Positions 1 to 64,000 of a stretch of 64,000 nucleotides of DNA are shown here, piece by piece (position 1 is the first letter of the stretch; every line of letters starts with the position of its first letter). The stretch comes from Candidatus Babeliales bacterium (GTDB taxonomy: Bacteria; Babelota; Babeliae; Babelales; JANWKD01). The notes beneath the pieces are model-generated. The model had not been told where the DNA came from. It searched no databases and worked only from the letters and a program-made list of their open reading frames with translations. The DNA lies in NCBI GenBank assembly GCA_963762115.1, contig CAVXJH010000003.1, positions 224,001 to 288,000 of the forward strand, given 5' to 3'. The position numbers were made by a program, and so were the translations under genes.

Positions 1-151
1 GTAGATAGATTCATTTTTTTGTACTTTTATAAAAAACAAATATTTTTCCTCTATAATAACATTTTTTTTATAATTTTCATTGCTTTACGTGTTAAAATAA
101 ATACAGTAAAATTTCCTTACATTTTTAAACATATATTCTTAAGGGTTTTTC

Positions 152-469
152 ATGAATATTTTGCATACATTGTTTTTTGTATCTTTGACATACTGTTCAT
201 CGTATGCGATGCAACATGATGGTATTTTATCAAAAGGAATATTAGAAGGTCCTGTTGGTGTCATTGAGACGTATGGCAGAACAACCAATGCCATTAGAAT
301 GTGGGTTAGTTGTCATACTCAAGCAAAAAATCTTTATTTTTCAGGATATATTTATGATATTTTTCAGAGTGACATGAGTGTTACCTTATACAATACGAAA
401 GAAACAAAAGCATTGTGGGATGCATTAAAGAGTGAGTATAAAAAATTAGACGATGAATTAAAAAATTGA
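152..469 (+). CDS. Small secreted protein, tandem family member 1
   Basis: Signal peptide ending SYA-MQ; C-terminal TKALWDALKSEY motif shared with the next two ORFs. Confidence 0.75.
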   Translation: MNILHTLFFVSLTYCSSYAMQHDGILSKGILEGPVGVIETYGRTTNAIRMWVSCHTQAKNLYFSGYIYDIFQSDMSVTLYNTKETKALWDALKSEYKKLDDELKN

Positions 470-483
470 GTAAAGGAGTAAGT

Positions 484-804
484 ATGAAAATTTTATTGGT
501 AATTTTTTCTGTTTCTTTGTTTTGTGCTAAAACAGTGGCAATGCATAGTAATGATTGCGGTACGTTAAAAAAAGAACTACATAAAGGTGTTGAAGCTTAT
601 ATTAGAACAACTGATTTAGGAAAGAGAATATATGTTCAGCGCCAAGAAAAAGATGGCATAGAATGTTTTGCGGGGTATGAGGGAGATATTTTTGGTAGGG
701 TTCCGATGACTAAATTACCTAATGATACATCAACGGCAAAATTATGGTATGAATTGCATAATGATTTTCAAGAACTAAATAAAATAAATGATATAAAGGA
801 GTAA
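484..804 (+). CDS. Small secreted protein, tandem family member 2
   Basis: AAGGAG RBS then ATG at 484 (MKILLV...VA-MH); YVQR and TAKLWYEL motifs shared with neighbour. Confidence 0.75.
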   Translation: MKILLVIFSVSLFCAKTVAMHSNDCGTLKKELHKGVEAYIRTTDLGKRIYVQRQEKDGIECFAGYEGDIFGRVPMTKLPNDTSTAKLWYELHNDFQELNKINDIKE

Positions 805-806
805 GT

Positions 807-1178
807 ATGAAATTTTTGAATGCAATGTTCGCTATTTGTTTATTTAGCGGTGTTGCCCAGGGTATGCAAGATGGTGGGAAAATAGAAAAAAGAGAGCCCG
901 ATTTTGGGAGTGGGCCTGTAGTTGCTTATGTTCAAAAATCTGAGACGGCCATGCTTTATGTTCAAAGGCGAGTTGAAAATGATGGTCAAGAATATTTTTT
1001 AGGACATATAAGTGCTTTACCGCTCTATTTGGGTGGTACAACTGAACTTGATAATGGCGAATTTACTAAGAAGTTGTGGTTTGGTTTAAATTATGAATAT
1101 GCTAAAAGTAATCAAAAATCGAAATCACCTAAAGATATTATTGGTCATTTTGAACAATTAATAATAAAAAATAAATAA
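807..1178 (+). CDS. Small secreted protein, tandem family member 3
   Basis: Same aaaggagtaagtATGAAA start context as member 2; AQG-MQ; YVQR, TKKLWFGL. Confidence 0.75.
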   Translation: MKFLNAMFAICLFSGVAQGMQDGGKIEKREPDFGSGPVVAYVQKSETAMLYVQRRVENDGQEYFLGHISALPLYLGGTTELDNGEFTKKLWFGLNYEYAKSNQKSKSPKDIIGHFEQLIIKNK

Positions 1179-1183
1179 TTAAT

Positions 1184-1210
1184 AGAGGGAAGCTAAAAAC
1201 TTCCCTCTTG
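1184..1210 (+). terminator. Hairpin/terminator after the tandem genes
   Basis: agagggaag...cttccctct 9-bp inverted repeat; weak U tail. Confidence 0.55.
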
Positions 1211-1315
1211 TGCTTCTTGAAATTCTATTTGAATAAAAGCTTGTAAAATTAAAAATATATGTTAAGATATGAGTAATGATTATCTTATTTTTATATTTTT
1301 AACAGAGGTATTATC

Positions 1316-1459
1316 ATGTCAGTCGATATGAGTGCTTATTCGTTTTTTCCCGTTTTTTCAGAAGTAATATTCTGCCCACATTCTTTTTATAATCATTTTT
1401 CTCTCATTATTACCATTTCTATTATTATTACCTCAATTATTCTGCCTCTAGCGCAGTAA
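1316..1459 (+). CDS. Ile-rich leader peptide (47 aa), putative attenuator of peptidase-ileS
   Basis: RBS AGAGGT; MSVDMSAYSFFPVFSEVIFCPHSFYNHFSLIITISIIITSIILPLAQ*; 8 ATT codons in 12; upstream TTGTAA and extended -10 TGtTAAGAT. Confidence 0.75.
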   Translation: MSVDMSAYSFFPVFSEVIFCPHSFYNHFSLIITISIIITSIILPLAQ

Positions 1460-1596
1460 GAGGATCTTTTTCACCCCTATTTTTTTGTTATGTAGGTACT
1501 TTTTTTAGGTACAGTTTTTATGAGTTTTATAGTTTGATCTAGCATTGTTTTTTATTACTTTTGCTTTATTAACTATTATTTTTAAGGAATTTTAAT

Positions 1597-2514
1597 ATGT
1601 TGAAACATATATTTTTACTTTTTATGTTGTTTGGCAGTTTGTTTTGTGCTTTTTTTGGGTATGGTATGGATCAACAAACTAAACAAGAAATTGAACAAAC
1701 AAATGCGAGATATCTTGCTTGTGTTGGGACAGAAGATGTTCCGCAAAAAATACAGGATCGTACCGATGCACTTTGTATAACTTTTCAAAAAAAGGGTTTA
1801 TTGAATAAAGATACTAAGGTGCTTGTTAAATATTTAAGTAATACTATGGTAGATTATTTACGCAAGTCGGGGACTATCACTTGGAACAATCGTCTTAATA
1901 ATGGTCAAGATTTAATGCATATATCTTGTGAACATGATGAATTAACAGATGAAGAGATTGATTCGGCTTTTGGTCATGAACTTGCGCATATTGTCTTGGA
2001 TCAGAATAAACATTTAAATCCTCATTATTATATGAAAAATCTTCATTTATTTTTATTGGCTTATTCTTCAGCGTGGCCAGTTACATCGTTGTGTACGATA
2101 ATGGCATTAACGAAATTGGGAAGAAAAAAACTTCCTATTTCTTCATTTAAACAAATAAAATATGAAATTGGTGGTACTGCTTTGGCAATTGTTGGGGCGC
2201 ATGAAGCTACCACATATTTATTTAGTCAGGTAAAAGAACATCATGATCGTCCTGTGCATAGTGCATCTCGTATGACCTATCGTTTTTTGCATACATTTCA
2301 AGAAGTAGAATGTGATGTTATTGCTGCATTAAGTATACCAAACGGTGGTCGGGCTGGTAAATCATTGTATGAAAAATTCTTACAGCATTGTGGCGATCAA
2401 GATGGCGCTCTCCATAATTATCCGTGGCTCTCAACACGTGTTTGGTATCATGATAAAATTGAGCAAATGCAAAATTTGTTTACAACAAAGAAAGAAGGAC
2501 CAACGCTTAAATAA
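1597..2514 (+). CDS. Secreted/membrane M48-like zinc metallopeptidase
   Basis: Signal peptide; HELAH zinc motif; downstream QEVECD (ExEAD-like) and YP..STR motifs. Confidence 0.65.
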   Translation: MLKHIFLLFMLFGSLFCAFFGYGMDQQTKQEIEQTNARYLACVGTEDVPQKIQDRTDALCITFQKKGLLNKDTKVLVKYLSNTMVDYLRKSGTITWNNRLNNGQDLMHISCEHDELTDEEIDSAFGHELAHIVLDQNKHLNPHYYMKNLHLFLLAYSSAWPVTSLCTIMALTKLGRKKLPISSFKQIKYEIGGTALAIVGAHEATTYLFSQVKEHHDRPVHSASRMTYRFLHTFQEVECDVIAALSIPNGGRAGKSLYEKFLQHCGDQDGALHNYPWLSTRVWYHDKIEQMQNLFTTKKEGPTLK

Positions 2515-2586
2515 TTCAGACAAGAGGCTTTATTTTTGCTAGAATTTTTTAATATAAAGAAATTAAAATATGAAAGAATATAAACC

Positions 2587-5526
2587 ATGACTCAAGAAAA
2601 AAATACAACACATGAAGTAAGTGCGGGAAGTTTTAAAGATACATTAAATTTACCGCATACAGATTTTCCTATTCGTCCAAATTTGAAAGTTGAAGATAAG
2701 GAAATGATTGAACGGTGGGAACGTGAAAATCTTTTTTTTAAATCATTCATGCATAATGAAGGTGAAAAAAAATATATTTTGCACGATGGTCCACCGTATG
2801 CAAATGGCTTTATTCATCTTGGTACAGCCTACAATAAAATTTTAAAAGATATTATTGGAAAATCACATCGTATGACTGGTTTGCATGTTCCCATAACGCC
2901 TGGATGGGATTGTCATGGATTGCCTATTGAAAAGAAAGTTACCACAGAGTTTCCTGATTTAAAAGCTGAAGATCTTAAAAAAGAATGTCGTGCCTATGCT
3001 GCTAAATGGGTTGAAGAACAGAAGACTCAGTTTAAAGGTCTCGGGGTACTTATGGATTGGGAGCATCCTTATTTAACAATGAATTTTGGCTATGAAGCTT
3101 CAATTGTGCGTGCTTTTGGTAAACTTGTTGAAAAAAATTATATAGAAAAGAAGAAAAAAACAGTTGCGTGGTGTTTTCATGATCAAACCGTGTTAGCAGC
3201 GGCCGAAATTGAATATAAAGAGCGTAAAGATCCTTCAATTTATGTTTCATTTAAACTTTCTGAACAAGCAATAGAAAAAATTGTCCCTTCGCTCAAAAAT
3301 GAATCAGTGAGTGTTTTGGTCTGGACAACAACGCCATGGACGTTGCCATTAAATCGTGCGGTGTTGCTTAAACCTGATACTGATTATCAAATTTTACGGG
3401 TGAATGAACACTATTATAGTGTTGCCGCTGCATTAGCAGATAAGGTATGTGCTTTATTACATGTTACAAAAAATGTTGTGGCAACGGTGAAATCTGAAGT
3501 ATTGGCTGATTACACCGTGCATCATCCTTTTATTGATGATTTAGAAGTGCCACTTTTACTTGATCATTCTGTTTCAACTGATGATGGAACTGCCGCGGTG
3601 CATTGTGCGCCAGGATGTGGTCCGATCGATTATGAAGTTGCTTTAAAAAATAATCTTGAAATATTTTCACCTATTAGTGCTGATGGCAAATATGTTATTG
3701 GTATTGAACCAGCAGAATTAATTGGCATGTCGATCACTGATGGGCAAATATGGGTACTCAAAAAGTTAACGGAAAAAAATGCCTTAGTATATAAAACATC
3801 AATTCGTCATTCATATCCTCATTGTTGGCGCTGTAGCGAGGGGCTTATTTTCCGAGCAACAAATCAATGGTTTTGTAGTTTAGAGCATGATAATTTAAAG
3901 CAACGAGCTTTAGAGGCAATTGAAGAAATAACTTTTATGCCGGCAAAATCAATTAATTATTTAAAAGCAACAGTAAGCGGACGTTTGGAATGGTGCCTAT
4001 CACGCCAACGAGTGTGGGGTGTGCCCATTCCTGCATTGCTGTGTACCAATTGTGATTATGTACACACGAATGTCGATTTAATTAATGCTGTTGCTGATGG
4101 CGTTGAACAACATGGTGTTGAATATTGGGATACCGTTTCATTGCATGAGCTTGGTCATAATATAGATCAATGTCCGCAATGTTCATCAACGAAATTAGTT
4201 AAAGAAAAAGATATTTTAGATGTTTGGTTTGATTCTGGCGTGAGTCACTATGCCGTGTTGGAACAAAATCCACATTTGGCATTTCCTGCTGATATATATT
4301 CAGAAGGCGTTGATCAACATAGAGGGTGGTTCCAAAGTTCTTTGCTGACAAGTATGGTTTTAGAAAAAACAGCTTGTACAAAATCTTTTTTGACTCACGG
4401 TTTTATTGTTGATGAGCGCGGTCAAAAAATGTCAAAATCACTTGGTAATGTTGTTTCTCCTGAAGAAGTCATTACAGCATTAGGAGTTGATGGTTTGCGC
4501 TTATGGGCATCAAGCATTGATTATGGCGGTGATATTGTTGTTTCAAAGGTGGTGTTACAAAATGTTGCGCAAGTGTATAGAAAAATTCGTAATACCTGCC
4601 GATTTTTACTTTCTAATTTGTATGATTTTGAGTATGAAAAAGATGCATTGCCTTTGCATGACTTTGCCGTGTTGGAACAGTTTGCTTTTGAAGAATTATT
4701 TGAATTAAATAGTGCCGTTTTGCAAAAATATGCAGCGTATGATTTTACCGCAGTGTTTCATATGCTTAATGATTATTGTTCAGTTGCTTTAAGTTCACGT
4801 TATCTTGATATTATCAAAGACCGGTTATACACCGAAAAAGCAAATGGCAACGAGCGGCGTGGTGCGCAAACAATGTGTTGGTTGATTTTGGATACCTTAA
4901 CGAAATTGATGGCACCAGTTTTATCATTAACGGCGGAACAAGTTTCAGATTTTTATCAAAAAGATAAAAAACATTCAATTCATTTACAAAATTTTAATAT
5001 ATTAGAATCAATATGGGCTTTAGTTGCACAACAAAAAAATCTTGTGCGATGGGCGCCAGTTCCTTTACATCACCAAGCAGCATTAGAAAAAATTACACAA
5101 CAAGGACAAGATTTTGCCGTTGTAGCAAAACGCAAAAAACAAGAGGTATTATTATTGTCATTGCGTTCAGCGTTATTAAAAGCTATTGAAGGGCAACGGG
5201 AAAAAGGGCTGATTAAGCATTCTTTGGAAGCGCAACTTTTGGTATATTTTGATTTGACTGATGATCAAAAAGAACTTTTGGCTGATTTTGTGCAATTGTT
5301 AAAAGAAAAAAATCAATCATTAGAAGCTTTCTTAAAAGAATTTCTTATTGTTTCACAGGTTACCATACAAAAGTCGGCAGACAGTTTATCGGTGACAGAA
5401 TTACCAGGATTATCTGCACGTGTTGAACAAGCACAAGGTGTAAAATGTCCTCGCTGTTGGAACTGGGATATCACTGATCATAAAGATGGTTTGTGTCATC
5501 GTTGTCAACGGGTATTAGGTAATTAG
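2587..5526 (+). CDS. ileS: Isoleucine--tRNA ligase (type 1)
   Basis: DGPPYANG, HLGT (HIGH), GWDCHGLP, WTTTPWT, KMSKS, C-terminal CPRC..CHRC zinc finger. Confidence 0.98.
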   Translation: MTQEKNTTHEVSAGSFKDTLNLPHTDFPIRPNLKVEDKEMIERWERENLFFKSFMHNEGEKKYILHDGPPYANGFIHLGTAYNKILKDIIGKSHRMTGLHVPITPGWDCHGLPIEKKVTTEFPDLKAEDLKKECRAYAAKWVEEQKTQFKGLGVLMDWEHPYLTMNFGYEASIVRAFGKLVEKNYIEKKKKTVAWCFHDQTVLAAAEIEYKERKDPSIYVSFKLSEQAIEKIVPSLKNESVSVLVWTTTPWTLPLNRAVLLKPDTDYQILRVNEHYYSVAAALADKVCALLHVTKNVVATVKSEVLADYTVHHPFIDDLEVPLLLDHSVSTDDGTAAVHCAPGCGPIDYEVALKNNLEIFSPISADGKYVIGIEPAELIGMSITDGQIWVLKKLTEKNALVYKTSIRHSYPHCWRCSEGLIFRATNQWFCSLEHDNLKQRALEAIEEITFMPAKSINYLKATVSGRLEWCLSRQRVWGVPIPALLCTNCDYVHTNVDLINAVADGVEQHGVEYWDTVSLHELGHNIDQCPQCSSTKLVKEKDILDVWFDSGVSHYAVLEQNPHLAFPADIYSEGVDQHRGWFQSSLLTSMVLEKTACTKSFLTHGFIVDERGQKMSKSLGNVVSPEEVITALGVDGLRLWASSIDYGGDIVVSKVVLQNVAQVYRKIRNTCRFLLSNLYDFEYEKDALPLHDFAVLEQFAFEELFELNSAVLQKYAAYDFTAVFHMLNDYCSVALSSRYLDIIKDRLYTEKANGNERRGAQTMCWLILDTLTKLMAPVLSLTAEQVSDFYQKDKKHSIHLQNFNILESIWALVAQQKNLVRWAPVPLHHQAALEKITQQGQDFAVVAKRKKQEVLLLSLRSALLKAIEGQREKGLIKHSLEAQLLVYFDLTDDQKELLADFVQLLKEKNQSLEAFLKEFLIVSQVTIQKSADSLSVTELPGLSARVEQAQGVKCPRCWNWDITDHKDGLCHRCQRVLGN

Positions 5527-5571
5527 TTAACATTATTCTTTTTTATAGCGCTCATAGATTTAAAAGCAGTA

Positions 5572-5919
5572 TCATTTGATAACCAAATGATACTGCTTTT
5601 TTTTGATTATTTCATATAAATAAGCATTTTTTAAGTCTAACCAACATTTTTTTGTCTCTTCTGAATCAGTAAGAATAATTGGTCGTGAAAAGTTATGATT
5701 GCGTGCCAAAACACCTGAATAATTGACTTCTTTAGTTTTGTTATTTGTTGTTTGTTTGATTTCGATAAGATGGAATTCATATGATTTAGAAAAAGAAATT
5801 TCTTTATGCAATCTTGTTGTGCGTTCGTATTTTTTTATAGCAGGTGTCTTTTCCATGCCAGAGAGAGTAAAGGCAACAGTGCTGATTACGAGCATTAGAA
5901 TAGAGTGCAATAATTTCAT
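5572..5919 (-). CDS. Small secreted protein, probably related to the 152-1178 family
   Basis: RBS AGGAG before ATG at 5919; LSG-ME; YSG...ETKKCWLDLKNAY resembles the family C-terminus. Confidence 0.65.
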   Translation of the reverse strand: MKLLHSILMLVISTVAFTLSGMEKTPAIKKYERTTRLHKEISFSKSYEFHLIEIKQTTNNKTKEVNYSGVLARNHNFSRPIILTDSEETKKCWLDLKNAYLYEIIKKKQYHLVIK

Positions 5920-5998
5920 AAGAACTCCTAAGGTGCGTTTTTTATTATATTTTGTGATTATCCTAATGCAAACAAAGATAAAAAACAATATATGCAGA

Positions 5999-6238
5999 TT
6001 AAGTATTAATTATAGGGAGATTTGCGTTATCATTAACTAACTTGGCTCTTTTTGCTTCATTTTCAAGGTATAATAGCATGCACATATGATGCGTTTTGAA
6101 TTTGGCAGTATTAGATTTGAGAGGTCTGGGACTTAAAAAAATCGGTTTTTTATTATTCGTAGGATTTTTTCTCACCATACAAAATAAAGCAGCGTTATTA
6201 CCTATAAGTATACATACAAAATATATTCTTAATTTCAT
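5999..6238 (-). CDS. Small hypothetical protein with signal-like N-terminus
   Basis: Strong RBS AAGGAGG; hydrophobic N-terminus ending LFC-MV. Confidence 0.5.
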   Translation of the reverse strand: MKLRIYFVCILIGNNAALFCMVRKNPTNNKKPIFLSPRPLKSNTAKFKTHHMCMLLYLENEAKRAKLVNDNANLPIINT

Positions 6239-6295
6239 AGAAATCCTCCTTTTAATAGTTATTTTATAGATACTACTAAAAGGAGGATTAATTTT

Positions 6296-8335
6296 TTAAG
6301 ATTTTTTCTTTTTTTCTTCGTCTATTTGATCTTTTGCTTCTTCGTAAGCATTTTTTAATAGTTGTAAGTAATTTTTGCGACGCGGTTCTTTTACGGTTTT
6401 AGTTTTTCCAGGTGTTGTAGGATCTGGAACCTCAACATCAATTTCTTCTTTAGGATTTAATTGACTTAATTTTTGTGCTTCAACATCAGTTGCATCGTCA
6501 ACATTAAGGACAGTGCCAACAGGGACTGCTCCGGTTAAAACAAAAACTTTTGCACGGTCAACAGGAAGTGGTGTTGCTTCCAATTTTGGCTGTAAGAGTA
6601 ATTTTTCATCAAACTTTAATAATGGTTCAATGAGTTGATATGGTGTTGATTGGCCAGGTTTTTTTTGTTTTTGTTTTTCAAAATTTTCAAATTCTTGTCC
6701 GACAACTTTTTTATAGGTAGCCAAATTTGCTTTATCATCTTTAAACTCTTTGATCCCATCTTTTATTTTTCGTGGAATTGGTAACAATATGGCACTTAAT
6801 TCATTAATAAAATTCTTGAGCTCAGCAATTTTTTTTAATGCGTCTTCATCATAAGGTTTAGGCATAGGTGTTGTTATAAGTTCTTTGAACTTCCAACCTA
6901 ACAAATCTTTTTTGTCTTCTATCTTTTTACTAAATTCTTTTATTCTATCTTTTATAATGGCGACTTGTGCATTTACTTTTGATGGTAGTTTTTCTGCACC
7001 ACCCTTGCCTTTTTCAGCCGCATTTTCAGCTTCTTCTTTCTTTTTCTTCTTCTTTTTCTTCCCGCCATCTTTTTTGACACCACCAGCTTTTCCTGCACCT
7101 TTTTCACCGCCACCGCGTGCTTTTATGCCAGCTGAGGGAGGAGGGGTTAATGATTCTCCGCCAAAACTTGGTCCGCCAAAATAATCACCGCCTGGCACGC
7201 TTGGCTCATATGTTGAGTAGGAAGGTTGTGGGGGAGGCATGGAAAATACCATGCGTCCTGGCGCGGCACGTTTTCTTAGCGCGTCTTCTTGTAGTTTGCG
7301 TGCATCGGCTTCCACTTTTTCACGTTCTTGTTGCACCTTAAGTGCTTCAGGTTCATGTTTCTTGAATAATTTTTTTATTTCTTCAAGGATCAATTGTTTA
7401 TCTGTTGCTTCAGTAAGTGCTGCTAGAATTTGATCAAAAATATAGTTTGATTCTTCTTGATTTCGTAATTCAGTGTATGCCTCATTGATAGCAGCAAATT
7501 TAGTGTTGACTTCAGCTAATGCTTTATCTATTTCTGTTTTTTCTTTTCCTTGGCGAATAAGGCGAACCTCAAGTGTTTGTGGGTTTGTTGCAGCAATTTT
7601 TTGTTGATACGCTTGTACAATATCGTCCTGTGTTGCTGTGCGAGGGAGATCTAAAATTTCATACAAGTTTTTTCCCTCTAAGCTGAATTCCGCAATATTC
7701 AATTGTGGCTCTAGCTCAGCTAAATGAGTGTGTAATTGTTTTAAATTAGCCAAAAGTGGTTCAAATTCTTTTTCTGCAAGGTATTTGGTTAGTTTTTCAT
7801 TGGTTAAAAGATTTAAATAATAAATGAGATCATCAAGCCTATATTTAAAAGGAATAAGTTGATTTGCATACTCTTTATCATGAGCAGCTTTTTGGCGAAT
7901 ATCACCAATTAACCGAATAAGATTTTTTAACATTTCAATGGTGTTAACATCAGCAATAGGTGTAGATTTTTTCTCCGGTTCAAGAGGTTTTCCTGGTTGA
8001 GGCGGCGTTGGCTTTATAGGCTTTTCCAATTCTTTAAGTTCTTCTGTTTGCATATCAAGATAATCAAAAGGATCCATGCCAAGTTCTTCTGCTTCTTTAA
8101 TAATTCCTTCTCCGAGGGCGGTTAAAAAGTCGATTTGTTCTTCATCTAAACTATCAATTAATTCGGTGATCATTTTCATGTCTTCGTCACTCATATTGAA
8201 ATCTGGCATTGCGGGTTTTTGAGCTGCGTTATTAGCAGCATTTGGTCTTGGTGCCGGAGCCATTGCAGAATATAAGAACATGTCATTTGAAAAGGCGATT
8301 GTACAAAGAAAAAAAATGATTGATTTGGTTTTCAT
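6296..8335 (-). CDS. Secreted protein with degenerate J (DnaJ-like) domain and Pro/Gly/Lys low-complexity segment
   Basis: NLYEILDLPRTATQDDIVQAY...KFAAINEAYTEL J-domain pattern, with HPD replaced by NPQ. Confidence 0.65.
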   Translation of the reverse strand: MKTKSIIFFLCTIAFSNDMFLYSAMAPAPRPNAANNAAQKPAMPDFNMSDEDMKMITELIDSLDEEQIDFLTALGEGIIKEAEELGMDPFDYLDMQTEELKELEKPIKPTPPQPGKPLEPEKKSTPIADVNTIEMLKNLIRLIGDIRQKAAHDKEYANQLIPFKYRLDDLIYYLNLLTNEKLTKYLAEKEFEPLLANLKQLHTHLAELEPQLNIAEFSLEGKNLYEILDLPRTATQDDIVQAYQQKIAATNPQTLEVRLIRQGKEKTEIDKALAEVNTKFAAINEAYTELRNQEESNYIFDQILAALTEATDKQLILEEIKKLFKKHEPEALKVQQEREKVEADARKLQEDALRKRAAPGRMVFSMPPPQPSYSTYEPSVPGGDYFGGPSFGGESLTPPPSAGIKARGGGEKGAGKAGGVKKDGGKKKKKKKKEEAENAAEKGKGGAEKLPSKVNAQVAIIKDRIKEFSKKIEDKKDLLGWKFKELITTPMPKPYDEDALKKIAELKNFINELSAILLPIPRKIKDGIKEFKDDKANLATYKKVVGQEFENFEKQKQKKPGQSTPYQLIEPLLKFDEKLLLQPKLEATPLPVDRAKVFVLTGAVPVGTVLNVDDATDVEAQKLSQLNPKEEIDVEVPDPTTPGKTKTVKEPRRKNYLQLLKNAYEEAKDQIDEEKKKKS

Positions 8336-8404
8336 AAAAATCTCATACTTGTTGTATGGGTTAAAACAATACGTAATTCTAGTTCAGTTTTTGATTTTAG
8401 TGAT

Positions 8405-8806
8405 ATGGTTATGCAAAGTCAATCAAAGAAGCTTCAAGCGCAGAGTGGATTTTTGCTCATAGAGTTGTTGATAGTATTATTATTGCTTGCCGTATTTACG
8501 TATATTATTGCGTATTATCAGAGTATGAGTATTCAGACAGGCTATGAAGCAATACAGCGTTGGAAAGCGGTGAATGTAGCAAGTTCATTTTTGGCTAAAG
8601 CAACTGTTGATCAAGCTTTACTCCAAAAAAAAACGTATGAAGAAGATGGGTATGTGGTAACGTGGGAAAAGGTGCCAATGAAAATTTCCTTGCCGTCTTG
8701 CTTTACTACTTTTAAAAAAAATTCCTATCTTAATGTTACGGTAACATGGAGTGGGTATTATAATAAACAGTATTCATATCAATGCATTGGTGGAGTTAGT
8801 TCGTGA
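8405..8806 (+). CDS. Prepilin/pseudopilin-like protein
   Basis: Class III signal GFLLIELLIVL. Confidence 0.8.
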   Translation: MVMQSQSKKLQAQSGFLLIELLIVLLLLAVFTYIIAYYQSMSIQTGYEAIQRWKAVNVASSFLAKATVDQALLQKKTYEEDGYVVTWEKVPMKISLPSCFTTFKKNSYLNVTVTWSGYYNKQYSYQCIGGVSS

Positions 8807-9333
8807 ATACTCATAAGTCAGGATTTTTGATTATGGAATTTCTTGTGTATTTTTTTTTGTTTTCTTGCCTTTCATATGGAATAATGCATTTTATTGTTAC
8901 TTCTTCATTGCATTTGAGAGAAGAAAGTCGGCGACTCGTTGCTATGACAGAATTATTGACGGCATTAGATTATCTAGGCCATGCACTCCAAGCGGCACCT
9001 TCAAATATGAAATTGTGGAAAAAAAAAGAAAGCAATCTTCTCATTTGGCATGATAATGATCAAAATTGCGATGTTGGCATTTGCCAGATAAAAAATAAGA
9101 TTTGGCGTATTAGCGGCACGTATTCACTTTTCAAACAAGCATGGAGTAGCAAGAAAAAAAGCTTGCTTGCAAAAAATATTAAAGAACTTTCTTTTGTTTT
9201 TAATGAAGCAACTATTCATGCTATGCCGCACATTTGCTCTATCACGTGTTCATTGACAAGTGAATCAGATTCAATTGCTTTATCCAATTCAGTTAAGAAA
9301 ACAATGTTGTTAGAAAATAGGGCTCTATCGTGA
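8803..9333 (+). CDS. Prepilin/pseudopilin-like protein
   Basis: KSGFLIMEFLVYF class III signal; coupled to the previous gene. Confidence 0.75.
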   Translation: MNTHKSGFLIMEFLVYFFLFSCLSYGIMHFIVTSSLHLREESRRLVAMTELLTALDYLGHALQAAPSNMKLWKKKESNLLIWHDNDQNCDVGICQIKNKIWRISGTYSLFKQAWSSKKKSLLAKNIKELSFVFNEATIHAMPHICSITCSLTSESDSIALSNSVKKTMLLENRALS

Positions 9334-9815
9334 AATCATCGTCTCAAGGATCAGCCCTGTTAACAATATTTCTTATTTTAAGTTCATTAACGTTGTTGTG
9401 TTGTGTAGTATGGCGAACGGCAACATTAACATTTGATGTTGCAATAACAAAACAGGAATTTGAAGCATATTATCAAAAAACAGCGGCATTTCTTAAGCAT
9501 GGTTCAGAGCTTTGTAAAAATAATTTTAAATCAGTACAAACCTATTTAAAAAAACATCGAGATTTAGTCTTGGCATTACCGGCATCAGGAAATTCTGATC
9601 GTGAAAAAAAGCAACAATGCATAGTAAAGATACAGAGTATTAATGAAGATACTCTTGCTCTTATGGCAAAATTGCAAGAAGATGGACGGCAGCTCTATGT
9701 TCTTTCTTGCATAGTTGCTCATACTAAAATTTCGAATGCAGATGCGCATGATGCATCAACAGATTATTTTGCGGTGGCTTCATGGAAAAAAAATGGCTGT
9801 ATACACAATGGTTGA
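9330..9815 (+). CDS. PilX/GspK-like minor pilin
   Basis: QGSALLTIFL N-terminus lacking E5; third gene of the pilin cluster. Confidence 0.6.
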   Translation: MKSSSQGSALLTIFLILSSLTLLCCVVWRTATLTFDVAITKQEFEAYYQKTAAFLKHGSELCKNNFKSVQTYLKKHRDLVLALPASGNSDREKKQQCIVKIQSINEDTLALMAKLQEDGRQLYVLSCIVAHTKISNADAHDASTDYFAVASWKKNGCIHNG

Positions 9816-11176
9816 TGATCATACTATCAGCATTTTTAGGAGCATTGCCATTTATAGGTACCACTATTTTTGCTGAATGCGTTTTTATTTTTTTAATACC
9901 ACTTTATTATCTTGTAGCGCAACAAGATGTTGAGCTTGGTTTGAAAGAAGGTTTTTTGTGGGGAGTCGTTTTTTATTGTTTTTATTTTCAAGGCATTGTT
10001 GTGCTCATAATGCAGCATGGTGTTGGTTCGTATCGATTGCTTGCTGGTATAATCTTAATTATATATGGAGCCTTAGGTTCCGGTTTTTGGTTTTTTTTAT
10101 CTTCTGGGTTGGTTTCTATTTTTTCAAAATACTCACGGTATATATCAATAACAAAACTTGCTTGCTGGGTTGTTGGTAGTTGGTTTTATTTTTGGTTAGT
10201 CGATACAGCATTTTTTTCTGTTTTTGGTTTTTATGAGGGTGATCAATTGAGGTTTCTTTTGTTGCCTCTTGCGATTCGGCCACATTGGCTATTTGTTGGA
10301 AGGCATTTCACCCGTTTTGGTGGCTTGCTAATACTTCTTTTATTTTCTGCATCCTGCGCTTGTTTTTTAACTAGGTATAAAAAAAAAGTGTTTTTATTGT
10401 TTGCTCTGCTTTGTTTTTTACCTTTTGCAGCAGGGTGGTTATTTAAAACTGCAGAAAATAAAAAATCAGAATTTTTATCAACTATTGCCTGCATTATACC
10501 ATCAATTGAACAAAAAGATCCGTGGTTAGTACATGAACATATTTGTGATTTGTTACGTATATGTGCGCAGAATAAAAGCATACAATGCATTTTTTTCCCT
10601 GAATCGTCATTCCAATTTCCTTTACATGATTGGTCGCGCTATATAGGTTCTTGGTATGATTGCCTTGGTAAGAATGATATGTATATAGTTCTTGGTTCTC
10701 ATCGCCAAAATAGGCAAAAACTTTTTAATACATTATATGTTCTGCATAATCGTCGCATAATTAATCATTATGACAAAATTCACACCATGTTCTTTACCGA
10801 ACGAATGCCAATCTATTGGTCATATTTCAAAGAAATAAAAAACCTTTTTTTGAAAAATAAATCCCCATTTTGCCAAGGAAAAAAAAAGAGGGCACCGTTA
10901 TTTTTGCCATTTTATACTTCTCTTTACCCTTATATGTGCTCGGACCTTTTTTTTGAACCTATTACCACCACTTCTGTTACTACTGATAAAGGAACCTTAC
11001 TTTGCCTTGTTAATGATTCGTGGTTTTCAGTTTCCTATATACCCCAATTAATGTTTTTACATGCAATGTGCAAGTCACTCTATGAAAAACGTGACATTTT
11101 TTATGTGAGTTACACAAAGAATGAATATATCTCTTATCATGGATATTCAAGCAAACTTTTAACAATACGTGGGTAG
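9782..11176 (+). CDS. lnt: Apolipoprotein N-acyltransferase
   Basis: Multiple TM helices then nitrilase-fold motifs FPES, YDK..FTE, MCSD, NDSWF. Confidence 0.85.
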   Translation: MEKKWLYTQWLMIILSAFLGALPFIGTTIFAECVFIFLIPLYYLVAQQDVELGLKEGFLWGVVFYCFYFQGIVVLIMQHGVGSYRLLAGIILIIYGALGSGFWFFLSSGLVSIFSKYSRYISITKLACWVVGSWFYFWLVDTAFFSVFGFYEGDQLRFLLLPLAIRPHWLFVGRHFTRFGGLLILLLFSASCACFLTRYKKKVFLLFALLCFLPFAAGWLFKTAENKKSEFLSTIACIIPSIEQKDPWLVHEHICDLLRICAQNKSIQCIFFPESSFQFPLHDWSRYIGSWYDCLGKNDMYIVLGSHRQNRQKLFNTLYVLHNRRIINHYDKIHTMFFTERMPIYWSYFKEIKNLFLKNKSPFCQGKKKRAPLFLPFYTSLYPYMCSDLFFEPITTTSVTTDKGTLLCLVNDSWFSVSYIPQLMFLHAMCKSLYEKRDIFYVSYTKNEYISYHGYSSKLLTIRG

Positions 11177-11246
11177 TTCTCAAAGGTGAGCTTTTCATGT
11201 ATGCTATTGTCATCTAATAAAGTTTTTTTTGATTGAAAGGTGTGTT

Positions 11247-11699
11247 ATGAAAGTTTTTTTAACAAAAAATGTAGAAAAGATTGGTCTTGAAGGTCAAATA
11301 TTAAAAGTTGCTGATGGATTTGCGCAAAACTATTTGTTTCCAAAAAAATTAGCAGTGCAAGTTACTCCTGAAAATGAGGCTTTTTATACAGCAAAAATTA
11401 AACATGCGGTTCATAAAAAAGAAGCCGTTGCAACAGAAACATCTATGCTTGCTGAAACGATAAAATCTACGGTGATTACGGCAAAAATTGCAAAAGACAA
11501 AATCCATCATGATGGCAAACTCTATGGCTCAATTTCTGCGCAAGATATCGTAAATTTACTTGCAGAAAAAAGAATTTCAATTACTAAAAGCCAAGTTGAA
11601 TTTGATAAGTCAATTAAGGCAAAAGGTACTTATGAAGTTACCATAAAGCTTTCTTCTCGGTTAAAACCAAAAGTGACCTTAAAAGTTATCTCAGAATAA
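11247..11699 (+). CDS. rplI: 50S ribosomal protein L9
   Basis: KVADGFAQNYLFPKKLA, GKLYGSIS; adjacent to dnaB. Confidence 0.97.
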   Translation: MKVFLTKNVEKIGLEGQILKVADGFAQNYLFPKKLAVQVTPENEAFYTAKIKHAVHKKEAVATETSMLAETIKSTVITAKIAKDKIHHDGKLYGSISAQDIVNLLAEKRISITKSQVEFDKSIKAKGTYEVTIKLSSRLKPKVTLKVISE

Positions 11700-11735
11700 G
11701 TTATATCATCATAGAATTTTAACTAGAATGTATCC

Positions 11736-13124
11736 ATGCGCAAAGAACAATTAGGATTGGCTTCTCTTGATGGGGCACAAAAAAATAGATCTGCCGAGCA
11801 GCTGTTAGGGCAACGTTTGCCCTTTAGCGAACAAGCCGAAAGAGCTGTTTTGAGTGCTTTATTACTAAATGATCAACAGGTGAATGAAGTTGCTGAGTTG
11901 TTATTGCCAAATGATTTTTATCAACCTGCTCATAAAATCATTTATCAAACGTTACTTGATTTAACACATCAATTAAAGCGCATAGATATTGTCACCTTAC
12001 AAGATGAACTTGAAAAACATGAGCAGCTTGCTGCGGTTGGTGGGATTGTAAATCTTCTTGCTTTGCAAGAAGATATTCCTGCTGTTGGTATGTTGTCGCA
12101 TCATGCCCGTATCATTAAAGAGAAAGCAGTATTGCGAGATCTTATTGGTTCTGCAACAGAAATTATCACCAATTGTTATTCTCAAAATGATCAAGAAATT
12201 GATGCTGTTTTAGATGCTGCTGAAAAGACAATTTTTAATATTTCAAATAAGCGATCGCAGCAAAGTTTTGTTCAACTCAATATTTGGCTAAAAAAAACAT
12301 TTCAGCATCTTTCTGATATTAAAGGTCACAGTAAGGGTATTACCGGTGTTGCAAGTGGATATAAAAAACTCGATCAATTCACTTCAGGATTTCAAGGCAG
12401 CGATCTTGTTGTTTTGGCTGCACGACCTTCAATGGGTAAAACGGCATTTGCTTTAAATCTTGCTATAAATGCTGCCAATAATGGTCAGTCAGTTGGTTTT
12501 TTCTCATTAGAAATGTCTGCAGAGCAGTTAACATTACGACTATTAGCTATGCAATCTGGTATTGCTCATCATAATATTAGGAATGCAACAATAACTTCTG
12601 ATGAATGGCTTGAACTCACTCGAGTAGCAGGTCATTTGGCTAATTTAAAGTTCTTTATTGATGATACAGCGATGGTGAGTATCATGGATTTACGGGCCAA
12701 AGCGCGTAAGTTGAAAGCAGAACATAACTTACAATTTTTGGTTATTGATTATCTACAATTATTGCACAGCACCAAAAAGCATGAAAATCGCCATCAAGAA
12801 GTTTCTGATATTTCACGTTCACTCAAAGCTCTTGCAAAAGAATTAAGTATCCCTATCATTGCCTTGTCTCAGTTATCACGTGCTGTTGATAGTAGAACTG
12901 ATAAACGTCCAATGTTGTCAGATTTACGTGAATCGGGTGCCATTGAGCAAGATGCTGATGTCATTATGTTTTTATACCGTGACATTGTGTATAACCAAGA
13001 TACAGAACATCCCTTATTGGCCGAATTAATCATTGGCAAACAACGTAATGGCCCAACAGGAACTGTTTTTCTTAATTGGATACGAGAGATGACCTCTTTT
13101 GAAGATGCTGAGTATGAAGAGTAA
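11736..13124 (+). CDS. dnaB: Replicative DNA helicase
   Basis: ARPSMGKT, IDYLQL, SQLSR, DLRESGAIEQDAD, KQRNGPTG. Confidence 0.98.
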   Translation: MRKEQLGLASLDGAQKNRSAEQLLGQRLPFSEQAERAVLSALLLNDQQVNEVAELLLPNDFYQPAHKIIYQTLLDLTHQLKRIDIVTLQDELEKHEQLAAVGGIVNLLALQEDIPAVGMLSHHARIIKEKAVLRDLIGSATEIITNCYSQNDQEIDAVLDAAEKTIFNISNKRSQQSFVQLNIWLKKTFQHLSDIKGHSKGITGVASGYKKLDQFTSGFQGSDLVVLAARPSMGKTAFALNLAINAANNGQSVGFFSLEMSAEQLTLRLLAMQSGIAHHNIRNATITSDEWLELTRVAGHLANLKFFIDDTAMVSIMDLRAKARKLKAEHNLQFLVIDYLQLLHSTKKHENRHQEVSDISRSLKALAKELSIPIIALSQLSRAVDSRTDKRPMLSDLRESGAIEQDADVIMFLYRDIVYNQDTEHPLLAELIIGKQRNGPTGTVFLNWIREMTSFEDAEYEE

Positions 13125-13233
13125 GATAATAGTTTCTATAAGAATAATAATTTTTTTTGATGTTTTATTAATAATACCGTAAGATAGTTTACTATTGTTG
13201 ACATTAGTATTGTTTTTTTAGGGGTATTATATC

Positions 13234-13965
13234 ATGAATAAAAAGTATTTTTTTCTTTTCTCGGCTATTTTTGTTTTTTCAATGATATCTTTAGATGCAA
13301 TGCAAGAAGAACATGAAGAAAACAATCATACACAATCGAAGCAATCATTTTTTAAAGACCAGGTAATTCCTTATGGTTTAGGTATTACCATAGGGGCTGC
13401 GGCGGTTTTAGCAACAGTTGGTATATATAACGCGGATTTTTTCCAAGAAAGTCGTGAATATATTGAAGTAGTACCAAATCCTGTGAAGTTATTTTTTGCG
13501 GCTATAGCCAGCGGCTTGGTCATTAGTAACCTTTGGCTTCTCATTCGGGTACAAAAGCAAGAAGGATTATTAAATATTTATGCGGATTTGGCTCGTCTTC
13601 GTTGCGATCATTCTATGAGGTGTATTGATTTGTTATCTAAAGAAGTACAAAAAAAATCCGATGAATTACAGGAACATAAAGTAGCTCTTAATAAGATTAT
13701 TGTTCATCATTTCTTGTTTCAGGCGCAATCTACCAATAACCACGAAGCATTAAGCATTGATCTGCAAGCAGTGAAAAATATGTATAGTGATATGCAGGAT
13801 GAAGTGAAAATTATTAAAGAAAAACAGGAAATGGCTTCTTTCTTGACCAATATCTTTGATGAATTACGGGGAGATATACGTTATAGAGAGGCATTGGTAA
13901 GGTCAGAAGTAATAGAACAACAACGAATTCATGGTAATCGTTTGAATCTTGGTGGCGTTGAATAA
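13234..13965 (+). CDS. Hypothetical exported/membrane protein with coiled-coil C-terminus
   Basis: Signal ending LDA-MQ; two hydrophobic segments; heptad-like tail. Confidence 0.65.
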   Translation: MNKKYFFLFSAIFVFSMISLDAMQEEHEENNHTQSKQSFFKDQVIPYGLGITIGAAAVLATVGIYNADFFQESREYIEVVPNPVKLFFAAIASGLVISNLWLLIRVQKQEGLLNIYADLARLRCDHSMRCIDLLSKEVQKKSDELQEHKVALNKIIVHHFLFQAQSTNNHEALSIDLQAVKNMYSDMQDEVKIIKEKQEMASFLTNIFDELRGDIRYREALVRSEVIEQQRIHGNRLNLGGVE

Positions 13966-14074
13966 ATTATTTATGTTATTTTCTTATTTTTTATTCTTGA
14001 CCTATTTTTATATATAACTCTATACTAACCTTATTTTTGTATGCAAATTCAAGAGTTGGAATAGAAAGTTACGC

Positions 14075-14569
14075 ATGATCATTTTAGGCATTGATCCAGG
14101 ATTTAGTTTTACTGGTTTTGGTATTTTAAAAAAGGAAGGGCATAAATCATATTTGCTTGATTGCGGTTACTTAAAAATGTCGTCAGCAAAAACATTGTCT
14201 CAACGCATTGGCATATTCCATGCTTTTTTTACTGAAAAAATTACCAAATATCAAGTAACAACCGTTGCTATCGAAACCCCATTTTTGGGTAAAAATGCTC
14301 AAAATTTTTTAAAGCTCGGTTATTTGCGCGGCATTATCTATCTTTTAGCTGAAACACATGCATTAGCATTACATGAATTTGCGCCACGAGAAATTAAATT
14401 ATCGGTAACAGGGTTTGGTGGTGCTGATAAGGAGCAGGTTGCGCGTATTATTTTGCGTCTTTTTCCTACACTTGTTGCGCCTGATAAAGCTGATGTGACC
14501 GATGCACTTGCAGTGACCTTGTGCTGTTTGTGGAAAAGTAATAGTATGCAAATAAAATCATTATCTTAA
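14075..14569 (+). CDS. ruvC: Holliday junction resolvase
   Basis: IILGIDPG, IKLSVTGFGGADKEQV, DVTDALAV. Confidence 0.96.
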   Translation: MIILGIDPGFSFTGFGILKKEGHKSYLLDCGYLKMSSAKTLSQRIGIFHAFFTEKITKYQVTTVAIETPFLGKNAQNFLKLGYLRGIIYLLAETHALALHEFAPREIKLSVTGFGGADKEQVARIILRLFPTLVAPDKADVTDALAVTLCCLWKSNSMQIKSLS

Positions 14570-14582
14570 AAAAGGAGTTTTT

Positions 14583-14867
14583 ATGAAATTTCTATCATTA
14601 CTATCTCTTTTAACTATTTTATCAATTTGTGCAATGGATAAAGTTGTTGAAATTAAATTTAAAGAAGTTTCATATGGATGCTTTAAGTCAAAACAATTTG
14701 AACAAGTATGTAAGGGTGATGACTATAAAATATATACAGTTTCACAATTGACCAATGCTAAAACAGGAAAAAGTTCTTGGACAGGTAATCAAATGACTGA
14801 AGAAGAAGCAAAGAAAAAGTATGCAGAATTAGAAACACTATTTAAAGAACAAAATCAAGGACAGTAA
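14583..14867 (+). CDS. Small secreted protein
   Basis: AAGGAG RBS; ICA-MD. Confidence 0.7.
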   Translation: MKFLSLLSLLTILSICAMDKVVEIKFKEVSYGCFKSKQFEQVCKGDDYKIYTVSQLTNAKTGKSSWTGNQMTEEEAKKKYAELETLFKEQNQGQ

Positions 14868-14883
14868 AAATATTCAATTAAAT

Positions 14884-14918
14884 AAAGGTTGTTACAAAAA
14901 ATGTGTAGCAACCTTTTA
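14884..14918. terminator. Bidirectional terminator between convergent genes
   Basis: aaaggttgttaca...tgtagcaaccttt. Confidence 0.7.
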
Positions 14919-14920
14919 TA

Positions 14921-15880
14921 TTATGAACGAGGCCTTAAAAGGCCACTTGCTTCTTGATAAAATGCTTTTGTTTGTTCATTGGCATCTGCATCAATAATTT
15001 TTCCAGATTGCTTGTCTTGATATTCTTGTTTAAATAGAGACGCTATTTTATATTGAAGATAATGATAGGGAGTTGGAAATGATTCTATATATATTCGTTT
15101 GCCTATAGCTTTTATTGATTCAAATACTTCATTATAAAGTGGCGCTTGTGCATCAATCAATAAGGATAATTTTTCTAATGCGTGTGTACGCAATTTTTGA
15201 TCATGTATATCTTCAAAAGTTTTAACAAAGTTACCAACAAGTTCGCTAGTATCATGTGGTAATCCATGTTTTAACAATAATTGTATCATTTTTGAGGGTA
15301 CATGTTTATTATTAAGAGAATAATGAAAGAGCATTGTCGTCGAGTGAATCGATGGAGCATTGTGAAAGTCTTTAAGCTGTTGGCTAAATGCCTTTCGCAA
15401 TGTATTTAAAATTTTCTTTGTTTCTATAGTAGTTAATTTAGATTCTTTATCGCGGTTTTTCTCTTGAATTTCTCTTAATATACAAAAAATATGTAGTTTA
15501 TCTTCTATGGGCAAATAGAAGTTTTTTGTTGAATAGGCAATGTCGACAGCGATATCAGCATAATCATCTAAAGGTAAAACTTTAAATAATGTAATAAGGG
15601 TTCTTTTATTTTGCTTTGATGCAAAAGCTCGGTTTAAGAGGGGGTTTATTAATTCTTCTGGCAAAGGATTTTGATTAAGTTGTACAGTTAGATTTTTAGG
15701 TTTTTGATTAAAAAATGCTTGCATTGATATTTTTAATAAAGATTCTGGTTCAAATTTTACTGCTTGAGTTTGTTCTTCATTTTCTCTTTGTTTTTTTGAT
15801 GGTGGCGCTTCCATAGAATGTAGGGCGTTCCATGAAAAACAAATAAGAGATAATGCTAGGACAAGATTTTTCATATTCAT
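14921..15880 (-). CDS. Secreted protein, paralog B, with SOCS/BC-box-like N-terminal segment
   Basis: LHS-ME; PESLLKISM...PLPEEL; paralog of 15877-16902. Confidence 0.7.
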   Translation of the reverse strand: MNMKNLVLALSLICFSWNALHSMEAPPSKKQRENEEQTQAVKFEPESLLKISMQAFFNQKPKNLTVQLNQNPLPEELINPLLNRAFASKQNKRTLITLFKVLPLDDYADIAVDIAYSTKNFYLPIEDKLHIFCILREIQEKNRDKESKLTTIETKKILNTLRKAFSQQLKDFHNAPSIHSTTMLFHYSLNNKHVPSKMIQLLLKHGLPHDTSELVGNFVKTFEDIHDQKLRTHALEKLSLLIDAQAPLYNEVFESIKAIGKRIYIESFPTPYHYLQYKIASLFKQEYQDKQSGKIIDADANEQTKAFYQEASGLLRPRS

Positions 15881-16902
15881 AAATTTGTGCTTTCTAGAGT
15901 GTATTCAGGTTTTAATAAACTATATGCTTGCATATAAAATTCTTTTTTTTTGTTATTGGCATCTACATCAATAGCTTTCCCTAAAGAAATATTGTTAGAT
16001 TCTTGCTTAAATATACTTGTCACTTTATGTTGAAGGTAATCGTAGGGGGTAGGAAAGCAAGAAGTTCTTCTATTAAAGACTTTGCCACTGGGTGTATGTA
16101 TGAGAGCCGTGTTATGATAAAGGACTTTACCGCTTGATTCGCATACTTCATTATAAAGTGGCGCTTGTGCATCAACCAATAAGGATAATTTTCTTAACGC
16201 GTCTGCACGCAATTTTTGATCATGTATATCTTCAAAAGTTTTAACAAAATTGCCAACAAGTTGGTTAGTATCATGTGGTAATCCATGTTTTAAAAGTAAT
16301 GCAATTGCTTCAGAAGGGGCTTGTGTTTCATTAAGACAATATTGAAATATCAAGGATTGCGAATCAATTGTCGTATACTCACAGAGTTCCAAATTTTTTT
16401 TAAAGGATTGTTGAAAGGCTTTTTTGAAAACATCTAAAATTATTATTGTTTTTTTGTTATGATTATTATCGTGTTCTAAATTGCTTTGCATAGCAGAAAT
16501 AACTTCTACTTTATCTTCTGATAACAAATGAATGTTCTTTGGCGAATAAACAATATCAGCAGCAACTTCTTCACAATTTTCTGGAGATAGATTTAAGTTT
16601 TTAATAAGAGTTATAAGAGTATTTTTTGGCTGATAAGATTCAAGAGCGCTTATAAAAAGAGGGTTGTTTAGTTCTTCTGGTAATGGGTATTGTGTAAGCT
16701 GCTCAGATAGATTTTCCTGTTCTTGCTTGAAAAATGCCAGCATCGTTGTCTTCAATAAGGATTTTGGTTCAAATTTTACTGCTTGGGTTTGCTCCGCACG
16801 CTTCTCATTTTCTCTTTGTTTCTTTGGCTTTGCATTATCACTTGCATAGAGAGGTAAAAAATATATATATGACAATAATACTAATAAATTTTTTCTGTTC
16901 AT
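15877..16902 (-). CDS. Secreted protein, paralog A, with SOCS/BC-box-like N-terminal segment
   Basis: Signal peptide; PKSLLKTTM...PLPEEL; about 150 nt nearly identical to paralog B (16143-16293 vs 15124-15274). Confidence 0.7.
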   Translation of the reverse strand: MNRKNLLVLLSYIYFLPLYASDNAKPKKQRENEKRAEQTQAVKFEPKSLLKTTMLAFFKQEQENLSEQLTQYPLPEELNNPLFISALESYQPKNTLITLIKNLNLSPENCEEVAADIVYSPKNIHLLSEDKVEVISAMQSNLEHDNNHNKKTIIILDVFKKAFQQSFKKNLELCEYTTIDSQSLIFQYCLNETQAPSEAIALLLKHGLPHDTNQLVGNFVKTFEDIHDQKLRADALRKLSLLVDAQAPLYNEVCESSGKVLYHNTALIHTPSGKVFNRRTSCFPTPYDYLQHKVTSIFKQESNNISLGKAIDVDANNKKKEFYMQAYSLLKPEYTLESTNL

Positions 16903-17005
16903 TATAATAACTTTCAGAACAATAAGAATCATTTGTAATTTTAAAAGGTGAATCTTATTGTATAGTAAAATTTTGGGAAAGAACAGTTAATGATTGTCAT
17001 CTTGA

Positions 17006-17033
17006 ATGTCTGATAATGTTTATTATGTAAAAA
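17006..17033 (+). other. dif-like XerC/XerD recombination site
   Basis: ATGTCTGATAA-TGTTTA-TTATGTAAAAA: 11-6-11 layout with XerD-type arm TTATGTAAA; intergenic; + strand looks C/A-rich just after it. Confidence 0.75.
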
Positions 17034-17168
17034 TTATTCTACTTGATTAACTTAAAATCTTTTAATAATGAATTATTAATTAATTACTTTTTGTCCCGAA
17101 CCAATAAACGTCATTCTCAATAATACAAAACAACTATACCAATACACGGCATATAAACAGAATGAATT

Positions 17169-18836
17169 TTATAAAACAGATTGTATTCGCCGCTGCGTAG
17201 CAAAAGATACTGACGAAAACAAATTTATAGATGATGAATTAACCTTATCAGTTTTTAATTGCAAAAACATCTTATCAACCACATACTCAACCGCATGTGA
17301 AAGATCTAAAAAATAAGGATGCACACTAGAATTATTACATAACCTATATACTATGCTATGCAATAACTCTAATAACCAATCAAAATCTTTCCCAAAATCA
17401 TAGGAAATATCCATTTTAATACTACCTAATTCCTTAAAACGATACAGGGCATGCAACATAAACAGCGCACAGCGCATATCTATTGTGCCTAGCAATGTTT
17501 TTGTATGCCATTCCTGTGTTGACTGCAATCTTACCGTTGCTTTATAACATACCTTTAATAATTGCTCTCGCGTAAAATTTTCACCAAATTCACTCAATAT
17601 TAAAGCAACAAATCCCGTGATAAGTGCTGTAGCAATTGATGTACCATGAAAAAAACCATATTCAATAGCAGGATCATCAGTCAATGTTGTACTTATAATA
17701 TTAAAACCTGGCGCTACAATTTTTGGACCTATAGAATGCTCATATTGAGAAAATGATGCAATTGAATATGTATTATTACCATCAAAGGAAAATGCTCCAA
17801 CGTCAAAGGCAACTGACGGTAACCGGGCTGGATATGCCTCATGCCTAACGGCATGAGCATCAGCGCAATTACCTGACGCAGCAACAACATAGGGGATTTT
17901 AGCAATAATCCTTTCAATTGCATGAGAAATCTGATCATCATGTTGCCAGCAATCTGAAATCTTAAGACTTACGTTTACTAAAGGTATTCCTAAAGTATGA
18001 ACTTTTTTTAATGCTTGTAATAAAGTTCCTTTATTACTGCAACCATAGTCATCAAAAGCTTTAATTATAATAATTTCAGCATTAGGTGCAAGGCCAAGAG
18101 GACCAAAAATGGGATGCTCACGTGCACCAATTACTCCACAAAGTGCCGTGCCATGTACTGCCATACCAAAAGTATTTTTGGTAATTGGTAATAATTCTAA
18201 AAGAGTATGTTTATCGTGAGTAGGTATTTTTATTGAAGTAAAAAATCGCTTTTTATCATAACTATCAAGAATTTTTATAAAGTCATTTATAAACTGAACA
18301 TTATAACACTCATGCTTTTTTAAAAAAATAATAAGTGAATCAATAGTTTTACAACAACAATATTCATGTAAGGAAATTATAATTACTTTTTCACATTCTG
18401 GTAATAATGCATGACTATGCTTACTTACCCTATCAGTAAGATTTGTTACAATTTCTTGCATAGCATAATTCATAAAATTCAAAAAATTTGGCACAAAAAA
18501 GAAATGATGATTTAGTTGAGGATGCAATTCATAATCTCCTGGACTTATTTTGCGTAAGGCGATGCCCGTATCGATGATTGCTATTTTTACCCCCTTCCCT
18601 TTCTTAGGGGCCAATTGCCACAAGCTAAAAAAATGAGGAATAAAAGAAGAAACAGGCACTTCATCTTTACGCAAACCAATCGTAGGAATTTTTTGATGCC
18701 AAAAAAAATACTTTTTTTCTGGATGTTCCTTAGTAGTTGTCATCAATGATGAAAGCTGCTTTGCCGTAAACACGGTAGCATTATTAAAAAAAATACTGAG
18801 CAATACGATACTCAATAAATACTTAATTTTATTCAT
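17169..18836 (-). CDS. Subtilisin-like S8 serine peptidase, secreted
   Basis: IAIIDTG, HGT, ASGN, APG, GTSIA catalytic motifs; signal peptide. Confidence 0.9.
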   Translation of the reverse strand: MNKIKYLLSIVLLSIFFNNATVFTAKQLSSLMTTTKEHPEKKYFFWHQKIPTIGLRKDEVPVSSFIPHFFSLWQLAPKKGKGVKIAIIDTGIALRKISPGDYELHPQLNHHFFFVPNFLNFMNYAMQEIVTNLTDRVSKHSHALLPECEKVIIISLHEYCCCKTIDSLIIFLKKHECYNVQFINDFIKILDSYDKKRFFTSIKIPTHDKHTLLELLPITKNTFGMAVHGTALCGVIGAREHPIFGPLGLAPNAEIIIIKAFDDYGCSNKGTLLQALKKVHTLGIPLVNVSLKISDCWQHDDQISHAIERIIAKIPYVVAASGNCADAHAVRHEAYPARLPSVAFDVGAFSFDGNNTYSIASFSQYEHSIGPKIVAPGFNIISTTLTDDPAIEYGFFHGTSIATALITGFVALILSEFGENFTREQLLKVCYKATVRLQSTQEWHTKTLLGTIDMRCALFMLHALYRFKELGSIKMDISYDFGKDFDWLLELLHSIVYRLCNNSSVHPYFLDLSHAVEYVVDKMFLQLKTDKVNSSSINLFSSVSFATQRRIQSVL

Positions 18837-18964
18837 TTTAACCTCATTAGTTAATGTTACTAATGCCTTTGCTTGTAAGCAATATTTCACGCTATAAACA
18901 GTTTGTTGAAAATTTTATTGTCTAATTGTTAATATTTATAGAGAGTTTATAATACCTTGAAAGG

Positions 18965-19636
18965 ATGCTTATGCAAAAAAAAATGACTTTATACTTAATA
19001 ATAGCAGCAATTTTTATATTGCCTCACTGTAAAAACATACAAGAACCCACTATTAAGGAAACAATACAAGAACTTTATACGGGTATTTCAGGATTCGGCA
19101 TCTCACCAGAAGATAGTAAGGTTTTTGCATCATTAGAATGTGCTTCAACCTATGGGGAAATTACTTTTGAAGCAGTAAAAACGTTAACTGAAAAATTAAA
19201 TCTTAAAGATTCAGATGTTTTTTATGATCTTGGTTGCGGCGTTGGGAAAATGGTTATTCAAGTCTATTTAAGTTCCCCCGTAAAAAAAAGTATTGGTATT
19301 GAACTTTCTTCAGAACGGGCAGACAAAGCAATCAAAATCCAACAACAACTAAACCAAAGCAATAAGATTGCTAAAGAAAGAACATTGGCCTTTTATAAAG
19401 AAAGCTTTTTAGATGCCAATCTTGATGATGCCACCGTTGTTTATTTGGCTTCAACATGTTTTCCTGATGAACTTATGAAAAAGATAACTGAGAAGCTAGC
19501 CACCCTCAAAACGGGATTACGGGTGATAACCCTTAAAAAGTTGGCTGAAAATGCAAAATTTAAACTCGTTGATGAATTTATTCTACCGATGACTTGGTCA
19601 GATAGTACCAATGCCTACCTTTATGAGCTGATTTAA
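18965..19636 (+). CDS. DOT1-like class I SAM-dependent methyltransferase with signal/lipoprotein-like N-terminus
   Basis: TYGEI, DVFYDLGCGVGK, GIELS motifs. Confidence 0.75.
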   Translation: MLMQKKMTLYLIIAAIFILPHCKNIQEPTIKETIQELYTGISGFGISPEDSKVFASLECASTYGEITFEAVKTLTEKLNLKDSDVFYDLGCGVGKMVIQVYLSSPVKKSIGIELSSERADKAIKIQQQLNQSNKIAKERTLAFYKESFLDANLDDATVVYLASTCFPDELMKKITEKLATLKTGLRVITLKKLAENAKFKLVDEFILPMTWSDSTNAYLYELI

Positions 19637-19727
19637 AAAAAAACCACCGCATTGATCGAAATCAATGCGGTGGAAAAAAGGAGAGTAGTAATGAAGCCTA
19701 ATTAAAATCAGTAAAAAGTTACTGATA
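19635..19727 (-). ncRNA. Candidate small regulatory RNA (about 90 nt)
   Basis: Minus-strand TTGACA-16-CATAAT; 5' 8-bp hairpin; single-stranded CUUCAUUACUACUCUCCUUUU; 13-bp UUCG hairpin plus U9. Confidence 0.55.
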
Positions 19728-19887
19728 GTTAGTATTATGAAGCGTATCATAATAATGTCAAATATTCTGAAAAATTTAATAGTGTTAAATCACTATAAAT
19801 AATGCACTTATTACTAGTAGGTTATATCCTTTTTTATTGTCTGTCAATAGTACCTAAAATGAAAAACATACTCATAGGGGAAACATT

Positions 19888-20961
19888 TCACATTGTCAAT
19901 TTTATATGCTGAGTATCATAGGTCAGCAAAAAATCCTCAAAAAGGCCTTTTGCTGATGGAGAAGTGAAAAAGAGTTGGTTTTTGAGGCTTTGTAAAATGC
20001 CAAGCAGAATTTTACTTTTCAGAGGGTCAAAATCGGTCATAAAATCATCTAATAAAAAAATTGCTGAACCATTATGTTGAAGTATGGTTTGCATTTGAGC
20101 AATTTTTAAAAGCATAAGAATAAGTTTTTGCTGTCCTCGTGAAGCAAAAGAACGAGACATCTTATGACAAAATTCTATGGAGATATCATCCAAATGAGCA
20201 CCGAACAGTGACCGTCTATAACGTTGCTCAAGAAGAAATAAATCATGGCTACCATCCATAAACAAATCGAATGATGTCGCTTTCGTTTTTTTCTGTTGAT
20301 AATCAAAATGTATAGTTATTGATTCATTAAACCAATCTGCCAATAAAGTATTAGTACGATTTTGTAATTCTTGTAACAATTCAATTCTATATTTTTGGAT
20401 AATACATGATTGTTCCCACAATTGTTGTGTCCAAATAATGAACACATCTCGTGCAAAAGAACCTTTATCCAGCAATGCATTTCTGCTATCAAGAATATGG
20501 CGATATCGTTTGAGATGCATAATAAATTCAGGAAATTGCAAGGAAACTGCTTGGTCAATAAATAAACGTCTGATTTCAGGGCCGCCCTTAATCATAGAAA
20601 GATCATCTTCGGTAATGGTAATTATTCGATATAAATGTGCTAAATCTTTATATGAAGTAATTACTTTTTCATCAATTTTAACCAATCGCTTTTTACCTGA
20701 AAAACCAATTTGCAGGTTATAGTCTAACTGATCACCCTGCATTTGCATTTTAATAAAGAAATTATCAGCTTCAAAATGAATAAGTTCTCGAGGAAGATGC
20801 GTGCGAAATGAACGTAAATAACAACCATAATGAATTGCTTCTAATAATGATGATTTTCCAGAGCCATTTTCTCCGGAAATTAACACAAGCGGTTTTTCAA
20901 TGTTCAAGGAGACATCTTCAAAGCAGCGAAAATTTTTTATCTGAATATGATTTATGCGCAC
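19888..20961 (-). CDS. recF: DNA replication/repair protein RecF
   Basis: GENGSGKS, SFRT, GGPEIRRLFID, GAHLDD, ASRGQQK, LLDD. Confidence 0.95.
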   Translation of the reverse strand: MRINHIQIKNFRCFEDVSLNIEKPLVLISGENGSGKSSLLEAIHYGCYLRSFRTHLPRELIHFEADNFFIKMQMQGDQLDYNLQIGFSGKKRLVKIDEKVITSYKDLAHLYRIITITEDDLSMIKGGPEIRRLFIDQAVSLQFPEFIMHLKRYRHILDSRNALLDKGSFARDVFIIWTQQLWEQSCIIQKYRIELLQELQNRTNTLLADWFNESITIHFDYQQKKTKATSFDLFMDGSHDLFLLEQRYRRSLFGAHLDDISIEFCHKMSRSFASRGQQKLILMLLKIAQMQTILQHNGSAIFLLDDFMTDFDPLKSKILLGILQSLKNQLFFTSPSAKGLFEDFLLTYDTQHIKLTM

Positions 20962-20982
20962 AAAAATACCATCATAAAATAA

Positions 20983-22104
20983 TTAATTGTTGGTAGGAGA
21001 AACAGGCATCACCAAATATGTCATTGTATAAGTGTCCTGTACCGATTCAAAAATAATAGGTTTTGATGAGCTTTTTAAATAAAATTTAATTTGAACATCA
21101 GGAAAAGCTTGCAAACCATTTAATAAATAAGGTGCATAGAATCTAATATCAAGTTGCGAGCCAATAAAGCCATGCAATGGTAATGTTTCTTGTAATTTCC
21201 CTACTTCTTTGTTTTGCATAGCTACTTCTAAAAGCTCTTTATCAAAAGCAAATTTTGTTGCTAAAAACTGACCTGAAAGTAAACATGCTGAACGGCGCAA
21301 TGTTTTCACAAAATGTGTTCTATCAACAAGTGCCGGCATAAATTCATTTTTTTGCAGAATAGCTTGATAATGAGGAAATTGATCAACCAATAATTTGGTA
21401 AAGAAATTAAATGATTCACCAGAAAAAACTAGTTGATTACCGCAAATGCCAATAAAGATCATTTTGGTGGTATTATTTTCAAGAAGTTTTTTGATTTCGA
21501 AAATAGCGCGACGTGGCAACAACCATTTTTTTTCCACTTCCAAAGTAACCGTTGGTGTATGTACTTGAGCAAGACAATGGCCATCAGTTGTCGTCATGAT
21601 TAAGCCTTGTGATGAAATTTCTAATAATAAGCCATTAAGCGCAGGATTTGCATTATTTTGTGGAATTAAAAACGCAACCTTTTCAAGCATATCAACTAAA
21701 AACTGCGCATCAAGCTGCATAAGATTTTCAATCCGTTCAGGAAATGGTGGAAATGTTTCTGCATCTTTAATATTCAAAGAAAGTTGTACTTGATCAGATT
21801 GCAAAGAAAGTTGATTATCTTCAAAAGTGAAGGTTATTTGATCATATAATTCTTTCACTAAATCAAAAATACGTTTGCCTGAAACTAAAAAAGATTGTGG
21901 TTCAGCAATATCGCTGCTTTCAAGCATGCAATTCGATTGCAAACTAATTTCTAAATCAGTTGATTTCAAGATCAATTCACGATGTCCAATTTGAAATAAT
22001 ATTGATGCTGTTGTATCAAGCGTAGTACGTTTTGTGCATATTGGCTGCATAGAAGAAAGCATGCCGAGAATTGTTTTTTGATCAATAGTAAAAGTATGAG
22101 CCAT
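20983..22104 (-). CDS. dnaN: DNA polymerase III beta sliding clamp
   Basis: STDLEI, TTDGH, FP.Y, YLVMPV; upstream of recF. Confidence 0.93.
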   Translation of the reverse strand: MAHTFTIDQKTILGMLSSMQPICTKRTTLDTTASILFQIGHRELILKSTDLEISLQSNCMLESSDIAEPQSFLVSGKRIFDLVKELYDQITFTFEDNQLSLQSDQVQLSLNIKDAETFPPFPERIENLMQLDAQFLVDMLEKVAFLIPQNNANPALNGLLLEISSQGLIMTTTDGHCLAQVHTPTVTLEVEKKWLLPRRAIFEIKKLLENNTTKMIFIGICGNQLVFSGESFNFFTKLLVDQFPHYQAILQKNEFMPALVDRTHFVKTLRRSACLLSGQFLATKFAFDKELLEVAMQNKEVGKLQETLPLHGFIGSQLDIRFYAPYLLNGLQAFPDVQIKFYLKSSSKPIIFESVQDTYTMTYLVMPVSPTNN

Positions 22105-22209
22105 CGAAAATCCCTTGAATTTTTTTTATTCCTTATAAAGGAAATGAAGTATCTGCAGTATAAGTAATCAGTATACTAAACAAAAAGTTGCTGCGCAAAA
22201 TTATACTGA

Positions 22210-23214
22210 TTATATTTTAACATTAAAAGCACGAAGAATCCCCCAAGCATCACAAATCCCTATTCCTTTTTTATGTAATAACAAATATGAAGGGTTAATT
22301 ATTGGAGCAAATTTTTTCCAATATTGTTTTCTGCTATTCAAATGGAAGAGTCGTTTTGACATATTAAAAACATGTGGAGCTAAAAAAGTAGCTGCTTTTC
22401 CTAATCCTTCAATAGTTTTTAAATCGGAGGCAGGTAAAGTTCCAAATGAAAAATAAGGACATTTTTCTTGTCTTAACACCGAAAGAGTATGCAAAATAAT
22501 ATATTCAGAAGTATATTTTGGAGCATCTGAGGCATAAAAAAGTGCATTGATTGTCCAGCCATGAAAAAAATCCAAACGATTAAGAACAATAGCGCCTATG
22601 ATATGATCTTTCTCTTGCACATAAAAAAAACGTTTATTAGAGCGATGAGAAAAAATATCAACATTCATAAGTGATGTTTGCGGTCCTTTACGATCTTCTA
22701 ACCAATCATGACCCAACTTTTCCATAGAATGCTCAAGATGATTATTTTGACCACAATATTCATGGAAATGAAGATCAGTTTTTTTCAGAAGACCATATAT
22801 ATTACGCAATGCCGAAGCTTGCTTGCCACGCAATAATAAAGGGTCAACAAGTGGATCAACTATGATCTCATCGCCCATATTTAAAGCTGTTTTGATATAT
22901 CCTTGTGCGCAAGCCCATTGTTTAAAATTTTCTGAAGCAAACAAATAGATAATAGTTTTTTTCTGTTTAATAAAATGATTATGAAAAGTATCAACAAAGT
23001 GTGGTAAATCTTGTGAGCTGCATAAAGGATCACCAAAAACTAGAATGCAACCCGCTTCATCACGATAACCAATAATACCATCAACTTCTGATATATGAAA
23101 AATTTTACAAGCGGCATCCATTACCGCAATTGATGGCGCTCTGCCCCACTTTTCTATGTAAGGCGCTACTAAACGTTGCTCATTTTGTATACTAAAATAT
23201 TTTTCTTGTATCAT
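22210..23214 (-). CDS. Stand-alone MprF C-terminal-like (DUF2156) aminoacyl-transferase domain protein
   Basis: VFGDPLC, MGDEIIVD, APKYTSE, YFSFG, YWKKFAP. Confidence 0.7.
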   Translation of the reverse strand: MIQEKYFSIQNEQRLVAPYIEKWGRAPSIAVMDAACKIFHISEVDGIIGYRDEAGCILVFGDPLCSSQDLPHFVDTFHNHFIKQKKTIIYLFASENFKQWACAQGYIKTALNMGDEIIVDPLVDPLLLRGKQASALRNIYGLLKKTDLHFHEYCGQNNHLEHSMEKLGHDWLEDRKGPQTSLMNVDIFSHRSNKRFFYVQEKDHIIGAIVLNRLDFFHGWTINALFYASDAPKYTSEYIILHTLSVLRQEKCPYFSFGTLPASDLKTIEGLGKAATFLAPHVFNMSKRLFHLNSRKQYWKKFAPIINPSYLLLHKKGIGICDAWGILRAFNVKI

Positions 23215-23311
23215 GATTTATACCTTTACAAAATCTAACAGGTAATGATAAAGTAACCTTGATTGTAACAAAAAAAATTTAGAAAAAACTAGTAAAAAAA
23301 TAAGGAGCACT

Positions 23312-23887
23312 ATGAAATCACGTTTGTTTTTGTTGGCGTTACTGCCATTTTCTATTATTGCAATGGAAAAAAAAGAAAAAAACTTTGAAGCAATATATAA
23401 TACATTCAAAATGGATGCCATGAGACAACTATCAGCAGAAGAAAGAAATGCAATTAGCTTAGATGAATATAAAGCAAATAGAGAAGCAGGCGTTAAGGCA
23501 TTAGAAGTTTTTGCTCGGAATACAATAACTTTAGCATATAAAGATAAACCAATTAGCGAACAAAAATTTTTAAAAAAATCTAAAAAATATGCAGAGCAAG
23601 TCATTTATTTACGTGATGTTACTGTTGGACTTGCAAAAATTGATGTTGTTGATGAAATAACAGCCAAAGTTTATGCATTAAATTTATTGCCAACAGAAGA
23701 AAGAAAATATTTGCAATGTGAAGGCTATCGTTCCGATAAAGATAAAGCACTTCAAGCGATACAACATTATGCACAGCTAACTGGTGAAGAGCTTGAAAAA
23801 AAGAAATTATTAACAACTTCTAAAGAAGAATACGCACAAAAGTTTATTGAAGAAAAAGTAAAAGAACTTAATGCTTTATGGCTATAA
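23312..23887 (+). CDS. Secreted repeat protein, paralog 1
   Basis: IIA-ME; two internal copies of a 70-80 aa module (EER..L...Y). Confidence 0.7.
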   Translation: MKSRLFLLALLPFSIIAMEKKEKNFEAIYNTFKMDAMRQLSAEERNAISLDEYKANREAGVKALEVFARNTITLAYKDKPISEQKFLKKSKKYAEQVIYLRDVTVGLAKIDVVDEITAKVYALNLLPTEERKYLQCEGYRSDKDKALQAIQHYAQLTGEELEKKKLLTTSKEEYAQKFIEEKVKELNALWL

Positions 23888-23901
23888 AATAAGAGAAGCT
23901 T

Positions 23902-24531
23902 ATGAAATTAAAATTCTGTCTTTTGGCGTTACTGCCATTTTCTATTATTGCGATGAAAAAAAAACATGCAATTCGTTTGATAAATAGAGGTGCAATAGAT
24001 TGGCATCAATGGGATGTACATAATGAGGAAAATTTAGCATATAACTTATTATCAAGTGAAGAAATACAATGCTTATCAAAAGAAAATTACCGTTCTGATA
24101 CAAATAAAGCAATGCAGGTAATACAAAAGTGGGCAAAACTTGCTGGCAATAGACTTAAAAAAGAATCCTTGTTAGCAACTTCAAAAAAAGAATATAAACA
24201 AATGTTCTTCAAAAAGAAAGTAAATGAATTTAATTGTCTTTATGGTTCATCAGCTATCAATTGGTTAGAACAACCCATTGATGTTGTTGATGAAAAATCA
24301 GCTAAAATACATGCAATGAGTGTATTGGCATACGAAGAAAGAAAATTATTACTTCACGACGGCTATCGTTCCAATAGAGATAACGCTTTTCTAGCGATAC
24401 AACATTATGCACAGCTAACTGGTGAAGAGCTTGAAAAAAAGAAATTATTAACAACTTCTAAAGAAGAATATGCACAAAAATTTATTGAAGAAAAAGTAAA
24501 AGAGCTTGATTCTTTATGGCTTTCAAAATAA
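23902..24531 (+). CDS. Secreted repeat protein, paralog 2
   Basis: Near-identical signal peptide; 24393-24503 repeats 23755-23865 with 2 mismatches. Confidence 0.7.
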   Translation: MKLKFCLLALLPFSIIAMKKKHAIRLINRGAIDWHQWDVHNEENLAYNLLSSEEIQCLSKENYRSDTNKAMQVIQKWAKLAGNRLKKESLLATSKKEYKQMFFKKKVNEFNCLYGSSAINWLEQPIDVVDEKSAKIHAMSVLAYEERKLLLHDGYRSNRDNAFLAIQHYAQLTGEELEKKKLLTTSKEEYAQKFIEEKVKELDSLWLSK

Positions 24532-24592
24532 TTTTAGCCTATACTTATTCTTAACATTTTTCACATACCTTTATTTAATAAAGTTTAAAACT

Positions 24593-24640
24593 ATGAAATA
24601 TATCCTTTTTATTTTTGCACCACCTCATTTTCCCGCATAG
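24593..24640 (+). CDS. Pro-rich leader peptide (15 aa) upstream of putP
   Basis: MKYILFIFAPPHFPA*; 3 Pro in last 6 codons; no clear SD. Confidence 0.55.
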   Translation: MKYILFIFAPPHFPA

Positions 24641-24706
24641 GGTAGTATTTGTTGTATCAAAAACAGTTATTATGAGTAAGTTCAAAGATTAAAGAGGATT
24701 TTTTTT

Positions 24707-26149
24707 ATGTATATTCAATTTATCGTTTCATTTATTGTGTATCTTATCATTGTTTTAGCAATAGGCATTTTTGCAGCGCGTAGTCAAACACAAAAAAACA
24801 CCGAACAATCAAGCGATTTTTTATTAGGCGGACGATCAACACATTGGTTTTTAACGGCACTTTCTGCGCACGCGGCTGATATGAGCGATTGGTTATTCAT
24901 GGGTTTGCCAGCTGCCGTTTATGTGCAAGGTGGTTATGAAATTTGGATCCCCATCGGTCTTTTAGTTGGCATGTCTTGCGTGTGGCAGTTTATCGCTAAA
25001 CGATTACGTGTTGTCTCGGCACAGTATCATGGCGTTACTTTAGCTTCATATTTTAAAAATCGATTTGCTGACACTTCAGGAATACTCATTTCTGTGTGTG
25101 CATTAATTTCATTTTTCTTTTTTTCTATTTATCTTTCCGTTGGCTTAAAAGGCGTTGGCTATGTTTTGAAATCAGCTTTTCATCTTGATTATCATGTTGG
25201 CGCTTTTTTAGCAGTAATTGTTGTTATAACCTATACTGTTGTGGGCGGATTTGTTTCTGTTGCATGGATTGATCTATTTCAAGGTCTTTTTTTATTAGCA
25301 ATGCTTATGCTCGTTCCTCTTGTTGGTTTTTTTAAGATTGGTGGTTTTGCAGCAATTATTAAAGCAGCACTTCTAAAGAACATCTCATTATCGCTTGTGC
25401 CAGATTTTTCATTGCGCGGCATTCTTTCTATTCTCCTTAATCCCTTTGCTTGGTGTTTGGGCTATTTTGGTATGCCTCATGTGCTCACAAAGTTTATGGG
25501 CACCGATGATCCAGAACAATTGCATAAAGCAAAATATGTTGGTGTTACTTGGCAATTATTAGCAACAACATCTGCTGTTGCTGTTGGCCTTGTTGGCATT
25601 GCCTTTTTCATGAATGGTGTTCCTGGAAAGCCTGAGTTTATATTTATTGAGATGACTAAAGCACTTTTTGATCCTTGGTTTGCCGGTATTGTTTTATGCG
25701 CTATTTTGGCGGCAACAATTTCCACCGTTGACTCGCAACTTTTAGTACTTGCGAGTATTATTGCACAAGATTTTTATAAAAATATTTTTTGTAAACAGGC
25801 AACAACAAAGCAAATGCTCTTTGTGTATCGTTGCGCATTAGTTGGCGCAGCATTTACCGGCTATGCAATTGCATGGAATGAAGAAAGCACGATTATGTCG
25901 TTGGTAAAATATGCCTGGTCAGGATTGGGATCATCATTTGGACCGTTAATGATCCTTTCTCTCTATTCAACCACGGTGAACAAATATGGTGCAATTACCG
26001 GTATTCTTGCTGGCGCTTTTGTTTCTGCAACATGGGATATAATAAATCCCTCTATTACAATCATGCCAATCTATTCAATCGTACCTGGATTTGTTGTTGG
26101 CTTAATAACTATTTATGGCGTTTCATTGATAACTAAAAAGCTAAAATAA
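24707..26149 (+). CDS. putP: Sodium/proline symporter
   Basis: DFLLGGR, ALSAHAADMSDWLFMGLP, LGYFGMPH, ISTVDSQLL, AWSGLGSSFGP. Confidence 0.93.
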   Translation: MYIQFIVSFIVYLIIVLAIGIFAARSQTQKNTEQSSDFLLGGRSTHWFLTALSAHAADMSDWLFMGLPAAVYVQGGYEIWIPIGLLVGMSCVWQFIAKRLRVVSAQYHGVTLASYFKNRFADTSGILISVCALISFFFFSIYLSVGLKGVGYVLKSAFHLDYHVGAFLAVIVVITYTVVGGFVSVAWIDLFQGLFLLAMLMLVPLVGFFKIGGFAAIIKAALLKNISLSLVPDFSLRGILSILLNPFAWCLGYFGMPHVLTKFMGTDDPEQLHKAKYVGVTWQLLATTSAVAVGLVGIAFFMNGVPGKPEFIFIEMTKALFDPWFAGIVLCAILAATISTVDSQLLVLASIIAQDFYKNIFCKQATTKQMLFVYRCALVGAAFTGYAIAWNEESTIMSLVKYAWSGLGSSFGPLMILSLYSTTVNKYGAITGILAGAFVSATWDIINPSITIMPIYSIVPGFVVGLITIYGVSLITKKLK

Positions 26150-26161
26150 GAGAAACATTCT

Positions 26162-26686
26162 TTATTCAAATCCCTTAAGAATTTGCATGGCATGATTAGC
26201 AACATCCACCTTATCAATGCGAGCAATAATAATTCCATGTTCATCGATCAGAAAGGTCTTTCGTGATGGCATCGGAAGACACCAACCGCCAAGACATTTA
26301 ACGGCACCATAAGCTTTGGCGCAATTTTTATTGGTATCGTGCAACAATGGGAAAGGGAGCTGATGATGTGATTTAAATTTTTTGTGTGATGTTGCATTAT
26401 CAAAATTAATCCCAAATACAACAATTCCCTTTTTTTGTAATAATGAAAAATTATCACGTAGTTGGCAGACTTGTTTTGTACACCCCGGCGTTTCATCCCT
26501 GGGATAAAAACAAAGAACAACTTTTTTCCCTCTATAATCCTCTAGCTTATGCAAAACGCCACTTTCATCAAAAAGTTGCCAAGATGGAGCCTTATCTCCT
26601 TTATTAAGTAGCTTTTTTCCCAGACTAATAGAAGGGATTAGTATTATTAGAAAAAACATACAAAGTAAAAAAAATTTTTGAATCAT
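26162..26686 (-). CDS. bcp: Peroxiredoxin, BCP/PrxQ family
   Basis: FYPRDETPGCTKQVC. Confidence 0.9.
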   Translation of the reverse strand: MIQKFFLLCMFFLIILIPSISLGKKLLNKGDKAPSWQLFDESGVLHKLEDYRGKKVVLCFYPRDETPGCTKQVCQLRDNFSLLQKKGIVVFGINFDNATSHKKFKSHHQLPFPLLHDTNKNCAKAYGAVKCLGGWCLPMPSRKTFLIDEHGIIIARIDKVDVANHAMQILKGFE

Positions 26687-26790
26687 TAATTCACCATACT
26701 ATAATGTATAACTTTCTTATTGAGAATAATAAAAGGATAGTAAAAGGTGACACCATTGTAAACATACAATACAGTTCAAAACATACCTTT

Positions 26791-27687
26791 TTATGATCGT
26801 GGGTGTTTTTTATCGTATATTTTTCGTAAATAACTTACTTCAACATGTGTATAAATTTGTACCGTTGAAATATTTTCATGACCTAATAAAAGTTGTAATG
26901 AACGTAAATTAGCACCATTTTTAAGTAAATGAGTGGCCAATGAATGGCGCAAAGTATGCGGCGAAATAGTTCTATTTATTGTCGTTTTTTTGCATAATTC
27001 TTTTAATATTGCCCAAAATGCTTGGCGAGAAATTGGTTTAAGTATGCCTGAATACAAAGTCGGAAAGAGACAATCAGTTTTTCCGTGAACTTTCATAAAA
27101 TTTTTATGATTTGTTTCTAAATAATTACGAAGCATGCTCATCACTGATTGTGGCAAAGGAATAATTCTCCCCTTACCTCCTTTTCCCATAACTTCAAGGT
27201 GCCCAGTATCAAAATGAATACTTGAACAGGTCAACGTAGTTAGTTCGGTGATACGTAATCCTGAAACATACAAAAGATAGAGCATAACCTTATTGCGTTG
27301 TGCCATCTGAGAAGTATCTTTATCGGCTACCATAAAAAGTTCTTGTATTTCACTTTCTGACAAATAATTAGGTAATTTTTTTCCAAGTTTAGGAAATGTT
27401 AAATCAACCGTATAATTTTTCCAATCGAATGTATCATGAGCCCATGCAAAAAAACTTTTTAATGATGAAATTTTGCGCGACATACTTTGCGCTGATAGTC
27501 GTTCTTTTTTTAATTGAGCTAAAAATGATTTTAAGTGATCAAATGTTGTATCGGACAAAGCGCTATTTTGGTTGTTCAAAAAAACGACAAACTGTCGAAT
27601 ATCATTCATATAAGCGTGAAAAGTATTAATCGCTATGCGTCGTTCGGTTAATAGATACGCTTCAAATTTATTAAGTATTGATTCCAT
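26791..27687 (-). CDS. xerD: Tyrosine recombinase XerD
   Basis: SGLRITE, GKGGK, SRQAFW, HTLRHSLATHLL, LGH, TQIYTH-like TVQIYTH. Confidence 0.85.
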   Translation of the reverse strand: MESILNKFEAYLLTERRIAINTFHAYMNDIRQFVVFLNNQNSALSDTTFDHLKSFLAQLKKERLSAQSMSRKISSLKSFFAWAHDTFDWKNYTVDLTFPKLGKKLPNYLSESEIQELFMVADKDTSQMAQRNKVMLYLLYVSGLRITELTTLTCSSIHFDTGHLEVMGKGGKGRIIPLPQSVMSMLRNYLETNHKNFMKVHGKTDCLFPTLYSGILKPISRQAFWAILKELCKKTTINRTISPHTLRHSLATHLLKNGANLRSLQLLLGHENISTVQIYTHVEVSYLRKIYDKKHPRS

Positions 27688-27868
27688 AATTTAAAACTAC
27701 TTTTTTTTAAAAAAATAAAATTGCTATAAAGATCGTTGATATTCGATTGTACCAATACTATGTAAAAAGATCATCTGAAAGCAACTTTAAAAAATAGTAC
27801 TTGCAAAATAAGTATTTATGAAGTAAATAATTATCATTATAAAACATACCTCACTAAAAAAGGAACCC

Positions 27869-28357
27869 ATGAATAAAAATTACAAAATAGTACTTTTGAC
27901 TTCTTGCTTGTTGCTATCAATTTCATTACAAGCCATGAACAAAAAATCGGGGGGATTAAGTTTATCAACAAATGCGAGTGCAATAAGTGATGGCATTGGC
28001 AATATGCTATCAGATCCATCTACCCTGACTTCAAGTTTATGTACTATTGCTTGGCATAGCATCAACAACAATGCGAGATCAGGTTTTTTTGATAGCAACA
28101 CATTAAAGGATCCACATGTTATGTATTCGATTGCAGGTGGTATTATTGGCAAAACAATAAAATCAACGATAACTCATGAATCATTTAAAAAATTACCAAG
28201 TCCAATACAGGTAGTTATTGCAAATCCCTTTTTAAGTACCTATGTTGGTTTGCATTGTTATTTTAAATATAATGAAATAAAAAATAATCCTTTGCCCTAT
28301 CTTGGTGAAATAGGATTATTAGGCGTACATTTTCTCAGCAAGCAGTGGGGTTATTAG
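27869..28357 (+). CDS. Hypothetical secreted/membrane protein
   Basis: Signal ending LQA-MN. Confidence 0.65.
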   Translation: MNKNYKIVLLTSCLLLSISLQAMNKKSGGLSLSTNASAISDGIGNMLSDPSTLTSSLCTIAWHSINNNARSGFFDSNTLKDPHVMYSIAGGIIGKTIKSTITHESFKKLPSPIQVVIANPFLSTYVGLHCYFKYNEIKNNPLPYLGEIGLLGVHFLSKQWGY

Positions 28358-28410
28358 TAAACAATAAATTATTAGTAAAAATATATATAGGGTTGTGCAT
28401 AACACGAAAA

Positions 28411-28498
28411 CGTCATTCTGAGGCACCTTGTGCCGTAGGAATCCAATATTTTTTAATTAAATCTGGATTACTATGTCGCTTCGCTCCTCATAATGACG
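28411..28498. repeat. RPE/REP-like palindromic element
   Basis: cgtcattctgagg...cctcataatgacg termini; inner aatcca/tggatt stem; CGCTTCGCTC-type arm. Confidence 0.6.
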
Positions 28499-28561
28499 CT
28501 GTTTGCTTTGTTATTATTTTATTTACATGTGCATAGCTTAAAGATGGTTGCTATAAAAAAC

Positions 28562-28600
28562 AAAAAAGCCCCCGATTATAAAAATAATCGAGGGCTTTTT
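28562..28600. terminator. Bidirectional intrinsic terminator downstream of proS
   Basis: aaaaagcccccgattat...ataatcgagggcttttt. Confidence 0.8.
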
Positions 28601-28616
28601 AATGTTTAAAAAATTA

Positions 28617-30038
28617 TTAATATGCTTTTGCAATAAGAATATCTGAGATTGAAGATTCATCGCAAAAAAAACAAGATGAGAAAGTAATTTCATCAAGTAA
28701 GCAACGAATAGTCGCCTTATATTTCTTTACTTGTTCTTCACATGAAGCCTTGCGGCACCACCCTGTTTGATAAAAGCCGCCATCTTTTTCTAACATTGGC
28801 CCAAATTCAGCAATTTTTTCACCAGTATGCCACTGCTTTTTTAATCGTTCTTCTGCTCGTTTATATAATTCATGATGCAATAAAGCAAGACGCCCTTGCA
28901 CCGCTTCAATTACTTTCTCAAAAGGAATGGTCTCTTTTGCTAATCCCAAACGATCGGCAATTACCACGGTGCCATTGGCAATATCACGAGGACCAATTTC
29001 AATACGAACAGGTACACCTTTTAATTCCCAATGAAAAAATTTCTCACCTGGTCGCATATGTTCATTATCGTCAATTTTAATGCGGCAAGAATTTTTTAAT
29101 TGTTGTGCAATTGTTTGAACAACAGAAAGCAATGCTTGTTTATCTTCATCAGTTTTAAAAATAGGAATAATCACGACTTGAATCGGTGCAATTTTTGGCG
29201 GCAACACAAGACCTTTTTGATCACCATGTACCATAACAACAGCACCTATTGAGCGAGTCGTAAACCCCCAACTAGTTAGATAAGGATGCTCAAGGCCACC
29301 TTCGCGTGTTTGATAGGTGATTCCAAAAGCTTTTGAAAAATTGCGTGAGATAATATGAGAAGTACACATTTGTAATGCTTTGCCATCTTGCATTAATGCT
29401 TCAATGGTATAGGTTGTATCAGCACCAGCAAATTTTTCACTTTCAGATTTTTGTCCTGGAATGGCTGGAATGGCTAAATAATTTTTAATTACATCTAAAT
29501 ATTCATGAAACATCATACGCGCTTCATCTTCTGATTCTTGCGCCGTTTCGTGAGCAGTATGGCCTTCTTGCCACAAAAATTCTGTTGTGCGTAAAAATGG
29601 TCGTGTGCGCATTTCCCATCGCACAACATTACCCCATTGATTAATTTTCATCGGTAAGTCGCGCCACGATTTTATCCATTGCGCAAACATATAATGAATA
29701 ATTGTTTCAGATGTTGGTCGAACCACTAATGGTTCTTCAAGTTCTTTACCGCCACCATGAGTAACAATAGCAAGTTCCGGTGCAAAACCTTCAACATGTT
29801 TTGCTTCTTTTTCTAAAAATGATTTAGGAATAAAAATGGGAAAATAAGCATTTTCATGTCCGGTATCTTTTATTTTTTTATCTAAAATATCTCGAATATT
29901 TTCCCATATAGCATAACCATAAGGGCGTATTACCATACAACCACGCACAGGAGATTGATCTGCTAATTGCGCTTCATACACAACATCTTGGTACCATTCA
30001 GGAAACTGTTTTTGAATATCGGAAAGTTTTTTACTCAT
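28617..30038 (-). CDS. proS: Proline--tRNA ligase (archaeal/eukaryote-like type, no editing insertion)
   Basis: HVEGFAPE, RPTSET, VRWE.RTRPFLRTTEFLWQEGHT, C-terminal AKAY. Confidence 0.97.
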   Translation of the reverse strand: MSKKLSDIQKQFPEWYQDVVYEAQLADQSPVRGCMVIRPYGYAIWENIRDILDKKIKDTGHENAYFPIFIPKSFLEKEAKHVEGFAPELAIVTHGGGKELEEPLVVRPTSETIIHYMFAQWIKSWRDLPMKINQWGNVVRWEMRTRPFLRTTEFLWQEGHTAHETAQESEDEARMMFHEYLDVIKNYLAIPAIPGQKSESEKFAGADTTYTIEALMQDGKALQMCTSHIISRNFSKAFGITYQTREGGLEHPYLTSWGFTTRSIGAVVMVHGDQKGLVLPPKIAPIQVVIIPIFKTDEDKQALLSVVQTIAQQLKNSCRIKIDDNEHMRPGEKFFHWELKGVPVRIEIGPRDIANGTVVIADRLGLAKETIPFEKVIEAVQGRLALLHHELYKRAEERLKKQWHTGEKIAEFGPMLEKDGGFYQTGWCRKASCEEQVKKYKATIRCLLDEITFSSCFFCDESSISDILIAKAY

Positions 30039-30121
30039 AGCACATATTATTTTAGCGTAGTATAAAAGATAACAACATGCTTAAAATACTGCATATTTGG
30101 AAGAAAGTAAAAAAACTTTAT

Positions 30122-31495
30122 TTATACAATCCTACAGTCTTTGCCCTTTGGAGTATTTTTTGGTTTATCTGCATAATAACGTTGCAATGCAACATCATGG
30201 TTTTCTTGGTCTCCAACAATAATAACTGGCGAGACTTCAGATTCCTCAAGTTGCGCCATACCAATAGGGGTAGTTGGCGCTTGCCAAGAAAATGGCACCT
30301 GTTCATTTTCTTCAGTTACTATGTAATCAGAAGGCTCTTCGATCAATTTTTCAACAAAGCGCTTATTAACCGGTTCTTCTAAAGAACGTGGTCTTATGCT
30401 TTGAGATTTTTTCTTTTTAGGAAGTACTACAGAAGAAGACATCTTTGACAATTTCTTTTCTGTTCTCTTAAGCGGTGAGCCAGAAGGAGGCGTTTTAGAG
30501 GATCTTAAATTATCACTACCCAATGCACGTGATAATGCTTTTTCATTATATGAAGTAGGTCGAGGACTTTTTTTGTATCCTTCATGATTACCCTCATCAT
30601 CAATTAAAGGTTCATAATCATGATCAGATTCAGAATCTGTGTTACGAATGACAATGCTATCCGATTCAAAACTTTTTCTCGGCGTCGAATCATCAGATGA
30701 TCGTGATAAGCTTTTTGGCGTTATTGTTGCTGGACTTCCATCATCATCATCCTCTTCTGAACTTGAACTTGATTCATCAGAAGCATCATTTGATCCACCT
30801 GAAGAAAAATAACCACGATTTGGAGATGTTGGAGAAGTAATACGTCTATGCAAGTCCTGAAAATTTATACGAGGTACCTGTTGAAGATTAAGGCCATGTT
30901 TTGGTTTTCTTCTTGCGAATTCTTCACTATCATCCTCTTCTGAACTTGAAGATGTTGAAATATCATTATTTTTATCCAAATGTTTTAGTATATTAGATAA
31001 TTTTTTATCAATACTATCCATTCGCACAGAACTTTTTTTATAACAATTACATAGCCGAATGAGACCATTAGAACAAACATCAAGATTCTTTTGCATCTGA
31101 ATCATTGATGGCAATTCTTCGGCATATTGTTTGCCTATCCATTCTTGAAATAATTTTTGTATTTCTTCTTCAGAAATTCTTGGTGATGGTTGTTGCGGAT
31201 TAAGCTGAGCTTTTAATGTATTAAGTTCATTAGTAACTTTTTCAACTTCAGTTTCTTCTTTGGGCATTCTAAAAATAAAACGAAATGTTTTTTTTGCCAA
31301 AGGGGCACATTTTTCAACGGCAAATAAACCTACAACAACACAACAGGCACCTTTCCAAAAATCAACATCGCTTACATTGCTTAAATATTCCTTACCCGAA
31401 TCATAAAGCCAAGATAAAGGATGTGCTTCTAATGAATCAGATGAAAACAATAAGACACAAAAGAAACTTATCGCAATAATAAATTTTTTTTTCAT
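30122..31495 (-). CDS. Secreted Ser/acidic low-complexity protein with C-terminal CaaX-like motif
   Basis: Signal peptide; SSSSEEDD twice; many SP/TP sites; ends KGKDCRIV*. Confidence 0.7.
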   Translation of the reverse strand: MKKKFIIAISFFCVLLFSSDSLEAHPLSWLYDSGKEYLSNVSDVDFWKGACCVVVGLFAVEKCAPLAKKTFRFIFRMPKEETEVEKVTNELNTLKAQLNPQQPSPRISEEEIQKLFQEWIGKQYAEELPSMIQMQKNLDVCSNGLIRLCNCYKKSSVRMDSIDKKLSNILKHLDKNNDISTSSSSEEDDSEEFARRKPKHGLNLQQVPRINFQDLHRRITSPTSPNRGYFSSGGSNDASDESSSSSEEDDDDGSPATITPKSLSRSSDDSTPRKSFESDSIVIRNTDSESDHDYEPLIDDEGNHEGYKKSPRPTSYNEKALSRALGSDNLRSSKTPPSGSPLKRTEKKLSKMSSSVVLPKKKKSQSIRPRSLEEPVNKRFVEKLIEEPSDYIVTEENEQVPFSWQAPTTPIGMAQLEESEVSPVIIVGDQENHDVALQRYYADKPKNTPKGKDCRIV

Positions 31496-31589
31496 GATTT
31501 TTGCTCCAATATTTTTAAAACCTCTCATGAACATAGAGTACACTAGAAAAATATAATGAAGCAATAAAATGCATTAATTGGAGCATACT

Positions 31590-32405
31590 TCATTTTTTTA
31601 TTGCTTTTTTTAAGGTTTTTTTTGTTTTTGTTTTAGAATGATGACTTAGGCTAGCTTTAAGTGATTCCATGAGTGATTTATCACGTTTAATTTTTTTTGG
31701 CTTTTCCTCTAAAGAAATTTTTCTACGCCCTTTATTTTTTTTAATAGCAAGAGCAAGATTCTCAGCAAAAGTATCTTTAAGATGACTAATATCAAACTTT
31801 TTTTTTGTTCGCTGTGCAATTAATTGTAAGGCAAGTTTTAATTCATCATGTGGAATTGAGGGAATAACGTTTAATGTTTCTAAATATTCAAATTTTTTAA
31901 TTTCATAATCATAATTAAGTGTTGTAAGTAAGAGTCCATTTTGATAAGGCGAAATAACACATACATGTTCTTTATCTTTAATAACAAAAGTCCCAATTGC
32001 TACTTTATCAGCTTTATTTAATGCTGCAACAAAAAGAAAATACGATTTTTCACCAGTTTTTTTTGGTGCTAGATAATAATGGTTATCAAAATAAATTGGA
32101 TTAATTTGTATTGAATCAATAAATTCTGTAATGGTAATTGACTCAGTTTTAGTTGGTTTTAATGCACGTAAATTTTCTTGCGTAAGAATAAAATAAACGT
32201 CTTTTTTTAGCTTAAGTCCTTTAACGAGGTTATCCCAAAGAACTTCTTTTTGACAATGATCACACCAACGCTTATAAGAAATAGGGTTATTACAAGTGCC
32301 ACAAAGCATGGTAAAACCCAATATCTTTGATTCAACAGCAGTAAAAAGAGATACGGGAATAGTAACTAATCCAAAGGATAAAAAGCCTTGCCAAATTGGT
32401 TTCAT
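31590..32405 (-). CDS. ku: NHEJ DNA end-binding protein Ku
   Basis: IWQGFLSFGLVTIPV, YFDNHYYLAP, LMESLKASL, Lys-rich tail. Confidence 0.93.
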   Translation of the reverse strand: MKPIWQGFLSFGLVTIPVSLFTAVESKILGFTMLCGTCNNPISYKRWCDHCQKEVLWDNLVKGLKLKKDVYFILTQENLRALKPTKTESITITEFIDSIQINPIYFDNHYYLAPKKTGEKSYFLFVAALNKADKVAIGTFVIKDKEHVCVISPYQNGLLLTTLNYDYEIKKFEYLETLNVIPSIPHDELKLALQLIAQRTKKKFDISHLKDTFAENLALAIKKNKGRRKISLEEKPKKIKRDKSLMESLKASLSHHSKTKTKKTLKKAIKK

Positions 32406-32486
32406 TATTACACTCCATGTATTGATTTGTTTTTAGTAGTAACAAATAGCGTACATGAAACTCAAGAGATATACGTATAAAAAAAG

Positions 32487-33275
32487 TTATTCGTATCTTT
32501 CTAAGCGAGCCAACCCTAAATCTTTACTTTGTTCAAAACATCTTTTAAAAAAGTAAAGCGAGAGCACAAAATAAAGAATGCTTAAGAGAAAACCTTTTAT
32601 TAATAAACTTGTTGGCATTAATCCTGTCATAATAAAAGATCGTATACCTTCAAACAAATAAGGCTGAGGAAGACAATAAGCAAAAGATTGAAGCCATTGC
32701 GGTAACACAGAAAGAGGAAAAAAAATACCGCTTAAAGGAACAAATGCCCACACGCCAACCCACATAAGCCCTTCAACATTTTGCCCACGCATAACAATAC
32801 AAGATGCCGTCAAAAAACCAATACTCCACCCAACCAGAATAATTAAAGCAAGAAAGGGCACTAATTCCCAACCAATGCTTAATATGTTTAACGAATACAA
32901 AAACCAAATACAAAATACACCAAAAAACAAGGTAAAAATTGATTTTAATAAGCCAATAAAAACAACGGCTGTCATCCATTCATACAAAGTAAGTGGTGTT
33001 GAAAAGACATTACAAAAGTTATTTGATCGCAATTCATCAAGCAAACTATAACAAACTTCCATATTTGCACGAAAAAGAATTTGCCAAAAAAGTAATGCTG
33101 TTAATAACATAAAAGTAATAAGAGGTGATTCGTTTTGTCCATGCCAAAGACTATTGCATCCCCATAATATAATATTTAAAAGCGGCCAATACATAATATC
33201 AGTAAAGCGCTGAAAAACACGAAAAGTTAAAAGCAAATGGCGCAAAATCATAGCATTTATTCTATATATTTCCAT
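32487..33275 (-). CDS. ABC-2 type exporter permease
   Basis: Six TM-like segments; SGIFFPLSVLPQWLQ. Confidence 0.85.
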   Translation of the reverse strand: MEIYRINAMILRHLLLTFRVFQRFTDIMYWPLLNIILWGCNSLWHGQNESPLITFMLLTALLFWQILFRANMEVCYSLLDELRSNNFCNVFSTPLTLYEWMTAVVFIGLLKSIFTLFFGVFCIWFLYSLNILSIGWELVPFLALIILVGWSIGFLTASCIVMRGQNVEGLMWVGVWAFVPLSGIFFPLSVLPQWLQSFAYCLPQPYLFEGIRSFIMTGLMPTSLLIKGFLLSILYFVLSLYFFKRCFEQSKDLGLARLERYE

Positions 33276-33285
33276 AAAATATCTC

Positions 33286-34248
33286 TCAATTTTTCTTTAA
33301 AATATGTAAAAAATAATCTTCCAAAGTTGGCTTTTCAATAGAAATTTGAGAATAATCAACACCAATTTTAGCAAGTCCAACTAAAAGGTTAGCAACATCA
33401 TGTTCATCAACTTGAATTTCTATGAAATGCTCTTTTATTTCAGAGCGCCAATTTCGCTGATTGACATATTCTTGAACCTTTGCAAAATCGTGAGTTTCCA
33501 TCATAAGGTTAACGCGTGTTTTTGAAATGCTTGCTGCAATTTCTTGAGGTTTATTATCAGCAATGATAATGCCATTTTTTAAGATTAATACGCGATCACA
33601 AATTTGTTCTACTTCAGCCATATTATGAGAGGTAAATAACACAGAAATATTTCGTTCCTTTTGTTGTTTAACAATAAAATTTTTCACATCTTCTGCCACA
33701 TCAGGATCAAGTGAAGCAGTTGGTTCATCTAATAATACAATTTTTGGGTCAGCAAGAAATGCTTTTGCAAGCATCACTCGCGTCATTTGACCCGCTGATA
33801 AAGGACCGGCATATTTATGACGAACTTCCCACATGCCAAACAAAGTAAGATATTCTTCAATTTTTAGAGCTCTTTCTTTGGCAGAAAGACCATATATTCT
33901 GCCATAAATATCAAGATTTTCATAAATAGTTAATCTGCCGGGAAGTTTTGTATAGGCGCTGGCAAATGCAATGTGTTGCAATATTTCAGAGCGATGAGTG
34001 AAAAAATTCTTGCCGAAATAATTAATTACACCAGATGTTGGCGTCATCAAACTCAATAACATTTGAATGGTAGTGGTTTTTCCTGCTCCATTAGGACCAA
34101 GAAAGCCTAAAATCTCACCTTCATGCAAGGTAAACGAAATATTATTTACTGCAACGAATGACTTTTGGTTTTTGCCAAACCATTTTTTCTGTGAGAATAT
34201 TTTTGTTAACCCATCAACAGTAAGTACTGATTTTTTTTTATCTAACAT
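33286..34248 (-). CDS. ABC exporter ATP-binding protein
   Basis: GPNGAGKTT, LSAGQ, LLDEPT, TSH. Confidence 0.92.
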   Translation of the reverse strand: MLDKKKSVLTVDGLTKIFSQKKWFGKNQKSFVAVNNISFTLHEGEILGFLGPNGAGKTTTIQMLLSLMTPTSGVINYFGKNFFTHRSEILQHIAFASAYTKLPGRLTIYENLDIYGRIYGLSAKERALKIEEYLTLFGMWEVRHKYAGPLSAGQMTRVMLAKAFLADPKIVLLDEPTASLDPDVAEDVKNFIVKQQKERNISVLFTSHNMAEVEQICDRVLILKNGIIIADNKPQEIAASISKTRVNLMMETHDFAKVQEYVNQRNWRSEIKEHFIEIQVDEHDVANLLVGLAKIGVDYSQISIEKPTLEDYFLHILKKN

Positions 34249-34429
34249 TTTTTCACCTGCTATAAATATTTTTTATAGTCTAACATTATCTGTTGATAAC
34301 AGCAATGCATTACTGTTGGCAATAAAAAAAAATAATTATTTATAAAATATATTGCATTTAATTTGCTGAAATTGGTACTCTAACTCTAAGTTATAGAAAA
34401 AAACTATGACTAAAAATTAGGGGGAAACA

Positions 34430-35398
34430 ATGAAGAGTGCTCTTATGGTGATTAGTGCCTTATTAATTCCATCGTTATTATTAGGTGCTGAACCAAATTT
34501 CACCATACACTTTCCTCTTGAAACGATTACCACCCACTCAACTGTTTATTTATCTGCTCATGGTTTAGGCGCAACTCAAAATCAAGCACAAGCCTTATTG
34601 CCCGATAACAATAAATATTGGATTATTAACAAACCTTTAGCTGTATTTGATTTTCCTGATGCAAAGCCTACTCACATGGAATATGATACTAAACAAGTAA
34701 ATTTAGGACAGCAACCAGATATTGATCGATTGCGTTATGCTTATTATAAAACTCGTCAAGAATTACCAAATCATGATATTGTTCTGACTGGTATTTCACG
34801 AGGAGCGGTTACTGCATTCAATTGTATGGCTTTACATCAGCTTGAAAATGTAAAAGCATTAGTGCTTGAATCACCATTTGATACTTTTAATAATGTGGTG
34901 AAACATTTATTGCGAAGATTTCATATTGGTTGGATTCCCTTTTCTAAAAAGTTAGCAATTAGATATGTCAAAAAAACATTTCCATCATTTGACATAAATG
35001 GTGTTTTTCCGCTTAATGTTGCACATATGATGCCATGTGATATGCCAATATTATTGTTTCATGGACGACTCGATAGAACTATCCCTTTAAAAAGTTCTTG
35101 TCTTATTTATTGCGCATTACTTGAAAATGGCAATAAAAATGTTTATTTATTAATAGTTGATGAAGGGGATCATGGTAAATTAATTACCGGCCCACAAGGT
35201 GAACTTATTCAAAATGTTACTCATGCATTTTATAAAAAACATAATTTACCACATGATCCAATTTTTGCTCAACGCGGTGAAGCGGCTTTGAAAAATTGTC
35301 AGCCTAGTTTGCAAGAAATGAAAAAATATATGAAAAAATTAAAAAAACTAAGAAAAAAGATGAACAAAAGCAACCTCGAAACATTCGATCTTGTTTAA
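34430..35398 (+). CDS. Secreted alpha/beta hydrolase
   Basis: HGLG, GISRG nucleophile elbow, LESPF, HG.LD.TIP, H. Confidence 0.8.
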   Translation: MKSALMVISALLIPSLLLGAEPNFTIHFPLETITTHSTVYLSAHGLGATQNQAQALLPDNNKYWIINKPLAVFDFPDAKPTHMEYDTKQVNLGQQPDIDRLRYAYYKTRQELPNHDIVLTGISRGAVTAFNCMALHQLENVKALVLESPFDTFNNVVKHLLRRFHIGWIPFSKKLAIRYVKKTFPSFDINGVFPLNVAHMMPCDMPILLFHGRLDRTIPLKSSCLIYCALLENGNKNVYLLIVDEGDHGKLITGPQGELIQNVTHAFYKKHNLPHDPIFAQRGEAALKNCQPSLQEMKKYMKKLKKLRKKMNKSNLETFDLV

Positions 35399-35430
35399 TT
35401 CTTGAACAAAAAATAGTTACTCCAGAAAAC

Positions 35431-35471
35431 AAAAAAACGTTAATAGCAGAAATGCCATTAACGTTTTTTTT
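35431..35471. terminator. Bidirectional terminator
   Basis: aaaaaaacgttaatagca...tgccattaacgttttttt. Confidence 0.7.
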
Positions 35472-35553
35472 AATTTTAAGTTTTGTGCTTTTTATTTTAA
35501 AAAAGCAGGTGAAGCGATTAATAAAACGAAATACATGACAAATTAAAATTATT

Positions 35554-36491
35554 TTAATGCTTTTTTTTCAAATCAAAATAACCTTGCCTCTTCTCTTCAC
35601 TATATACGCAATAAAGGCCAGACAAAAGAATCATTATAGAAAATACAAAATAGATGGAAATTGATTCGCTAAGAAAAAACCACCCAAACAAAGCCGCAAA
35701 TGCCGGTGTCATCAATTCGCCAAAGGTGACCAAGGTGGCCGTGTATTTTTTCAAGAGGTAACCATACAATAAATAACAAATTATATTACCAAAAAGAATT
35801 ATTAAAGTGAGGTATAGAAGAAATGGTTGCAACTCAGTTATAGGAAACCATTGAGAAATCCATAGGGGATTAACGTGACTGTCGTTTCAAAAATATAGGA
35901 AGTAATAAGTGCTGCAATACCGCCAAAAAACATACCAACACCATTAATGAATATTATTGGCAAAGCATGTTTTTTAATACCTTTTCTAATAACAACCCAA
36001 CCATAAGCAAATGAAGTTATCGCAGCAAATATTGCTAATTCTGGTAATGAAACGAATAAAACATTGCGACCTTCTGATGATGATGATGAAAAAATAATTG
36101 GTAATGAACCAAGCAAACTCAGTCCAAGCCCAACAGCTTTTTTAATGGTCATTTTTTCATGAAAAATGTAATAAGAAAAAAGCGCTGCAATTGCAGGAGA
36201 AAGACTAAATAAAAATGCTGTTTTTGCTGAAGTCATATATTGCAAAGACCAAAATTCCATGGTATAGGCAAAATAAAAACAGAAAAAGGAAACTTGTGCA
36301 AAAAGCACGTAATCCTGCTTATACAATTTTGGAAACTGTTTGTTTTTTAAATAATAATAAACAAGAAAAATAAAACCAGCAATAATAAGGCGAATGCTAA
36401 TTAGAAAAATTGGCGGTGAATAATTGAGAAGAATTTTTCCTAATGTATAAGTGCTTGCAGAAAAAGCAGAAAGTAACATTAACGGTAGCAT
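35554..36491 (-). pseudogene. EamA/DMT transporter split by a frameshift near 35840-35890 (pseudogene or sequencing error)
   Basis: ORFs 35838-36491 and 35554-35832 together align along the intact paralog 50572-51465. Confidence 0.75.
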
Positions 36492-36503
36492 TTTTTTCCT
36501 TTT

Positions 36504-37358
36504 TTATTCTTTTTCATCGCTGACAAGATGAATGTCTTCATCAACAATACGAACTCGTTGAATATTCGTTGCCTTGCCACTTGCCGTATCAATTTCAACC
36601 CAAACACCAGATAACACCATAGGGCCTTGTATGTCAACTTCAAACTTTTGTGGCATTTGTGTTAAAAAGTTTTTTATGATTGATTCTTTTTTCATACCAA
36701 TCATAGAGTTGAGAGAACCTGCCATACCAAGATCAGTAATATAAGCAGTGCCATTTGGTAAAATTCTTTCATCAGCAGTTTGCACATGCGTATGAGTACC
36801 CACCAATGCACTGACCCGCCCATCAAGATAATAGGCAAGAGCCATTTTTTCAGATGTTGTCTCTGCATGAAAATCAACAAGAATTATTGATGTTCGAGAC
36901 TTTAAAAAAGTTAAGGCAGAGTCAGCCGCGCGAAACGGATCACTCACGTGTTCACGCATGAAAACTCTGCCTTGTAAATTTAAAACCCCAATAGAATAAC
37001 CACCACATTGATATATGCCAACACCACTACCCGGACAATCACTAGGAAAATTGTCTGGCCTCAAAAGATCTTTATTTTCTGATAGATAAGAATATATTTC
37101 TTTATTATGCCAAATATGATTGCCCGATGTAACAACGTCAACGCCATTGTGTTTAAAAAAGCGTACAATGCGCGAGGTAATGCCTCTACCTTGGCAACTA
37201 TTTTCTCCGTTTAAAACAACGAAATTAATTGAATGTTTGCTTTTAAGCTCATTAATATGCTTTTGGAAAATAATTCTTCCTGGAGATCCAACAATGTCTC
37301 CTAATAGCAAAACTCGTATTTTTGTACTCATAGTTACCTTATTATCTTGCATATTCAA
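36504..37358 (-). CDS. ymdB: YmdB-like metallophosphoesterase
   Basis: GDIVG, NGEN, TSGNH, DFHAETTSEK, GTHTHVQTAD; follows rny; exact start uncertain. Confidence 0.92.
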   Translation of the reverse strand: MNMQDNKVTMSTKIRVLLLGDIVGSPGRIIFQKHINELKSKHSINFVVLNGENSCQGRGITSRIVRFFKHNGVDVVTSGNHIWHNKEIYSYLSENKDLLRPDNFPSDCPGSGVGIYQCGGYSIGVLNLQGRVFMREHVSDPFRAADSALTFLKSRTSIILVDFHAETTSEKMALAYYLDGRVSALVGTHTHVQTADERILPNGTAYITDLGMAGSLNSMIGMKKESIIKNFLTQMPQKFEVDIQGPMVLSGVWVEIDTASGKATNIQRVRIVDEDIHLVSDEKE

Positions 37359-38910
37359 TTGAACGTTTTTCGCGAATAACGTTAATTTTGATTTGTCCTG
37401 GGAATGTCATTTCTTGTTCGACTTTCTTTGCAAGATCACGAGCTAGAATTGCTGCTTTTTCATCGTCCATGAATTCTTCTTCAACAATAACTCTAATTTC
37501 TCTTCCTGCCTGCAAAGCATAAGCTTTTTTAATACCATCAAATGATAACGCAATCTCTTCAAGCTTTTCAAGACGTTTTATATACGCAGACAATGTTTCG
37601 CGACGAGCTCCTGGACGAGATGCAGAAATTGTATCGGCAATCATTACAATTGGGCCATACAATGAAGTAAAGGGAACTTCTTCATGATGGGCTGCAATTG
37701 CATTGACAACCATTGGGTCTTCACCACATCGCTTTGCAATATCAGCACCAATAAGGGCATGTGGACCTTCAACTTCAGCGGTGACCGCTTTACCAATATC
37801 ATGTAAAAGTCCGCATCGTAATGCGATGGTACCATCTAATCCAAGTTCTTCGGCAATCATGCGAGCAAAAATACCAACTTCTTTACAATGCTCTAAAACA
37901 TTTTGTGAAAAACTAGTTCTGAAGTGTAATTTACCAAGCAAGGTAACAATTTCATGGTTAACTCCTTGTAAATTAAATTCGAGTACAACTTCCTTGCCAT
38001 ATTCTTCAATAATTTCATCAATATCTTTTTCACATTGTGCAACCGTCTCTTCAATGCGCGTGGGATTAATTCTACCATCGGCAATTAATTTTTCTAAGGC
38101 ACGTTTTGCAACTTCACGGCGAATCGGATTAAAACCAGAGATCGTTATTATTTCAGGTGCATCACCAATAACAAATTCCATACCGGTTGCCATTTCAAGT
38201 GATTTAATATTTCTTCCTTCTTTTCCAATGATCCGTCCCTTCATCTCTTCATTGGGAAGATGAACAACACCAGAAGAATGCGGTGCCACTTGATCGGCAG
38301 TATAACGTTGCATTGCACTTACCACTAATTGAATCGATCGATCCTTAGCTGTTGTGCGAACATCTTCTTCAACTTTTTGTATCCATTTTTCGCTGGTTAA
38401 TCTAACTTCAGCTTGTAAGGTATCAAAGAGTGATTGTCGAGCTTCATCGCGAGTCATGCCGCTAATATTTTCTAATTTTGCAATAAGTTCAGTATATAAA
38501 GATTTAATCTTATTTTCATCAATGCGCAGCCTATCATTTACGCGTGATATGTTGCGCTCTTTTTGTTGTAACTCTTGACTGAGATCGTCGAGACGTTGTT
38601 CTTTTTTTTCAATATTTTCATATTTAGTGTTAATTTTTGTTTGAAATCGTTCAAGCTCAAGACGCTCGCGCTTAATCTCAAGATCAAATTCATTTTTTCG
38701 TTTATGTAGTTCATCTTTTAGCTTTAATGAAGCTTCACGGCGTTCAACTTCAACATCTCGTTTAACATGTTTCCATTTTTCTTGAGCTTCATTGGCGAGC
38801 AAAGAAGCCTTATCAATTTTTCGTTTTGCAAAAATTAATAAAAAAATTGCAATACCAATGCTTATAAAACTGAGTAAACCCAGTAATCCAAAAGTCAAAA
38901 ATTCCATCAT
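37342..38910 (-). CDS. rny: Ribonuclease Y
   Basis: N-terminal TM, coiled coil, KH (GRIIGKEGRNI), HD (LLHDIGK). Confidence 0.97.
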   Translation of the reverse strand: MMEFLTFGLLGLLSFISIGIAIFLLIFAKRKIDKASLLANEAQEKWKHVKRDVEVERREASLKLKDELHKRKNEFDLEIKRERLELERFQTKINTKYENIEKKEQRLDDLSQELQQKERNISRVNDRLRIDENKIKSLYTELIAKLENISGMTRDEARQSLFDTLQAEVRLTSEKWIQKVEEDVRTTAKDRSIQLVVSAMQRYTADQVAPHSSGVVHLPNEEMKGRIIGKEGRNIKSLEMATGMEFVIGDAPEIITISGFNPIRREVAKRALEKLIADGRINPTRIEETVAQCEKDIDEIIEEYGKEVVLEFNLQGVNHEIVTLLGKLHFRTSFSQNVLEHCKEVGIFARMIAEELGLDGTIALRCGLLHDIGKAVTAEVEGPHALIGADIAKRCGEDPMVVNAIAAHHEEVPFTSLYGPIVMIADTISASRPGARRETLSAYIKRLEKLEEIALSFDGIKKAYALQAGREIRVIVEEEFMDDEKAAILARDLAKKVEQEMTFPGQIKINVIREKRSIEYAR

Positions 38911-39083
38911 TATAAAATCCTATTATTTAATGCAATAAAATACTATAAATTACCCGTCAATAGTAAACATACTATCATAAAACGAGGTTAAAATTTAGTA
39001 ATAAAGTTTTCAAAAAAGTGTGGGAAATAAAGAGTAGCACATTATAAAGAATGTGTTTAAGTTAATGGAACATGGTACAAAAT

Positions 39084-39359
39084 TTATAATGCAGAAGGTA
39101 TTGATGCAATAAGATGTTTTATAAAAGCCTTAGTATCATCGTATTCCAATTTGCCAGAATGTAAGTCCAAAGCAATTTTCAAAGCTGCCAACACGGCAAT
39201 TTTTTGCAAAGGCATCTCAGGTGCTTTTGCAGCAATTTCATGCATAAGTTGGTCAATATGACACGCTGCAGAAATTACGCGTTGTTCTGGCTCATCACTA
39301 AGAATGCTATAAGAATCACCGAAAACAGTAAGGCTATATTTTTTTACTTCAGGTTTCAT
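39084..39359 (-). CDS. zapA: Cell division protein ZapA
   Basis: VFGDSY, KIAVLAALKIA; synteny with rny. Confidence 0.85.
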   Translation of the reverse strand: MKPEVKKYSLTVFGDSYSILSDEPEQRVISAACHIDQLMHEIAAKAPEMPLQKIAVLAALKIALDLHSGKLEYDDTKAFIKHLIASIPSAL

Positions 39360-39580
39360 TGTTGATCTTGATTACCTATAAGTGAATCAATATTCTTAAT
39401 AAGATCATCAACAGCGGTTCGCGTTAATGCTTTCTCTTCTTCAAAGCATTCTTTGCCGCGAAGCATAGACGTTTCTAAAACATCTATTTTATCAAGTAAA
39501 GCAGTATTTTCTACTTTTAATTCTTTAATACGTTCTATAAGTTGCGCTATTTTTAACTCTAAAATTTGTAATGTTTCCAT
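39356..39580 (-). CDS. ZapB-like coiled-coil protein
   Basis: LELKIAQLIERIKELKVEN; AAGGAG RBS; upstream of zapA. Confidence 0.7.
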   Translation of the reverse strand: METLQILELKIAQLIERIKELKVENTALLDKIDVLETSMLRGKECFEEEKALTRTAVDDLIKNIDSLIGNQDQQ

Positions 39581-39667
39581 TAACTCTCCTTTTTTACTTA
39601 GATTTATTATTACTATCAAAAGTAACTCTATACCAATTCTAAGTAGCCACACTCATAGTTGTCAAGA

Positions 39668-40015
39668 TTATTTCTTTACAAACGTAACTAAGAGTGAAAA
39701 TGCAGCTGGATCATAAATAGCAAGCTGGCTTAACATCTTTCGATTAAGTTCAATTTTTGCTACTTTCAAGCCATGTATCATTTTATTATATGACAAGCCA
39801 TGTTTTTTTGAAGCTGCGCCAATTCTCGTAATAAAAAGTGCACGCATATCACGTTTTTTTAGCTTACGACCTTTATAAGCAAATGCCATAGCGCGCAACA
39901 ATGTTTCTTTAGCTCGCTTAATAACATTTTTTCTTTGGCCCCAGAAGCCTTTAGCTTGCTTTAAAATTCGTTTATGTCTTTTTTTGGTATTTATACCGCG
40001 TTTTACTCTTGTCAT
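39668..40015 (-). CDS. rplT: 50S ribosomal protein L20
   Basis: MTRVKRG, LNRKMLS. Confidence 0.98.
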   Translation of the reverse strand: MTRVKRGINTKKRHKRILKQAKGFWGQRKNVIKRAKETLLRAMAFAYKGRKLKKRDMRALFITRIGAASKKHGLSYNKMIHGLKVAKIELNRKMLSQLAIYDPAAFSLLVTFVKK

Positions 40016-40069
40016 TAATTAAATCCTTATTCTTATTATACTAACATTAAAACCTAATAAATAATCTTA

Positions 40070-40261
40070 TTAGGGAAGCAATGGTGCTATTGTATGGTAA
40101 TCAGCTTTATTGACATATGCTGATTGTCGCATGGTTCTCTTTTTACGAGTAGATTTTTTAGTTAAAAGATGGCGCCTGCCAGCCTTTGTATATTTAATTA
40201 AGCCACTTTTAAGCTTTTTAAATCGTTTGCTTGCGCCAGAATGAGTTTTCTTTTTTGGCAT
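40070..40261 (-). CDS. rpmI: 50S ribosomal protein L35
   Basis: MPKKKTHSGASKRF, HLLTKK. Confidence 0.97.
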   Translation of the reverse strand: MPKKKTHSGASKRFKKLKSGLIKYTKAGRRHLLTKKSTRKKRTMRQSAYVNKADYHTIAPLLP

Positions 40262-40284
40262 TTTAATTCCCTAATATGTTTTTA

Positions 40285-40833
40285 CTATTTTCCAGACTTT
40301 ACATAATATGTTCTTGACCACAATTGACCAAGCTTTGCATCTTTTTCTTGCATGAGATTGGCAACGCCGCTCTCTTGAAAGAAGGCATCGATTTTTTCAA
40401 AAAGTTGAGACCCTCGCTCTTCTTTATTGACAATTTCACGACCCCTAAATGCTACGGTAATTTTAAGATGTTTTCCTTCTTGCAAGAACTGAACACCTTG
40501 ATTCATTTTTGTTTTGAAATCATGTTCGCCAATTTTTGGTCGCACTTTAATTTCTTTAACTTGAATTATTTTTTGATGTTTTTTTGCTTCAGACTGCTTC
40601 TTCTTTTTTGCATATAATGCCTTACCAAAATCCATGATCTTAGTAAGAGGAAATCCATCACTGCCACTCTCAGCTATTAGCACTAAATCAAGACCGGCCA
40701 TTTGTGCCAATCTTAACGCCTCATCACGAGAAACAACCCCAATATTCTGTCCTTCATGCGTTATTAGTTGCACTTTAGGAAAACGAATATTTTCGTTAAT
40801 TGGTTGTGTATTTTTTTCAGCTTTTGTAATCAT
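40285..40833 (-). CDS. infC: Translation initiation factor IF-3
   Basis: INENI, LDLV, KIMDFGK, FRGRE; infC-rpmI-rplT order. Confidence 0.97.
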   Translation of the reverse strand: MITKAEKNTQPINENIRFPKVQLITHEGQNIGVVSRDEALRLAQMAGLDLVLIAESGSDGFPLTKIMDFGKALYAKKKKQSEAKKHQKIIQVKEIKVRPKIGEHDFKTKMNQGVQFLQEGKHLKITVAFRGREIVNKEERGSQLFEKIDAFFQESGVANLMQEKDAKLGQLWSRTYYVKSGK

Positions 40834-40855
40834 TGTTAATTATACTAATCCTTTA

Positions 40856-41956
40856 CTAATCTGCTAATGCTATAGAATCATCAACTTCTTGAGCTGCCAG
40901 TACTTTTAATTGCGCTGGTACAGCTAAAACATTTCTTACTTCTAGCAAAATGGTATTTGCAAAATCAATTTTTTCTTTTAAATACACAAGTGCTTGTTCT
41001 CTTCCTTGAGCGAATTTTTCGCCTTTAAATGAAAGCCAAGATCCTGATTGTTGGATAACGCCAAACGTTATGGCAGCATCTAAAAGATCTAATTCTTTGC
41101 TAATACCTTCACTAAAGAGTAAGTCTAATTCAACTTTTCTAAATGGTGGTGCCATTTTATTTTTTACTACTTTTATAACTACTCTATTACCAAAATGAAC
41201 GTCATTCTTTTTTAAAGAACCAATTTTTCTTACTTCCAAACGAATTGAAGCATAAAATTTAAGAGCATTGCCGCCAGTTGTGGTTTCTTTATTAGCAAAA
41301 GGCATACTGTTCATCGTGTGACGTATTTGGTTAATAAAAATTAACACTGTTTTTGATTTATGAACAACGGGTGTTAATTTACGCAACGCTTGAGACATTA
41401 AGCGAGCTTGTAATCCCATATGAACATCGCCCATATCGCCTTCAAGTTCAGCTTTTGGTACAAGCGCAGCAACTGAGTCAATGACAATAATATCAACAGC
41501 GCCGGAACGAACTAACATTTCTGCAATATCAAGTGCTTGTTCGCCATAATCAGGTTGAGATATAATTAATTCATCAATATTAATCCCAAGATTGCTTGCA
41601 TATTTTGCATCTAAAGCATGTTCAGCATCAATAAAGGCACAAATGCCGCCATTTTTTTGAGATTGAGCAATAGCCTGCATAGCCAATGTTGTTTTACCTG
41701 AAGCTTCAGGACCATAAATTTCAACAATACGACCTCTTGGAAGCCCGCCAATGCCAATTGCATTATCAATAAGGATTGAACCTGTCGAAATAGCATCAAC
41801 AACACCATGTGGCGTTGAACCTAAAAGCATAACAGAGCCTTTCCCATATTCTTTATCGATTTGGGAAAAGGTAATTTCTAATGCTTTCTTTTTTGCCTCT
41901 TTATTTTCATTTAAAGGAGCAATTATTATTTTTTCAGTTTTTGATGTTTTACTCAT
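40856..41956 (-). CDS. recA: Recombinase A
   Basis: [34 protein letters not shown]. Confidence 0.99.
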
Positions 41957-43928
41957 AAGGAAGGTTTTCTTCTTGTTTGTTATGAAGTGACTCTATAAAA
42001 TGTAGTGTAGCATTTCTGTATAAAGAAGCAACAAAGCCGCGTTCAATAAAGGATTGTTGCTCATCATAAAGCTCTTGTAAGAGGGCTGCTTTTTGCGCTT
42101 CAAATTCTTCATTATTAAATGGTTCAATGGCATTAAGCTTAATAAGATAACCAGTATTATGCTCATCAAAAGCAATTCCCAAAGAACCTTCTTTTTCCAA
42201 AGAAAGCATCTCTTGAACAGGAATTCCTTCTTTATGAAGTTCCTTTAATGCTTCATTATCACCCTTTTTTAAAGGACCATAAGCAGTAATAGTTGCCCCA
42301 AATTGTTTTTTTAGAAGGTCAAAAGGTTGTTCTTTTGCCACTAATTTAGCAGCCTCAAGAGCTTCTTGTTGCATTGCTTGCGCTTTGCGCACGAAAAAGT
42401 CATTTTTAACCTTATTTTCAACCTGAGCTAGTTCTGGTTTATGTGATTTTTCGATTTGATTTAGGTTAACGGCATATCCTTTATTATCATTAACAAAGAA
42501 TGCCCAATCACCAACTCTAAGCTTAAACAGCTTTTCAAGAATGGGAGAATTATCATTTTCTTGAAGGTCAATAGATTTTGATACTGCTTTTTTATCAAGT
42601 GCAAATGCTCGCAAAAGGTCAGCTGCCGTTGCCCGATTCATAAATCTGCTCATGTCATCTGAAAAGAGAGTTTTGAATCTTTGTCTCTTGAGTTCTGCAA
42701 TAATTTCAGGTTCAACCAAGGCAAATGGCTTATAAGCAGCTGGTTTTCTGGCAACACGTTGTAGTATTTCAAATCCTTCATTAGTTGCTAAAATATCTGA
42801 AATATCACCGTCTTTTTGTAAACGGAAAGCGCCGCGCTCAAATTCAGGATCTTTATCGCCTTTTTTGAAGAAATCAATAAGGCCGCCTTTGTTTGCCGAT
42901 GCTTTATCATCTGAATATTGTTTAGCTAAGCGATCAAAATCAGAAGGAGAATTGGCAAGTTCTTTTTTGATTTCTTGTGCACGGCTTTCAGCAGCTTTTA
43001 CTGCATCAGTATCAGCATTATCATTAACCTTAATTAAAATTCTTTTAACTTGTAACTGTAAGGGAGTCGCTACGTATTTTTTTGCTTTTTGATTATGGTA
43101 ATATCCTTCTGCTTCTGCCGTTGAAATAGCAATATTATAAGCTTCGGGTGAAAACTCCCACAGCACACCGGATCTTTTTTCATGAATCCAATATTTTTTA
43201 TGTTGTTTTTCAAAAAGAGAAGAAATTTCTTCTGCTGTTGGGTTTATTTCTTTTGCTTTGGCTAAGTAAGCCTTGAAGGGAAATTGTGCAATGAGGAAAG
43301 ATTTACCCAAATGTGCGGCACTATAATAATCCTTTATTTCTTGTGGAGAAACATAAGCTGATGCTGAAACCATTGAAAGAACCATTGAACGCTTTAATTT
43401 ATTTTCAATGTTTTTTTCAAAATCAGTAATAGTGAGTCGGTAATGTTGTAAATATTGATTGAGGCGGGTGGGATTGATCATCCCTTGCACTTCATCTAAG
43501 AGGTAGGGAGGGACAATATCGCCTAATTCTTTTTGTACGAGTGATGAGTTTTGTAAAATCTGTAGAATATAATCAGGAGCAATGCGTAGAGATAATGCAT
43601 CGGCTGTTTGATTAAGCAATTCTTCTTGAATAAGTGCTTGTAGTGCAACGGCCTTAGGATCATTTAAGCCTAATGATTGCAAGAGTCCTTCAGCCTGTGC
43701 GCCAAACTGCTCCCTGAAAAACTGTAGTCGTTCAGTTTCTTGAGCTACTTTACGCTCAAAGGGCAATATCTCAATAGGATGACTATTTACGGTTGCTATA
43801 GCAGCACGTCCACCGGTTTGCCGTCTAAAGAGTGCTGGAGAGAATAAGAGTGCCATAGCGATTAAAGTAACCCACAAGACAATCTTGAATCCCTGGCCTT
43901 TTAATTGATTGCGAATTTCTATAATCAT
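41949..43928 (-). CDS. PpiD/SurA-like membrane-anchored parvulin PPIase chaperone
   Basis: N-terminal [26 protein letters not shown] rotamase motif. Confidence 0.85.
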
Positions 43929-44557
43929 GAATTACCTTTCTTTTCTGCATTCACCGATGATCGCATCGAAACAACTTGTACATCTTTTATTTTTTCAATT
44001 TTTTTTATGGTATCAACCAAGGCAATAAGTTCATTATTATCTGCGTAGAGAGATGTTACTGCTTGATACCAGTGTATCATCTTACCTTGCGCAGTTCTAC
44101 TTGTACGCTGCACTACTTGAATCTTAATACCCTTTTTTTGTAATCGTTCAGCAAATTGATTAACAGCCTTTTTTGTCCCGCCAAAAAGATACGCTTGATA
44201 GAGATTCGCATCAGTAGGTGCCGGAGTAGTCTCAACAACAGTCAAAACCTCTTCTTGGGAAGTAGGCTCAGATGTAACATTCTCTACCTTGTCAGATTCA
44301 ACCGGGCTATCATTATAGGTCGAAGGATTATAAGCAGTCTTCATCGCATATGATAATTGATCGGCAAAGGCGGTACGTTCAGTTTGCAAGATTATTTCTT
44401 CTGCGCTGGTACGTTTGCCCAAAAAGTATCCTGCTGTAAAGAGAAAGAATGAGCATAATAACAAACAAGCAACAATACGGCTAGCAGAATTTCTATCGAT
44501 AATTAATGTTGCTGGATCATTGCACTGGCATGATTTTTTTTCATTAGAATGTTTCAA
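43925..44557 (-). CDS. Single-TM protein, possible SPOR/FtsN-like C-terminal domain
   Basis: TM GYFLGK, acidic linker, small C-terminal alpha/beta domain. Confidence 0.5.
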   Translation of the reverse strand: MKHSNEKKSCQCNDPATLIIDRNSASRIVACLLLCSFFLFTAGYFLGKRTSAEEIILQTERTAFADQLSYAMKTAYNPSTYNDSPVESDKVENVTSEPTSQEEVLTVVETTPAPTDANLYQAYLFGGTKKAVNQFAERLQKKGIKIQVVQRTSRTAQGKMIHWYQAVTSLYADNNELIALVDTIKKIEKIKDVQVVSMRSSVNAEKKGNS

Positions 44558-45543
44558 AATGATTCACTCTCTTTATTTAGATTTGTTATGAGAAATGACA
44601 GTTGTTTAATATATAAATCATGATCTAATAATGTCAAGTCGAGCGTAGTAATTTTTGGTAACTTTAATGGTTCCGGCGAAATATATTCATTCAATTTTTC
44701 TGCCAATCCCCGCCAGAATGTTTCTTGTCGCTTAGCATACTTCCGTGTTTTTTGAGCGATTAAGTCGATTAGAAGAGCTTTGTCATGAGAATTAGTGAGT
44801 AAATAATGCACTATGTCATCATACCCAATTATTTTTTTAGCCAGCAAGAAATCCTGCCAAGGTGTCCCCAATAAACTCCTTGTTTCTTCTAACCATCCAG
44901 CATCAATCATAGTAGCAACTCGTTCATTAATACGCGCATAGAGATCATGACGTTCACGTGTACAATACATGAACAAATACGGCGCTATTGGATCGTATGT
45001 TGGTTTTTTCAATGAAGGTTTCACCCCGGTCTCATGCCATATCTGAAGAGCTCTTTGCAGCCTATAGGTATCATGGGGATGAATTGCTTGAGCGCGTTCA
45101 GGATCAATTTCAAAAAGTTGTTGCCATACATCGCCACCCAATAAAAAATCTTTTTCATGCTGAATATGAGACGGTGTACTATATTCTTGTGGCGGGAAAA
45201 AAAGTGATTGTAGATAAAACAAAGAACCACCAACAATCACGGGAATAGTATTTCTCTGCCAACATTGTTCAATCAATGGCAAAACAAGATTCCTATATTG
45301 AATAACGGTTAATGATTGAGGGGTACTAAGAACATCAAAAAGATGGTGAGGGACCTTCTCATGCCGCCAATCAGGCTTTGCCGTACCAATGGTTAATGGT
45401 GTATACAATTGACCAACATCAGCATTGATAATCTCCAAAGGAAAACTATCAGCTAAGCGCAAAACAAAATCTGTTTTGCCAACTCCGGTTGGTCCAGAAA
45501 CAATAATAATAAATTTTTTTTGTGAAGAAAGGATATGTTTCAT
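44554..45543 (-). CDS. miaA: tRNA dimethylallyltransferase
   Basis: GPTGVGKT, IGTAKP, HHL, VGGS, YAKRQETF. Confidence 0.96.
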   Translation of the reverse strand: MKHILSSQKKFIIIVSGPTGVGKTDFVLRLADSFPLEIINADVGQLYTPLTIGTAKPDWRHEKVPHHLFDVLSTPQSLTVIQYRNLVLPLIEQCWQRNTIPVIVGGSLFYLQSLFFPPQEYSTPSHIQHEKDFLLGGDVWQQLFEIDPERAQAIHPHDTYRLQRALQIWHETGVKPSLKKPTYDPIAPYLFMYCTRERHDLYARINERVATMIDAGWLEETRSLLGTPWQDFLLAKKIIGYDDIVHYLLTNSHDKALLIDLIAQKTRKYAKRQETFWRGLAEKLNEYISPEPLKLPKITTLDLTLLDHDLYIKQLSFLITNLNKESESF

Positions 45544-45610
45544 AGTGCTAAAAAACAATGGCGCTCAGAGAAAGAAGAAATCCATCTCTGAGCGTTTTAA
45601 TTCAAACCTA

Positions 45611-46147
45611 TTATAATGATTTATGTCTGCTAGAATGCGATACCTTGTCAATATACCCAAATACTGATCGTAAATGTTCAACTGCTTTTTCTGGCTCAAG
45701 CTTCTTTACAATTGATATTTCTTCAGCGATAAGCGCCTCAGTTTGATTCAAAAGATTTTTTTCGCCAAAAGAAAGTTCTTTTTGTTGTGCTATATGTTTG
45801 AGATCACGATATATTTCAGATATTTTCTGCAAATCTCCCGTCCTTAATTTTAATTGATACTCTTTATTTTTTTTATTCCAATTAGTTGCCGTTAATTCAT
45901 ATGAATTAATCTTTTTTGCCGGCTCCGCCAACATTTTTACAATGTCATTTATTTCATCTTGTGAACTTAATGGTCTAATGCCAATGCTTTCTGTATTTTG
46001 TGTAGGAATAAGAATCGTCATTTCTTTATTCAGAAAGGTAAGCTCATAAAACAGCGTTTGATTGCCAGCGATAATCTTTTCGACAATCTGATTAATTTTT
46101 GCAACACCATGTCCAGGATAAACAACTTTATCATTTAAGCGAAACAT
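45611..46147 (-). CDS. carD: CarD family transcription factor
   Basis: DKVVYPGHGVAKI, GIRP, W, LSFGEK. Confidence 0.93.
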   Translation of the reverse strand: MFRLNDKVVYPGHGVAKINQIVEKIIAGNQTLFYELTFLNKEMTILIPTQNTESIGIRPLSSQDEINDIVKMLAEPAKKINSYELTATNWNKKNKEYQLKLRTGDLQKISEIYRDLKHIAQQKELSFGEKNLLNQTEALIAEEISIVKKLEPEKAVEHLRSVFGYIDKVSHSSRHKSL

Positions 46148-46908
46148 AGGGAATCCCTCTTTTTTTTTAAGAAAACTCCCGACTACGCTTATAAACAAAA
46201 GCGATTGCCTGTACAGTTTCAAGCATAGCACGAAACTTAATTTTTTGTAAAAGAAACATTATATAAAAAATAGTGGGGAAGAGATTTACAAAGATAATAA
46301 TGTCATCGAAAACAAGGTATTACAAAAAAGCATGCTCAAAAAAATGAATGGCGCCCGTCTTCCCTTTTTAAGGAATGAACAACTTTAGAAGAAAGAAAAA
46401 GTAGTAAAGAGCAAGAGCAATACTATTAGTTTTTCAAATCAAACTAATACATAAAAAATGCTTCAGAAAAAAAGTTTTATACAAGATGAAAAAGAGTTAA
46501 AACGTGCTTAGGTTAGTGTTTATAAATTTAGTAGATGACGTGTATTGGTACATGATTAAAAGTTCCTATTTTAAGGATTTAATACGTTGTTTAATCTATA
46601 TGCGTTACCTACATGCGTGTAGAATCTTTTCTTTTTATTTTTTTTCTAGTAATCCCTCCTCTTACTTGCTTGCTATTCTTTTTTTTCTTTACTTTACTCA
46701 TAACTCATAACTTCTATACTGCGCTTTACCATATGTCACCGCATAGCAAGAACGCTAGGCTTACTCATAATACCTAATATCTATATATCTATCTCATAGT
46801 ACACCCATATACAATCATCCCTTCTCCCTTTTATTACTACTATGCCCTTCTTTACCCTTATACCCTAGCCCCTTATCTCTTTATTCATTATTCATTTGTT
46901 CTTTTAAA

Positions 46909-47066
46909 TCGACGCGACATTCAACAAGGCATCTTAGCAACGTAGTCGAGAGGCCGGCAGCCCCATTAAAAACACCTTGGTAAAGCTGCCGGCCTCGAAG
47001 ACGGAGTGCCGCGGCCGCGAAAATTGAGTATTGCAATTGGCAAGGGCGCCCTACCCCGGCCAACAT
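46909..47066. ncRNA. GC-rich structured element of unknown class
   Basis: GC island in an AT-rich intergenic region; perfect 12-bp stem gaggccggcagc/gctgccggcctc with flanking partial pairing. Confidence 0.4.
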
Positions 47067-47163
47067 ATTGTTTTTTTCATAAGGTGAAAATTATGCGACA
47101 AAGGGGCAACTCCTACTATGATTAGATAAAAAAATCAAAAAACCTCATAAAATAATGAGTAAA

Positions 47164-47229
47164 GTTGAGTCACTTACACTAAAGTAATTTGAAAAAATAA
47201 TTGACATTTTTTAATAGAAATATTATATA
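47164..47229 (+). promoter_or_regulatory. HAIR-like (HspR) operator and sigma70-type promoter of dnaK
   Basis: GTTGAGT-N7-ACTAAAG (HAIR consensus CTTGAGT-N7-ACTCAAG); TTGACA at 47201, 17 nt, TATATA. Confidence 0.6.
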
Positions 47230-47289
47230 TTTTTAAATAGAAATGCTGTTAAAATCGAAACAACTTTAATATAAAACAAAGGAATTAAT

Positions 47290-49170
47290 ATGGGAAAAAT
47301 AATAGGAATAGATTTAGGAACAACAAACTCTGTTGTAGCATTCATGGAAGGCGGATCACCTAAAGTCATACCAAGCAGTGAAGGGTCAAATATAATTCCT
47401 TCAGTCGTAGCCTTCACCAAAGATGGCAAAAGACTTGTAGGCACATTGGCAAAAAGACAAGCAATAACCAATCCAGAAAACACCATTTATTCAGCAAAAA
47501 GGTTTATTGGCTGTAAATATGATGAAATGGTTAATGAATTTAAAAATATTCCTTACAAAGTAACCAAAAGAAGCAATGGCGATATTGGCATTATTGCACA
47601 AGGCAAAGAATACACTCCTGAAGAAATAGCCGCAGCAGTATTAAGTTTGATCAAACAAACAGCGGAAGATTACTTGGGAGAAAAAGTAACAGAAGCAGTC
47701 ATCACCGTGCCAGCTTATTTTAATGACTCTCAAAGACAAGCAACAAAAGATGCAGGAAGAATTGCCGGCTTGGATGTAAAACGAATCATCAATGAACCAA
47801 CAGCAGCAGCACTTGCTTATGGTGATGACAAGAAAAAAAATGGTACCGTTGCCGTATTTGACTTTGGTGGCGGAACTTTTGATATTTCTGTCCTTGAAAT
47901 TCATGATGGCGTTATCGAAGTTAAATCAACCAATGGCGACACACACTTAGGTGGTGACGATATTGACCAACGTCTTATTTCTTACCTTGTTGAAGAGTTC
48001 AAAAAAGAGCAAGGCATTGATTTACGCAATGATAAGCTTTCATTACAAAGACTCAAAGAAGCTGCCGAAAAAGCTAAAATTGAACTATCAACAGTAGGTG
48101 AAACTGAAATAAATCTACCATATATAACTGCTGATGCATCAGGACCTAAACATCTTAATGTTAAAATTACACGAGCAAAATTAGAATCACTGTGTTCAGA
48201 TTTATTCACAAGACTTCTTGAACCATGCAAAAAAGCAATCGCTGATGCAAAAATATCACGCGATGCTATTGATGAAGTAATTTTGGTAGGTGGATCAACA
48301 CGTATGCCAAAAGTACAACAACTCGTTAAAGAATTTTTTGGCAAAGAACCAAACAGATCAGTCAATCCAGATGAAGTAGTTGCCGTTGGCGCAGCAATTC
48401 AAGGTGGCGTTCTAGCAGGAGAAGTAACTAATCTATTATTGCTTGATGTAACACCATTATCTCTTGGCATTGAAACAATGGGTGGTATAGCAACAAAATT
48501 AATTGAACGCAATACAACCATTCCAACCAAAAAATCACAGGTATTCTCAACAGCAGAAGCTAACCAAACAGCTGTTGACATTCGCGTGGTACAAGGCGAA
48601 CGAGAATTAGCAAAAGATAACAAGTTCCTTGGACAATTCAGACTAGAAGGAATTCCTGCAGCTCCACGTGGCATTCCTCAAATCGAAGTAACCTTTGATA
48701 TTGATGCAAATGGTATTGTTAATGTCTCGGCTAAAGATAAAGGAACCAATAAAGAGCAAAAAATAACCATCACCAGCAGCAGCGGACTCAGCAAAGAAGA
48801 AATCGATAAAATGGTTAATGATGCTAAAGCACATGAAGCTGAAGACAAAAAAACTCGTGAAGCTATAGATAAAAGAAATCGTCTTGATGGTTTAATTTTA
48901 GATATCGAAAAAACACTCGCAGAAAACAAAGAAAAATTAAGCGAAGAAGATATCAAAACAACAGAAGATGCTTTGGTAAAAGCACGTACAGCATTAGCTG
49001 AACATGCTCAAGATCCTGAAGCGCTACAAAAAGCAACAGATGAACTCATCCAAGCTTCACATAAAGTTGCAGAATTATTATATAAGCAAGCACAAGAAAC
49101 AACACAAGGCAACACTGAGGAAAATGCTCCAGAACAAGAGCAAGGTCCAATTGACACAGACATAAGTTAA
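47290..49170 (+). CDS. dnaK: Chaperone DnaK
   Basis: [32 protein letters not shown]. Confidence 0.99.
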
Positions 49171-49179
49171 TATACGGAC

Positions 49180-49222
49180 AAAAAAATAGGGGCGGACATT
49201 AAAACATCCGCCCCTAAAAAAA
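49180..49222. terminator. Terminator hairpin between dnaK and convergent gene
   Basis: taggggcgga...tccgccccta 10-bp stem. Confidence 0.75.
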
Positions 49223-49232
49223 TAACTACTTA

Positions 49233-49732
49233 TTAATTTTCTTCAACTAACTCATAACCCTCTGTTTCTGCTACAAACTGTCTGGCAGCAACATCACGCA
49301 TCATCGCTTGAGTGAGATTCTGTCTTTTTTTTCTCGTTACTGTAACGCCAAGATTACTCGCAAAAGAATTCAAATCCTGCGTCGCCATTTCATGCTTCTC
49401 GCGATTATCATCATCTGGTTTAGCTGAAACATCACTTTGTTCCAACACAAAGTCCCGAAGATCTAGTCGTTGATCAGAGCAAGAAGGAGAATATTGCGCA
49501 GACACATCCAAAGCAATTTCCAATACGGGTTCTGCATAAGATTCAATGCTAGAGCGCAGTTTTCTGGTTCTAGCATTTTGCCTTTTTGGCTTTTTATGAG
49601 CACCAATTCTTGGAATTTCAACCACCTTATTTTTATCCTCATTCAAACGAACTCTTTTTCTTTTTTTTCTTGCATACAATTACTACTTCCTACAAATCCC
49701 AAAAACAAAATAAATATTAGTAATTTATTCAC
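49233..49732 (-). pseudogene. Secreted basic protein frameshifted in an A8 run (49661-49668)
   Basis: GTG at 49732 gives MNKLLIFILFLGFVGSSNC-MQEKK, then the -1 frame continues RKRVRLNEDKN (ORF 49233-49679). Confidence 0.6.
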
Positions 49733-49914
49733 CAGTTGTCCCTATATTAAAATATAAAATATAATACCATACGATCACAAAGTGTATGATATTATATAAA
49801 AAAATCAATAACGCAAAAACAATATTAAGACGATTTTTTTGTTTTTTTGCAAAGGGAATTAAATAATAATTCAATACAGTAAGCTTAAATAACAATAAAA
49901 AGCGTTATTTTCTC

Positions 49915-50460
49915 TTAATTTTTTTCATGCTGACGATCACCATAACGCTGAGTCACCGGCATAATAAGCGAATCAACAACGTGAATAACACCATTTTTTG
50001 CAGGAATATCACGACTAATTATTTTTGATTTAGTAATACTCGGCGTTACAAAAAGAGACCCTGATCCATCTTTTTGGATATACACAGGCATCGTTAAAGT
50101 AGGAAATGCTGAAATGCCGCCCAATTGATAAGAAGGAATCCTTCCCAGCATAATATGCATACCGACAAGCTTTCTAACACGATTGATATCTTGAGCAATA
50201 TTATTAAGAGTGTTGGGAGAAATTTTTCTAAAAGCATACCAAACCGGCACAAAAACGGTTACTGGTGACATATCGCGCAAAGTTTTTACCATATCAGCTT
50301 TTTCTAACAATGCATAAAATTCCGGAAAATCGCGCGCAAGAATAGTAACAATATTTTGATTTGATGCACTTTCTGGCATACGCATAATTGCAGCATCAAA
50401 TGCTATCATTGGAAACACCACAAAAAAAACTAGTATATAACGAGCTCTAAAATTTTTCAT
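49915..50460 (-). CDS. Fasciclin (FAS1) domain protein
   Basis: TVFVP..AF, H, DIPAKNGVIHVVDSLIMP. Confidence 0.9.
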   Translation of the reverse strand: MKNFRARYILVFFVVFPMIAFDAAIMRMPESASNQNIVTILARDFPEFYALLEKADMVKTLRDMSPVTVFVPVWYAFRKISPNTLNNIAQDINRVRKLVGMHIMLGRIPSYQLGGISAFPTLTMPVYIQKDGSGSLFVTPSITKSKIISRDIPAKNGVIHVVDSLIMPVTQRYGDRQHEKN

Positions 50461-50571
50461 TGCTTGCCACCCAAAGATTTTACGTAGTATTAAATAATAT
50501 TAATTTAATAATAGAATTTTTGGGTGGCAAAAAGCAATACAATAAAAAACATAAAGATTACTATAATCTTC

Positions 50572-51465
50572 CTAAAGAGTGTAACCCTGCTTCAGTTCTT
50601 CTTGGTAAAAAATATACAAACCAATGAAAACAACGAATAAAGAAAGGAAGAAAGTCCAACTGACCATTTCACCCAAAAACAACCAGCCAAAAAGTGCGGC
50701 AAAAAGAGGAGTGGTAAAGCCAGCAAATGAAAGAAAAGTTGCTGTATAACGCGTCAGCAAGTAACCATAAAAGTTATAGAACAATATATTGGCAACCAGA
50801 ATAATAAGAGCTGTTAAACGAACAAATGGCCAAAATTGCATGATAGGAGAAATTGCCCATCCCTCAACAAAATATGAAGTAATTAAAGCTAAAATACCGC
50901 CACCAACCATGCCAACACCATTAACCATAATGGGGGAATATTCACCATCTTTTACTAACTTACGAAGCATAATCCAACCATACACTGCCGAACCAACAGC
51001 AAAAAGCATCACGACTTCAGGCAAAGAAATTAATGAAGATGCTGTATGAACAGATAAATTTGAAACTATTTCAGGTAAAAAACCACAAAAACCAATACCA
51101 AGCCCTAACCATTTTCTAGAGGTCATCTTCTCTGAAAAATAAAAATAAGAAAAAATTGCTGCGAAAAATGGCGATAAATTATAAAGAAATGACGATTTAA
51201 ATGAAGTCAAATATTGCAGAGACCACAAATCTAACATATAAGCAAAATACACATGAAAAAGAATTATTTGAAAGAATAATAACCTATCTTTTTTATGCAC
51301 AAAAAAAGCACGCCTATCTTTCAAATAGGTATAACCAAGAAGCAATAACCCGGCCACGAACATACGAATGCCCACAAAAAACAATGGTTTTACGTACTCT
51401 AACAATGCCTTACAAATAGTAAAAGTACTCGCACACAAAGCATATAACACAATAATCGAAAACAT
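50572..51465 (-). CDS. EamA/DMT family transporter
   Basis: Ten TM-like segments, two EamA repeats; FGWLFLGE. Confidence 0.9.
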   Translation of the reverse strand: MFSIIVLYALCASTFTICKALLEYVKPLFFVGIRMFVAGLLLLGYTYLKDRRAFFVHKKDRLLFFQIILFHVYFAYMLDLWSLQYLTSFKSSFLYNLSPFFAAIFSYFYFSEKMTSRKWLGLGIGFCGFLPEIVSNLSVHTASSLISLPEVVMLFAVGSAVYGWIMLRKLVKDGEYSPIMVNGVGMVGGGILALITSYFVEGWAISPIMQFWPFVRLTALIILVANILFYNFYGYLLTRYTATFLSFAGFTTPLFAALFGWLFLGEMVSWTFFLSLFVVFIGLYIFYQEELKQGYTL

Positions 51466-51503
51466 AGTTACCCTTCTATAAAACTACTTACTTTCTCACT
51501 ATT

Positions 51504-51533
51504 AAAAAAACAGGCAACGCCAAGCATTGCCTG
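51504..51533 (-). terminator. Intrinsic terminator after cupin gene
   Basis: Minus strand caggcaatgc-ttg-gcgttgcctg plus U7. Confidence 0.7.
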
Positions 51534-51544
51534 CAACTAATTTC

Positions 51545-51886
51545 CTAATCACCCTTAGATTTTAAACGGGCAGGCTCAAACATAAGAACTAACGATCTTT
51601 CTTCTGCCTTAGGTTTGTGTTGAAGCCCCTTAGGTATAACAGCTCCTTGATTTTCTTTCAAATCAATTGATCCTTTTTCAGTATCAATGGTAATTTTACC
51701 CTTGGCAACTAGAAAAAACTCATCATCTTCATCATGACTATGCCAATGAAAATCGCCCTTAAATGCGGCAGCACGAACGACCCAATCATTAATCCGAGCA
51801 ACTTCAATAGGACTCCAATAGTTTTCACCTATTTTTTCATTAATACTATCAAGATCATAAAATTGTAAAAATTTTTTAATATCCAT
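51545..51886 (-). CDS. Cupin domain protein
   Basis: GDFHWHSHDEDDEFF, IPKGLQHKP. Confidence 0.9.
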   Translation of the reverse strand: MDIKKFLQFYDLDSINEKIGENYWSPIEVARINDWVVRAAAFKGDFHWHSHDEDDEFFLVAKGKITIDTEKGSIDLKENQGAVIPKGLQHKPKAEERSLVLMFEPARLKSKGD

Positions 51887-51909
51887 AAAATCCTTTCAAA
51901 AATAACAGT

Positions 51910-52680
51910 TTATAACGTAACAAATATTTCTTTTCCAGCGGAAACTTTCAAATAATCTCGCGCAGAACCCTGATTAACCGCAATCTCAAGCGTGTTATTA
52001 CTTCCTTTATAACAAAGCAATTGCCCCTGCTTAACCTTATCAAATGTTATTACAAAGGGTACTTCCAAAGATTTATCATCTATCTTCAAATGTATTAACC
52101 TATCAAACCATGTAGGATCAACTTGTATATTAGTTTTAATGTTGCCAAAACTATCTATGTAAGTAATAATTTTTTGCGTTTCTAAACTATCGCACAACGT
52201 AATATCTTTTTTATCAATCGGCAAAAGAGCATTCGTATTATTTTGTGCCAGTTGAATTGCAATCGGCGTAAAAATATCTCTACCATGAAAGGTATTCGAT
52301 TTTTCCGGGAAACATGCTTCATTAATTTTAAACACTTTTACACCCTCTTGTTTCAAAATATAATGAAACAAGCCATTATTTGGCCCAATAAACGTATATG
52401 ATCCAAGTTTTACTACCAAACCATTCCGTTCGGTGCCAACGCCCGGATCAACAACCGTAATAAAATAACTATTTTCAGGAAAATAGGCATAGACCTTTTC
52501 GAGCACAAATGCCCCACTGACAATACAAAATTTTTCTATGGAATGATCAATATCAATAACCGAACAATGAGGAATTTCACGCAATAAGGTAGCCTTTATG
52601 GAGGCAACCGCAAAATCAAGCCCAAAATCCGTTAATAAACCAAAAGTAATATTTGTATTTTTTGAAGATAACAAATTCAT
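51910..52680 (-). CDS. SAM hydroxide adenosyltransferase (DUF62, fluorinase/chlorinase family)
   Basis: LLTDFG, VVDPGVGTER, GPNNG, SNTFHGRDIF, IDSFGN, LEIAVNQGSA. Confidence 0.92.
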   Translation of the reverse strand: MNLLSSKNTNITFGLLTDFGLDFAVASIKATLLREIPHCSVIDIDHSIEKFCIVSGAFVLEKVYAYFPENSYFITVVDPGVGTERNGLVVKLGSYTFIGPNNGLFHYILKQEGVKVFKINEACFPEKSNTFHGRDIFTPIAIQLAQNNTNALLPIDKKDITLCDSLETQKIITYIDSFGNIKTNIQVDPTWFDRLIHLKIDDKSLEVPFVITFDKVKQGQLLCYKGSNNTLEIAVNQGSARDYLKVSAGKEIFVTL

Positions 52681-52784
52681 AGTCAATCTCTCTCATTAAA
52701 AAATGAAATCAAATTACAACAAAAGCACATCCCAAAAGGGATTCGCTTATAAAAAAATAATTGTGGAAAAGAAGATATATGGCC

Positions 52785-52883
52785 TTAGGCCATCATATAA
52801 AGAAGAGAAAATGACATAACCATGAATGCCAAGAACAAAATTTTGCTTGTCTGTGAAAAACAGGAAATAATGTTAAGATTCAT
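52785..52883 (-). CDS. Met-rich leader peptide (32 aa)
   Basis: RBS GAGGTG; MNLNIISCFSQTSKILFLAFMVMSFSLLYMMA*; promoter TTGACA-17-TAGAAT at 52951-52923. Confidence 0.72.
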   Translation of the reverse strand: MNLNIISCFSQTSKILFLAFMVMSFSLLYMMA

Positions 52884-53109
52884 AGTCACCTCAAAGGGTT
52901 GAATTGTTAAATACTCTATTAAATTCTAGAAAACAAATTCAAATTTGTCAATTTTTCAAAAGTCAAAGACATACAGAACAATTTTTTGTATCCTCAGGAT
53001 ATTATTGACGCTTAGAATATTTTATAATTAATAAACATATACTTTTTCTGTATTAATGATAAAACAAGTATCTATATACCTTTATATCGTTATAGAAAGA
53101 AAACATGCT

Positions 53110-54448
53110 ATGAATACGTTTAATAAACTATTAGCAATAGCTATACTAACCTGTACTCTTGGTACTATAACCTTAGGATTTAGTATTTTTAATACAAAAA
53201 ATACTAATACGATGCCAGTCAAAAACATTATTGTTATTGGAACTGGGGCAGCTGGCATAGGTTTTATACATGAAATACTAGAACAAAAAACTCTTGCTCA
53301 CATTACCTGGATAAGCTCTGATAATCATAATCCCTATGATCGAACTAAATTAGATTCAGTAGTTTCGCAAGAAATCTCAGAAAATGCCCCTACTCTCTTT
53401 GATAAAAAGAGTAACAACATTGATCTTCTCTTGGGTAAAAAAAGTAATATCTCTTGATGCTCAGAAAAAAATAGTAGCCTTAGATGATAAAAGCACTTAT
53501 TGCTATGATTATCTTTTTTTAGCAACAGGCTCAACGCCTAATGATCTTTTCCCGGAATCTCCCAAAGCTCAATCAATTAAAGGGATTTTTAATTTTCACA
53601 CCCTAGAAGATGCAAAAAATATTAATGCTTACATCAAGCAAAATACTATAACCGATGCGACAGTAATAGGTTGTGGCATTAATGGTCTTGAAGCAGCTGA
53701 TGCACTTTTTAGACGCGGTATAAAAGTTACTATTATTGATAGAAATGAACATATTTTACAAAATACTATTAATATCGAAGCTTCTCTAGCAATTGAAAAA
53801 AATATAAAAAATATATCTTCTATCACCTGGTATCCAAAATCTTCACTTAAAAATATCATACAAAAAAACGGCAATCTGGAAGGCATAGAACTTACTGATG
53901 GCAAAATAATTAAAACAGCGCTCATAATTAGTACTATTGGTGTAAAACCAAATATATATCTTGCAGAACAAAATGGCTTAACAATAAAAAATAATGCTTT
54001 AATAGTAGATAACACTATGAAAACAAGCGATCCATCAATTTATGCCGGCGGTGATATTATTTTGATATACGATAAAGGCACAAATACCCTCATTAAAAGC
54101 TGTAAGTGGGGAGATGCAGTAAAACAGGGTCATATCGCAGCAAGCAATATACTTGGTATAGAAAAAAAGTATCAAGGTTCCCTAATAGGCTATCGAACAT
54201 CATTCTTTGGTAATACTCTTGTTATGAGTGGGCTATTAAAAAATTACCCTACACAGTACAAAACAATTGAACAATCAGGTATAGATGATATGGGTAAACT
54301 TTTTTATCACAAAATAATCTTAGATAACAATATCATCAAAGGTTTTATTCTCTGTAATAACACGCAATCAGCAAGACGATTACGCAGAGCACTCGAAGAT
54401 CAAACACCATTTAATCATGAACGATTTTTAAGAAGATATAGCAAATAA
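53110..54448 (+). pseudogene. FAD/NAD(P)H-dependent oxidoreductase (rubredoxin reductase/NirB N-terminal-like), +1 frameshift in A7 run 53437-53443
   Basis: IGTGAAG in ORF1; LATGS, IGCGINGLE, IYAGGD in ORF2; removing one A restores LLLGKKVISLD. Confidence 0.8.
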
Positions 54449-54596
54449 AATAACTGTACAATTAAGTTGCTGTCAAAAAAAATTCTAATATTTGTGCAAT
54501 CGTGCAACTATTTTTAGATTGAGCAGTTGAATTTTAAATTTATTCATGCTAATATGGTTATATCTTATTAGAATAAAAATAGTAATAGAGGATAGA

Positions 54597-54771
54597 ATGC
54601 CCATGAACAGCATACTTTTTTCATCCCCGAAACCTTTCCATACCACATACCCAATAGGGTATCTTTGGCTTTGCCAATAAATACCTTCCTCATAGGCTCT
54701 ATCTTACCTATTCTTTATTTTCCAATTTTCCTTATCTGACTTTTCCTTTTTGGTTAAACCATTGGGCGTAA
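54597..54771 (+). CDS. Trp-sensing leader: 27-aa ORF (54597-54680) plus overlapping +1 frame ending W-L-N-H-W-A* at 54771
   Basis: RBS GAGG; promoter TTGAAT-17-TAATAT; GGG TAT CTT TGG C at 54657-54669; +1 frame open 54658-54771 with no ATG/GTG/TTG start. Confidence 0.65.
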
Positions 54772-54859
54772 GCCCGAATATTTTTTGCGGCTAATAACCG
54801 GATTTAAAAACTTTTTTGTTAAAAAATAGTGGTATTTTCCAAAGTTAAGGAAATTTTTT

Positions 54860-55720
54860 ATGAAGAACATTACTTTATTATCTTGTATAGTTTTATTAAT
54901 CAGTTATTCATGTTTTATAAAGGGCATGGAATCAGACATCGAATATAGACAAGCAACCAATGATGATACTGTTGGCATTGTAGATCTGATTAATACTTAT
55001 GCATATAAAGATAATGATAAAATCGTTATCGTTCCAGAAGCATTTCGTGCAGCATACATACAAAGTGCAATCCAAACCAAAAGGCTTTTTGTTGCTTCTA
55101 ATGACAAAACAATTGTTGGCTACAAAAAATTATTTTGTATAACTGACGAACATGAATGCAATGATATTTTAAATAATGAACTACGCTGCACAGAAGATAC
55201 TTCTGCAGGATGTGCATTAATATCTGCGCATGATGAATCTACACAAGATTTTTTACCTGAACAACTAACAACAATCATGTCATTGCCAATAACCTACATT
55301 TATAACGGAGCAGATTTCACCCACCCTCAATATCGTGCACAAGGTATTAATAGCTCTTTAACCAAATATGCACTTGAAGCAACTTCAGATGCAGTGCGTA
55401 AAGATATTGAGAAAAAAAAGAGTACCTATCTTGCCATGGTATATGGATTGACCAAGTCAAATGCCGGTGCCAGCATCGTGGATGGCCGAACTCATGGTAT
55501 TTTTAAACAGTTTGTTTCATTTGCGCAGGCAATAACACATACATTAAAGTGTGCCGAACCATCCCAAGTAATTCTTAGTAGGCATCATGCATTTAAACCT
55601 TCATTTGATCCTAAAGCTACAGAATGCAAGCCTCTCTCAGATAGTCAATCTATTCCAGGATATGGATATCTTGTAGCTTGTGCTTTGGATCAAAACTCCA
55701 ATGAACGAGGTGATCTATGA
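54860..55720 (+). CDS. GNAT-like acetyltransferase-fold protein with signal peptide
   Basis: IEYRQAT..D...I..LI, FVA...IVGY, THPQYRAQGINSSL. Confidence 0.65.
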   Translation: MKNITLLSCIVLLISYSCFIKGMESDIEYRQATNDDTVGIVDLINTYAYKDNDKIVIVPEAFRAAYIQSAIQTKRLFVASNDKTIVGYKKLFCITDEHECNDILNNELRCTEDTSAGCALISAHDESTQDFLPEQLTTIMSLPITYIYNGADFTHPQYRAQGINSSLTKYALEATSDAVRKDIEKKKSTYLAMVYGLTKSNAGASIVDGRTHGIFKQFVSFAQAITHTLKCAEPSQVILSRHHAFKPSFDPKATECKPLSDSQSIPGYGYLVACALDQNSNERGDL

Positions 55721-56883
55721 TTACCTTGCTACAAAAATATTTAGAAATTAATACTGCACATCCACATCCTCAGTATCACGCTGCTATTGCATTGTTTAAA
55801 AAGCAAGCAGAAAATGATGGTTTTTTGGTTACTGAACTTATTCTTCCTTCCGGCAATCCCGTGCTTATTATTACCTTGCAAGGCAGTTGTCTTGAAATGC
55901 CTGCCCTTGCATTAAATCATCATATGGATGTTGTTCCAGCTGATAATAAAGATGAATGGCTATTTAATCCATTTGCAGGAACAGTTCATGAAGATTATAT
56001 CTATGGAAGAGGTACACAAGATTGTAAAGGTCTTGGTGTAGTTCAATATGCAGCATTAAAAATGCTTAAGCAAAGCGAATTACAATCGGCAAGGACGATT
56101 CATTATATTATGGTTCCTGATGAAGAGCGCGGTGGATTTCATGGCATGAAAGAATTTGTTGAACATCCATTATTCGCATCATTTAACATAGGATATGTTT
56201 TAGATGAAGGCCTGCCTTCAGGAGATGATAACGAATTGCTCATTAAGATTGATGAACGTACGCCAATACAAATATGCATAACAAGTAGAGGGCAACAAAG
56301 CCATGCATCAGGATTACTTAATAAAAATTGCATTCATGAATTGACTAATTTTCTGGCAAATATTGCGGCATTTCAATCCAAACAACAACAAGAAGTTGCA
56401 TTGAATCAAGCCGGGCATCATATTTCAATGCATATTACTTCATTAAGTACAAATAATACTGCATTGAATGTTATTCCTACGCAAGCGCAAGCTACGCTTG
56501 ATATGCGCATACCATCGCACTTGTCTTTGGATTACGGAATTTCTTTAATAGATGAATTAATACAAAAACATACGAGTACTACCTATGAAATTTTAGCAAC
56601 AAGTCAGGAACGTTTTAAAATAATTAAAGAAGATTCAATGTTTTACCAAACACTTGCCCAAGCTGTTACTGATCATGGCATTAGTCCAAAATCTTTTGCA
56701 TTTGAAGCGACAACTGATGCCAGATTTTATAGCCACAAAGGCATTCAAGCAATTGGGCTTACGCCATTCACGGTTACGCCAAACTTACATGGTACTAATG
56801 AAAGTATTTATATAAACGATTTGGTGCAAGGAACCGCAGTTTTATATACCTTTTTACGTGCATTTTGCACATTAAATAATTGA
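55717..56883 (+). CDS. M20 family aminoacylase (ACY1-like N-acyl-L-amino-acid amidohydrolase)
   Basis: LNHHMDVVP, IYGRGTQDCK, VPDEERGG, LDEG, TDARF, LHGTNE. Confidence 0.85.
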   Translation: MITLLQKYLEINTAHPHPQYHAAIALFKKQAENDGFLVTELILPSGNPVLIITLQGSCLEMPALALNHHMDVVPADNKDEWLFNPFAGTVHEDYIYGRGTQDCKGLGVVQYAALKMLKQSELQSARTIHYIMVPDEERGGFHGMKEFVEHPLFASFNIGYVLDEGLPSGDDNELLIKIDERTPIQICITSRGQQSHASGLLNKNCIHELTNFLANIAAFQSKQQQEVALNQAGHHISMHITSLSTNNTALNVIPTQAQATLDMRIPSHLSLDYGISLIDELIQKHTSTTYEILATSQERFKIIKEDSMFYQTLAQAVTDHGISPKSFAFEATTDARFYSHKGIQAIGLTPFTVTPNLHGTNESIYINDLVQGTAVLYTFLRAFCTLNN

Positions 56884-56895
56884 TAAGGAAAAAAA

Positions 56896-57891
56896 ATGAA
56901 AAAACTAATTATACTATTATTAGTGATTACAGGCGCAATCACTTTTTATTATGCCAAGCAGCACCTACTTGAAAAAGAAGAGCAAACAAATACTCAACAA
57001 TTGCATATTGCACTCTTTACCCCGATAGCACATCCAGCACTTGAAGAAATTGAACAAGGCTTTAAAGAAAAGTTACAACAACTAAACTTAAAGCAATGCG
57101 TTTTTACAACATTCAATGCTAATGGCAACAGAACATTATTGCGAGCACAAGCAGAAGAAATTGTGCAAGGTAATTATGATCTAATATTTTCCATGGGAGC
57201 GATGTGTTCACAAACGATTGCTGAGCTGCTGAAGAAAAAAAACCTCGAAACGCCGCATGTGTTTGCTGGTGTTGATGGTCCTGAGTTTGCTCTTTCATTA
57301 CAATCTTTGAATGAATCAACCACAGGCGTTTATGTAAAATCAGATTATGAACAAGAGCTCAGCATTCTTTTTAAACTTAAACCGGACACAAAAAACATTC
57401 TTCTTGCATACGATCCAACCCATGGTGTCGGTTTAGAAAAACAAAAGAACGAAATCGAAGAATATAGCAAAAAACATGGTGCAACATTACACAGCGTTGA
57501 AATTTATCAAACAAATGAAATTCAACAAAAGGTTGCAGCATCATTATCTAATATAGATGTTGTGCTTGTGCTTACTGATAACACAGTGGTTGCAGGCGTT
57601 GATGCTCTTATTGCATTATGCAATCGATTTGGCGTTACTTTGATGGCATCAGATTTGCCGTCAGGGAAAAAAGGCGCTGCATTATCCTACGGAATAAGTG
57701 AATACGAATCAGGTACTGGCGCTGCGCAAAAAGCACAGATGATACTACAACAAAATAAAAAACCACATGAAGTTCCCGTAACCGCCATAACTAATTTCCG
57801 ACTCCACATCAATAAAGACACCATGAAAATGCAGAATTTGACTCTTGATCATGAGACTTTAGAACAATTAGAAAAGGAGATCTCATGTTGA
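56896..57891 (+). CDS. ABC substrate-binding protein, Trp/Tyr-type (ABC_sub_bind)
   Basis: HPALEEIEQGF, NANGN, TDNTV. Confidence 0.85.
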   Translation: MKKLIILLLVITGAITFYYAKQHLLEKEEQTNTQQLHIALFTPIAHPALEEIEQGFKEKLQQLNLKQCVFTTFNANGNRTLLRAQAEEIVQGNYDLIFSMGAMCSQTIAELLKKKNLETPHVFAGVDGPEFALSLQSLNESTTGVYVKSDYEQELSILFKLKPDTKNILLAYDPTHGVGLEKQKNEIEEYSKKHGATLHSVEIYQTNEIQQKVAASLSNIDVVLVLTDNTVVAGVDALIALCNRFGVTLMASDLPSGKKGAALSYGISEYESGTGAAQKAQMILQQNKKPHEVPVTAITNFRLHINKDTMKMQNLTLDHETLEQLEKEISC

Positions 57892-58766
57892 ACACCTTGC
57901 TCGTTATTATCGAGCAAACCATGTTGCACTTACCGTTAATGTTTGGAGCTTATGTAAGTTTTTCATTATTAAAAGTCCCCGATTTAAGCATTGAAAGCGC
58001 TTATGTGGTTGGTGCAATTTTAGGTTCATCCGCTCTGATCAATATTGTAAATGTTCCTATGAGTATGATGATTTTCATCATACTCATGGCCAGCTTTCTT
58101 GGTGGAGCACTGGTAGGCATGACTTCAAGTTTGCTTACTCAAAAAGCTAAATTTCCCCATTTACTAAGCAGCATTGTTACCTTTGGTTTATTCCATGGTA
58201 TTAATCAGTTTATTTCAGCAACGTATGTTTCGTTAAGTAAAATAGATAATCCGCTTAGATTGCTTAACGGTATAACTCAATATCCTGAACTGCCCGTGCT
58301 CATTGTGATCGGTTGCCTTATTACAAGTCTTATGTATGCATTATTTAAAACACAACTTGGTTATGCATATGCAGTCTATGGCAACAATTCACAATTTTTT
58401 AAAAATTATGGCACCTCAACATCATTTGTATTTATTACCGGCATTATGATTGCCAATGGCTTGGCTGGCATAAGTGGTTATATGTTTGCACAATCAAACA
58501 ACTTTTTTGAACTTAATATGGGCCTTGGCAAGGCCCTTCTGTGCATCACAGCGCTTATCCTAGGAAAAGGCATACTGCACACAAAAAAACCGTTTTCAGT
58601 TGCTGTACCATTAGTTGGAACAGGTGCCTACTTTTCATTACAACAGTTACTGCTTAAAGTTGGGTTCAATTTAAAATATTTTACTGCCGTGCAAGCATTG
58701 TTGGTATTATGCATTTTGGTATATACCTTCCGAAAACAACCATGCAACGATAATTTGGGGGTATGA
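57885..58766 (+). CDS. ABC permease, Trp/Tyr-type
   Basis: PDLSIESAY, KTQLG, G.N, ANGLAGISG, MGLG. Confidence 0.85.
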   Translation: MLNTLLVIIEQTMLHLPLMFGAYVSFSLLKVPDLSIESAYVVGAILGSSALINIVNVPMSMMIFIILMASFLGGALVGMTSSLLTQKAKFPHLLSSIVTFGLFHGINQFISATYVSLSKIDNPLRLLNGITQYPELPVLIVIGCLITSLMYALFKTQLGYAYAVYGNNSQFFKNYGTSTSFVFITGIMIANGLAGISGYMFAQSNNFFELNMGLGKALLCITALILGKGILHTKKPFSVAVPLVGTGAYFSLQQLLLKVGFNLKYFTAVQALLVLCILVYTFRKQPCNDNLGV

Positions 58767-59461
58767 CTATGTTTATTAAACATCTTTCATTTAAATTTAA
58801 CAAAAAGAGTGCTCAATCCTTTTTTCAGAATATAACAATCGCATTTGCACCCAATAAGGTCCATTTTATTCAAGGTGATAATGGTGTGGGAAAATCAACA
58901 TTTTTCAATATACTACAAGGAGCCATCGGAAAAGATGCTTACTTAGAGGCATCTATACAGTTGGATGGCACCACATTTAACACACACAATACTATGTTGC
59001 CGCATGTATTTACACAACAGGTGCACGTAGTGCAGCAAAATTATGATAGTATGATTGCAAATCAATTTACCTTCATGGAAAATTTGCAATTGGCAAACTT
59101 ACCTATGTATCCACATTTAAAACCACTACCTCAAGCAACATTGTTTGATGTCATTAAAACATTAGGCATAGATCCACATAAACCTGCTTATCTTTTATCA
59201 GGCGGCCAACGCCAATTATTGGCAATACTCATGGCATTACAAAAAACAACAAAACTATTATTACTTGATGAACCAACGGCGACCCTTGATAAAAAAAATG
59301 CGGATCTCATTATGCAATGCCTATTTCAACTTGCAGAGCAACTCAAGGTAACTATGCTGATTATTTGCCACGATAAAGAACTGGTGAAACAATATGCACA
59401 GGAAAATAATTTTGTTATTCAACAGTTAGAAGATGGTACGCGAATGATACATAAAACCTAA
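58763..59461 (+). CDS. ABC ATP-binding protein
   Basis: GDNGVGKST, LSGGQRQ, LLDEPTATLD, H. Confidence 0.9.
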   Translation: MTMFIKHLSFKFNKKSAQSFFQNITIAFAPNKVHFIQGDNGVGKSTFFNILQGAIGKDAYLEASIQLDGTTFNTHNTMLPHVFTQQVHVVQQNYDSMIANQFTFMENLQLANLPMYPHLKPLPQATLFDVIKTLGIDPHKPAYLLSGGQRQLLAILMALQKTTKLLLLDEPTATLDKKNADLIMQCLFQLAEQLKVTMLIICHDKELVKQYAQENNFVIQQLEDGTRMIHKT

Positions 59462-59575
59462 AAATAGTATCCGATGTGTAATAATTAAAGCTGGGTTATT
59501 ATTTTAATTATTATTAAATGTATTATACTTGTATTAATCGAATATAATTTTCAAGATAAACAGTTAGGAAAACAT

Positions 59576-60558
59576 ATGCATAGAAAGAAAAAATTATCCA
59601 AATTATTTTTTATATCATTATTAATGTGTACTGCACTATTAAATGGCATGGAAGAAAAAAAAAACAATTTTTCATGTGATTTATTTAATACAAAAAAATC
59701 AGAATTACAAGCAATACCCCGTAAATGCTGTAAGCAGTATAAAAAATTATCAAAAATAGATAATACATCACTAACAACACTCTATGCATGGAGAGGAAAT
59801 GCCACGCCGCTGCTATATATGCCTCAAGAATATTTTGATTCAACGCAAAATGATTCTATGAACTTGAAAGCATTGTTTGAAAACTGTCAATTAGTTTCTG
59901 ACAACAATGTATTTATGCTCCATGATGAACCTAAGCCATGGGTGGAAAAAGAGCACAAGGGCAAGAGGATTTTTTACCTCGTTTGTATCAACCAAGAATT
60001 TCTTTAGATGCACTGCCGCAGCTATTACATAATGCAAAATCTATTCTTAAAGCCTTTTTACCTAGCGAAGAATTTATTTTTGACAAACAAAAATTTATTC
60101 AAAAAGGCGGTGCCATAGATCGGCTTTTTACCTATGCTAAACTGCAGCGCACTATTCAAGAAAAACAATTGTCGAATGTTTCTCTTCCACGAAAATTACT
60201 TATTATACAAGATAAAGAAAGTGGTAAATATATTGATAGTCAAAGCGCTCAAAATATTTTAGATGATGCACTAAAAATTGCTGTTTTGTATTCAAGTGCC
60301 GTTGAAATCAAAATGAATTGTTATTCACACAAATATGCTTTACTGATTTTTGCAGAAAGAAAAATAAACCATAACACACCATTAAATCAAGCAGCATTCG
60401 AAGATTTAAAAACACTCACTGCTGAAGCGCCATTTGATGTTGGCTATGATAATATTTTTAGTGATGAAAATGGCAATGCAATTGTTATAGATTCAGAATT
60501 TAAGGGCGAACCAGCTGAAACTTCCATACTAAAATTGAATCGATATAAACACAATTAA
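59576..60558 (+). pseudogene. Secreted protein with kinase-like C-terminal motifs, split by an apparent -1 frameshift near 59946-59950
   Basis: ORF1 signal LNG-ME; overlapping ORF2 with DVGYDNI...IVIDSE. Confidence 0.5.
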
Positions 60559-60597
60559 TCAAGATTTTAAAGTATCTCTTTTGACAACTTCGTACAC

Positions 60598-60641
60598 GGA
60601 TGAAGGAGAAGCCGCTGCTTAACAAAGCTTCTCCTTCATCC
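60598..60641. terminator. 15-bp perfect hairpin between convergent genes
   Basis: ggatgaaggagaagc/gcttctccttcatcc. Confidence 0.65.
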
Positions 60642-60649
60642 ATGGTTAT

Positions 60650-62023
60650 TTACTGCACACTTCTTTTTTTTACTTCTTGAGCAATTTCATACATACGATG
60701 AGTCATAGCTGAAAGCCCTTTTGGATCCATTAAAAGATAAAAATTCATAACCGTGTTTTTATCTTTATTCACGGTATCATATTCAATAATATCAGAATGT
60801 AAAACCACTCTTGATTGAACATACGGCAATAATTCCTTGTATTGTTCCTGTAATTCCATAACAGAATAATCACCAGCTTTAACACCAAGCATTTGTGAAA
60901 CATAACACCATTGTTCAGCTTTCTTTCGCGGTATCATCATTTGTAATAATCCTGCACTTGCTTGTTTTTCATAGTCATGGAGCTCAGCTTTATATTTTTC
61001 ATAAAGATCTTCTGCACCATAGTCTTTGAATATCTGCTGTATAATTGTTGTATCAACATCCTTTGCCAAAGTATCAAATAACATAGGCAAATAAACAACA
61101 TCAGAAGGATTTTTAATAAGAGCACTCACAATTTTTGGAAGAACCATCACTTGCGACATGAGCAGACCAACAACATTTAAAGAAACATCAGCAGTTTGAT
61201 ATGCCCACGAACACGGCTTTGCAATAAATTCTATGCTTGACTCTTTTCTTGGATTATTTATCCATGAAGTATTCCCATACAATCCTGCATTAACACTGAG
61301 AAGCTCTTCTCGATTATCAGTAAGATCCATATAAACCATCTCATTTCCTGTTGGAACTGGGTTACCATAAAGTATAACCCGCATTTCTTTAACCCGTGGT
61401 GCTTTTTTATAACGATCATCGTAATATTCTTGTGCATTTGCTTGTTGTATTTTGTTTTTTGCTTTTTGCACATCTCTTATTTGCACAAAATGTTCTTTAG
61501 GAGCATCATGCAAAACTTCATCGAAAATAGTTCTTAAAAGCATTGATGCACCTTTATGCGTTCCATGCACACAGCAGAAATAATCCTGCTCTTTATAAAC
61601 ACCCTCTTCATGACAAACATATTCAGTAAGATTATTCAATTCTTTGCGCATCTTAGGCATTACCACCCAACTTTCAGCTAATGAAAGCCTATTTATTTGC
61701 GCTCTACTCAAAATGGATCTATCACTAGGCGTAGCTAACGATAACACACTATCATGGTTAATCTGATCCTTTGTTACCGATGCCACGATTTTTTTCTCTT
61801 TATAATGCGCAAGAAGATTACTCACTTTCTTAGGTGTGGCTGGCGAACTTACTTCAATCATCTCTCGTGCATCATAACAATCTGCGACATATGCTGCCGC
61901 TGTTAAAATCCCCAGCGTTGCAATCTCTTTTTTATGAAGATACAGTTTTTCCATACCCAAAAGAGCATTACTTAATAACAACAAGATGAATGGCATACAC
62001 CACTTTATAAGTTTTAATATCAT
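60650..62023 (-). CDS. Hypothetical secreted protein (457 aa)
   Basis: RBS AAGGA; signal ending LLG-ME; no family recognised. Confidence 0.75.
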   Translation of the reverse strand: MILKLIKWCMPFILLLLSNALLGMEKLYLHKKEIATLGILTAAAYVADCYDAREMIEVSSPATPKKVSNLLAHYKEKKIVASVTKDQINHDSVLSLATPSDRSILSRAQINRLSLAESWVVMPKMRKELNNLTEYVCHEEGVYKEQDYFCCVHGTHKGASMLLRTIFDEVLHDAPKEHFVQIRDVQKAKNKIQQANAQEYYDDRYKKAPRVKEMRVILYGNPVPTGNEMVYMDLTDNREELLSVNAGLYGNTSWINNPRKESSIEFIAKPCSWAYQTADVSLNVVGLLMSQVMVLPKIVSALIKNPSDVVYLPMLFDTLAKDVDTTIIQQIFKDYGAEDLYEKYKAELHDYEKQASAGLLQMMIPRKKAEQWCYVSQMLGVKAGDYSVMELQEQYKELLPYVQSRVVLHSDIIEYDTVNKDKNTVMNFYLLMDPKGLSAMTHRMYEIAQEVKKRSVQ

Positions 62024-62173
62024 AGTTTTATTCCTTTAAACGTATTACTACGTATTTTTATCGTTCTATTTATATACATACAAGGTAATCAACATTTTCA
62101 CGAAAAAAGACGTGAAGGTGCCGGACACAATGATCACGAATTAAGATCGCAATCACCATTCATTAAAAAATAA

Positions 62174-62326
62174 TTAAAAACTAAAGGGAAAGAAAAAAGA
62201 AAAAAATGGACAGGGAAAAAGAAGAGTAGATTTGAATGAAAGATGTGGCGAAATATTCAGGAGCATTTTTGCTTCTATCCTGAGCTTTCTTTTATTAGAT
62301 TCGCAAGGTTTTTGTTGAGATAACAT
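62174..62326 (-). CDS. Phe-rich leader peptide (50 aa)
   Basis: RBS AAGGAAGG; ...STLLFPCPFFSFFFPFSF*; 8 Phe in last 14 codons; TTGACA-16-TAAGCT upstream. Confidence 0.65.
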   Translation of the reverse strand: MLSQQKPCESNKRKLRIEAKMLLNISPHLSFKSTLLFPCPFFSFFFPFSF

Positions 62327-62549
62327 GACCTTCCTTTTCTTTAAAATGGTAAAAATAATACATGCTTGTGTATAAGCTTACAATATATAAATTTAATGTC
62401 AATATGAAATTAAATGTTTTTTAAAATTACAATATCAAATCAGGATTATTCTTAAATTTTCAAAAAAAAATTTCTTCTACTTTAAAGCTTATCTATAACC
62501 AAAAAACTAGTTCTTGCTATTTGTATTATTTAATGGTATAAATAATAAT

Positions 62550-62696
62550 ATGAAGATTAAAAAACCTACTATTCACAACTCATCCTTAGGTGCTAAAGCT
62601 TGTGGCCTTAACAGAGCCAAAAGCCAGAATTGCGCCCTTTCTTATATCAATTCTTATTATTTTTATTTTATATATGAGGGGTCGCATTATGCCTAA
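62550..62696 (+). CDS. Tyr(/Phe)-rich leader peptide (48 aa)
   Basis: MKIKK...CALSYINSYYFYFIYEGSHYA*; 6 Tyr and 2 Phe in last 17 codons, none earlier. Confidence 0.8.
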   Translation: MKIKKPTIHNSSLGAKACGLNRAKSQNCALSYINSYYFYFIYEGSHYA

Positions 62697-62731
62697 ATTA
62701 TAAATTTGAAAAATTATAAGGCAATTTGCGC

Positions 62732-62764
62732 AAAACCCCCGTTAAAAAACGGGGGTTTTTTTTT
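62732..62764 (+). terminator. Attenuator terminator upstream of ilvE
   Basis: aaaacccccgtt-aaa-aacgggggtttt plus U run, 50 nt before the ilvE ATG. Confidence 0.88.
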
Positions 62765-62813
62765 GCCAAAAACTTACATGTTGTTGTTAACAATTAATAA
62801 AAGGAAAACAAAG

Positions 62814-63713
62814 ATGAATCAATCAGTTATATGGCTTGACGGAACCTTAGTTCCATGGGATCAGGCTACAATTCACCTAATGACCCACACATTGCATTAT
62901 GGTTCAGGAGCTTTTGAAGGCATTCGATGCTATGCAACAGAACAAGGTCCCGCAATTTTCAGATTATCTGATCATGTTGATAGATTATTGCATTCATTTT
63001 CTTGTTTTGGCACCAAAATTCCCTGGACAAAAGCAACATTAGAACAAGCAATTATTGATACAATAAAAGCAAATAAACTTGATAACTGTTATATCCGCCC
63101 TCTTATTTTTTTTGGATCAGAATCACTCTTATTAAGTCCAAAAAACTTATCGGTTCATTGCGCTATTATTGTTATTGGCATGGATAAATATTTAGGAAAA
63201 GAAGCTATCAATGTTGGCATTTCTTTGATTAGACGTATTAACCCTCAATCAGTGCCAATACATAACAAAATAAATGGTTATTACGTTAATTCTATTTTTG
63301 CTTTTCATGAAATAAAAGATCGTGGATTTGATGAAGCCTTATTGCTCGATCATGAAGGAAATATCTCAGAAGGCTCTGTAGCTAATATATTTTTCGTTAT
63401 TGATGGCATACTCAAAACACCACCCCCCACATCAATTTTGCCGGGCATAACACGTGCATCAGTATTAACTATTGCTCAAAAATTAAATATTAAAACCAGT
63501 GAAGAAACAATAACCTTGCATGATATTACCCGAGCAACAGAAGCATTTTTTACCGGAACAGCAAGCGAAATTACATCAATTAAACAAATTGAACAAAAAG
63601 AATTTTCATTAACTCAAAATAAATTCACACAAAAAATAAAGAATTCTTATCATAATTGTATAACAGGAAAAGATACCTCTTTTAAATCTTGGTTAACACA
63701 TATTAATAATTAA
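62814..63713 (+). CDS. ilvE: Branched-chain/class IV amino-acid aminotransferase
   Basis: LHYGSGAFEGIRCY, YIRP, K..G.Y.NS, EGSVANIF, ILPGITR, FFTGTASEI. Confidence 0.92.
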   Translation: MNQSVIWLDGTLVPWDQATIHLMTHTLHYGSGAFEGIRCYATEQGPAIFRLSDHVDRLLHSFSCFGTKIPWTKATLEQAIIDTIKANKLDNCYIRPLIFFGSESLLLSPKNLSVHCAIIVIGMDKYLGKEAINVGISLIRRINPQSVPIHNKINGYYVNSIFAFHEIKDRGFDEALLLDHEGNISEGSVANIFFVIDGILKTPPPTSILPGITRASVLTIAQKLNIKTSEETITLHDITRATEAFFTGTASEITSIKQIEQKEFSLTQNKFTQKIKNSYHNCITGKDTSFKSWLTHINN

Positions 63714-63738
63714 TCGTTATATAAGAAAAGGACCCCAT

Positions 63739-64000
63739 ATGAAAAAAATGATTTTGATTATAGTAATCATAATAACAGTTGTTACGAGCTTTATTATTAT
63801 TAAACGTACAAAAAAAACAGGCTCACCAACCGCCCTCACTATTGGCATACTGCAAACAGCATCACATCCAGCACTCGATGCTTCTCGTGATGGTTTCATC
63901 GAAGAATTAAAAAACAAAATGGGCAACAACATTGAATTTATCACTCAAAATGCACAAGGCTCAGTAGCTCAATCTCATGCAATCGCACAACAATTTCATG
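63739..64000 (+). CDS. ABC substrate-binding protein, Trp/Tyr-type, truncated by window end
   Basis: Not in ORF track; MKKMILIIV...IGILQTASHPALDASRDGFIEEL...QNAQG. Confidence 0.8.
   Translation, partial: MKKMILIIVIIITVVTSFIIIKRTKKTGSPTALTIGILQTASHPALDASRDGFIEELKNKMGNNIEFITQNAQGSVAQSHAIAQQFH

Follow-up and report, generated by a model that had tools for sequence, protein, structure and literature searches.

Short leader ORFs, each specific to one amino acid, upstream of uptake and salvage genes in Babelota, with a predicted +1 frameshift cassette in the Trp leader

Short ORFs in which a single amino acid is clustered precede uptake and salvage genes in the window, i.e., the 64,000-nucleotide stretch of DNA analysed here, and the comparison of sequences among related genomes indicates that these leaders are genuine, with conservation across Dependentiae (Babelota). 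We propose that the short ORFs are probably ribosome-based sensors of charged tRNA that induce the uptake and salvage genes under starvation, the Trp member likely acting via a programmed +1 frameshift at UGG. With a little less confidence, we also favour the wider hypothesis that Babelota possess, instead of T-boxes, a "ribulon" for several amino acids that extends over the whole phylum. Its Trp member would be a natural, selected hungry-codon frameshift, with an RF2-like cassette that lets only Trp-starved ribosomes through to a second Trp checkpoint located on the anti-SD; in this two-step AND gate, the frameshift itself would sense the nutrient, and secreted proteins would also be induced when host amino acids are scarce. 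The preliminary description of this DNA had pictured a host-dependent lineage with amino-acid-specific leaders ahead of uptake and salvage genes, and this picture is upheld, a homologue being named Candidatus Dependentiae; the phylum is almost uncultured and without amino-acid biosynthesis, according to PMC4776705.

Leader ORFs in the window and chance expectation

The five leader ORFs for Ile, Pro, Met, Phe, and Tyr translate as described before, and the functions given to the downstream genes hold for ileS, the SAM hydroxide adenosyltransferase family gene, the Trp/Tyr-type ABC binding proteins (PF04392), and ilvE (over its profile cut-off), the putP match lying below its cut-off (Table 1). 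The Trp leader had been read as a single ORF from 54597 to 54771; this stretch of 175 nt contains instead two frames, and the ATG frame stops at 54680. As to the SAM-family, cupin, and EamA genes, their role is likely Met salvage from imported SAM.

Table 1. Leader elements and associated genes in the window
Feature	Position	Strand	Description
Ile leader ORF	1316..1459	+	47 aa, ends IITISIIITSIILPLAQ-stop, Ile run at 3' end
Signal-peptide-like gene	1597..2514	+	No family match; between Ile leader and ileS
ileS	2587..5526	+	TIGR00392, over cut-off
Pro leader ORF	24593..24640	+	15 aa, ends APPHFPA-stop; CCC-loop-GGG hairpin at end
PutP-like sodium/proline symporter	24707..26149	+	Best match TIGR02121, under cut-off
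SAM hydroxide adenosyltransferase-family gene, cupin, EamA transporter	50572..52686	-	Family matches
Met leader ORF	52785..52883	-	32 aa, ends LLYMMA-stop; stop codon in GC-hairpin loop
Trp leader ORF1	54597..54680	+	27 aa, SD-led, ends GYLWLCQ-stop
Predicted +1 shift cassette	54657..54669	+	SD-like G run, 3-nt spacer, slippery CUU (54663-65), sensor UGG (54666-68), then C
+1 frame of Trp leader	54667..54771	+	34 codons, pyrimidine-rich, ends FWLNHWA-stop; distal UGG at 54751 and 54763
Anti-SD segment	54741..54753	+	Predicted pairing with ribosome-binding site 54839-54853; covariation across 16 leaders
GC hairpin	54762..54777	+	Contains last UGG and +1-frame stop
Trp operon	54860..59461	+	Signal-peptide-like GNAT-fold protein, M20 aminoacylase-like hydrolase, TrpX-like ABC binding protein, permease, ATPase
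Gene downstream of Phe leader	60650..62023	-	Unknown-family protein, signal-peptide-like N-terminus
Phe leader ORF	62174..62326	-	50 aa, ends FFSFFFPFSF-stop; no hairpin at stop
Tyr leader ORF	62550..62696	+	48 aa, ends SYYFYFIYEGSHYA-stop
Overlapping antiterminator and intrinsic terminator	62674..62764	+	G run at ORF end pairs with C run; terminator 62732-62759 plus U tail
ilvE-type aminotransferase, then first Tyr-type ABC binding protein	62814..64000	+	Operon runs past window

The comparison with shuffled DNA, proposed in the preliminary description, gave more short ORFs with residue clusters than chance would supply. In particular, among 1899 short ORFs taken genome-wide, terminal clusters at p<1e-4 numbered 7, against 1.55 in shuffles, and the 658 upstream regions held 39 SD-led C-rich short ORFs (16.6+/-3.4 expected), with 5 SD-led C-rich ORFs carrying the stop codon in a GC hairpin (0 expected). 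The Ile, Met, Trp, and Phe leaders are SD-led, those for Pro and Tyr being missed by the same SD scan. By contrast, the residue-Ala-stop ending, once seen as a shared feature, shows no excess (29 ORFs ending in Ala against 29.2 expected). We rejected it as a peptide signal on this count and because WR-stop ends (19/53) outnumber WA-stop ends (9/53) among the Trp leaders; it looks like a by-product of the hairpin. Six of the ten ORFs of the "hairpin plus Ala" kind belong to a dispersed 16-copy repeat.

The sigma70-type promoters reported ahead of most leaders were not borne out as described: promoter-like matches occur at chance in the two regions scanned (5 versus 5.5 and 12 versus 12.8), although the Met promoter matches 11/12. 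The hairpins at the stop codons, taken one by one, are modest, with z-scores of -2.2 (Met), -1.4 (Trp), -1.25 (Ile), and +0.1 (Pro), and Phe has none; strong structures are found in the Tyr leader only, with z -2.9 for its antiterminator and z -3.4 for its terminator. No terminator/antiterminator pair was found in the Ile, Pro, Met, Trp, and Phe leaders, which present stop-loop hairpins of 3 to 6 bp or none. Two of these hairpins score terminator-like in a loose scan. The T-box family (Rfam RF00230) gave 0 matches in the genome itself and in 0/5 relatives, and Rfam families gave 0 matches within the window, in agreement with the stated absence of T-boxes and riboswitches. A rho gene is present in the genome, and the leader RNA is C-rich and G-poor. 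One shared leader design, as assumed before, has to give way to at least three, namely, a terminator (Tyr), a two-frame frameshift with anti-SD (Trp), and a single ORF with a stop-loop hairpin and a pyrimidine tract.

Tyr, Ile, Pro, Met, and Phe leaders in related genomes

The conservation check suggested in the preliminary description shows leaders recurring upstream of orthologues in relatives. The Tyr ORF with its terminator occurs in 21 of 29 Tyr-type loci, and the G-run/C-run antiterminator is predicted in nearly all of them. The two structures are mutually exclusive and placed for switching by a ribosome; fold and conservation show the Tyr leader to have the build of a classical terminator/antiterminator attenuator, in which stalling at the Tyr run would let the antiterminator form.

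Outside the window, the same genome carries a Thr run before an SDF symporter, an Ile leader before BrnQ, and a Tyr run before two PvcA/DIT1 genes. With thresholds set after the data were seen, leaders were found among relatives for Met in 4/4 relatives with a long upstream region (0.0 expected), for BrnQ in 7/28 (0.0 expected), for Thr in 1/17 (0.0 expected), and for Pro in 4/18 (0.9 expected), the hairpin motif of the Pro leader occurring at 6/30 putP loci, our own included (0.1 expected), and Ile leader-like ORFs directly before ileS in 2/23 relatives, G001 and G022 (1.0 expected). Among the 12 PvcA loci of relatives examined, one (G161) has a clear Tyr/Trp leader.

For the link with secreted genes, drawn in the preliminary description, the picture is mixed. 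In G001, the secreted-type gene that intervenes in the window is absent and the leader abuts ileS, so that this gene is likely an insertion. The first gene of the Trp operon is a conserved GNAT-fold protein. The Phe-leader gene has four homologues whose upstream region is long; a leader is retained in three of them, although two end in Ile/Val runs, and in G003, a Phe/Ile-rich leader precedes the orthologue. For the Phe-leader protein itself, the predicted structure was unusable (pLDDT 41.5) and the Atlas search gave no match.

The two-frame Trp leader

In two-frame leaders, ORF1 ends with an SD-like sequence, a slippery codon (CCC, CUU, GUU, or UUU), UGG-C, and a near stop, the A-site codon being UGG in all 19 aligned sites. 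The +1 frame of the window has no ATG, GTG, or TTG start of its own. In a test set chosen by the 5' site only, the +1 frame is open to a distal UGG in 16 of the 17 leaders with a single W after CCC, CUU, GUU, or UUU, the +2 frame is open in 0/17, and among the other Trp leaders an open +1 frame is found in 1/36. Sorted by P-site codon, the single-W leaders with an open +1 frame amount to 10/10 for CCC, 4/4 for GUU, 1/1 for CUU, and 1/2 for UUU, against 0/11 for other codons. This test replaces a count of open frames in 19/19 leaders against 7.2 expected, rejected as circular, an open frame having been a criterion for entering that set. Furthermore, the UGG-to-UGG distances in 16 leaders take 9 different values from 40 to 97 nt, all of them 3n+1, and the same offset is present in 23 distinct leaders from 8 family groups and metagenome contigs, with length changes always of whole codons; about two thirds of the Trp leaders are single-frame. 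An apparent Tyr frameshift in L163 was discarded, since an ATG is present in the Tyr frame itself.

Upstream of the shift site, SD-like pairing at -13..-5 averages -3.6 kcal/mol in two-frame leaders against -0.9 in single-frame ones (p 7e-5, overstated, as are all p-values here, because the genomes are kin), a difference not found in two windows further upstream. This position corresponds to the 3-nt spacing between internal SD and shift codon that PMC5009743 gives for +1 shifts, and GG occupies the internal SD position in 12/16 two-frame leaders versus 7/36 others. Blind scanning of 1481 intergenic regions for the cassette, with any amino acid allowed, returned 17 Trp matches against 0.4 in shuffles, at loci enriched for Trp operons. 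As an out-of-sample check, a first pattern search of 261 genomes gave 9 new matches, with 7 by chance, and both intergenic SD-led ones (G195 and G014) carry the predicted +1 frame, ending WW or WWPCLA; a second shift-site pattern gave 26 matches, that is, 2 known leaders, 24 chance matches, and no new leader. A scan of genome contigs yielded one 3.5-kb locus, without a leader.

As to the pairing of leader and operon, there is covariation between the ribosome-binding site downstream and the bases that immediately precede the distal UGGs. Cognate anti-SD/SD duplexes reach -8.3 kcal/mol against -5.2 for swapped partners (permutation p 0.0002, n=16 two-frame leaders), and the signal is restricted to about 30 nt around the last UGG. 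When the ribosome is modelled as stalled at the distal site, the predicted accessibility of the SD goes up from 0.15 to 0.37, with a rise in 13/16 leaders, part of the gain being trivial (masked upstream RNA); with a 30-nt block at the last W alone, it hardly shifts (0.37 versus 0.41, shuffles 0.41). At the sensor position, no family-level signal of anti-SD covariation was found for single-frame Trp (35), BrnQ (17), Pro (8, several ORFs mis-picked), and Met (5) leaders, though the window's own Pro and Met leaders pair with the SD at about -11 kcal/mol.

In one DNA run, 20 contigs match 52000-63500, all at least 99% alike and with no differences listed; none covers 54500-54900, so that the reads do not bear on the window's own frame break. 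In a tree of the downstream GNAT protein, about 6 label changes are needed, of which well-supported branches force only 2. Among individual leaders, L277 has a slippery UGG without the distal module, G213 an open +1 frame without a slippery site, and L254 in-frame ATGs upstream of its shift site; in G057, G244, and L252, an ATG overlaps the site.

Proposed mechanism, alternatives, and known systems

When Trp is plentiful, the ribosome would read UGG and stop 2 to 4 codons later, leaving the rest of the leader untranslated; the anti-SD would then pair with the SD of the first gene, the naked C/U-rich spacer may load Rho, and the operon would be off. When Trp-tRNA is scarce, the ribosome would pause at UGG, the peptidyl-tRNA would re-pair one base on (CUU to UUU, CCC to CCU), and GGC would be read. 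The shifted ribosome would cross the spacer, stall at the distal UGG(s) over the anti-SD, and free the SD, so that the operon could be translated; because Trp would be checked twice in succession, ribosomes in fed cells would not reach the switch. For the Ile, Pro, Met, Phe, Thr, BrnQ, and second Tyr leaders, the likely course is that a ribosome stalled at the cognate codons beside the stop sits over the hairpin together with the pyrimidine tract, which would prevent a probably Rho-dependent premature termination; this output step of the Ile/Pro/Met/Phe-type leaders, in which Rho is likely, is the least supported part of the proposal.

It is possible to hypothesize that the Trp +1 shift is real and its output transcriptional, the shifted ribosome hiding, in a tnaC-like manner, either a C/U-rich site at which Rho loads or a weak terminator of the hairpin-U type, with the anti-SD pairing secondary. 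The rho gene, the G-poor two-frame spacers (e.g., 3 G in 70 nt), and a distal hairpin that is terminator-like in the loose scan fit this scheme, as do the polypyrimidine tracts after Cys leaders proposed as Rho sites in PMC1262725; however, position-specific SD covariation would be unexpected from a Rho-only switch, and we regard this version as unlikely, while both outputs can coexist. More doubtful still is that translation of the second frame involves no +1 slip of the ribosome and comes instead from re-initiation downstream of ORF1, a non-AUG start of that frame, a -2 shift, or transcriptional slippage: even if an ATG lies close to the site in the +1 frame of a few leaders, and the letters alone cannot tell +1 from -2, that frame lacks ATG, GTG, and TTG in 9/19 two-frame leaders, among them that of the window, the design goes together with P-site codons able to re-pair (16/17 versus 0/11 for other single-W codons), and the site has no long homopolymer.

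That the two-frame arrangement arose from misassembly or is a mere remnant (through tandem leader ends or a single-base indel), with ordinary single-ORF attenuation only, seems to us quite improbable in view of the offset shared, in whole-codon steps, by the 23 leaders across families and metagenome contigs, although the window's site is not covered by reads, most Trp leaders are single-frame, and the CCC_UGA leader shift of E. coli pheL was found incidental (PMC3082878). Finally, we give very little credit to the short ORFs being chance products of AT-rich, pyrimidine-skewed intergenic DNA. The Ala-stop ends and promoter matches do occur at chance, Phe and Ile codons are common there, and the ileS leader count is near chance, but the enrichment over shuffles, the cognate match to downstream function, and the conservation across families contradict this reading for Trp, Tyr, Met, Pro, and BrnQ, and leave it some room for single members such as Phe or Ile.

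Ribosome-mediated attenuators are classically represented by E. coli trpL, pheL, and pheM/pheST. The leaders described here are like them in having a leader ORF with cognate codons and, for Tyr, a terminator/antiterminator pair, and differ in belonging to an auxotrophic lineage, where they precede genes for importers, for salvage enzymes, and for secreted proteins, in presenting an intrinsic terminator in Tyr only, and in having no Rfam match. E. coli tnaC and Salmonella mgtL are Rho-controlled, and the leaders found here resemble them in being pyrimidine-rich and G-poor and in lacking an intrinsic terminator; Rho control has also been proposed for Actinobacterial cys leaders (PMC1262725). The tnaC leader senses excess free Trp via its nascent peptide, whereas the peptides found here share no conserved feature beyond the identity of their codons, and a shortage is what they are predicted to signal. 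For decades, the frameshifts that starvation causes at "hungry" codons have been treated as errors; the second sensor codon block of the Trp leader points to selection for starvation sensing. In the mycobacterial Cys ribulon (bioRxiv 10.1101/834739), a ribosome stalled near the end of polycysteine sORFs frees a sequestered SD at several loci. Those sORFs are leaderless, single-frame, and Cys-only, while the Babelota leaders cover at least seven residues (Trp, Tyr, Met, Pro, Ile, Thr, and Phe), with a putative frameshift gate for Trp, and differ from the leaderless type in the SD-led Ile, Met, Trp, and Phe members.

A 2016 review (PMC5009743) knows no starvation-specific trans-frame function and has as leader cases only the ketolide-induced ermCL frameshift and the incidental pheL shift. 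Those shifts run past the leader stop and could unfold structure over the downstream start; the Trp cassette appears, instead, dedicated and conserved. In the openly accessible literature, bioRxiv supplements apart, neither these leaders nor any attenuator working by a hungry codon turned out to have been described, and we came across no paper on Dependentiae together with an attenuator and no earlier report of frameshifting as a starvation sensor; the phylum goes unmentioned in PMC4833913, its 4 supplements included. Since the Trp cassette is shorter than 300 nt, whether cells use the hungry-codon error as a sensor is testable in E. coli, and, if so, a compact Trp biosensor would result. Moreover, the leader set would assign substrates to orphan transporters and enzymes and flag secreted proteins likely induced by host nutrient shortage.

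With UGG standing where RF2 has UGA, the Trp cassette is similar to the frameshift cassette of that factor. The prfB cassette, as presented in PMC5009743, combines an SD-like element 3 nt upstream, CUU_U re-pairing, a slow A-site codon followed by C, and a short zero-frame ORF. In the Trp leader, the A-site codon is a sense codon, the predicted input is Trp-tRNA rather than RF2, and the +1 frame would be a short regulatory tract, not a protein. The prfB gene of the genome studied here is one open frame.

Extent of the leader set

The leader finding is genuine and wider than the window. Five of the six short ORFs ending in a cluster of one amino acid (Ile, Pro, Met, Phe and Tyr) translate as in the preliminary description, and the identities that it assigned to the downstream genes were upheld by family scans. 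The Trp entry at 54597-54771 does not form the single ORF described: within these 175 nt, the frame that starts at the ATG reaches its stop at 54680, just past GYLWLCQ, whereas FWLNHWA* is encoded in the +1 frame, which has no start codon there. The proposal of one shared leader design is wrong, and the feature smoothed over by that reading is the most interesting one.

The genome of the window (1.53 Mb, about 34% GC) carries a rho gene. Its assignment to the phylum Babelota draws on a homologue of the first Trp-operon gene that is labelled Candidatus Dependentiae, and a passage in PMC4776705 describes Babelota genomes as having incomplete amino-acid biosynthesis pathways and relying on uptake. 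The expected excess over shuffled DNA was borne out: the whole genome has 7 single-residue terminal clusters at p<1e-4, compared with 1.55 in 20 shuffles, and its upstream regions hold 39 C-rich short ORFs led by a Shine-Dalgarno-like sequence (SD) against 16.6 expected, and 5 against 0 with the stop inside a GC hairpin. The proposed lack of T-boxes also stood for this genome and five relatives, and nothing in the window matched an Rfam family. Two supposed hallmarks did not stand: Ala-stop endings by themselves show no enrichment (29 versus 29.2 expected), and the two regions scanned for sigma70-type promoters yielded no more matches than chance would give.

Genome scans added three leaders whose residue matches the downstream gene in each case (see the table); the substrate of PvcA is tyrosine. 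In a relative (locus L315, genome G161), a YYRWA* leader with a stop-loop hairpin and mixed Tyr and Trp codons precedes a PvcA-family gene. A block of about 17 kb with the Trp, Phe and Tyr leaders and the PvcA genes, running from about 53000-64000 of the window on to about 294000 of contig C3, is absent from the syntenic region of the same-genus genome G001, which suggests that leader and operon may travel as an island.

Coordinates of leaders and other features (unprefixed positions are those of the window; G000 is its genome, with contigs C3, C6 and C7)
Feature	Position	Strand	Remark
Predicted anti-SD/SD helix, Trp leader	54741-54753 with 54839-54853	+	Folding and covariation set
Thr leader, KTTTTTA*	G000:C6, upstream of 487506-488678	-	Precedes SDF symporter
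Ile-ending leader, ISIITA*	G000:C3, upstream of 22728-23897	-	Precedes BrnQ
Tyr leader, FYYLSFYYYCV*, 13-bp stop-loop hairpin	G000:C3, upstream of 291748	+	Precedes two PvcA/DIT1 genes
prfB	G000:C7:155305-156336		Uninterrupted reading frame; lacks the usual RF2 frameshift
Subtilase	17169-18890	-	Signal-peptide-like N-terminus
DOT1-like methyltransferase	18965-19636	+	Signal-peptide-like N-terminus
Ku protein	31590-32405	-	
RNase Y homologue	37342-38910	-	
CarD homologue	45611-46231	-	

Two-frame tryptophan leaders

The survey of Trp leaders took in 104 loci, centred on either the GNAT-like gene or the Trp-type binding protein; 79 have at least 120 nt upstream and, 4 duplicates apart, 53 contain and 22 lack a scripted SD-led ORF with terminal Trp, the endings being WR* in 19/53 and WA* in 9/53. 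Classes were assigned on the 5' site alone, a single Trp after CCC, CUU, GUU or UUU defining 17 leaders. Of these, 16 can be read in the +1 frame without a stop as far as a distal UGG, compared to 1 of the 36 other Trp leaders, related leaders counting as kin and not as independent cases; the +2 frame is open in 0/17. The two UGG codons lie 40 to 97 nt apart, with nine different spacings, each of the form 3n+1. Furthermore, an SD-like element lies 3 nt 5' of the slippery codon (-3.6 kcal/mol, versus -0.9 in single-frame Trp leaders). Inspection recognized the two-frame arrangement in 5 of the 22 unclassified loci, and a pattern search found two more, in G195 and G014, preceding unrelated signal-peptide-like genes without a clear Pfam family, which brings the two-frame set to 23 distinct leaders, drawn from 8 family groups and from metagenome contigs. 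A tree of 42 GNAT proteins implies 6 changes between leader designs, 2 of them forced by starred branches. An assembly error is opposed by this conservation and not by resequencing, because the reads do not cover the window's own site. The two-frame design is quite probably selected and translated.

Covariation is observed at the output step. The duplex predicted between the 20 nt that precede the last UGG and the same leader's SD region downstream has -8.3 kcal/mol, compared to -5.2 with swapped partners (p 0.0002, n=16), and pairing windows more than about 30 nt from the last UGG gave no signal in the 16 two-frame leaders. With the RNA masked up to a ribosome at the distal UGG, predicted SD accessibility rises from 0.15 to 0.37 (13/16), whereas a narrower mask changed it little.

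The sequences show the anatomy, its conservation and the covariation; leader translation, the frameshift itself and the direction of control are what we infer from them. With plentiful Trp, ORF1 would terminate and the SD remain paired; when Trp is short, ribosomes would slip +1 at the sensor UGG, cross the spacer and stall at the distal UGGs, freeing the SD. This would switch on the Trp ABC importer along with the GNAT-fold protein (model pLDDT 93, with GNAT matches) and an aminoacylase-like hydrolase. With such a gate, ribosomes supplied with Trp would not open the repressive helix. The mechanism as a whole appears reasonably likely.

Its component parts are already known, namely attenuator leaders, SD sequestration, as outlined for leaders of the mycobacterial Cys ribulon (bioRxiv 834739, in part), terminator-less leaders with proposed Rho sites (a section of PMC1262725) and the RF2 cassette, which passages of PMC5009743 describe with CUU_U re-pairing, a following C and an SD spacing of 3 nt. 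Different from RF2, UGG replaces UGA here, and since the A-site stop is lacking, we group the set with leader attenuation and not with the prfB family. Among leader frameshifts, the review PMC5009743 presents ermCL as drug-induced and pheL as incidental (see also PMC3082878), and it states that no starvation-specific trans-frame function was known; 'hungry' shifting at UGG in interferon-treated cells is called aberrant in a passage of PMC8310308. Searches at listing level found no account of these leaders.

Single-frame leaders and their possible control

Upstream of orthologues, the expected conservation held for the Met, BrnQ, Pro, Trp and Tyr leaders and was close to chance for ileS. With thresholds fixed after the data were seen, and counting those loci whose upstream region reaches 110 nt or more, the Met leader is kept in 4/4 (5 loci; 0.0 expected), the BrnQ leader in 7/28 (0.0), the Pro leader in 4/18 (0.9; omitting the G001 leader, missed by the script and seen otherwise), the Thr leader in 1/17, the leader of the Phe-leader gene family in 3/4 (0.2) and the ileS leader in 2/23, near the 1.0 expected. 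The Phe-family leaders are Phe/Ile-rich in relative G003 and Ile/Val-rich in G020 and G037. The G001 Ile leader is syntenic and directly adjoins ileS, the intervening gene being absent. A Pro-codon hairpin occurs in 6/30 loci versus 0.1 expected; its window copy shares 11 nt with a dispersed intergenic repeat of the same genome, whose 15-nt core is present in 16 identical copies (for instance near 147000 on C6 and near 424300 on C3).

What these leaders share at the RNA level is a short GC hairpin, followed by a pyrimidine tract. The 5' arm of the hairpin contains the cognate codon and the loop often contains the stop; its GC pairs derive from the pre-stop Ala (GCN) or Arg (CGN). Anti-SD covariation at the sensor position was negative in 35 single-frame Trp, 17 selected BrnQ, 8 Pro and 5 Met leaders. 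For these four groups, composition and the presence of rho lead us to favour a stalled ribosome blocking Rho-dependent termination. Cleavage by RNase Y, where a leader is left untranslated, may be a further off-switch.

The Tyr leader is, by its sequence, classical attenuation. At Tyr-type ABC loci, 21/29, the window's own included, have a Tyr-run ORF followed after some 60-90 nt by a CCCC/GGGG-U terminator, and the predicted antiterminator joins the terminator's C run to a G run in which the ORF ends (z-scores in the window, -2.9 for the antiterminator and -3.4 for the terminator). The loci of G003 and G012 have a Tyr-rich leader without terminator, and in L163 (G137) a short Tyr-rich leader lies between a terminator and the ABC binding-protein gene.

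In relatives, the leaders of BrnQ loci L120-L146 favour Met, Cys, Ile and Val over Leu, a hint that the substrate range of BrnQ may be wider or otherwise different. In one of them (L121, G004), the SD-led ORF stops early and an Ile/Met/Cys-rich tail, similar to that in G003, lies in another frame, a single case that may represent either an indel or another shift. At L087 (G042), two MMA* leader ends stand in tandem before a SAM hydrolase-family gene.

What the first reader, a model, noticed from the sequence alone, without database searches (positions are those of the whole stretch)
50572..52951. Met-codon leader upstream of a SAM hydrolase: possible methionine salvage from SAM
Seen (minus strand): promoter TTGACA-17-TAGAAT, RBS GAGGTG, and a 32-aa ORF with 4 Met in its last 12 codons (MVM...YMMA*). 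The stop sits in the loop of atggcc-TAA-ggccat, and a second hairpin atccc-tttt-gggat with a U-rich tail lies at 52721-52746. The DUF62 enzyme, a cupin and an EamA transporter follow. Known: DUF62 enzymes hydrolyse SAM to adenosine plus L-Met, and the SAM importers of Rickettsia and Chlamydia are DMT/EamA proteins. Met genes are usually controlled by SAM riboswitches, T-boxes or MetJ. Inference: Met starvation induces SAM cleavage, giving DUF62 a physiological role in Met supply. Caveat: a terminator at 51504-51533 separates EamA from the cupin gene.
Basis: partly seen in the sequence, partly recalled or inferred. Interest (0 to 1): 0.82.

Follow-up and report, generated by a model that had tools for sequence, protein, structure and literature searches.

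The report
Methionine-sensing leader switches SAM-cleaving operon
A short upstream gene ending in methionine codons and a hairpin sits before a SAM-splitting-type enzyme gene in most related host-dependent bacteria that have it, and it likely switches on uptake and cleavage of host SAM when methionine runs short, which would give this puzzling enzyme family a nutritional job.

Summary
Observation confirmed and conserved. Of 261 genomes in this phylum (relatives are titled Babeliales/Dependentiae), 16 encode DUF62 and 15 of those carry the leader, 17 copies in all. Met fills 58 of 221 last-13 codons against 3 of 302 earlier ones; ATG counts by frame are 58:0:1. The last codons form a covarying hairpin over the stop, followed by a C/U-rich tail. 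The same build carries Thr codons before thrS and an SstT-like carrier, Ile codons before a BrnQ carrier, and Trp codons before a TrpX-like importer, which argues for induction by starvation. No DUF62 carrier has metK. The EamA protein is 49% identical to a probable Waddlia homolog of the chlamydial SAM/SAH carrier and follows DUF62 in 10 of 16 loci. Open points: the output step (termination or start-site masking; no shared antiterminator found), whether the enzyme cleaves natural (S,S)-SAM (tested DUF62 enzymes prefer the (R,S) epimer), and a terminator before EamA in this genome. I found no published Met-codon attenuator in my searches. The scan noted this before: in another Dependentiae genome, in CPR genomes, and at this locus.

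The parts
52923..52951 (-). sigma-70-type promoter TTGACA-17-TAGAAT
   Evidence: 11 of 12; sites of 9/12 or better within 130 nt upstream of 11 of 17 leaders
52887..52892 (-). ribosome-binding site of the leader (GAGGTG)
   Evidence: SD-like word before 13 of 17 leaders
52785..52883 (-). 32-codon leader ORF; Met codons 21 (52823-52821), 23 (52817-52815), 30 and 31 (52796-52791); ends Met-Met-Ala-stop
52803..52829 (-). leader segment predicted to pair with the DUF62 ribosome-binding site and start codon (-18.5 kcal/mol); strong in only 7 of 17 leaders
52779..52793 (-). hairpin built from the last two codons, with the stop codon in its loop; extendable to about 10 pairs
52748..52778 (-). unpaired pyrimidine-rich tail (candidate Rho loading site or terminator tail)
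52716..52746 (-). second hairpin with U-rich tail; terminator-like, not conserved in sequence
52688..52694 (-). purine-rich ribosome-binding site of DUF62
51910..52680 (-). DUF62 SAM hydroxide adenosyltransferase-family gene, 256 aa; D78, R85 and H132 invariant
51545..51886 (-). cupin gene, 113 aa; accessory (intact in 5 of 16 loci, broken in G001)
51504..51534 (-). 11-pair intrinsic-terminator-like hairpin with U tail, 10 nt after the cupin stop
50572..51465 (-). two-domain EamA/DMT carrier, 297 aa; 49% identical to a Waddlia DMT protein that is probably the listed SAM/SAH-carrier homolog

Best explanation
The 32-codon upstream gene is a conserved leader peptide that likely senses charged methionine tRNA through ribosome stalling and would switch on the DUF62 operon when methionine is scarce, so that host SAM, likely brought in by the EamA carrier, would be cut into methionine and adenosine. 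Shown: the leader, its in-frame Met enrichment, the covarying hairpin over the stop, the pyrimidine tail, the DUF62-EamA linkage, no metK found, and sister leaders for Thr, Ile and Trp. Inferred switch: with Met plentiful, the ribosome finishes and leaves, the hairpin folds, the tail is bare and transcription stops within the roughly 100-nt spacer. The stop is most likely Rho-assisted, because rho is present, the tail is C-rich over G, and the U run is usually offset from the stem. With Met scarce, the ribosome waits on the last AUG codons, covers the hairpin arm and the start of the tail, and transcription reads through. In this genome the stalled ribosome would also free the DUF62 start site. 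Inferred chemistry: the enzyme releases Met from imported SAM, which requires useful activity on (S,S)-SAM. Rough odds: Met-codon sensing 0.9, induction by starvation 0.8, Met supply from SAM 0.65, termination as the main output 0.55.
For: Leader in 15 of 16 DUF62 genomes, 17 copies, 18-45 codons. Met 58/221 against 3/302; ATG by frame 58:0:1, and 30:0:1 with the hairpin arm left out. Hairpin core pairs 2-5 hold in 17 of 17, and pair 5 swaps C-G (14) to G-C (3). On a model-fitted alignment 94% of cells pair, against 14-41% when slid. Tail C 118, G 38, U 370 of 680; rho present. Same build with Thr codons before thrS in G033. In G000: Thr before an SstT-like carrier, Ile before a livcs carrier, Trp before a TrpX-like ABC operon; the Trp leader is intact in G253. 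metK in 20 of 261 genomes and 0 of 16 DUF62 carriers. MetE, MetQ, PNP/Pfs and SahH families were each found in 0 of 5 genomes searched. EamA follows DUF62 in 10 of 16 loci, with gaps of -10 to 15 nt in 6. The catalytic triad is invariant. A paper on DUF62 suggests another, unknown physiological role for some members and saw slow (S,S)-SAM cleavage (PMC12120602).
Against: No experiment and no expression data. The three DUF62 enzymes tested in the papers I read prefer (R,S)-SAM, only about 3-8% of the pool. No shared antiterminator or second terminator emerged from constrained folding. Ribosomes stalled at the upstream Met codons (-10, -12) would not cover the hairpin. G220 has no U-rich tail. 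metG has no such leader in 4 of 4 genomes read. Thr leaders were found before only 1 of 6 SstT-like genes; clear hairpin-over-stop leaders before about 4 of 25 BrnQ genes, one with only 80 nt upstream available. Met and Cys codons also occur mid-peptide in some non-Met leaders. Zero overlap of DUF62 with metK is not significant (about 1.2 expected). A terminator separates EamA in G000, 6 of 16 loci show no adjacent EamA, and G000 has three other EamA loci.
Confidence: 0.65

Rival explanations
1. Same sensor, but the output is translational: the leader pairs with the DUF62 ribosome-binding site and start codon, and a stalled ribosome frees them, as in mycobacterial polycysteine leaders. Any termination is secondary polarity.
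For: Cognate duplex of -13.9 to -19.1 kcal/mol in 7 of 17 leaders, ranked first of 17 in G000, G090b, G087 and G256. In G000 the start region goes from 0.09 to about 0.3 unpaired when the leader is blocked. It explains the upstream Met codons.
Against: 10 of 17 show no cognate preference; permutation p = 0.13. Mean exposure moves only from 0.36 to 0.43. The hairpin and tail are the conserved parts.
Confidence: 0.3
2. The regulation is real but the enzyme is an ordinary (R,S)-SAM hydrolase. It recovers Met only from the damaged epimer of imported SAM, sparing the active cofactor.
For: All three characterised enzymes in the papers read are (R,S)-selective. Best NCBIfam hits are (R)-SAM hydrolase models, below cut-off. 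A cell without metK cannot remake SAM, so cleaving active SAM is costly.
Against: The epimer is a few percent of the pool, a poor Met source. This clade has a one-residue-shorter loop after the TDFG motif and Ala where most members have Tyr.
Confidence: 0.25
3. Opposite polarity or a different signal: plentiful Met, or SAM sensed by the nascent peptide as in tnaC, lets the ribosome melt the hairpin, so the operon disposes of excess SAM.
For: The hairpin overlaps the stop, so a closely coupled ribosome would melt it during normal translation. The Met-Ala/Gly-stop ending is nearly invariant.
Against: The same build precedes thrS and three importers with the cognate codons swapped. The peptide is otherwise unconserved in sequence and length.
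Confidence: 0.1
4. The EamA protein is not part of the Met response here, or it carries Met or another sulfur compound rather than SAM.
For: 11-pair terminator before it in G000 and a hairpin with a 162-nt gap in G004. G220 has an NhaC-family carrier instead. Substrate is hard to infer in DMT carriers.
Against: It abuts DUF62 in 6 genomes. It is 49-51% identical to chlamydial proteins of the probable SAM/SAH-carrier family.
Confidence: 0.2
5. The ORF makes a functional small hydrophobic peptide (for example a type I toxin), or it is chance.
For: The C-terminal half is hydrophobic in G000, and the mRNA folds strongly.
Against: Length 18-45 codons, unconserved sequence, only Met count and position kept, always before the same operon. 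Single copy in the genome.
Confidence: 0.03

Closest known systems
Classical leader-peptide attenuators (trpL, hisL, thrL, pheM-pheST; ilvB uORF of Corynebacterium, PMC10272879)
   Same: Short ORF with its own start site, codons of the relevant amino acid, upstream of supply genes or a tRNA synthetase.
   Different: Met codons; control codons abut the stop and form the hairpin themselves; no shared antiterminator/terminator pair found; controls scavenging rather than biosynthesis.
Mycobacterial polycysteine short ORFs (bioRxiv 10.1101/834739) and actinobacterial cys and ilvB leaders (PMC1262725)
   Same: Control codons at the 3' end next to the stop; pyrimidine tract proposed as Rho site (cys) or codons overlapping a hairpin (ilvB); pairing with the downstream start site (Ms5788A); several loci per genome.
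   Different: Those are Cys or branched-chain, and Ms5788A is leaderless and shown to act on translation. PMC1262725 reports nothing for methionine operons. Here start-site pairing holds in 7 of 17 only.
E. coli tnaC (recalled, cited in PMC1262725)
   Same: Ribosome near the leader stop would mask a pyrimidine-rich site and block Rho.
   Different: tnaC senses free Trp through a conserved peptide and induces on excess; here the peptide is unconserved and codons are counted.
DUF62 (R)-SAM hydrolases (PH0463, StDUF62, SaciSAMH, HvSAMH)
   Same: Both Pfam domains, Asp-Arg-His triad, E 8e-36 to PH0463.
   Different: Below both NCBIfam cut-offs; loop after TDFG one residue shorter and Tyr replaced by Ala; under a Met leader, beside a carrier, in cells without metK.
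Chlamydial SAM/SAH transporter CTL843 (PMC3104491)
   Same: Two EamA domains; host-dependent cell without metK, Pfs or SahH; 49% identical to a 304-aa Waddlia protein whose length fits the homolog listed in that paper.
   Different: Not compared with CTL843 itself; the Waddlia protein is untested; four EamA loci in G000; linked here to a SAM-cleaving enzyme.

Membership tests
Leader-peptide attenuator | Short upstream ORF with start site, conserved in position | tested here: met
   15 of 16 genomes; SD-like word in 13 of 17
Leader-peptide attenuator | In-frame enrichment of one amino acid's codons matched to downstream function | tested here: met
   58/221 vs 3/302; frames 58:0:1; Thr, Ile, Trp sisters
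Classical (trp-type) attenuator | Mutually exclusive antiterminator and intrinsic terminator | tested here: not met
   No shared alternative pairing in constrained folds; U run offset 0-12 nt from the core, absent in G220
Rho-dependent attenuator (tnaC-like output) | rho present and unpaired C>G pyrimidine tract after the stop | tested here: met
   compatible, not proof
Rho-dependent attenuator (tnaC-like output) | Termination sensitive to Rho inhibition | not testable with these tools
   needs bicyclomycin or in vitro transcription
Translational attenuator (Ms5788A-like) | Leader pairs with its own downstream start site | tested here: inconclusive
   7 of 17 strong; permutation p 0.13
SAM riboswitch / T-box | Match to an Rfam model | tested here: not met
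DUF62 SAM hydroxide adenosyltransferase | SAM_HAT N and C domains | tested here: met
   both over cut-off
DUF62 SAM hydroxide adenosyltransferase | His-Arg-Asp triad (absent in halogenases, PMC10491745) | tested here: met
   D78, R85, H132 invariant in 11 of 11, aligned to PH0463
(R)-SAM hydrolase equivalogs | Score above NCBIfam cut-off | tested here: not met
   146 vs 470 and 135 vs 350 bits
(R)-SAM hydrolase equivalogs | Selectivity for (R,S)-SAM | not testable with these tools
   needs an enzyme assay
Chlamydial SAM/SAH transporter | Two EamA domains and full-length likeness to chlamydial homologs | tested here: met
   the link to CTL843 is indirect (protein length and organism)
Chlamydial SAM/SAH transporter | SAM uptake | not testable with these tools
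   needs a transport assay

The most novel reading that the evidence does not exclude
Babelota use one modular attenuator (cognate codons, then a stop codon inside a hairpin, then a pyrimidine tail) for at least four amino acids. Its methionine version runs a pathway that feeds on the host's methyl donor: a chlamydial-type carrier imports SAM, and a DUF62 clade with a remodelled substrate loop cleaves natural (S,S)-SAM to supply methionine.
Probability: 0.35. Interest if true: 0.87.

Novelty: new variant of a known kind. Interest (0 to 1): 0.73.

Why it matters
The physiological role of DUF62 SAM hydrolases is disputed: damage control of the (R,S) epimer is the current view, and PMC12120602 doubts it for some members. 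A conserved Met-codon sensor ties one clade to methionine supply and makes the question testable with one enzyme, one carrier and one reporter. Methionine genes are normally controlled by riboswitches, T-boxes or repressors (established knowledge); I found no Met-codon attenuator in print in searches, which cover open-licence PMC and bioRxiv only. The matched Thr, Ile and Trp leaders in one genome give a natural series for working out how a hairpin over a stop codon switches expression, and such leaders can be used to assign substrates to unannotated carriers in these parasites.

Tried and rejected
Rfam: no family at gathering score. Other copies of the leader DNA in G000: none. The exact 17-18 nt pattern found 6 of 261 genomes, all at DUF62, and missed the variants. 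Model R1 had no base pairs because of misalignment and was not used. Model R3 was built from an alignment with 2 false rows of 17; on 151 genomes it returned 9 known leaders, the Thr leader of G033 and 7 hits I read as ordinary terminators or chance. No motif before metK in 3 loci or metG in 4. Pairing of the post-hairpin tail with the start site: no cognate preference, p 0.88. No solved structure matched EamA. A monomer model of DUF62 (pLDDT 81.8) says nothing on stereoselectivity, and the fold search did not run. The search of protein representatives was still queued, so the relation of this DUF62 clade to CPR enzymes is untested. G256 was mis-registered (by 1-2 nt; by 3 nt); counts were redone, but its row was not.
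Full report
Observation. The minus strand carries a promoter at 52951-52923 (11 of 12, the best of 23 sites), GAGGTG at 52892-52887 and a 32-codon ORF at 52883-52785 with Met at codons 21, 23, 30 and 31. Its last two codons and the bases after the stop form a hairpin (52793-52779); a pyrimidine tract and a second hairpin follow. Downstream lie DUF62 (both SAM_HAT domains), a cupin and an EamA carrier. No Rfam family matches. Taken alone the Met count could be chance: 3 of 1836 short upstream ORFs of this genome have four or more Met in their last 13 codons, though only this one also has a G+C-rich hairpin over the stop.

Organism. The assembly is 1.53 Mb and 34% G+C. Close DUF62 and EamA relatives are titled Candidatus Babeliales or Dependentiae, host-dependent parasites of protists with little amino-acid synthesis (PMC6561590, passages). 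metK was not found in G000 (95% complete). It is in 20 of 261 phylum genomes and in none of the 16 with DUF62; about 1.2 overlaps would be expected, so this shows dependence on outside SAM, not exclusion. MetE, MetQ, the PNP/Pfs family and SAH hydrolase were each found in 0 of 5 genomes searched. rho is present.

Conservation. PF01887 occurs in 16 of 261 genomes, in four families. Fifteen carry the leader; the exception, G214, has a broken DUF62 at a contig end. G042 has two leaders in tandem, G090 has one before the cupin and one before DUF62, and G069 has one before cupin-DUF62, giving 17 leaders of 18-45 codons. The peptides are otherwise unalike. Met fills 58 of 221 last-13 positions and 3 of 302 earlier ones. 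ATG triplets in the last 39 nt fall 58:0:1 by frame, and 30:0:1 when the hairpin arm is excluded. Sixteen end Met-Ala-stop or Met-Gly-stop; G209 keeps the hairpin and reads four codons further. Core pairs 2-5 hold in all 17, and pair 5 changes from C-G (14) to G-C (3) together with Ala to Gly. The 40 nt after the hairpin hold 118 C, 38 G and 370 U of 680; spacers to the next start are 83-184 nt, one 309. These genomes are kin, so the counts are not independent trials. Among 150 DUF62 loci from broader scans with enough upstream DNA, the motif was in 2, both close relatives.

Polarity control. A covariance model found the same build with Thr codons before thrS in G033 (TIGR00418 over cut-off). 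A scan of G000 found a leader with 8 Thr in its last 13 codons before an SstT-like carrier (best hit, below cut-off). It also found an Ile-rich one before a livcs carrier (over cut-off). A third, ending in two Trp codons, lies in this window before an aminoacylase and a TrpX-like ABC importer (below cut-off). That one is split from its likely start by a one-base shift; in G253 the matching leader is intact with three Trp in its last five codons and a hairpin running into U8. A tRNA synthetase and importers are genes a cell raises when the amino acid is short (established knowledge), so I infer the Met leader works the same way. Against generality: only 1 of 6 SstT-like genes and about 4 of 25 BrnQ genes showed such a leader, and metG had none in 4 of 4.

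Mechanism of the switch (inferred). The conserved parts are the control codons next to the stop, the hairpin and a bare pyrimidine tail. A canonical intrinsic terminator fits only some copies: the U run starts 0-12 nt after the core and is missing in G220. Constrained folding showed no shared antiterminator. I therefore favour premature termination after ribosome release, probably Rho-assisted, blocked when a ribosome waits on the terminal AUG codons. A translational layer is plausible in a subset. In G000 the leader pairs with the DUF62 start site at -18.5 kcal/mol, and 7 of 17 leaders do so at -13.9 or better, but the swap test over all 17 gives p = 0.13. Ribosome footprint sizes and the tnaC comparison are recalled, not from a call.

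Enzyme. D78, R85 and H132 are invariant in 11 of 11 and align with PH0463; the triad marks hydrolases rather than halogenases (PMC10491745, passages). Characterised members prefer (R,S)-SAM, about 3-8% of the pool in wild-type cells (bioRxiv 2025.08.29.672840, parts 1-2 of 4). PMC12120602 (parts 1-2 of 3) saw incomplete (S,S) cleavage and suggests another, unknown role for some members. All 18 loci of this clade (some repeat a genome) have a spacing one residue shorter after the TDFG motif than 134 of 150 other loci; 13 others share the shorter spacing. The clade has Ala where most have Tyr. That this loop contacts the methionine part of SAM is recalled from fluorinase structures; a change of selectivity is a hypothesis only.

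Carrier. EamA follows DUF62 in 10 of 16 loci, directly (gap -10 to 15 nt) in G253, G256, G087, G159, G002 and G149. G220 has an NhaC-family carrier instead. The G000 protein is 60% identical to a Dependentiae protein auto-named SAM/SAH transporter and 49% identical over 300 residues to a 304-aa Waddlia chondrophila protein. PMC3104491 (passages and section 11) lists a Waddlia homolog of the tested carrier CTL843 at a 915-nt locus, which fits 304 aa, so the identification is probable, not proven. CTL843 works as a symporter as well as an exchanger, so net uptake is possible. In G000 an 11-pair terminator lies 10 nt after the cupin stop, so EamA may get only read-through; three further EamA loci exist, one of them split. 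The cupin is dispensable: broken in G001, absent from most loci.

Comparison and novelty. It works like a leader-peptide attenuator and is closest in layout to the mycobacterial polycysteine ORFs (bioRxiv 10.1101/834739, passages) and the actinobacterial cys and ilvB leaders (PMC1262725, passages and section 7), where nothing was seen for methionine. PMC10272879 (part 1 of 4) describes the classical type. It fails the antiterminator test, so I do not file it as a classical attenuator. Searches found no Met-codon attenuator, no Babeliae attenuator and no DUF62-methionine-riboswitch paper; one search returned five papers whose listings did not bear on it; subscription journals are not covered. 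Earlier AI notes of this scan report Met leaders before DUF62 in CPR genomes, the same operon in another Dependentiae genome, Tyr leaders in Babeliales, and this locus. I did not test the CPR or Tyr claims, and they are not counted as support.

Verdict. A real, conserved regulatory element; a new variant of a known kind. Best reading 0.65; interest 0.73.

Noticed in passing
window 54598-54790 (+): Trp leader of the same build: two Trp codons, Ala, stop at 54769-54771 in a hairpin, before an unknown gene, an M20 aminoacylase and a TrpX-like ABC importer (54860-59461). Its likely start at 54598 is in another frame (one-base shift); intact in G253 (L221).
   Followed up: partly
G000:C6:488823 (-), L219: 46-codon leader with 8 Thr in the last 13 codons; hairpin and tail resemble the Met leader's; precedes an SstT-like carrier.
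   Followed up: yes
G000:C3:24019 (-), L220: 49-codon leader ending in Ile/Val-rich codons, with Met and Cys mid-peptide, before a livcs/BrnQ carrier; conserved in G001.
   Followed up: partly
L213 (G033:C24:179519-179583, -): Thr-rich leader of the same build before threonyl-tRNA synthetase.
   Followed up: yes
L021 (G042): Two Met leaders in tandem before a DUF62 with an N-terminal hydrophobic extension. Similar extensions occur in G090, G246 and G069, which may mean a membrane-anchored or exported enzyme. A VUT-family carrier and a tgt-like gene follow after 251 nt.
   Followed up: no
window 53056-54448 (+): A pyridine nucleotide-disulphide oxidoreductase split over two overlapping ORFs (133 and 354 aa), apparently by a frameshift.
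   Followed up: no
window 50459-50536: Long inverted repeat around an AT-rich spacer just upstream of the fasciclin-domain gene (49915-50460, -).
   Followed up: no
G000:C3:259602-260482 (-), window about 35600-36480: An EamA paralog split into two ORFs (217 and about 102 aa).
   Followed up: no
L030 (G001), L037 (G069), L035 (G214): Decay around the operon: cupin internally deleted in G001; DUF62 split by frameshift in G069 and truncated in G214, the one genome without a leader.
   Followed up: partly
L029 (G220): Met leader and DUF62 followed by an NhaC-family carrier, a candidate methionine importer (NhaC-type MetT recalled, not tested).
   Followed up: partly

Follow-up and report, generated by a model that had tools for sequence, protein, structure and literature searches.

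The leader of a likely tryptophan-import operon in Candidatus Babeliales bacterium (GCA_963762115.1) very probably carries a programmed +1 frameshift site at which the slow A-site codon is the tryptophan codon UGG, as judged from a comparative signature. The leader lies at 54597-54787 on the forward strand of the window, by which we mean the whole 64,000 nt analysed (contig CAVXJH010000003.1, positions 224,001-288,000, forward strand). The genome, of 1.53 Mb and 95% complete, belongs to the Dependentiae (Babelota), a phylum of parasites of protists. An earlier note on this DNA had proposed a prfB-like +1 site with UGG in place of UGA, and the comparison bears this out: we find 32 distinct two-frame Trp leaders in the phylum, the window's included, and all 32 share one layout, a short ORF with a late Trp codon and a +1 frame that runs across a variable C/U-rich tract to a terminal Trp motif.

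How is the leader built? Its ORF (ORF0, 54597-54680, + strand) opens with an ATG at 54597 behind the Shine-Dalgarno (SD) sequence AGAGGA at 54587-54592 (+), the top-scoring start under the blind rule described below when scored with the genome's own 16S 3' end. It encodes 27 residues, MPMNSILFSSPKPFHTTYPIGYLWLCQ, with a lone Trp at codon 24 (54666-54668, preceded by GGG TAT CTT) and a stop four codons on, at 54678-54680. Within the stretch ATA GGG TAT CTT TGG C (54654-54669), the predicted shift cassette occupies 54657-54669 (+) and consists of the SD-like GGG(T), the E-site codon TAT, the P-site codon CTT and the A-site codon TGG, followed by C. The +1 frame, open from 54658 onwards (a TAG stands at 54655-54657), contains no ATG, GTG or TTG; its 34 codons after the shift (54667-54771, +) end in WLNHWA-stop, so that the predicted shifted product would be 23 + 34 = 57 residues long. 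The C/U-rich, G-poor tract at 54681-54750 (+) is unstructured and, by its composition and folding energy, a predicted Rho loading site. It is followed at 54751-54787 (+) by the terminal Trp codons (54751 and 54763), a GC hairpin (54762-54777) and an A/U tail; the TAA stop (54769-54771) sits inside the 6-bp hairpin TTGGGC-GTAA-GCCCGA, after which comes ATATTTTTTG. On re-reading, the earlier note proved exact in the cassette, both frames, the hairpin and the 57-residue count; the tract it had described is present, but is shorter than the roughly 90 nt given there, measuring 70 nt from the stop to the first +1 Trp codon and 85 nt from the shift codon. The sequence GGGTATCTTTG occurs once in the genome. 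Upstream, a candidate promoter picked by eye (TTGAAT, 17 nt, TG-N-TAATAT; 54527-54555, +) has TTGAAT-like and TGCTA-like pieces that recur in three to four of four close orthologues; a consensus promoter scan made no plus-strand call at the leader, this candidate included.

The relatives were collected with the substrate-binding protein of the operon as query, which matched 73 of 261 genomes of the phylum at E 1e-20. We took 60 upstream regions (55 from the best binding-protein matches, two from first-gene matches and three from distant paralogues) and 80 of 101 metagenome loci. Most of these regions hold a leader that ends in Trp codons within a small GC hairpin; 61 are one-frame leaders of 15-58 codons, and a further 23, picked out by eye, are two-frame. 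A blind rule, which selected the best SD-led short ORF with a late Trp and then any downstream Trp cluster while ignoring frame and junction codon, was applied to 101 loci, leaving out seven duplicates, twelve with less than 150 nt upstream, four others and any below 33% identity. Where a single-Trp ORF was followed by an open frame to the cluster, that frame was +1 in 19 cases, +2 in one and 0 in none, and in the +2 case (L144) the Trp-Trp cluster itself sits in +1. All 19 of the +1 leaders have CCC, GTT, CTT or TTT before the TGG. The rule missed three two-frame loci (L047, L137, L151), found no leader in nine and chose implausible ORFs in several others. A BLASTN search of the leader against the 261 genomes gave two hits above noise, G057 and G194.

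Two further searches enlarged the set. Thirteen loci chosen through an unrelated protein yielded six new two-frame leaders, one already counted, five one-frame leaders and one locus without a leader in the stretch read; the six new ones all have CCC TGG C, all lie in +1, and none has a +1 start codon. A search pattern at the DNA level, with CCC TGG C and the terminal TGGTGGCC fixed and any frame allowed, matched seven of the 261 genomes, all seven in +1, with no control matches, and gave three new leaders upstream of the same GNAT-like and M20 genes; in these three of the 32, CCC was set by the search pattern. From the junction to the first terminal Trp codon the distance ranges over 40-154 nt and is always a multiple of three plus one, so that the frame is +1 in 32 of 32. 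These leaders are akin, falling into about four transporter clusters and two other modules, and are not 32 independent events.

Such constancy bears on the trivial explanation that an assembly indel, or chance, has split an ordinary Trp leader. The window does contain other split genes, and contigs of one soil read run, which contains 40% of the sequence words, do not span 54466-54909, but 31 other leaders have the same layout and junction, among them L225 from the cultured isolate Noda2021, whose genome is closed (a PacBio-only assembly; PMC8812299). The orthologues thus refute this explanation, to which we give practically no weight. The earlier note had held that relatives with one continuous ORF would speak against a shift; instead, all 12 slippery-site leaders of the nearest clade have the +1 layout, and nine of the other 11 in that transporter clade keep the frame-0 stop three to five codons after the TGG. 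As a refinement to that note, ordinary one-frame Trp leaders are about twice as numerous at the same operons.

The junction itself has the marks of a programmed shift. The P-site codon in the 23 curated leaders is CCC in 11, GTT in seven, CTT in three and TTT in two, and all 32 stay within these four codons. By comparison, the same four precede 9.6% of the 3978 TGG codons in 1093 long ORFs of the genome (CCC 0.3%) and nine of the 121 Trp codons of one-frame leaders; where proline precedes Trp, it is encoded by CCC at 11 of 11 junctions and by CCT in 10 of 10 cases in one-frame leaders. The earlier expectation of a conserved TAT-CTT-TGG-C in two frames is met as to the layout, CTT being merely one of four codons and CCC the commonest. 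At the window site, CTT-T permits re-pairing at +1. In the A site, 32 of 32 have TGG and none an RF2 stop (UGA or UAA), the E-site codon ends in T in 22 of 23 (TAT 10, TGT 7), and a C follows the TGG in 22 of 23. Anti-SD pairing, computed from the 16S 3' end of the genome itself, stays level upstream and is strongest immediately 5' of the E-site codon: an SD-like element of -3 kcal/mol or better is found in 17 of 23 two-frame leaders (12/12 with NTT, 5/11 with CCC) against none of 61 one-frame leaders, and that of the window, 3 nt before the slippery codon, reaches -3.5 kcal/mol. Over all CCC sites, it is present in eight of 20 and absent from 12. In the nearest clade, two conserved islands flank a variable linker, and the pattern T-x-T-x-T-T-T-G-G is invariant while the encoded residue varies between Val, Leu and Phe.

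These codons are in familiar company. CUU, CCC and UUU are named, in the accessible part of PMC10885494, as slipping most readily at the RF2 site, a ranking from Curran 1993, and the available text of PMC1874602 names UUU, GUU and CCC as natural antizyme +1 shift codons. That hungry A-site codons promote +1 shifts is stated in the portion of PMC2377451 at hand. The 41 tRNAs found in the window's genome include a single tRNA-Pro (UGG anticodon); on the basis of this set, CCC is likely read there by a near-cognate tRNA, which would favour a slip. Work of the 1990s reportedly found tRNA-Trp-dependent shifting at CUU-UGG within an RF2 construct. A point against the shift is that GUU re-pairing on UUU has a first-position mismatch.

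Could the second frame be reached without a shift, by re-initiation at an overlapping AUG or a near-cognate codon, as two small ORFs? All seven GTT sites do have a +1 AUG 5 nt before the TGG, L069 has upstream +1 AUGs, and the window has AUC in that place. Yet the AUGs of the GTT sites have no SD at a distance suited to initiation (0 to -1.1 kcal/mol), ATG, GTG and TTG are all missing from the +1 frame before the junction in 17 of the 29 leaders checked, and CCC, TTT and CTT would be left unexplained, making re-initiation very unlikely. We consider just as improbable that ORF0 acts by itself, as a single-Trp attenuator or a TnaC-like arrest peptide, with shifting incidental and the downstream TGG codons mere hairpin arms. 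This reading can draw on the terminal TGG lying within a conserved stem and on E. coli pheL, where CCC-UGA shifts at 15% with no known use, according to the accessible part of PMC5009743. It has to contend with a frame that holds in 32 of 32 across linkers of many different lengths, with extra Trp codons outside the stem that share this same frame, and with ORF0 peptides (11-35 residues) that have no motif common across clades (GYLW, GCFW, VNPW and ACPW occur). Locally, the C-terminal GY[LV]WL[CG]Q is kept in L002, L046, L047, L137 and L140. A programmed shift at the Trp codon remains our reading of the junction.

A search for the same cassette with other hungry codons, among 947 SD-led short ORFs genome-wide, returned eight matches, two being the window site and the other six unconvincing. 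A second use of the junction was considered for the first operon gene of L119, which is broken at TGT CCC TGG C, a junction as in the leaders, with a +1 continuation (raw 2506-2859 and 1830-2522, - strand). Since 12 of 13 homologues read through 282-383 codons without interruption and the second break, in L252, coincides with a direct repeat, we take the L119 break as a one-off.

The operon behind the leader (all genes on the + strand) begins with a gene at 54860-55720 for a weakly GNAT-like protein (Atlas score 0.93; orthologues E 0.005-0.04), for which a Pfam search gave no match. It continues with an aminoacylase-like M20 peptidase (55717-56883; PF01546, E 1e-32; TIGR01880, E 2e-75, below cut-off), a TrpX-related ABC substrate-binding protein (56896-57891; PF04392; PDB 3LFT, 3LKV, 6HNI), which at 133.8 bits falls far below the cut-off of 390 of the TrpX model NF041285, and an ABC permease and ATPase (57885-59461; PF02653, PF00005). 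Of the labels in the earlier note, the aminoacylase and the ABC binding protein thus hold, and GNAT finds weak support. A trpB gene over cut-off was found in none of the 261 genomes, with one broken gene in G189, nor in the window's genome; in L237, trpR lies directly upstream of a homologous binding protein, and in a relative trpS and an amino acid permease gene share an operon that opens with a one-frame Trp leader. From the trpB result, the resemblance to TrpX and this trpR and trpS context, the operon likely serves Trp import, and the bacterium is likely a Trp-auxotrophic intracellular parasite. Upstream of trpS itself, neither a leader nor a slippery-TGG-C was found in the window's genome or in the 27 readable loci among the 30 best-scoring of 245 genomes.

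Some observations on these neighbourhoods stand apart. The trpR ORF of L237 (3190-3465; PF01371, E 8e-23) closes with Trp-Arg-stop, as the one-frame leaders do, and the repressor gene may double as a leader. A palindrome TGTAA...TTACA, presumably a TrpR operator, is common to the upstream regions of L226, L231, L232, L233, L165 and L173, before chlamydial-type homologues; L230 and L233 have one-frame Trp leaders. In L261-L266 and L270-L272, a two-gene module for proteins of no assigned function (about 335 and 250 residues), the second weakly SGNH hydrolase-like (Atlas score 0.91), has Trp leaders of both types in front of it and, in one case, an amino acid permease gene and trpS behind it.

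What would such a shift accomplish? When Trp is plentiful, UGG would be decoded in frame and the ribosome would be released at the stop two to six codons further on. This early release would bare 30-140 nt of unstructured, C/U-rich RNA together with the end hairpin, upon which Rho could load and terminate transcription. With Trp scarce, the A site would stand empty, and the internal SD and a weak E-site codon would let the P-site tRNA slip by +1, the next codon being GGC. The shifted ribosome would then translate across the tract, covering the rut-like sequence and the hairpin, and would stall again at the terminal Trp codons that form a hairpin arm, so that transcription could continue. Given the shift, its dependence on Trp seems quite probable to us, and attenuation would be the output of the leader; both are read from sequence. 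That some form of frameshift-gated attenuation operates here we hold to be probable, and toward the full Trp-gated, Rho-dependent model we lean slightly. The constancy of the A-site codon is relevant to another possibility, that a real but near-constant shift meters the supply of ribosomes to the terminal Trp codons, where sensing would then take place as in one-frame leaders. Sixty-one one-frame leaders of the same operons manage without the cassette, a slippery codon plus SD shifts even on sense codons, and a kinetic model, in the available part of PMC2377451, gives a hungry codon an effect of just about 2-fold. Against a constant throttle stands the TGG in the A site of every junction, with no stop or other rare codon instead in 101 loci, for which, it should be said, the rule required a Trp in ORF0; we regard the throttle as decidedly unlikely and retain Trp gating.

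For the termination step, the tract is the main guide. That of the window is 79% pyrimidine, with 27% C, 4% G and an MFE of -2.5, and among 504 background upstream windows none equals it in high C and low G content; pooled over the leaders (1580 nt), the tracts have 72% pyrimidine and a C/G ratio of 2.6, against 50% and about 1.0 in the 504 background windows. Some tracts are poor for Rho, being short (28 nt in L128, 31 nt in L243) or structured (L045, -28.5 kcal/mol); in L134 the frame-0 stop lies 14 codons beyond the Trp. The last Trp codons are covered by a hairpin in 21 of the 23 two-frame leaders and in 53 of the 61 with one frame, against six of 200 coding Trp codons. UUU directly follows the stem in none of the 23 and seven of the 61, the U tracts across the leaders being non-canonical. 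Because the tract is C-rich and G-poor, a rho gene is present in the genome and the U tracts are poor, we favour Rho as the probable terminator, with the hairpin as a likely pause site for RNA polymerase.

Alternatively, the shift may be Trp-gated with an output other than Rho, the end hairpin and its A/U tail being a weak, NusA-assisted intrinsic terminator (or a switch in mRNA stability or structure) that the shifted ribosome melts. The hairpin's presence in 74 of 84 leaders and the short tracts fit this version, as does the window's end hairpin (-8.9 kcal/mol, with the tail ATATTTTT), which passes a simple intrinsic-terminator scan, two being found against 0.1 in shuffles; in the nearest clade a second hairpin follows, with varied pairs and alternative folds. 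That second hairpin, however, is weak in the window and absent from many leaders, the median is four U in 8 nt, the stems are at -6 to -8 kcal/mol as against -15.3 kcal/mol with nine U in the genome's own Tyr/Phe leader terminator, and the C-rich, G-poor tract is conserved; we rate intrinsic termination as unlikely, if the strongest of the competing readings. Under either terminator, the two-frame design would make a clean switch, in which early release bares the element and the shift covers it. Rfam covariance models, including those for T-boxes and riboswitches, gave ten matches to E 5 within 52500-64000, none overlapping the leader. Stalling at Trp codons can also have the opposite effect, as in Chlamydia, where it promotes termination rather than preventing it, according to the part of PMC7755916 available. 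Two further folds were noted in the window alone: one in which the tract pairs with the SD of the leader (z -2.2), and a hairpin that takes in the internal SD.

In a quick-method tree of 88 binding proteins with 22 two-frame rows, the latter fall into four clusters with one-frame members inside, requiring at least eight changes, four of them forced by strong branches; on such a tree, gains and losses of the two-frame design are not separable. Two one-frame leaders hold remnants of the cassette, decayed in frame in L058 and intact, outside the translated frame, in L065. They are possible evolutionary intermediates, and remnants of this kind are what one would expect were the shifted path to do the same job as a leader with one frame.

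How does the leader relate to known systems? At the prfB site, as described in the accessible text of PMC12421855, an internal SD lies three bases before the slippery codon, the E-site codon ends in U, the slip is from CUU-U or UUU-U, and a slow U-initial A-site codon is followed by C. The leader shares the SD-like element, the spacing, the U-ending E-site codon, the slippery codon and the slow U-initial codon followed by C. In contrast to prfB, its A site holds the sense codon UGG, the signal would be charged tRNA-Trp and not RF2, CCC and GUU are common, and the site lies in the leader of an ABC operon, with a product of no evident function; the genome's own prfB (L040) is continuous and has no frameshift site, even though a prfB-like cassette is retained elsewhere in that genome. 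Closest in its use of a leader is ermCL, where a ketolide-induced frameshift leads ribosomes on into the spacer and so activates the gene behind it (in the accessible part of PMC5009743); there, however, the signal is an antibiotic, the output is the unfolding of a translation-initiation structure, and a cassette of SD, slippery codon and hungry codon for an amino acid is lacking. E. coli pheL likewise shifts +1 on CCC-U in an amino-acid attenuator leader, but does so at a stop codon and is judged incidental in the same source, whereas here the new frame is conserved and ends in Trp codons. Antizyme resembles the leader as a metabolite-sensing +1 shift with UUU, GUU and CCC in its P-site set (PMC1874602, accessible part), differing in being eukaryotic, in shifting at a stop codon, in making a functional protein and in sensing polyamines.

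Among attenuators, classical trpL has one frame, tandem Trp codons and a strong terminator/antiterminator pair. The leader resembles it as a Trp-codon leader peptide before likely Trp-supply genes in which stalling is predicted to allow read-through, but it has two frames, Trp codons in a seemingly weak hairpin and a U tract of a kind that is non-canonical across the leaders; a single ORF from an SD-led start to tandem Trp codons is absent here and present in the 61 one-frame relatives. In tnaC and other Rho-dependent leaders, the leader-bound ribosome hides the rut site from Rho, tnaC sensing free Trp through a conserved arrest peptide such that high Trp induces. Common to both are an unstructured, C-rich and G-poor tract after the leader stop and rho in the genome; here, however, there is no conserved peptide, and the predicted logic is opposite. 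At the ribosome the leader appears to behave as prfB does, and at the polymerase as a Rho-type attenuator; it combines two known kinds and falls within neither family.

The earlier note knew of no attenuator built in this manner, and our searches agree: the searchable literature, in which subscription papers and supplements are poorly covered, returned neither a natural leader frameshift gated by Trp nor any work on leaders of Dependentiae, and look-ups of terms in the accessible parts of PMC3711429 and PMC11550727 likewise gave no natural Trp-gated leader frameshift. The available portion of the 2016 Atkins review (PMC5009743) names ermCL and pheL as leader-ORF frameshift cases. We therefore consider it reasonably probable that these leaders form a new attenuator class, in which a natural, conserved frameshift senses an amino acid, a hungry Trp codon is the switch, the shifted ribosome is the antiterminator, two Trp checkpoints act in series, and the design was gained or lost several times within the Dependentiae. 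For many years, hungry-codon frameshifting has been studied on artificial constructs and as starvation errors; a conserved natural system, if true, would be a new entry among both attenuation mechanisms and regulatory recoding. The 32 natural variants, with four slippery codons and with or without an SD, and their one-frame sister leaders as built-in controls, can be tested directly in E. coli reporters, and the design occurs in a cultured isolate. It would offer a possible route by which a likely Trp-auxotrophic parasite senses the Trp of its host, and a compact part for Trp biosensors.

Elsewhere in the window, a pyridine nucleotide oxidoreductase gene (53056-54448, +) is split into two overlapping frames, and two ORFs of no assigned family lie in overlapping frames at 59576-60558 (+); both splits are possible assembly indels or pseudogenes. 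A second leader peptide, at 62550-62696 (+), contains the Tyr/Phe run YYFYFIY and is followed by the canonical terminator at 62735-62766 used for comparison above. Downstream of it lie a gene for an aminotransferase IV and another ABC operon with PF04392; the leader has a weak Rfam Phe_leader match (28 bits against a gathering threshold of 55), and, over 62550-62766, looks like a classical Tyr/Phe attenuator.
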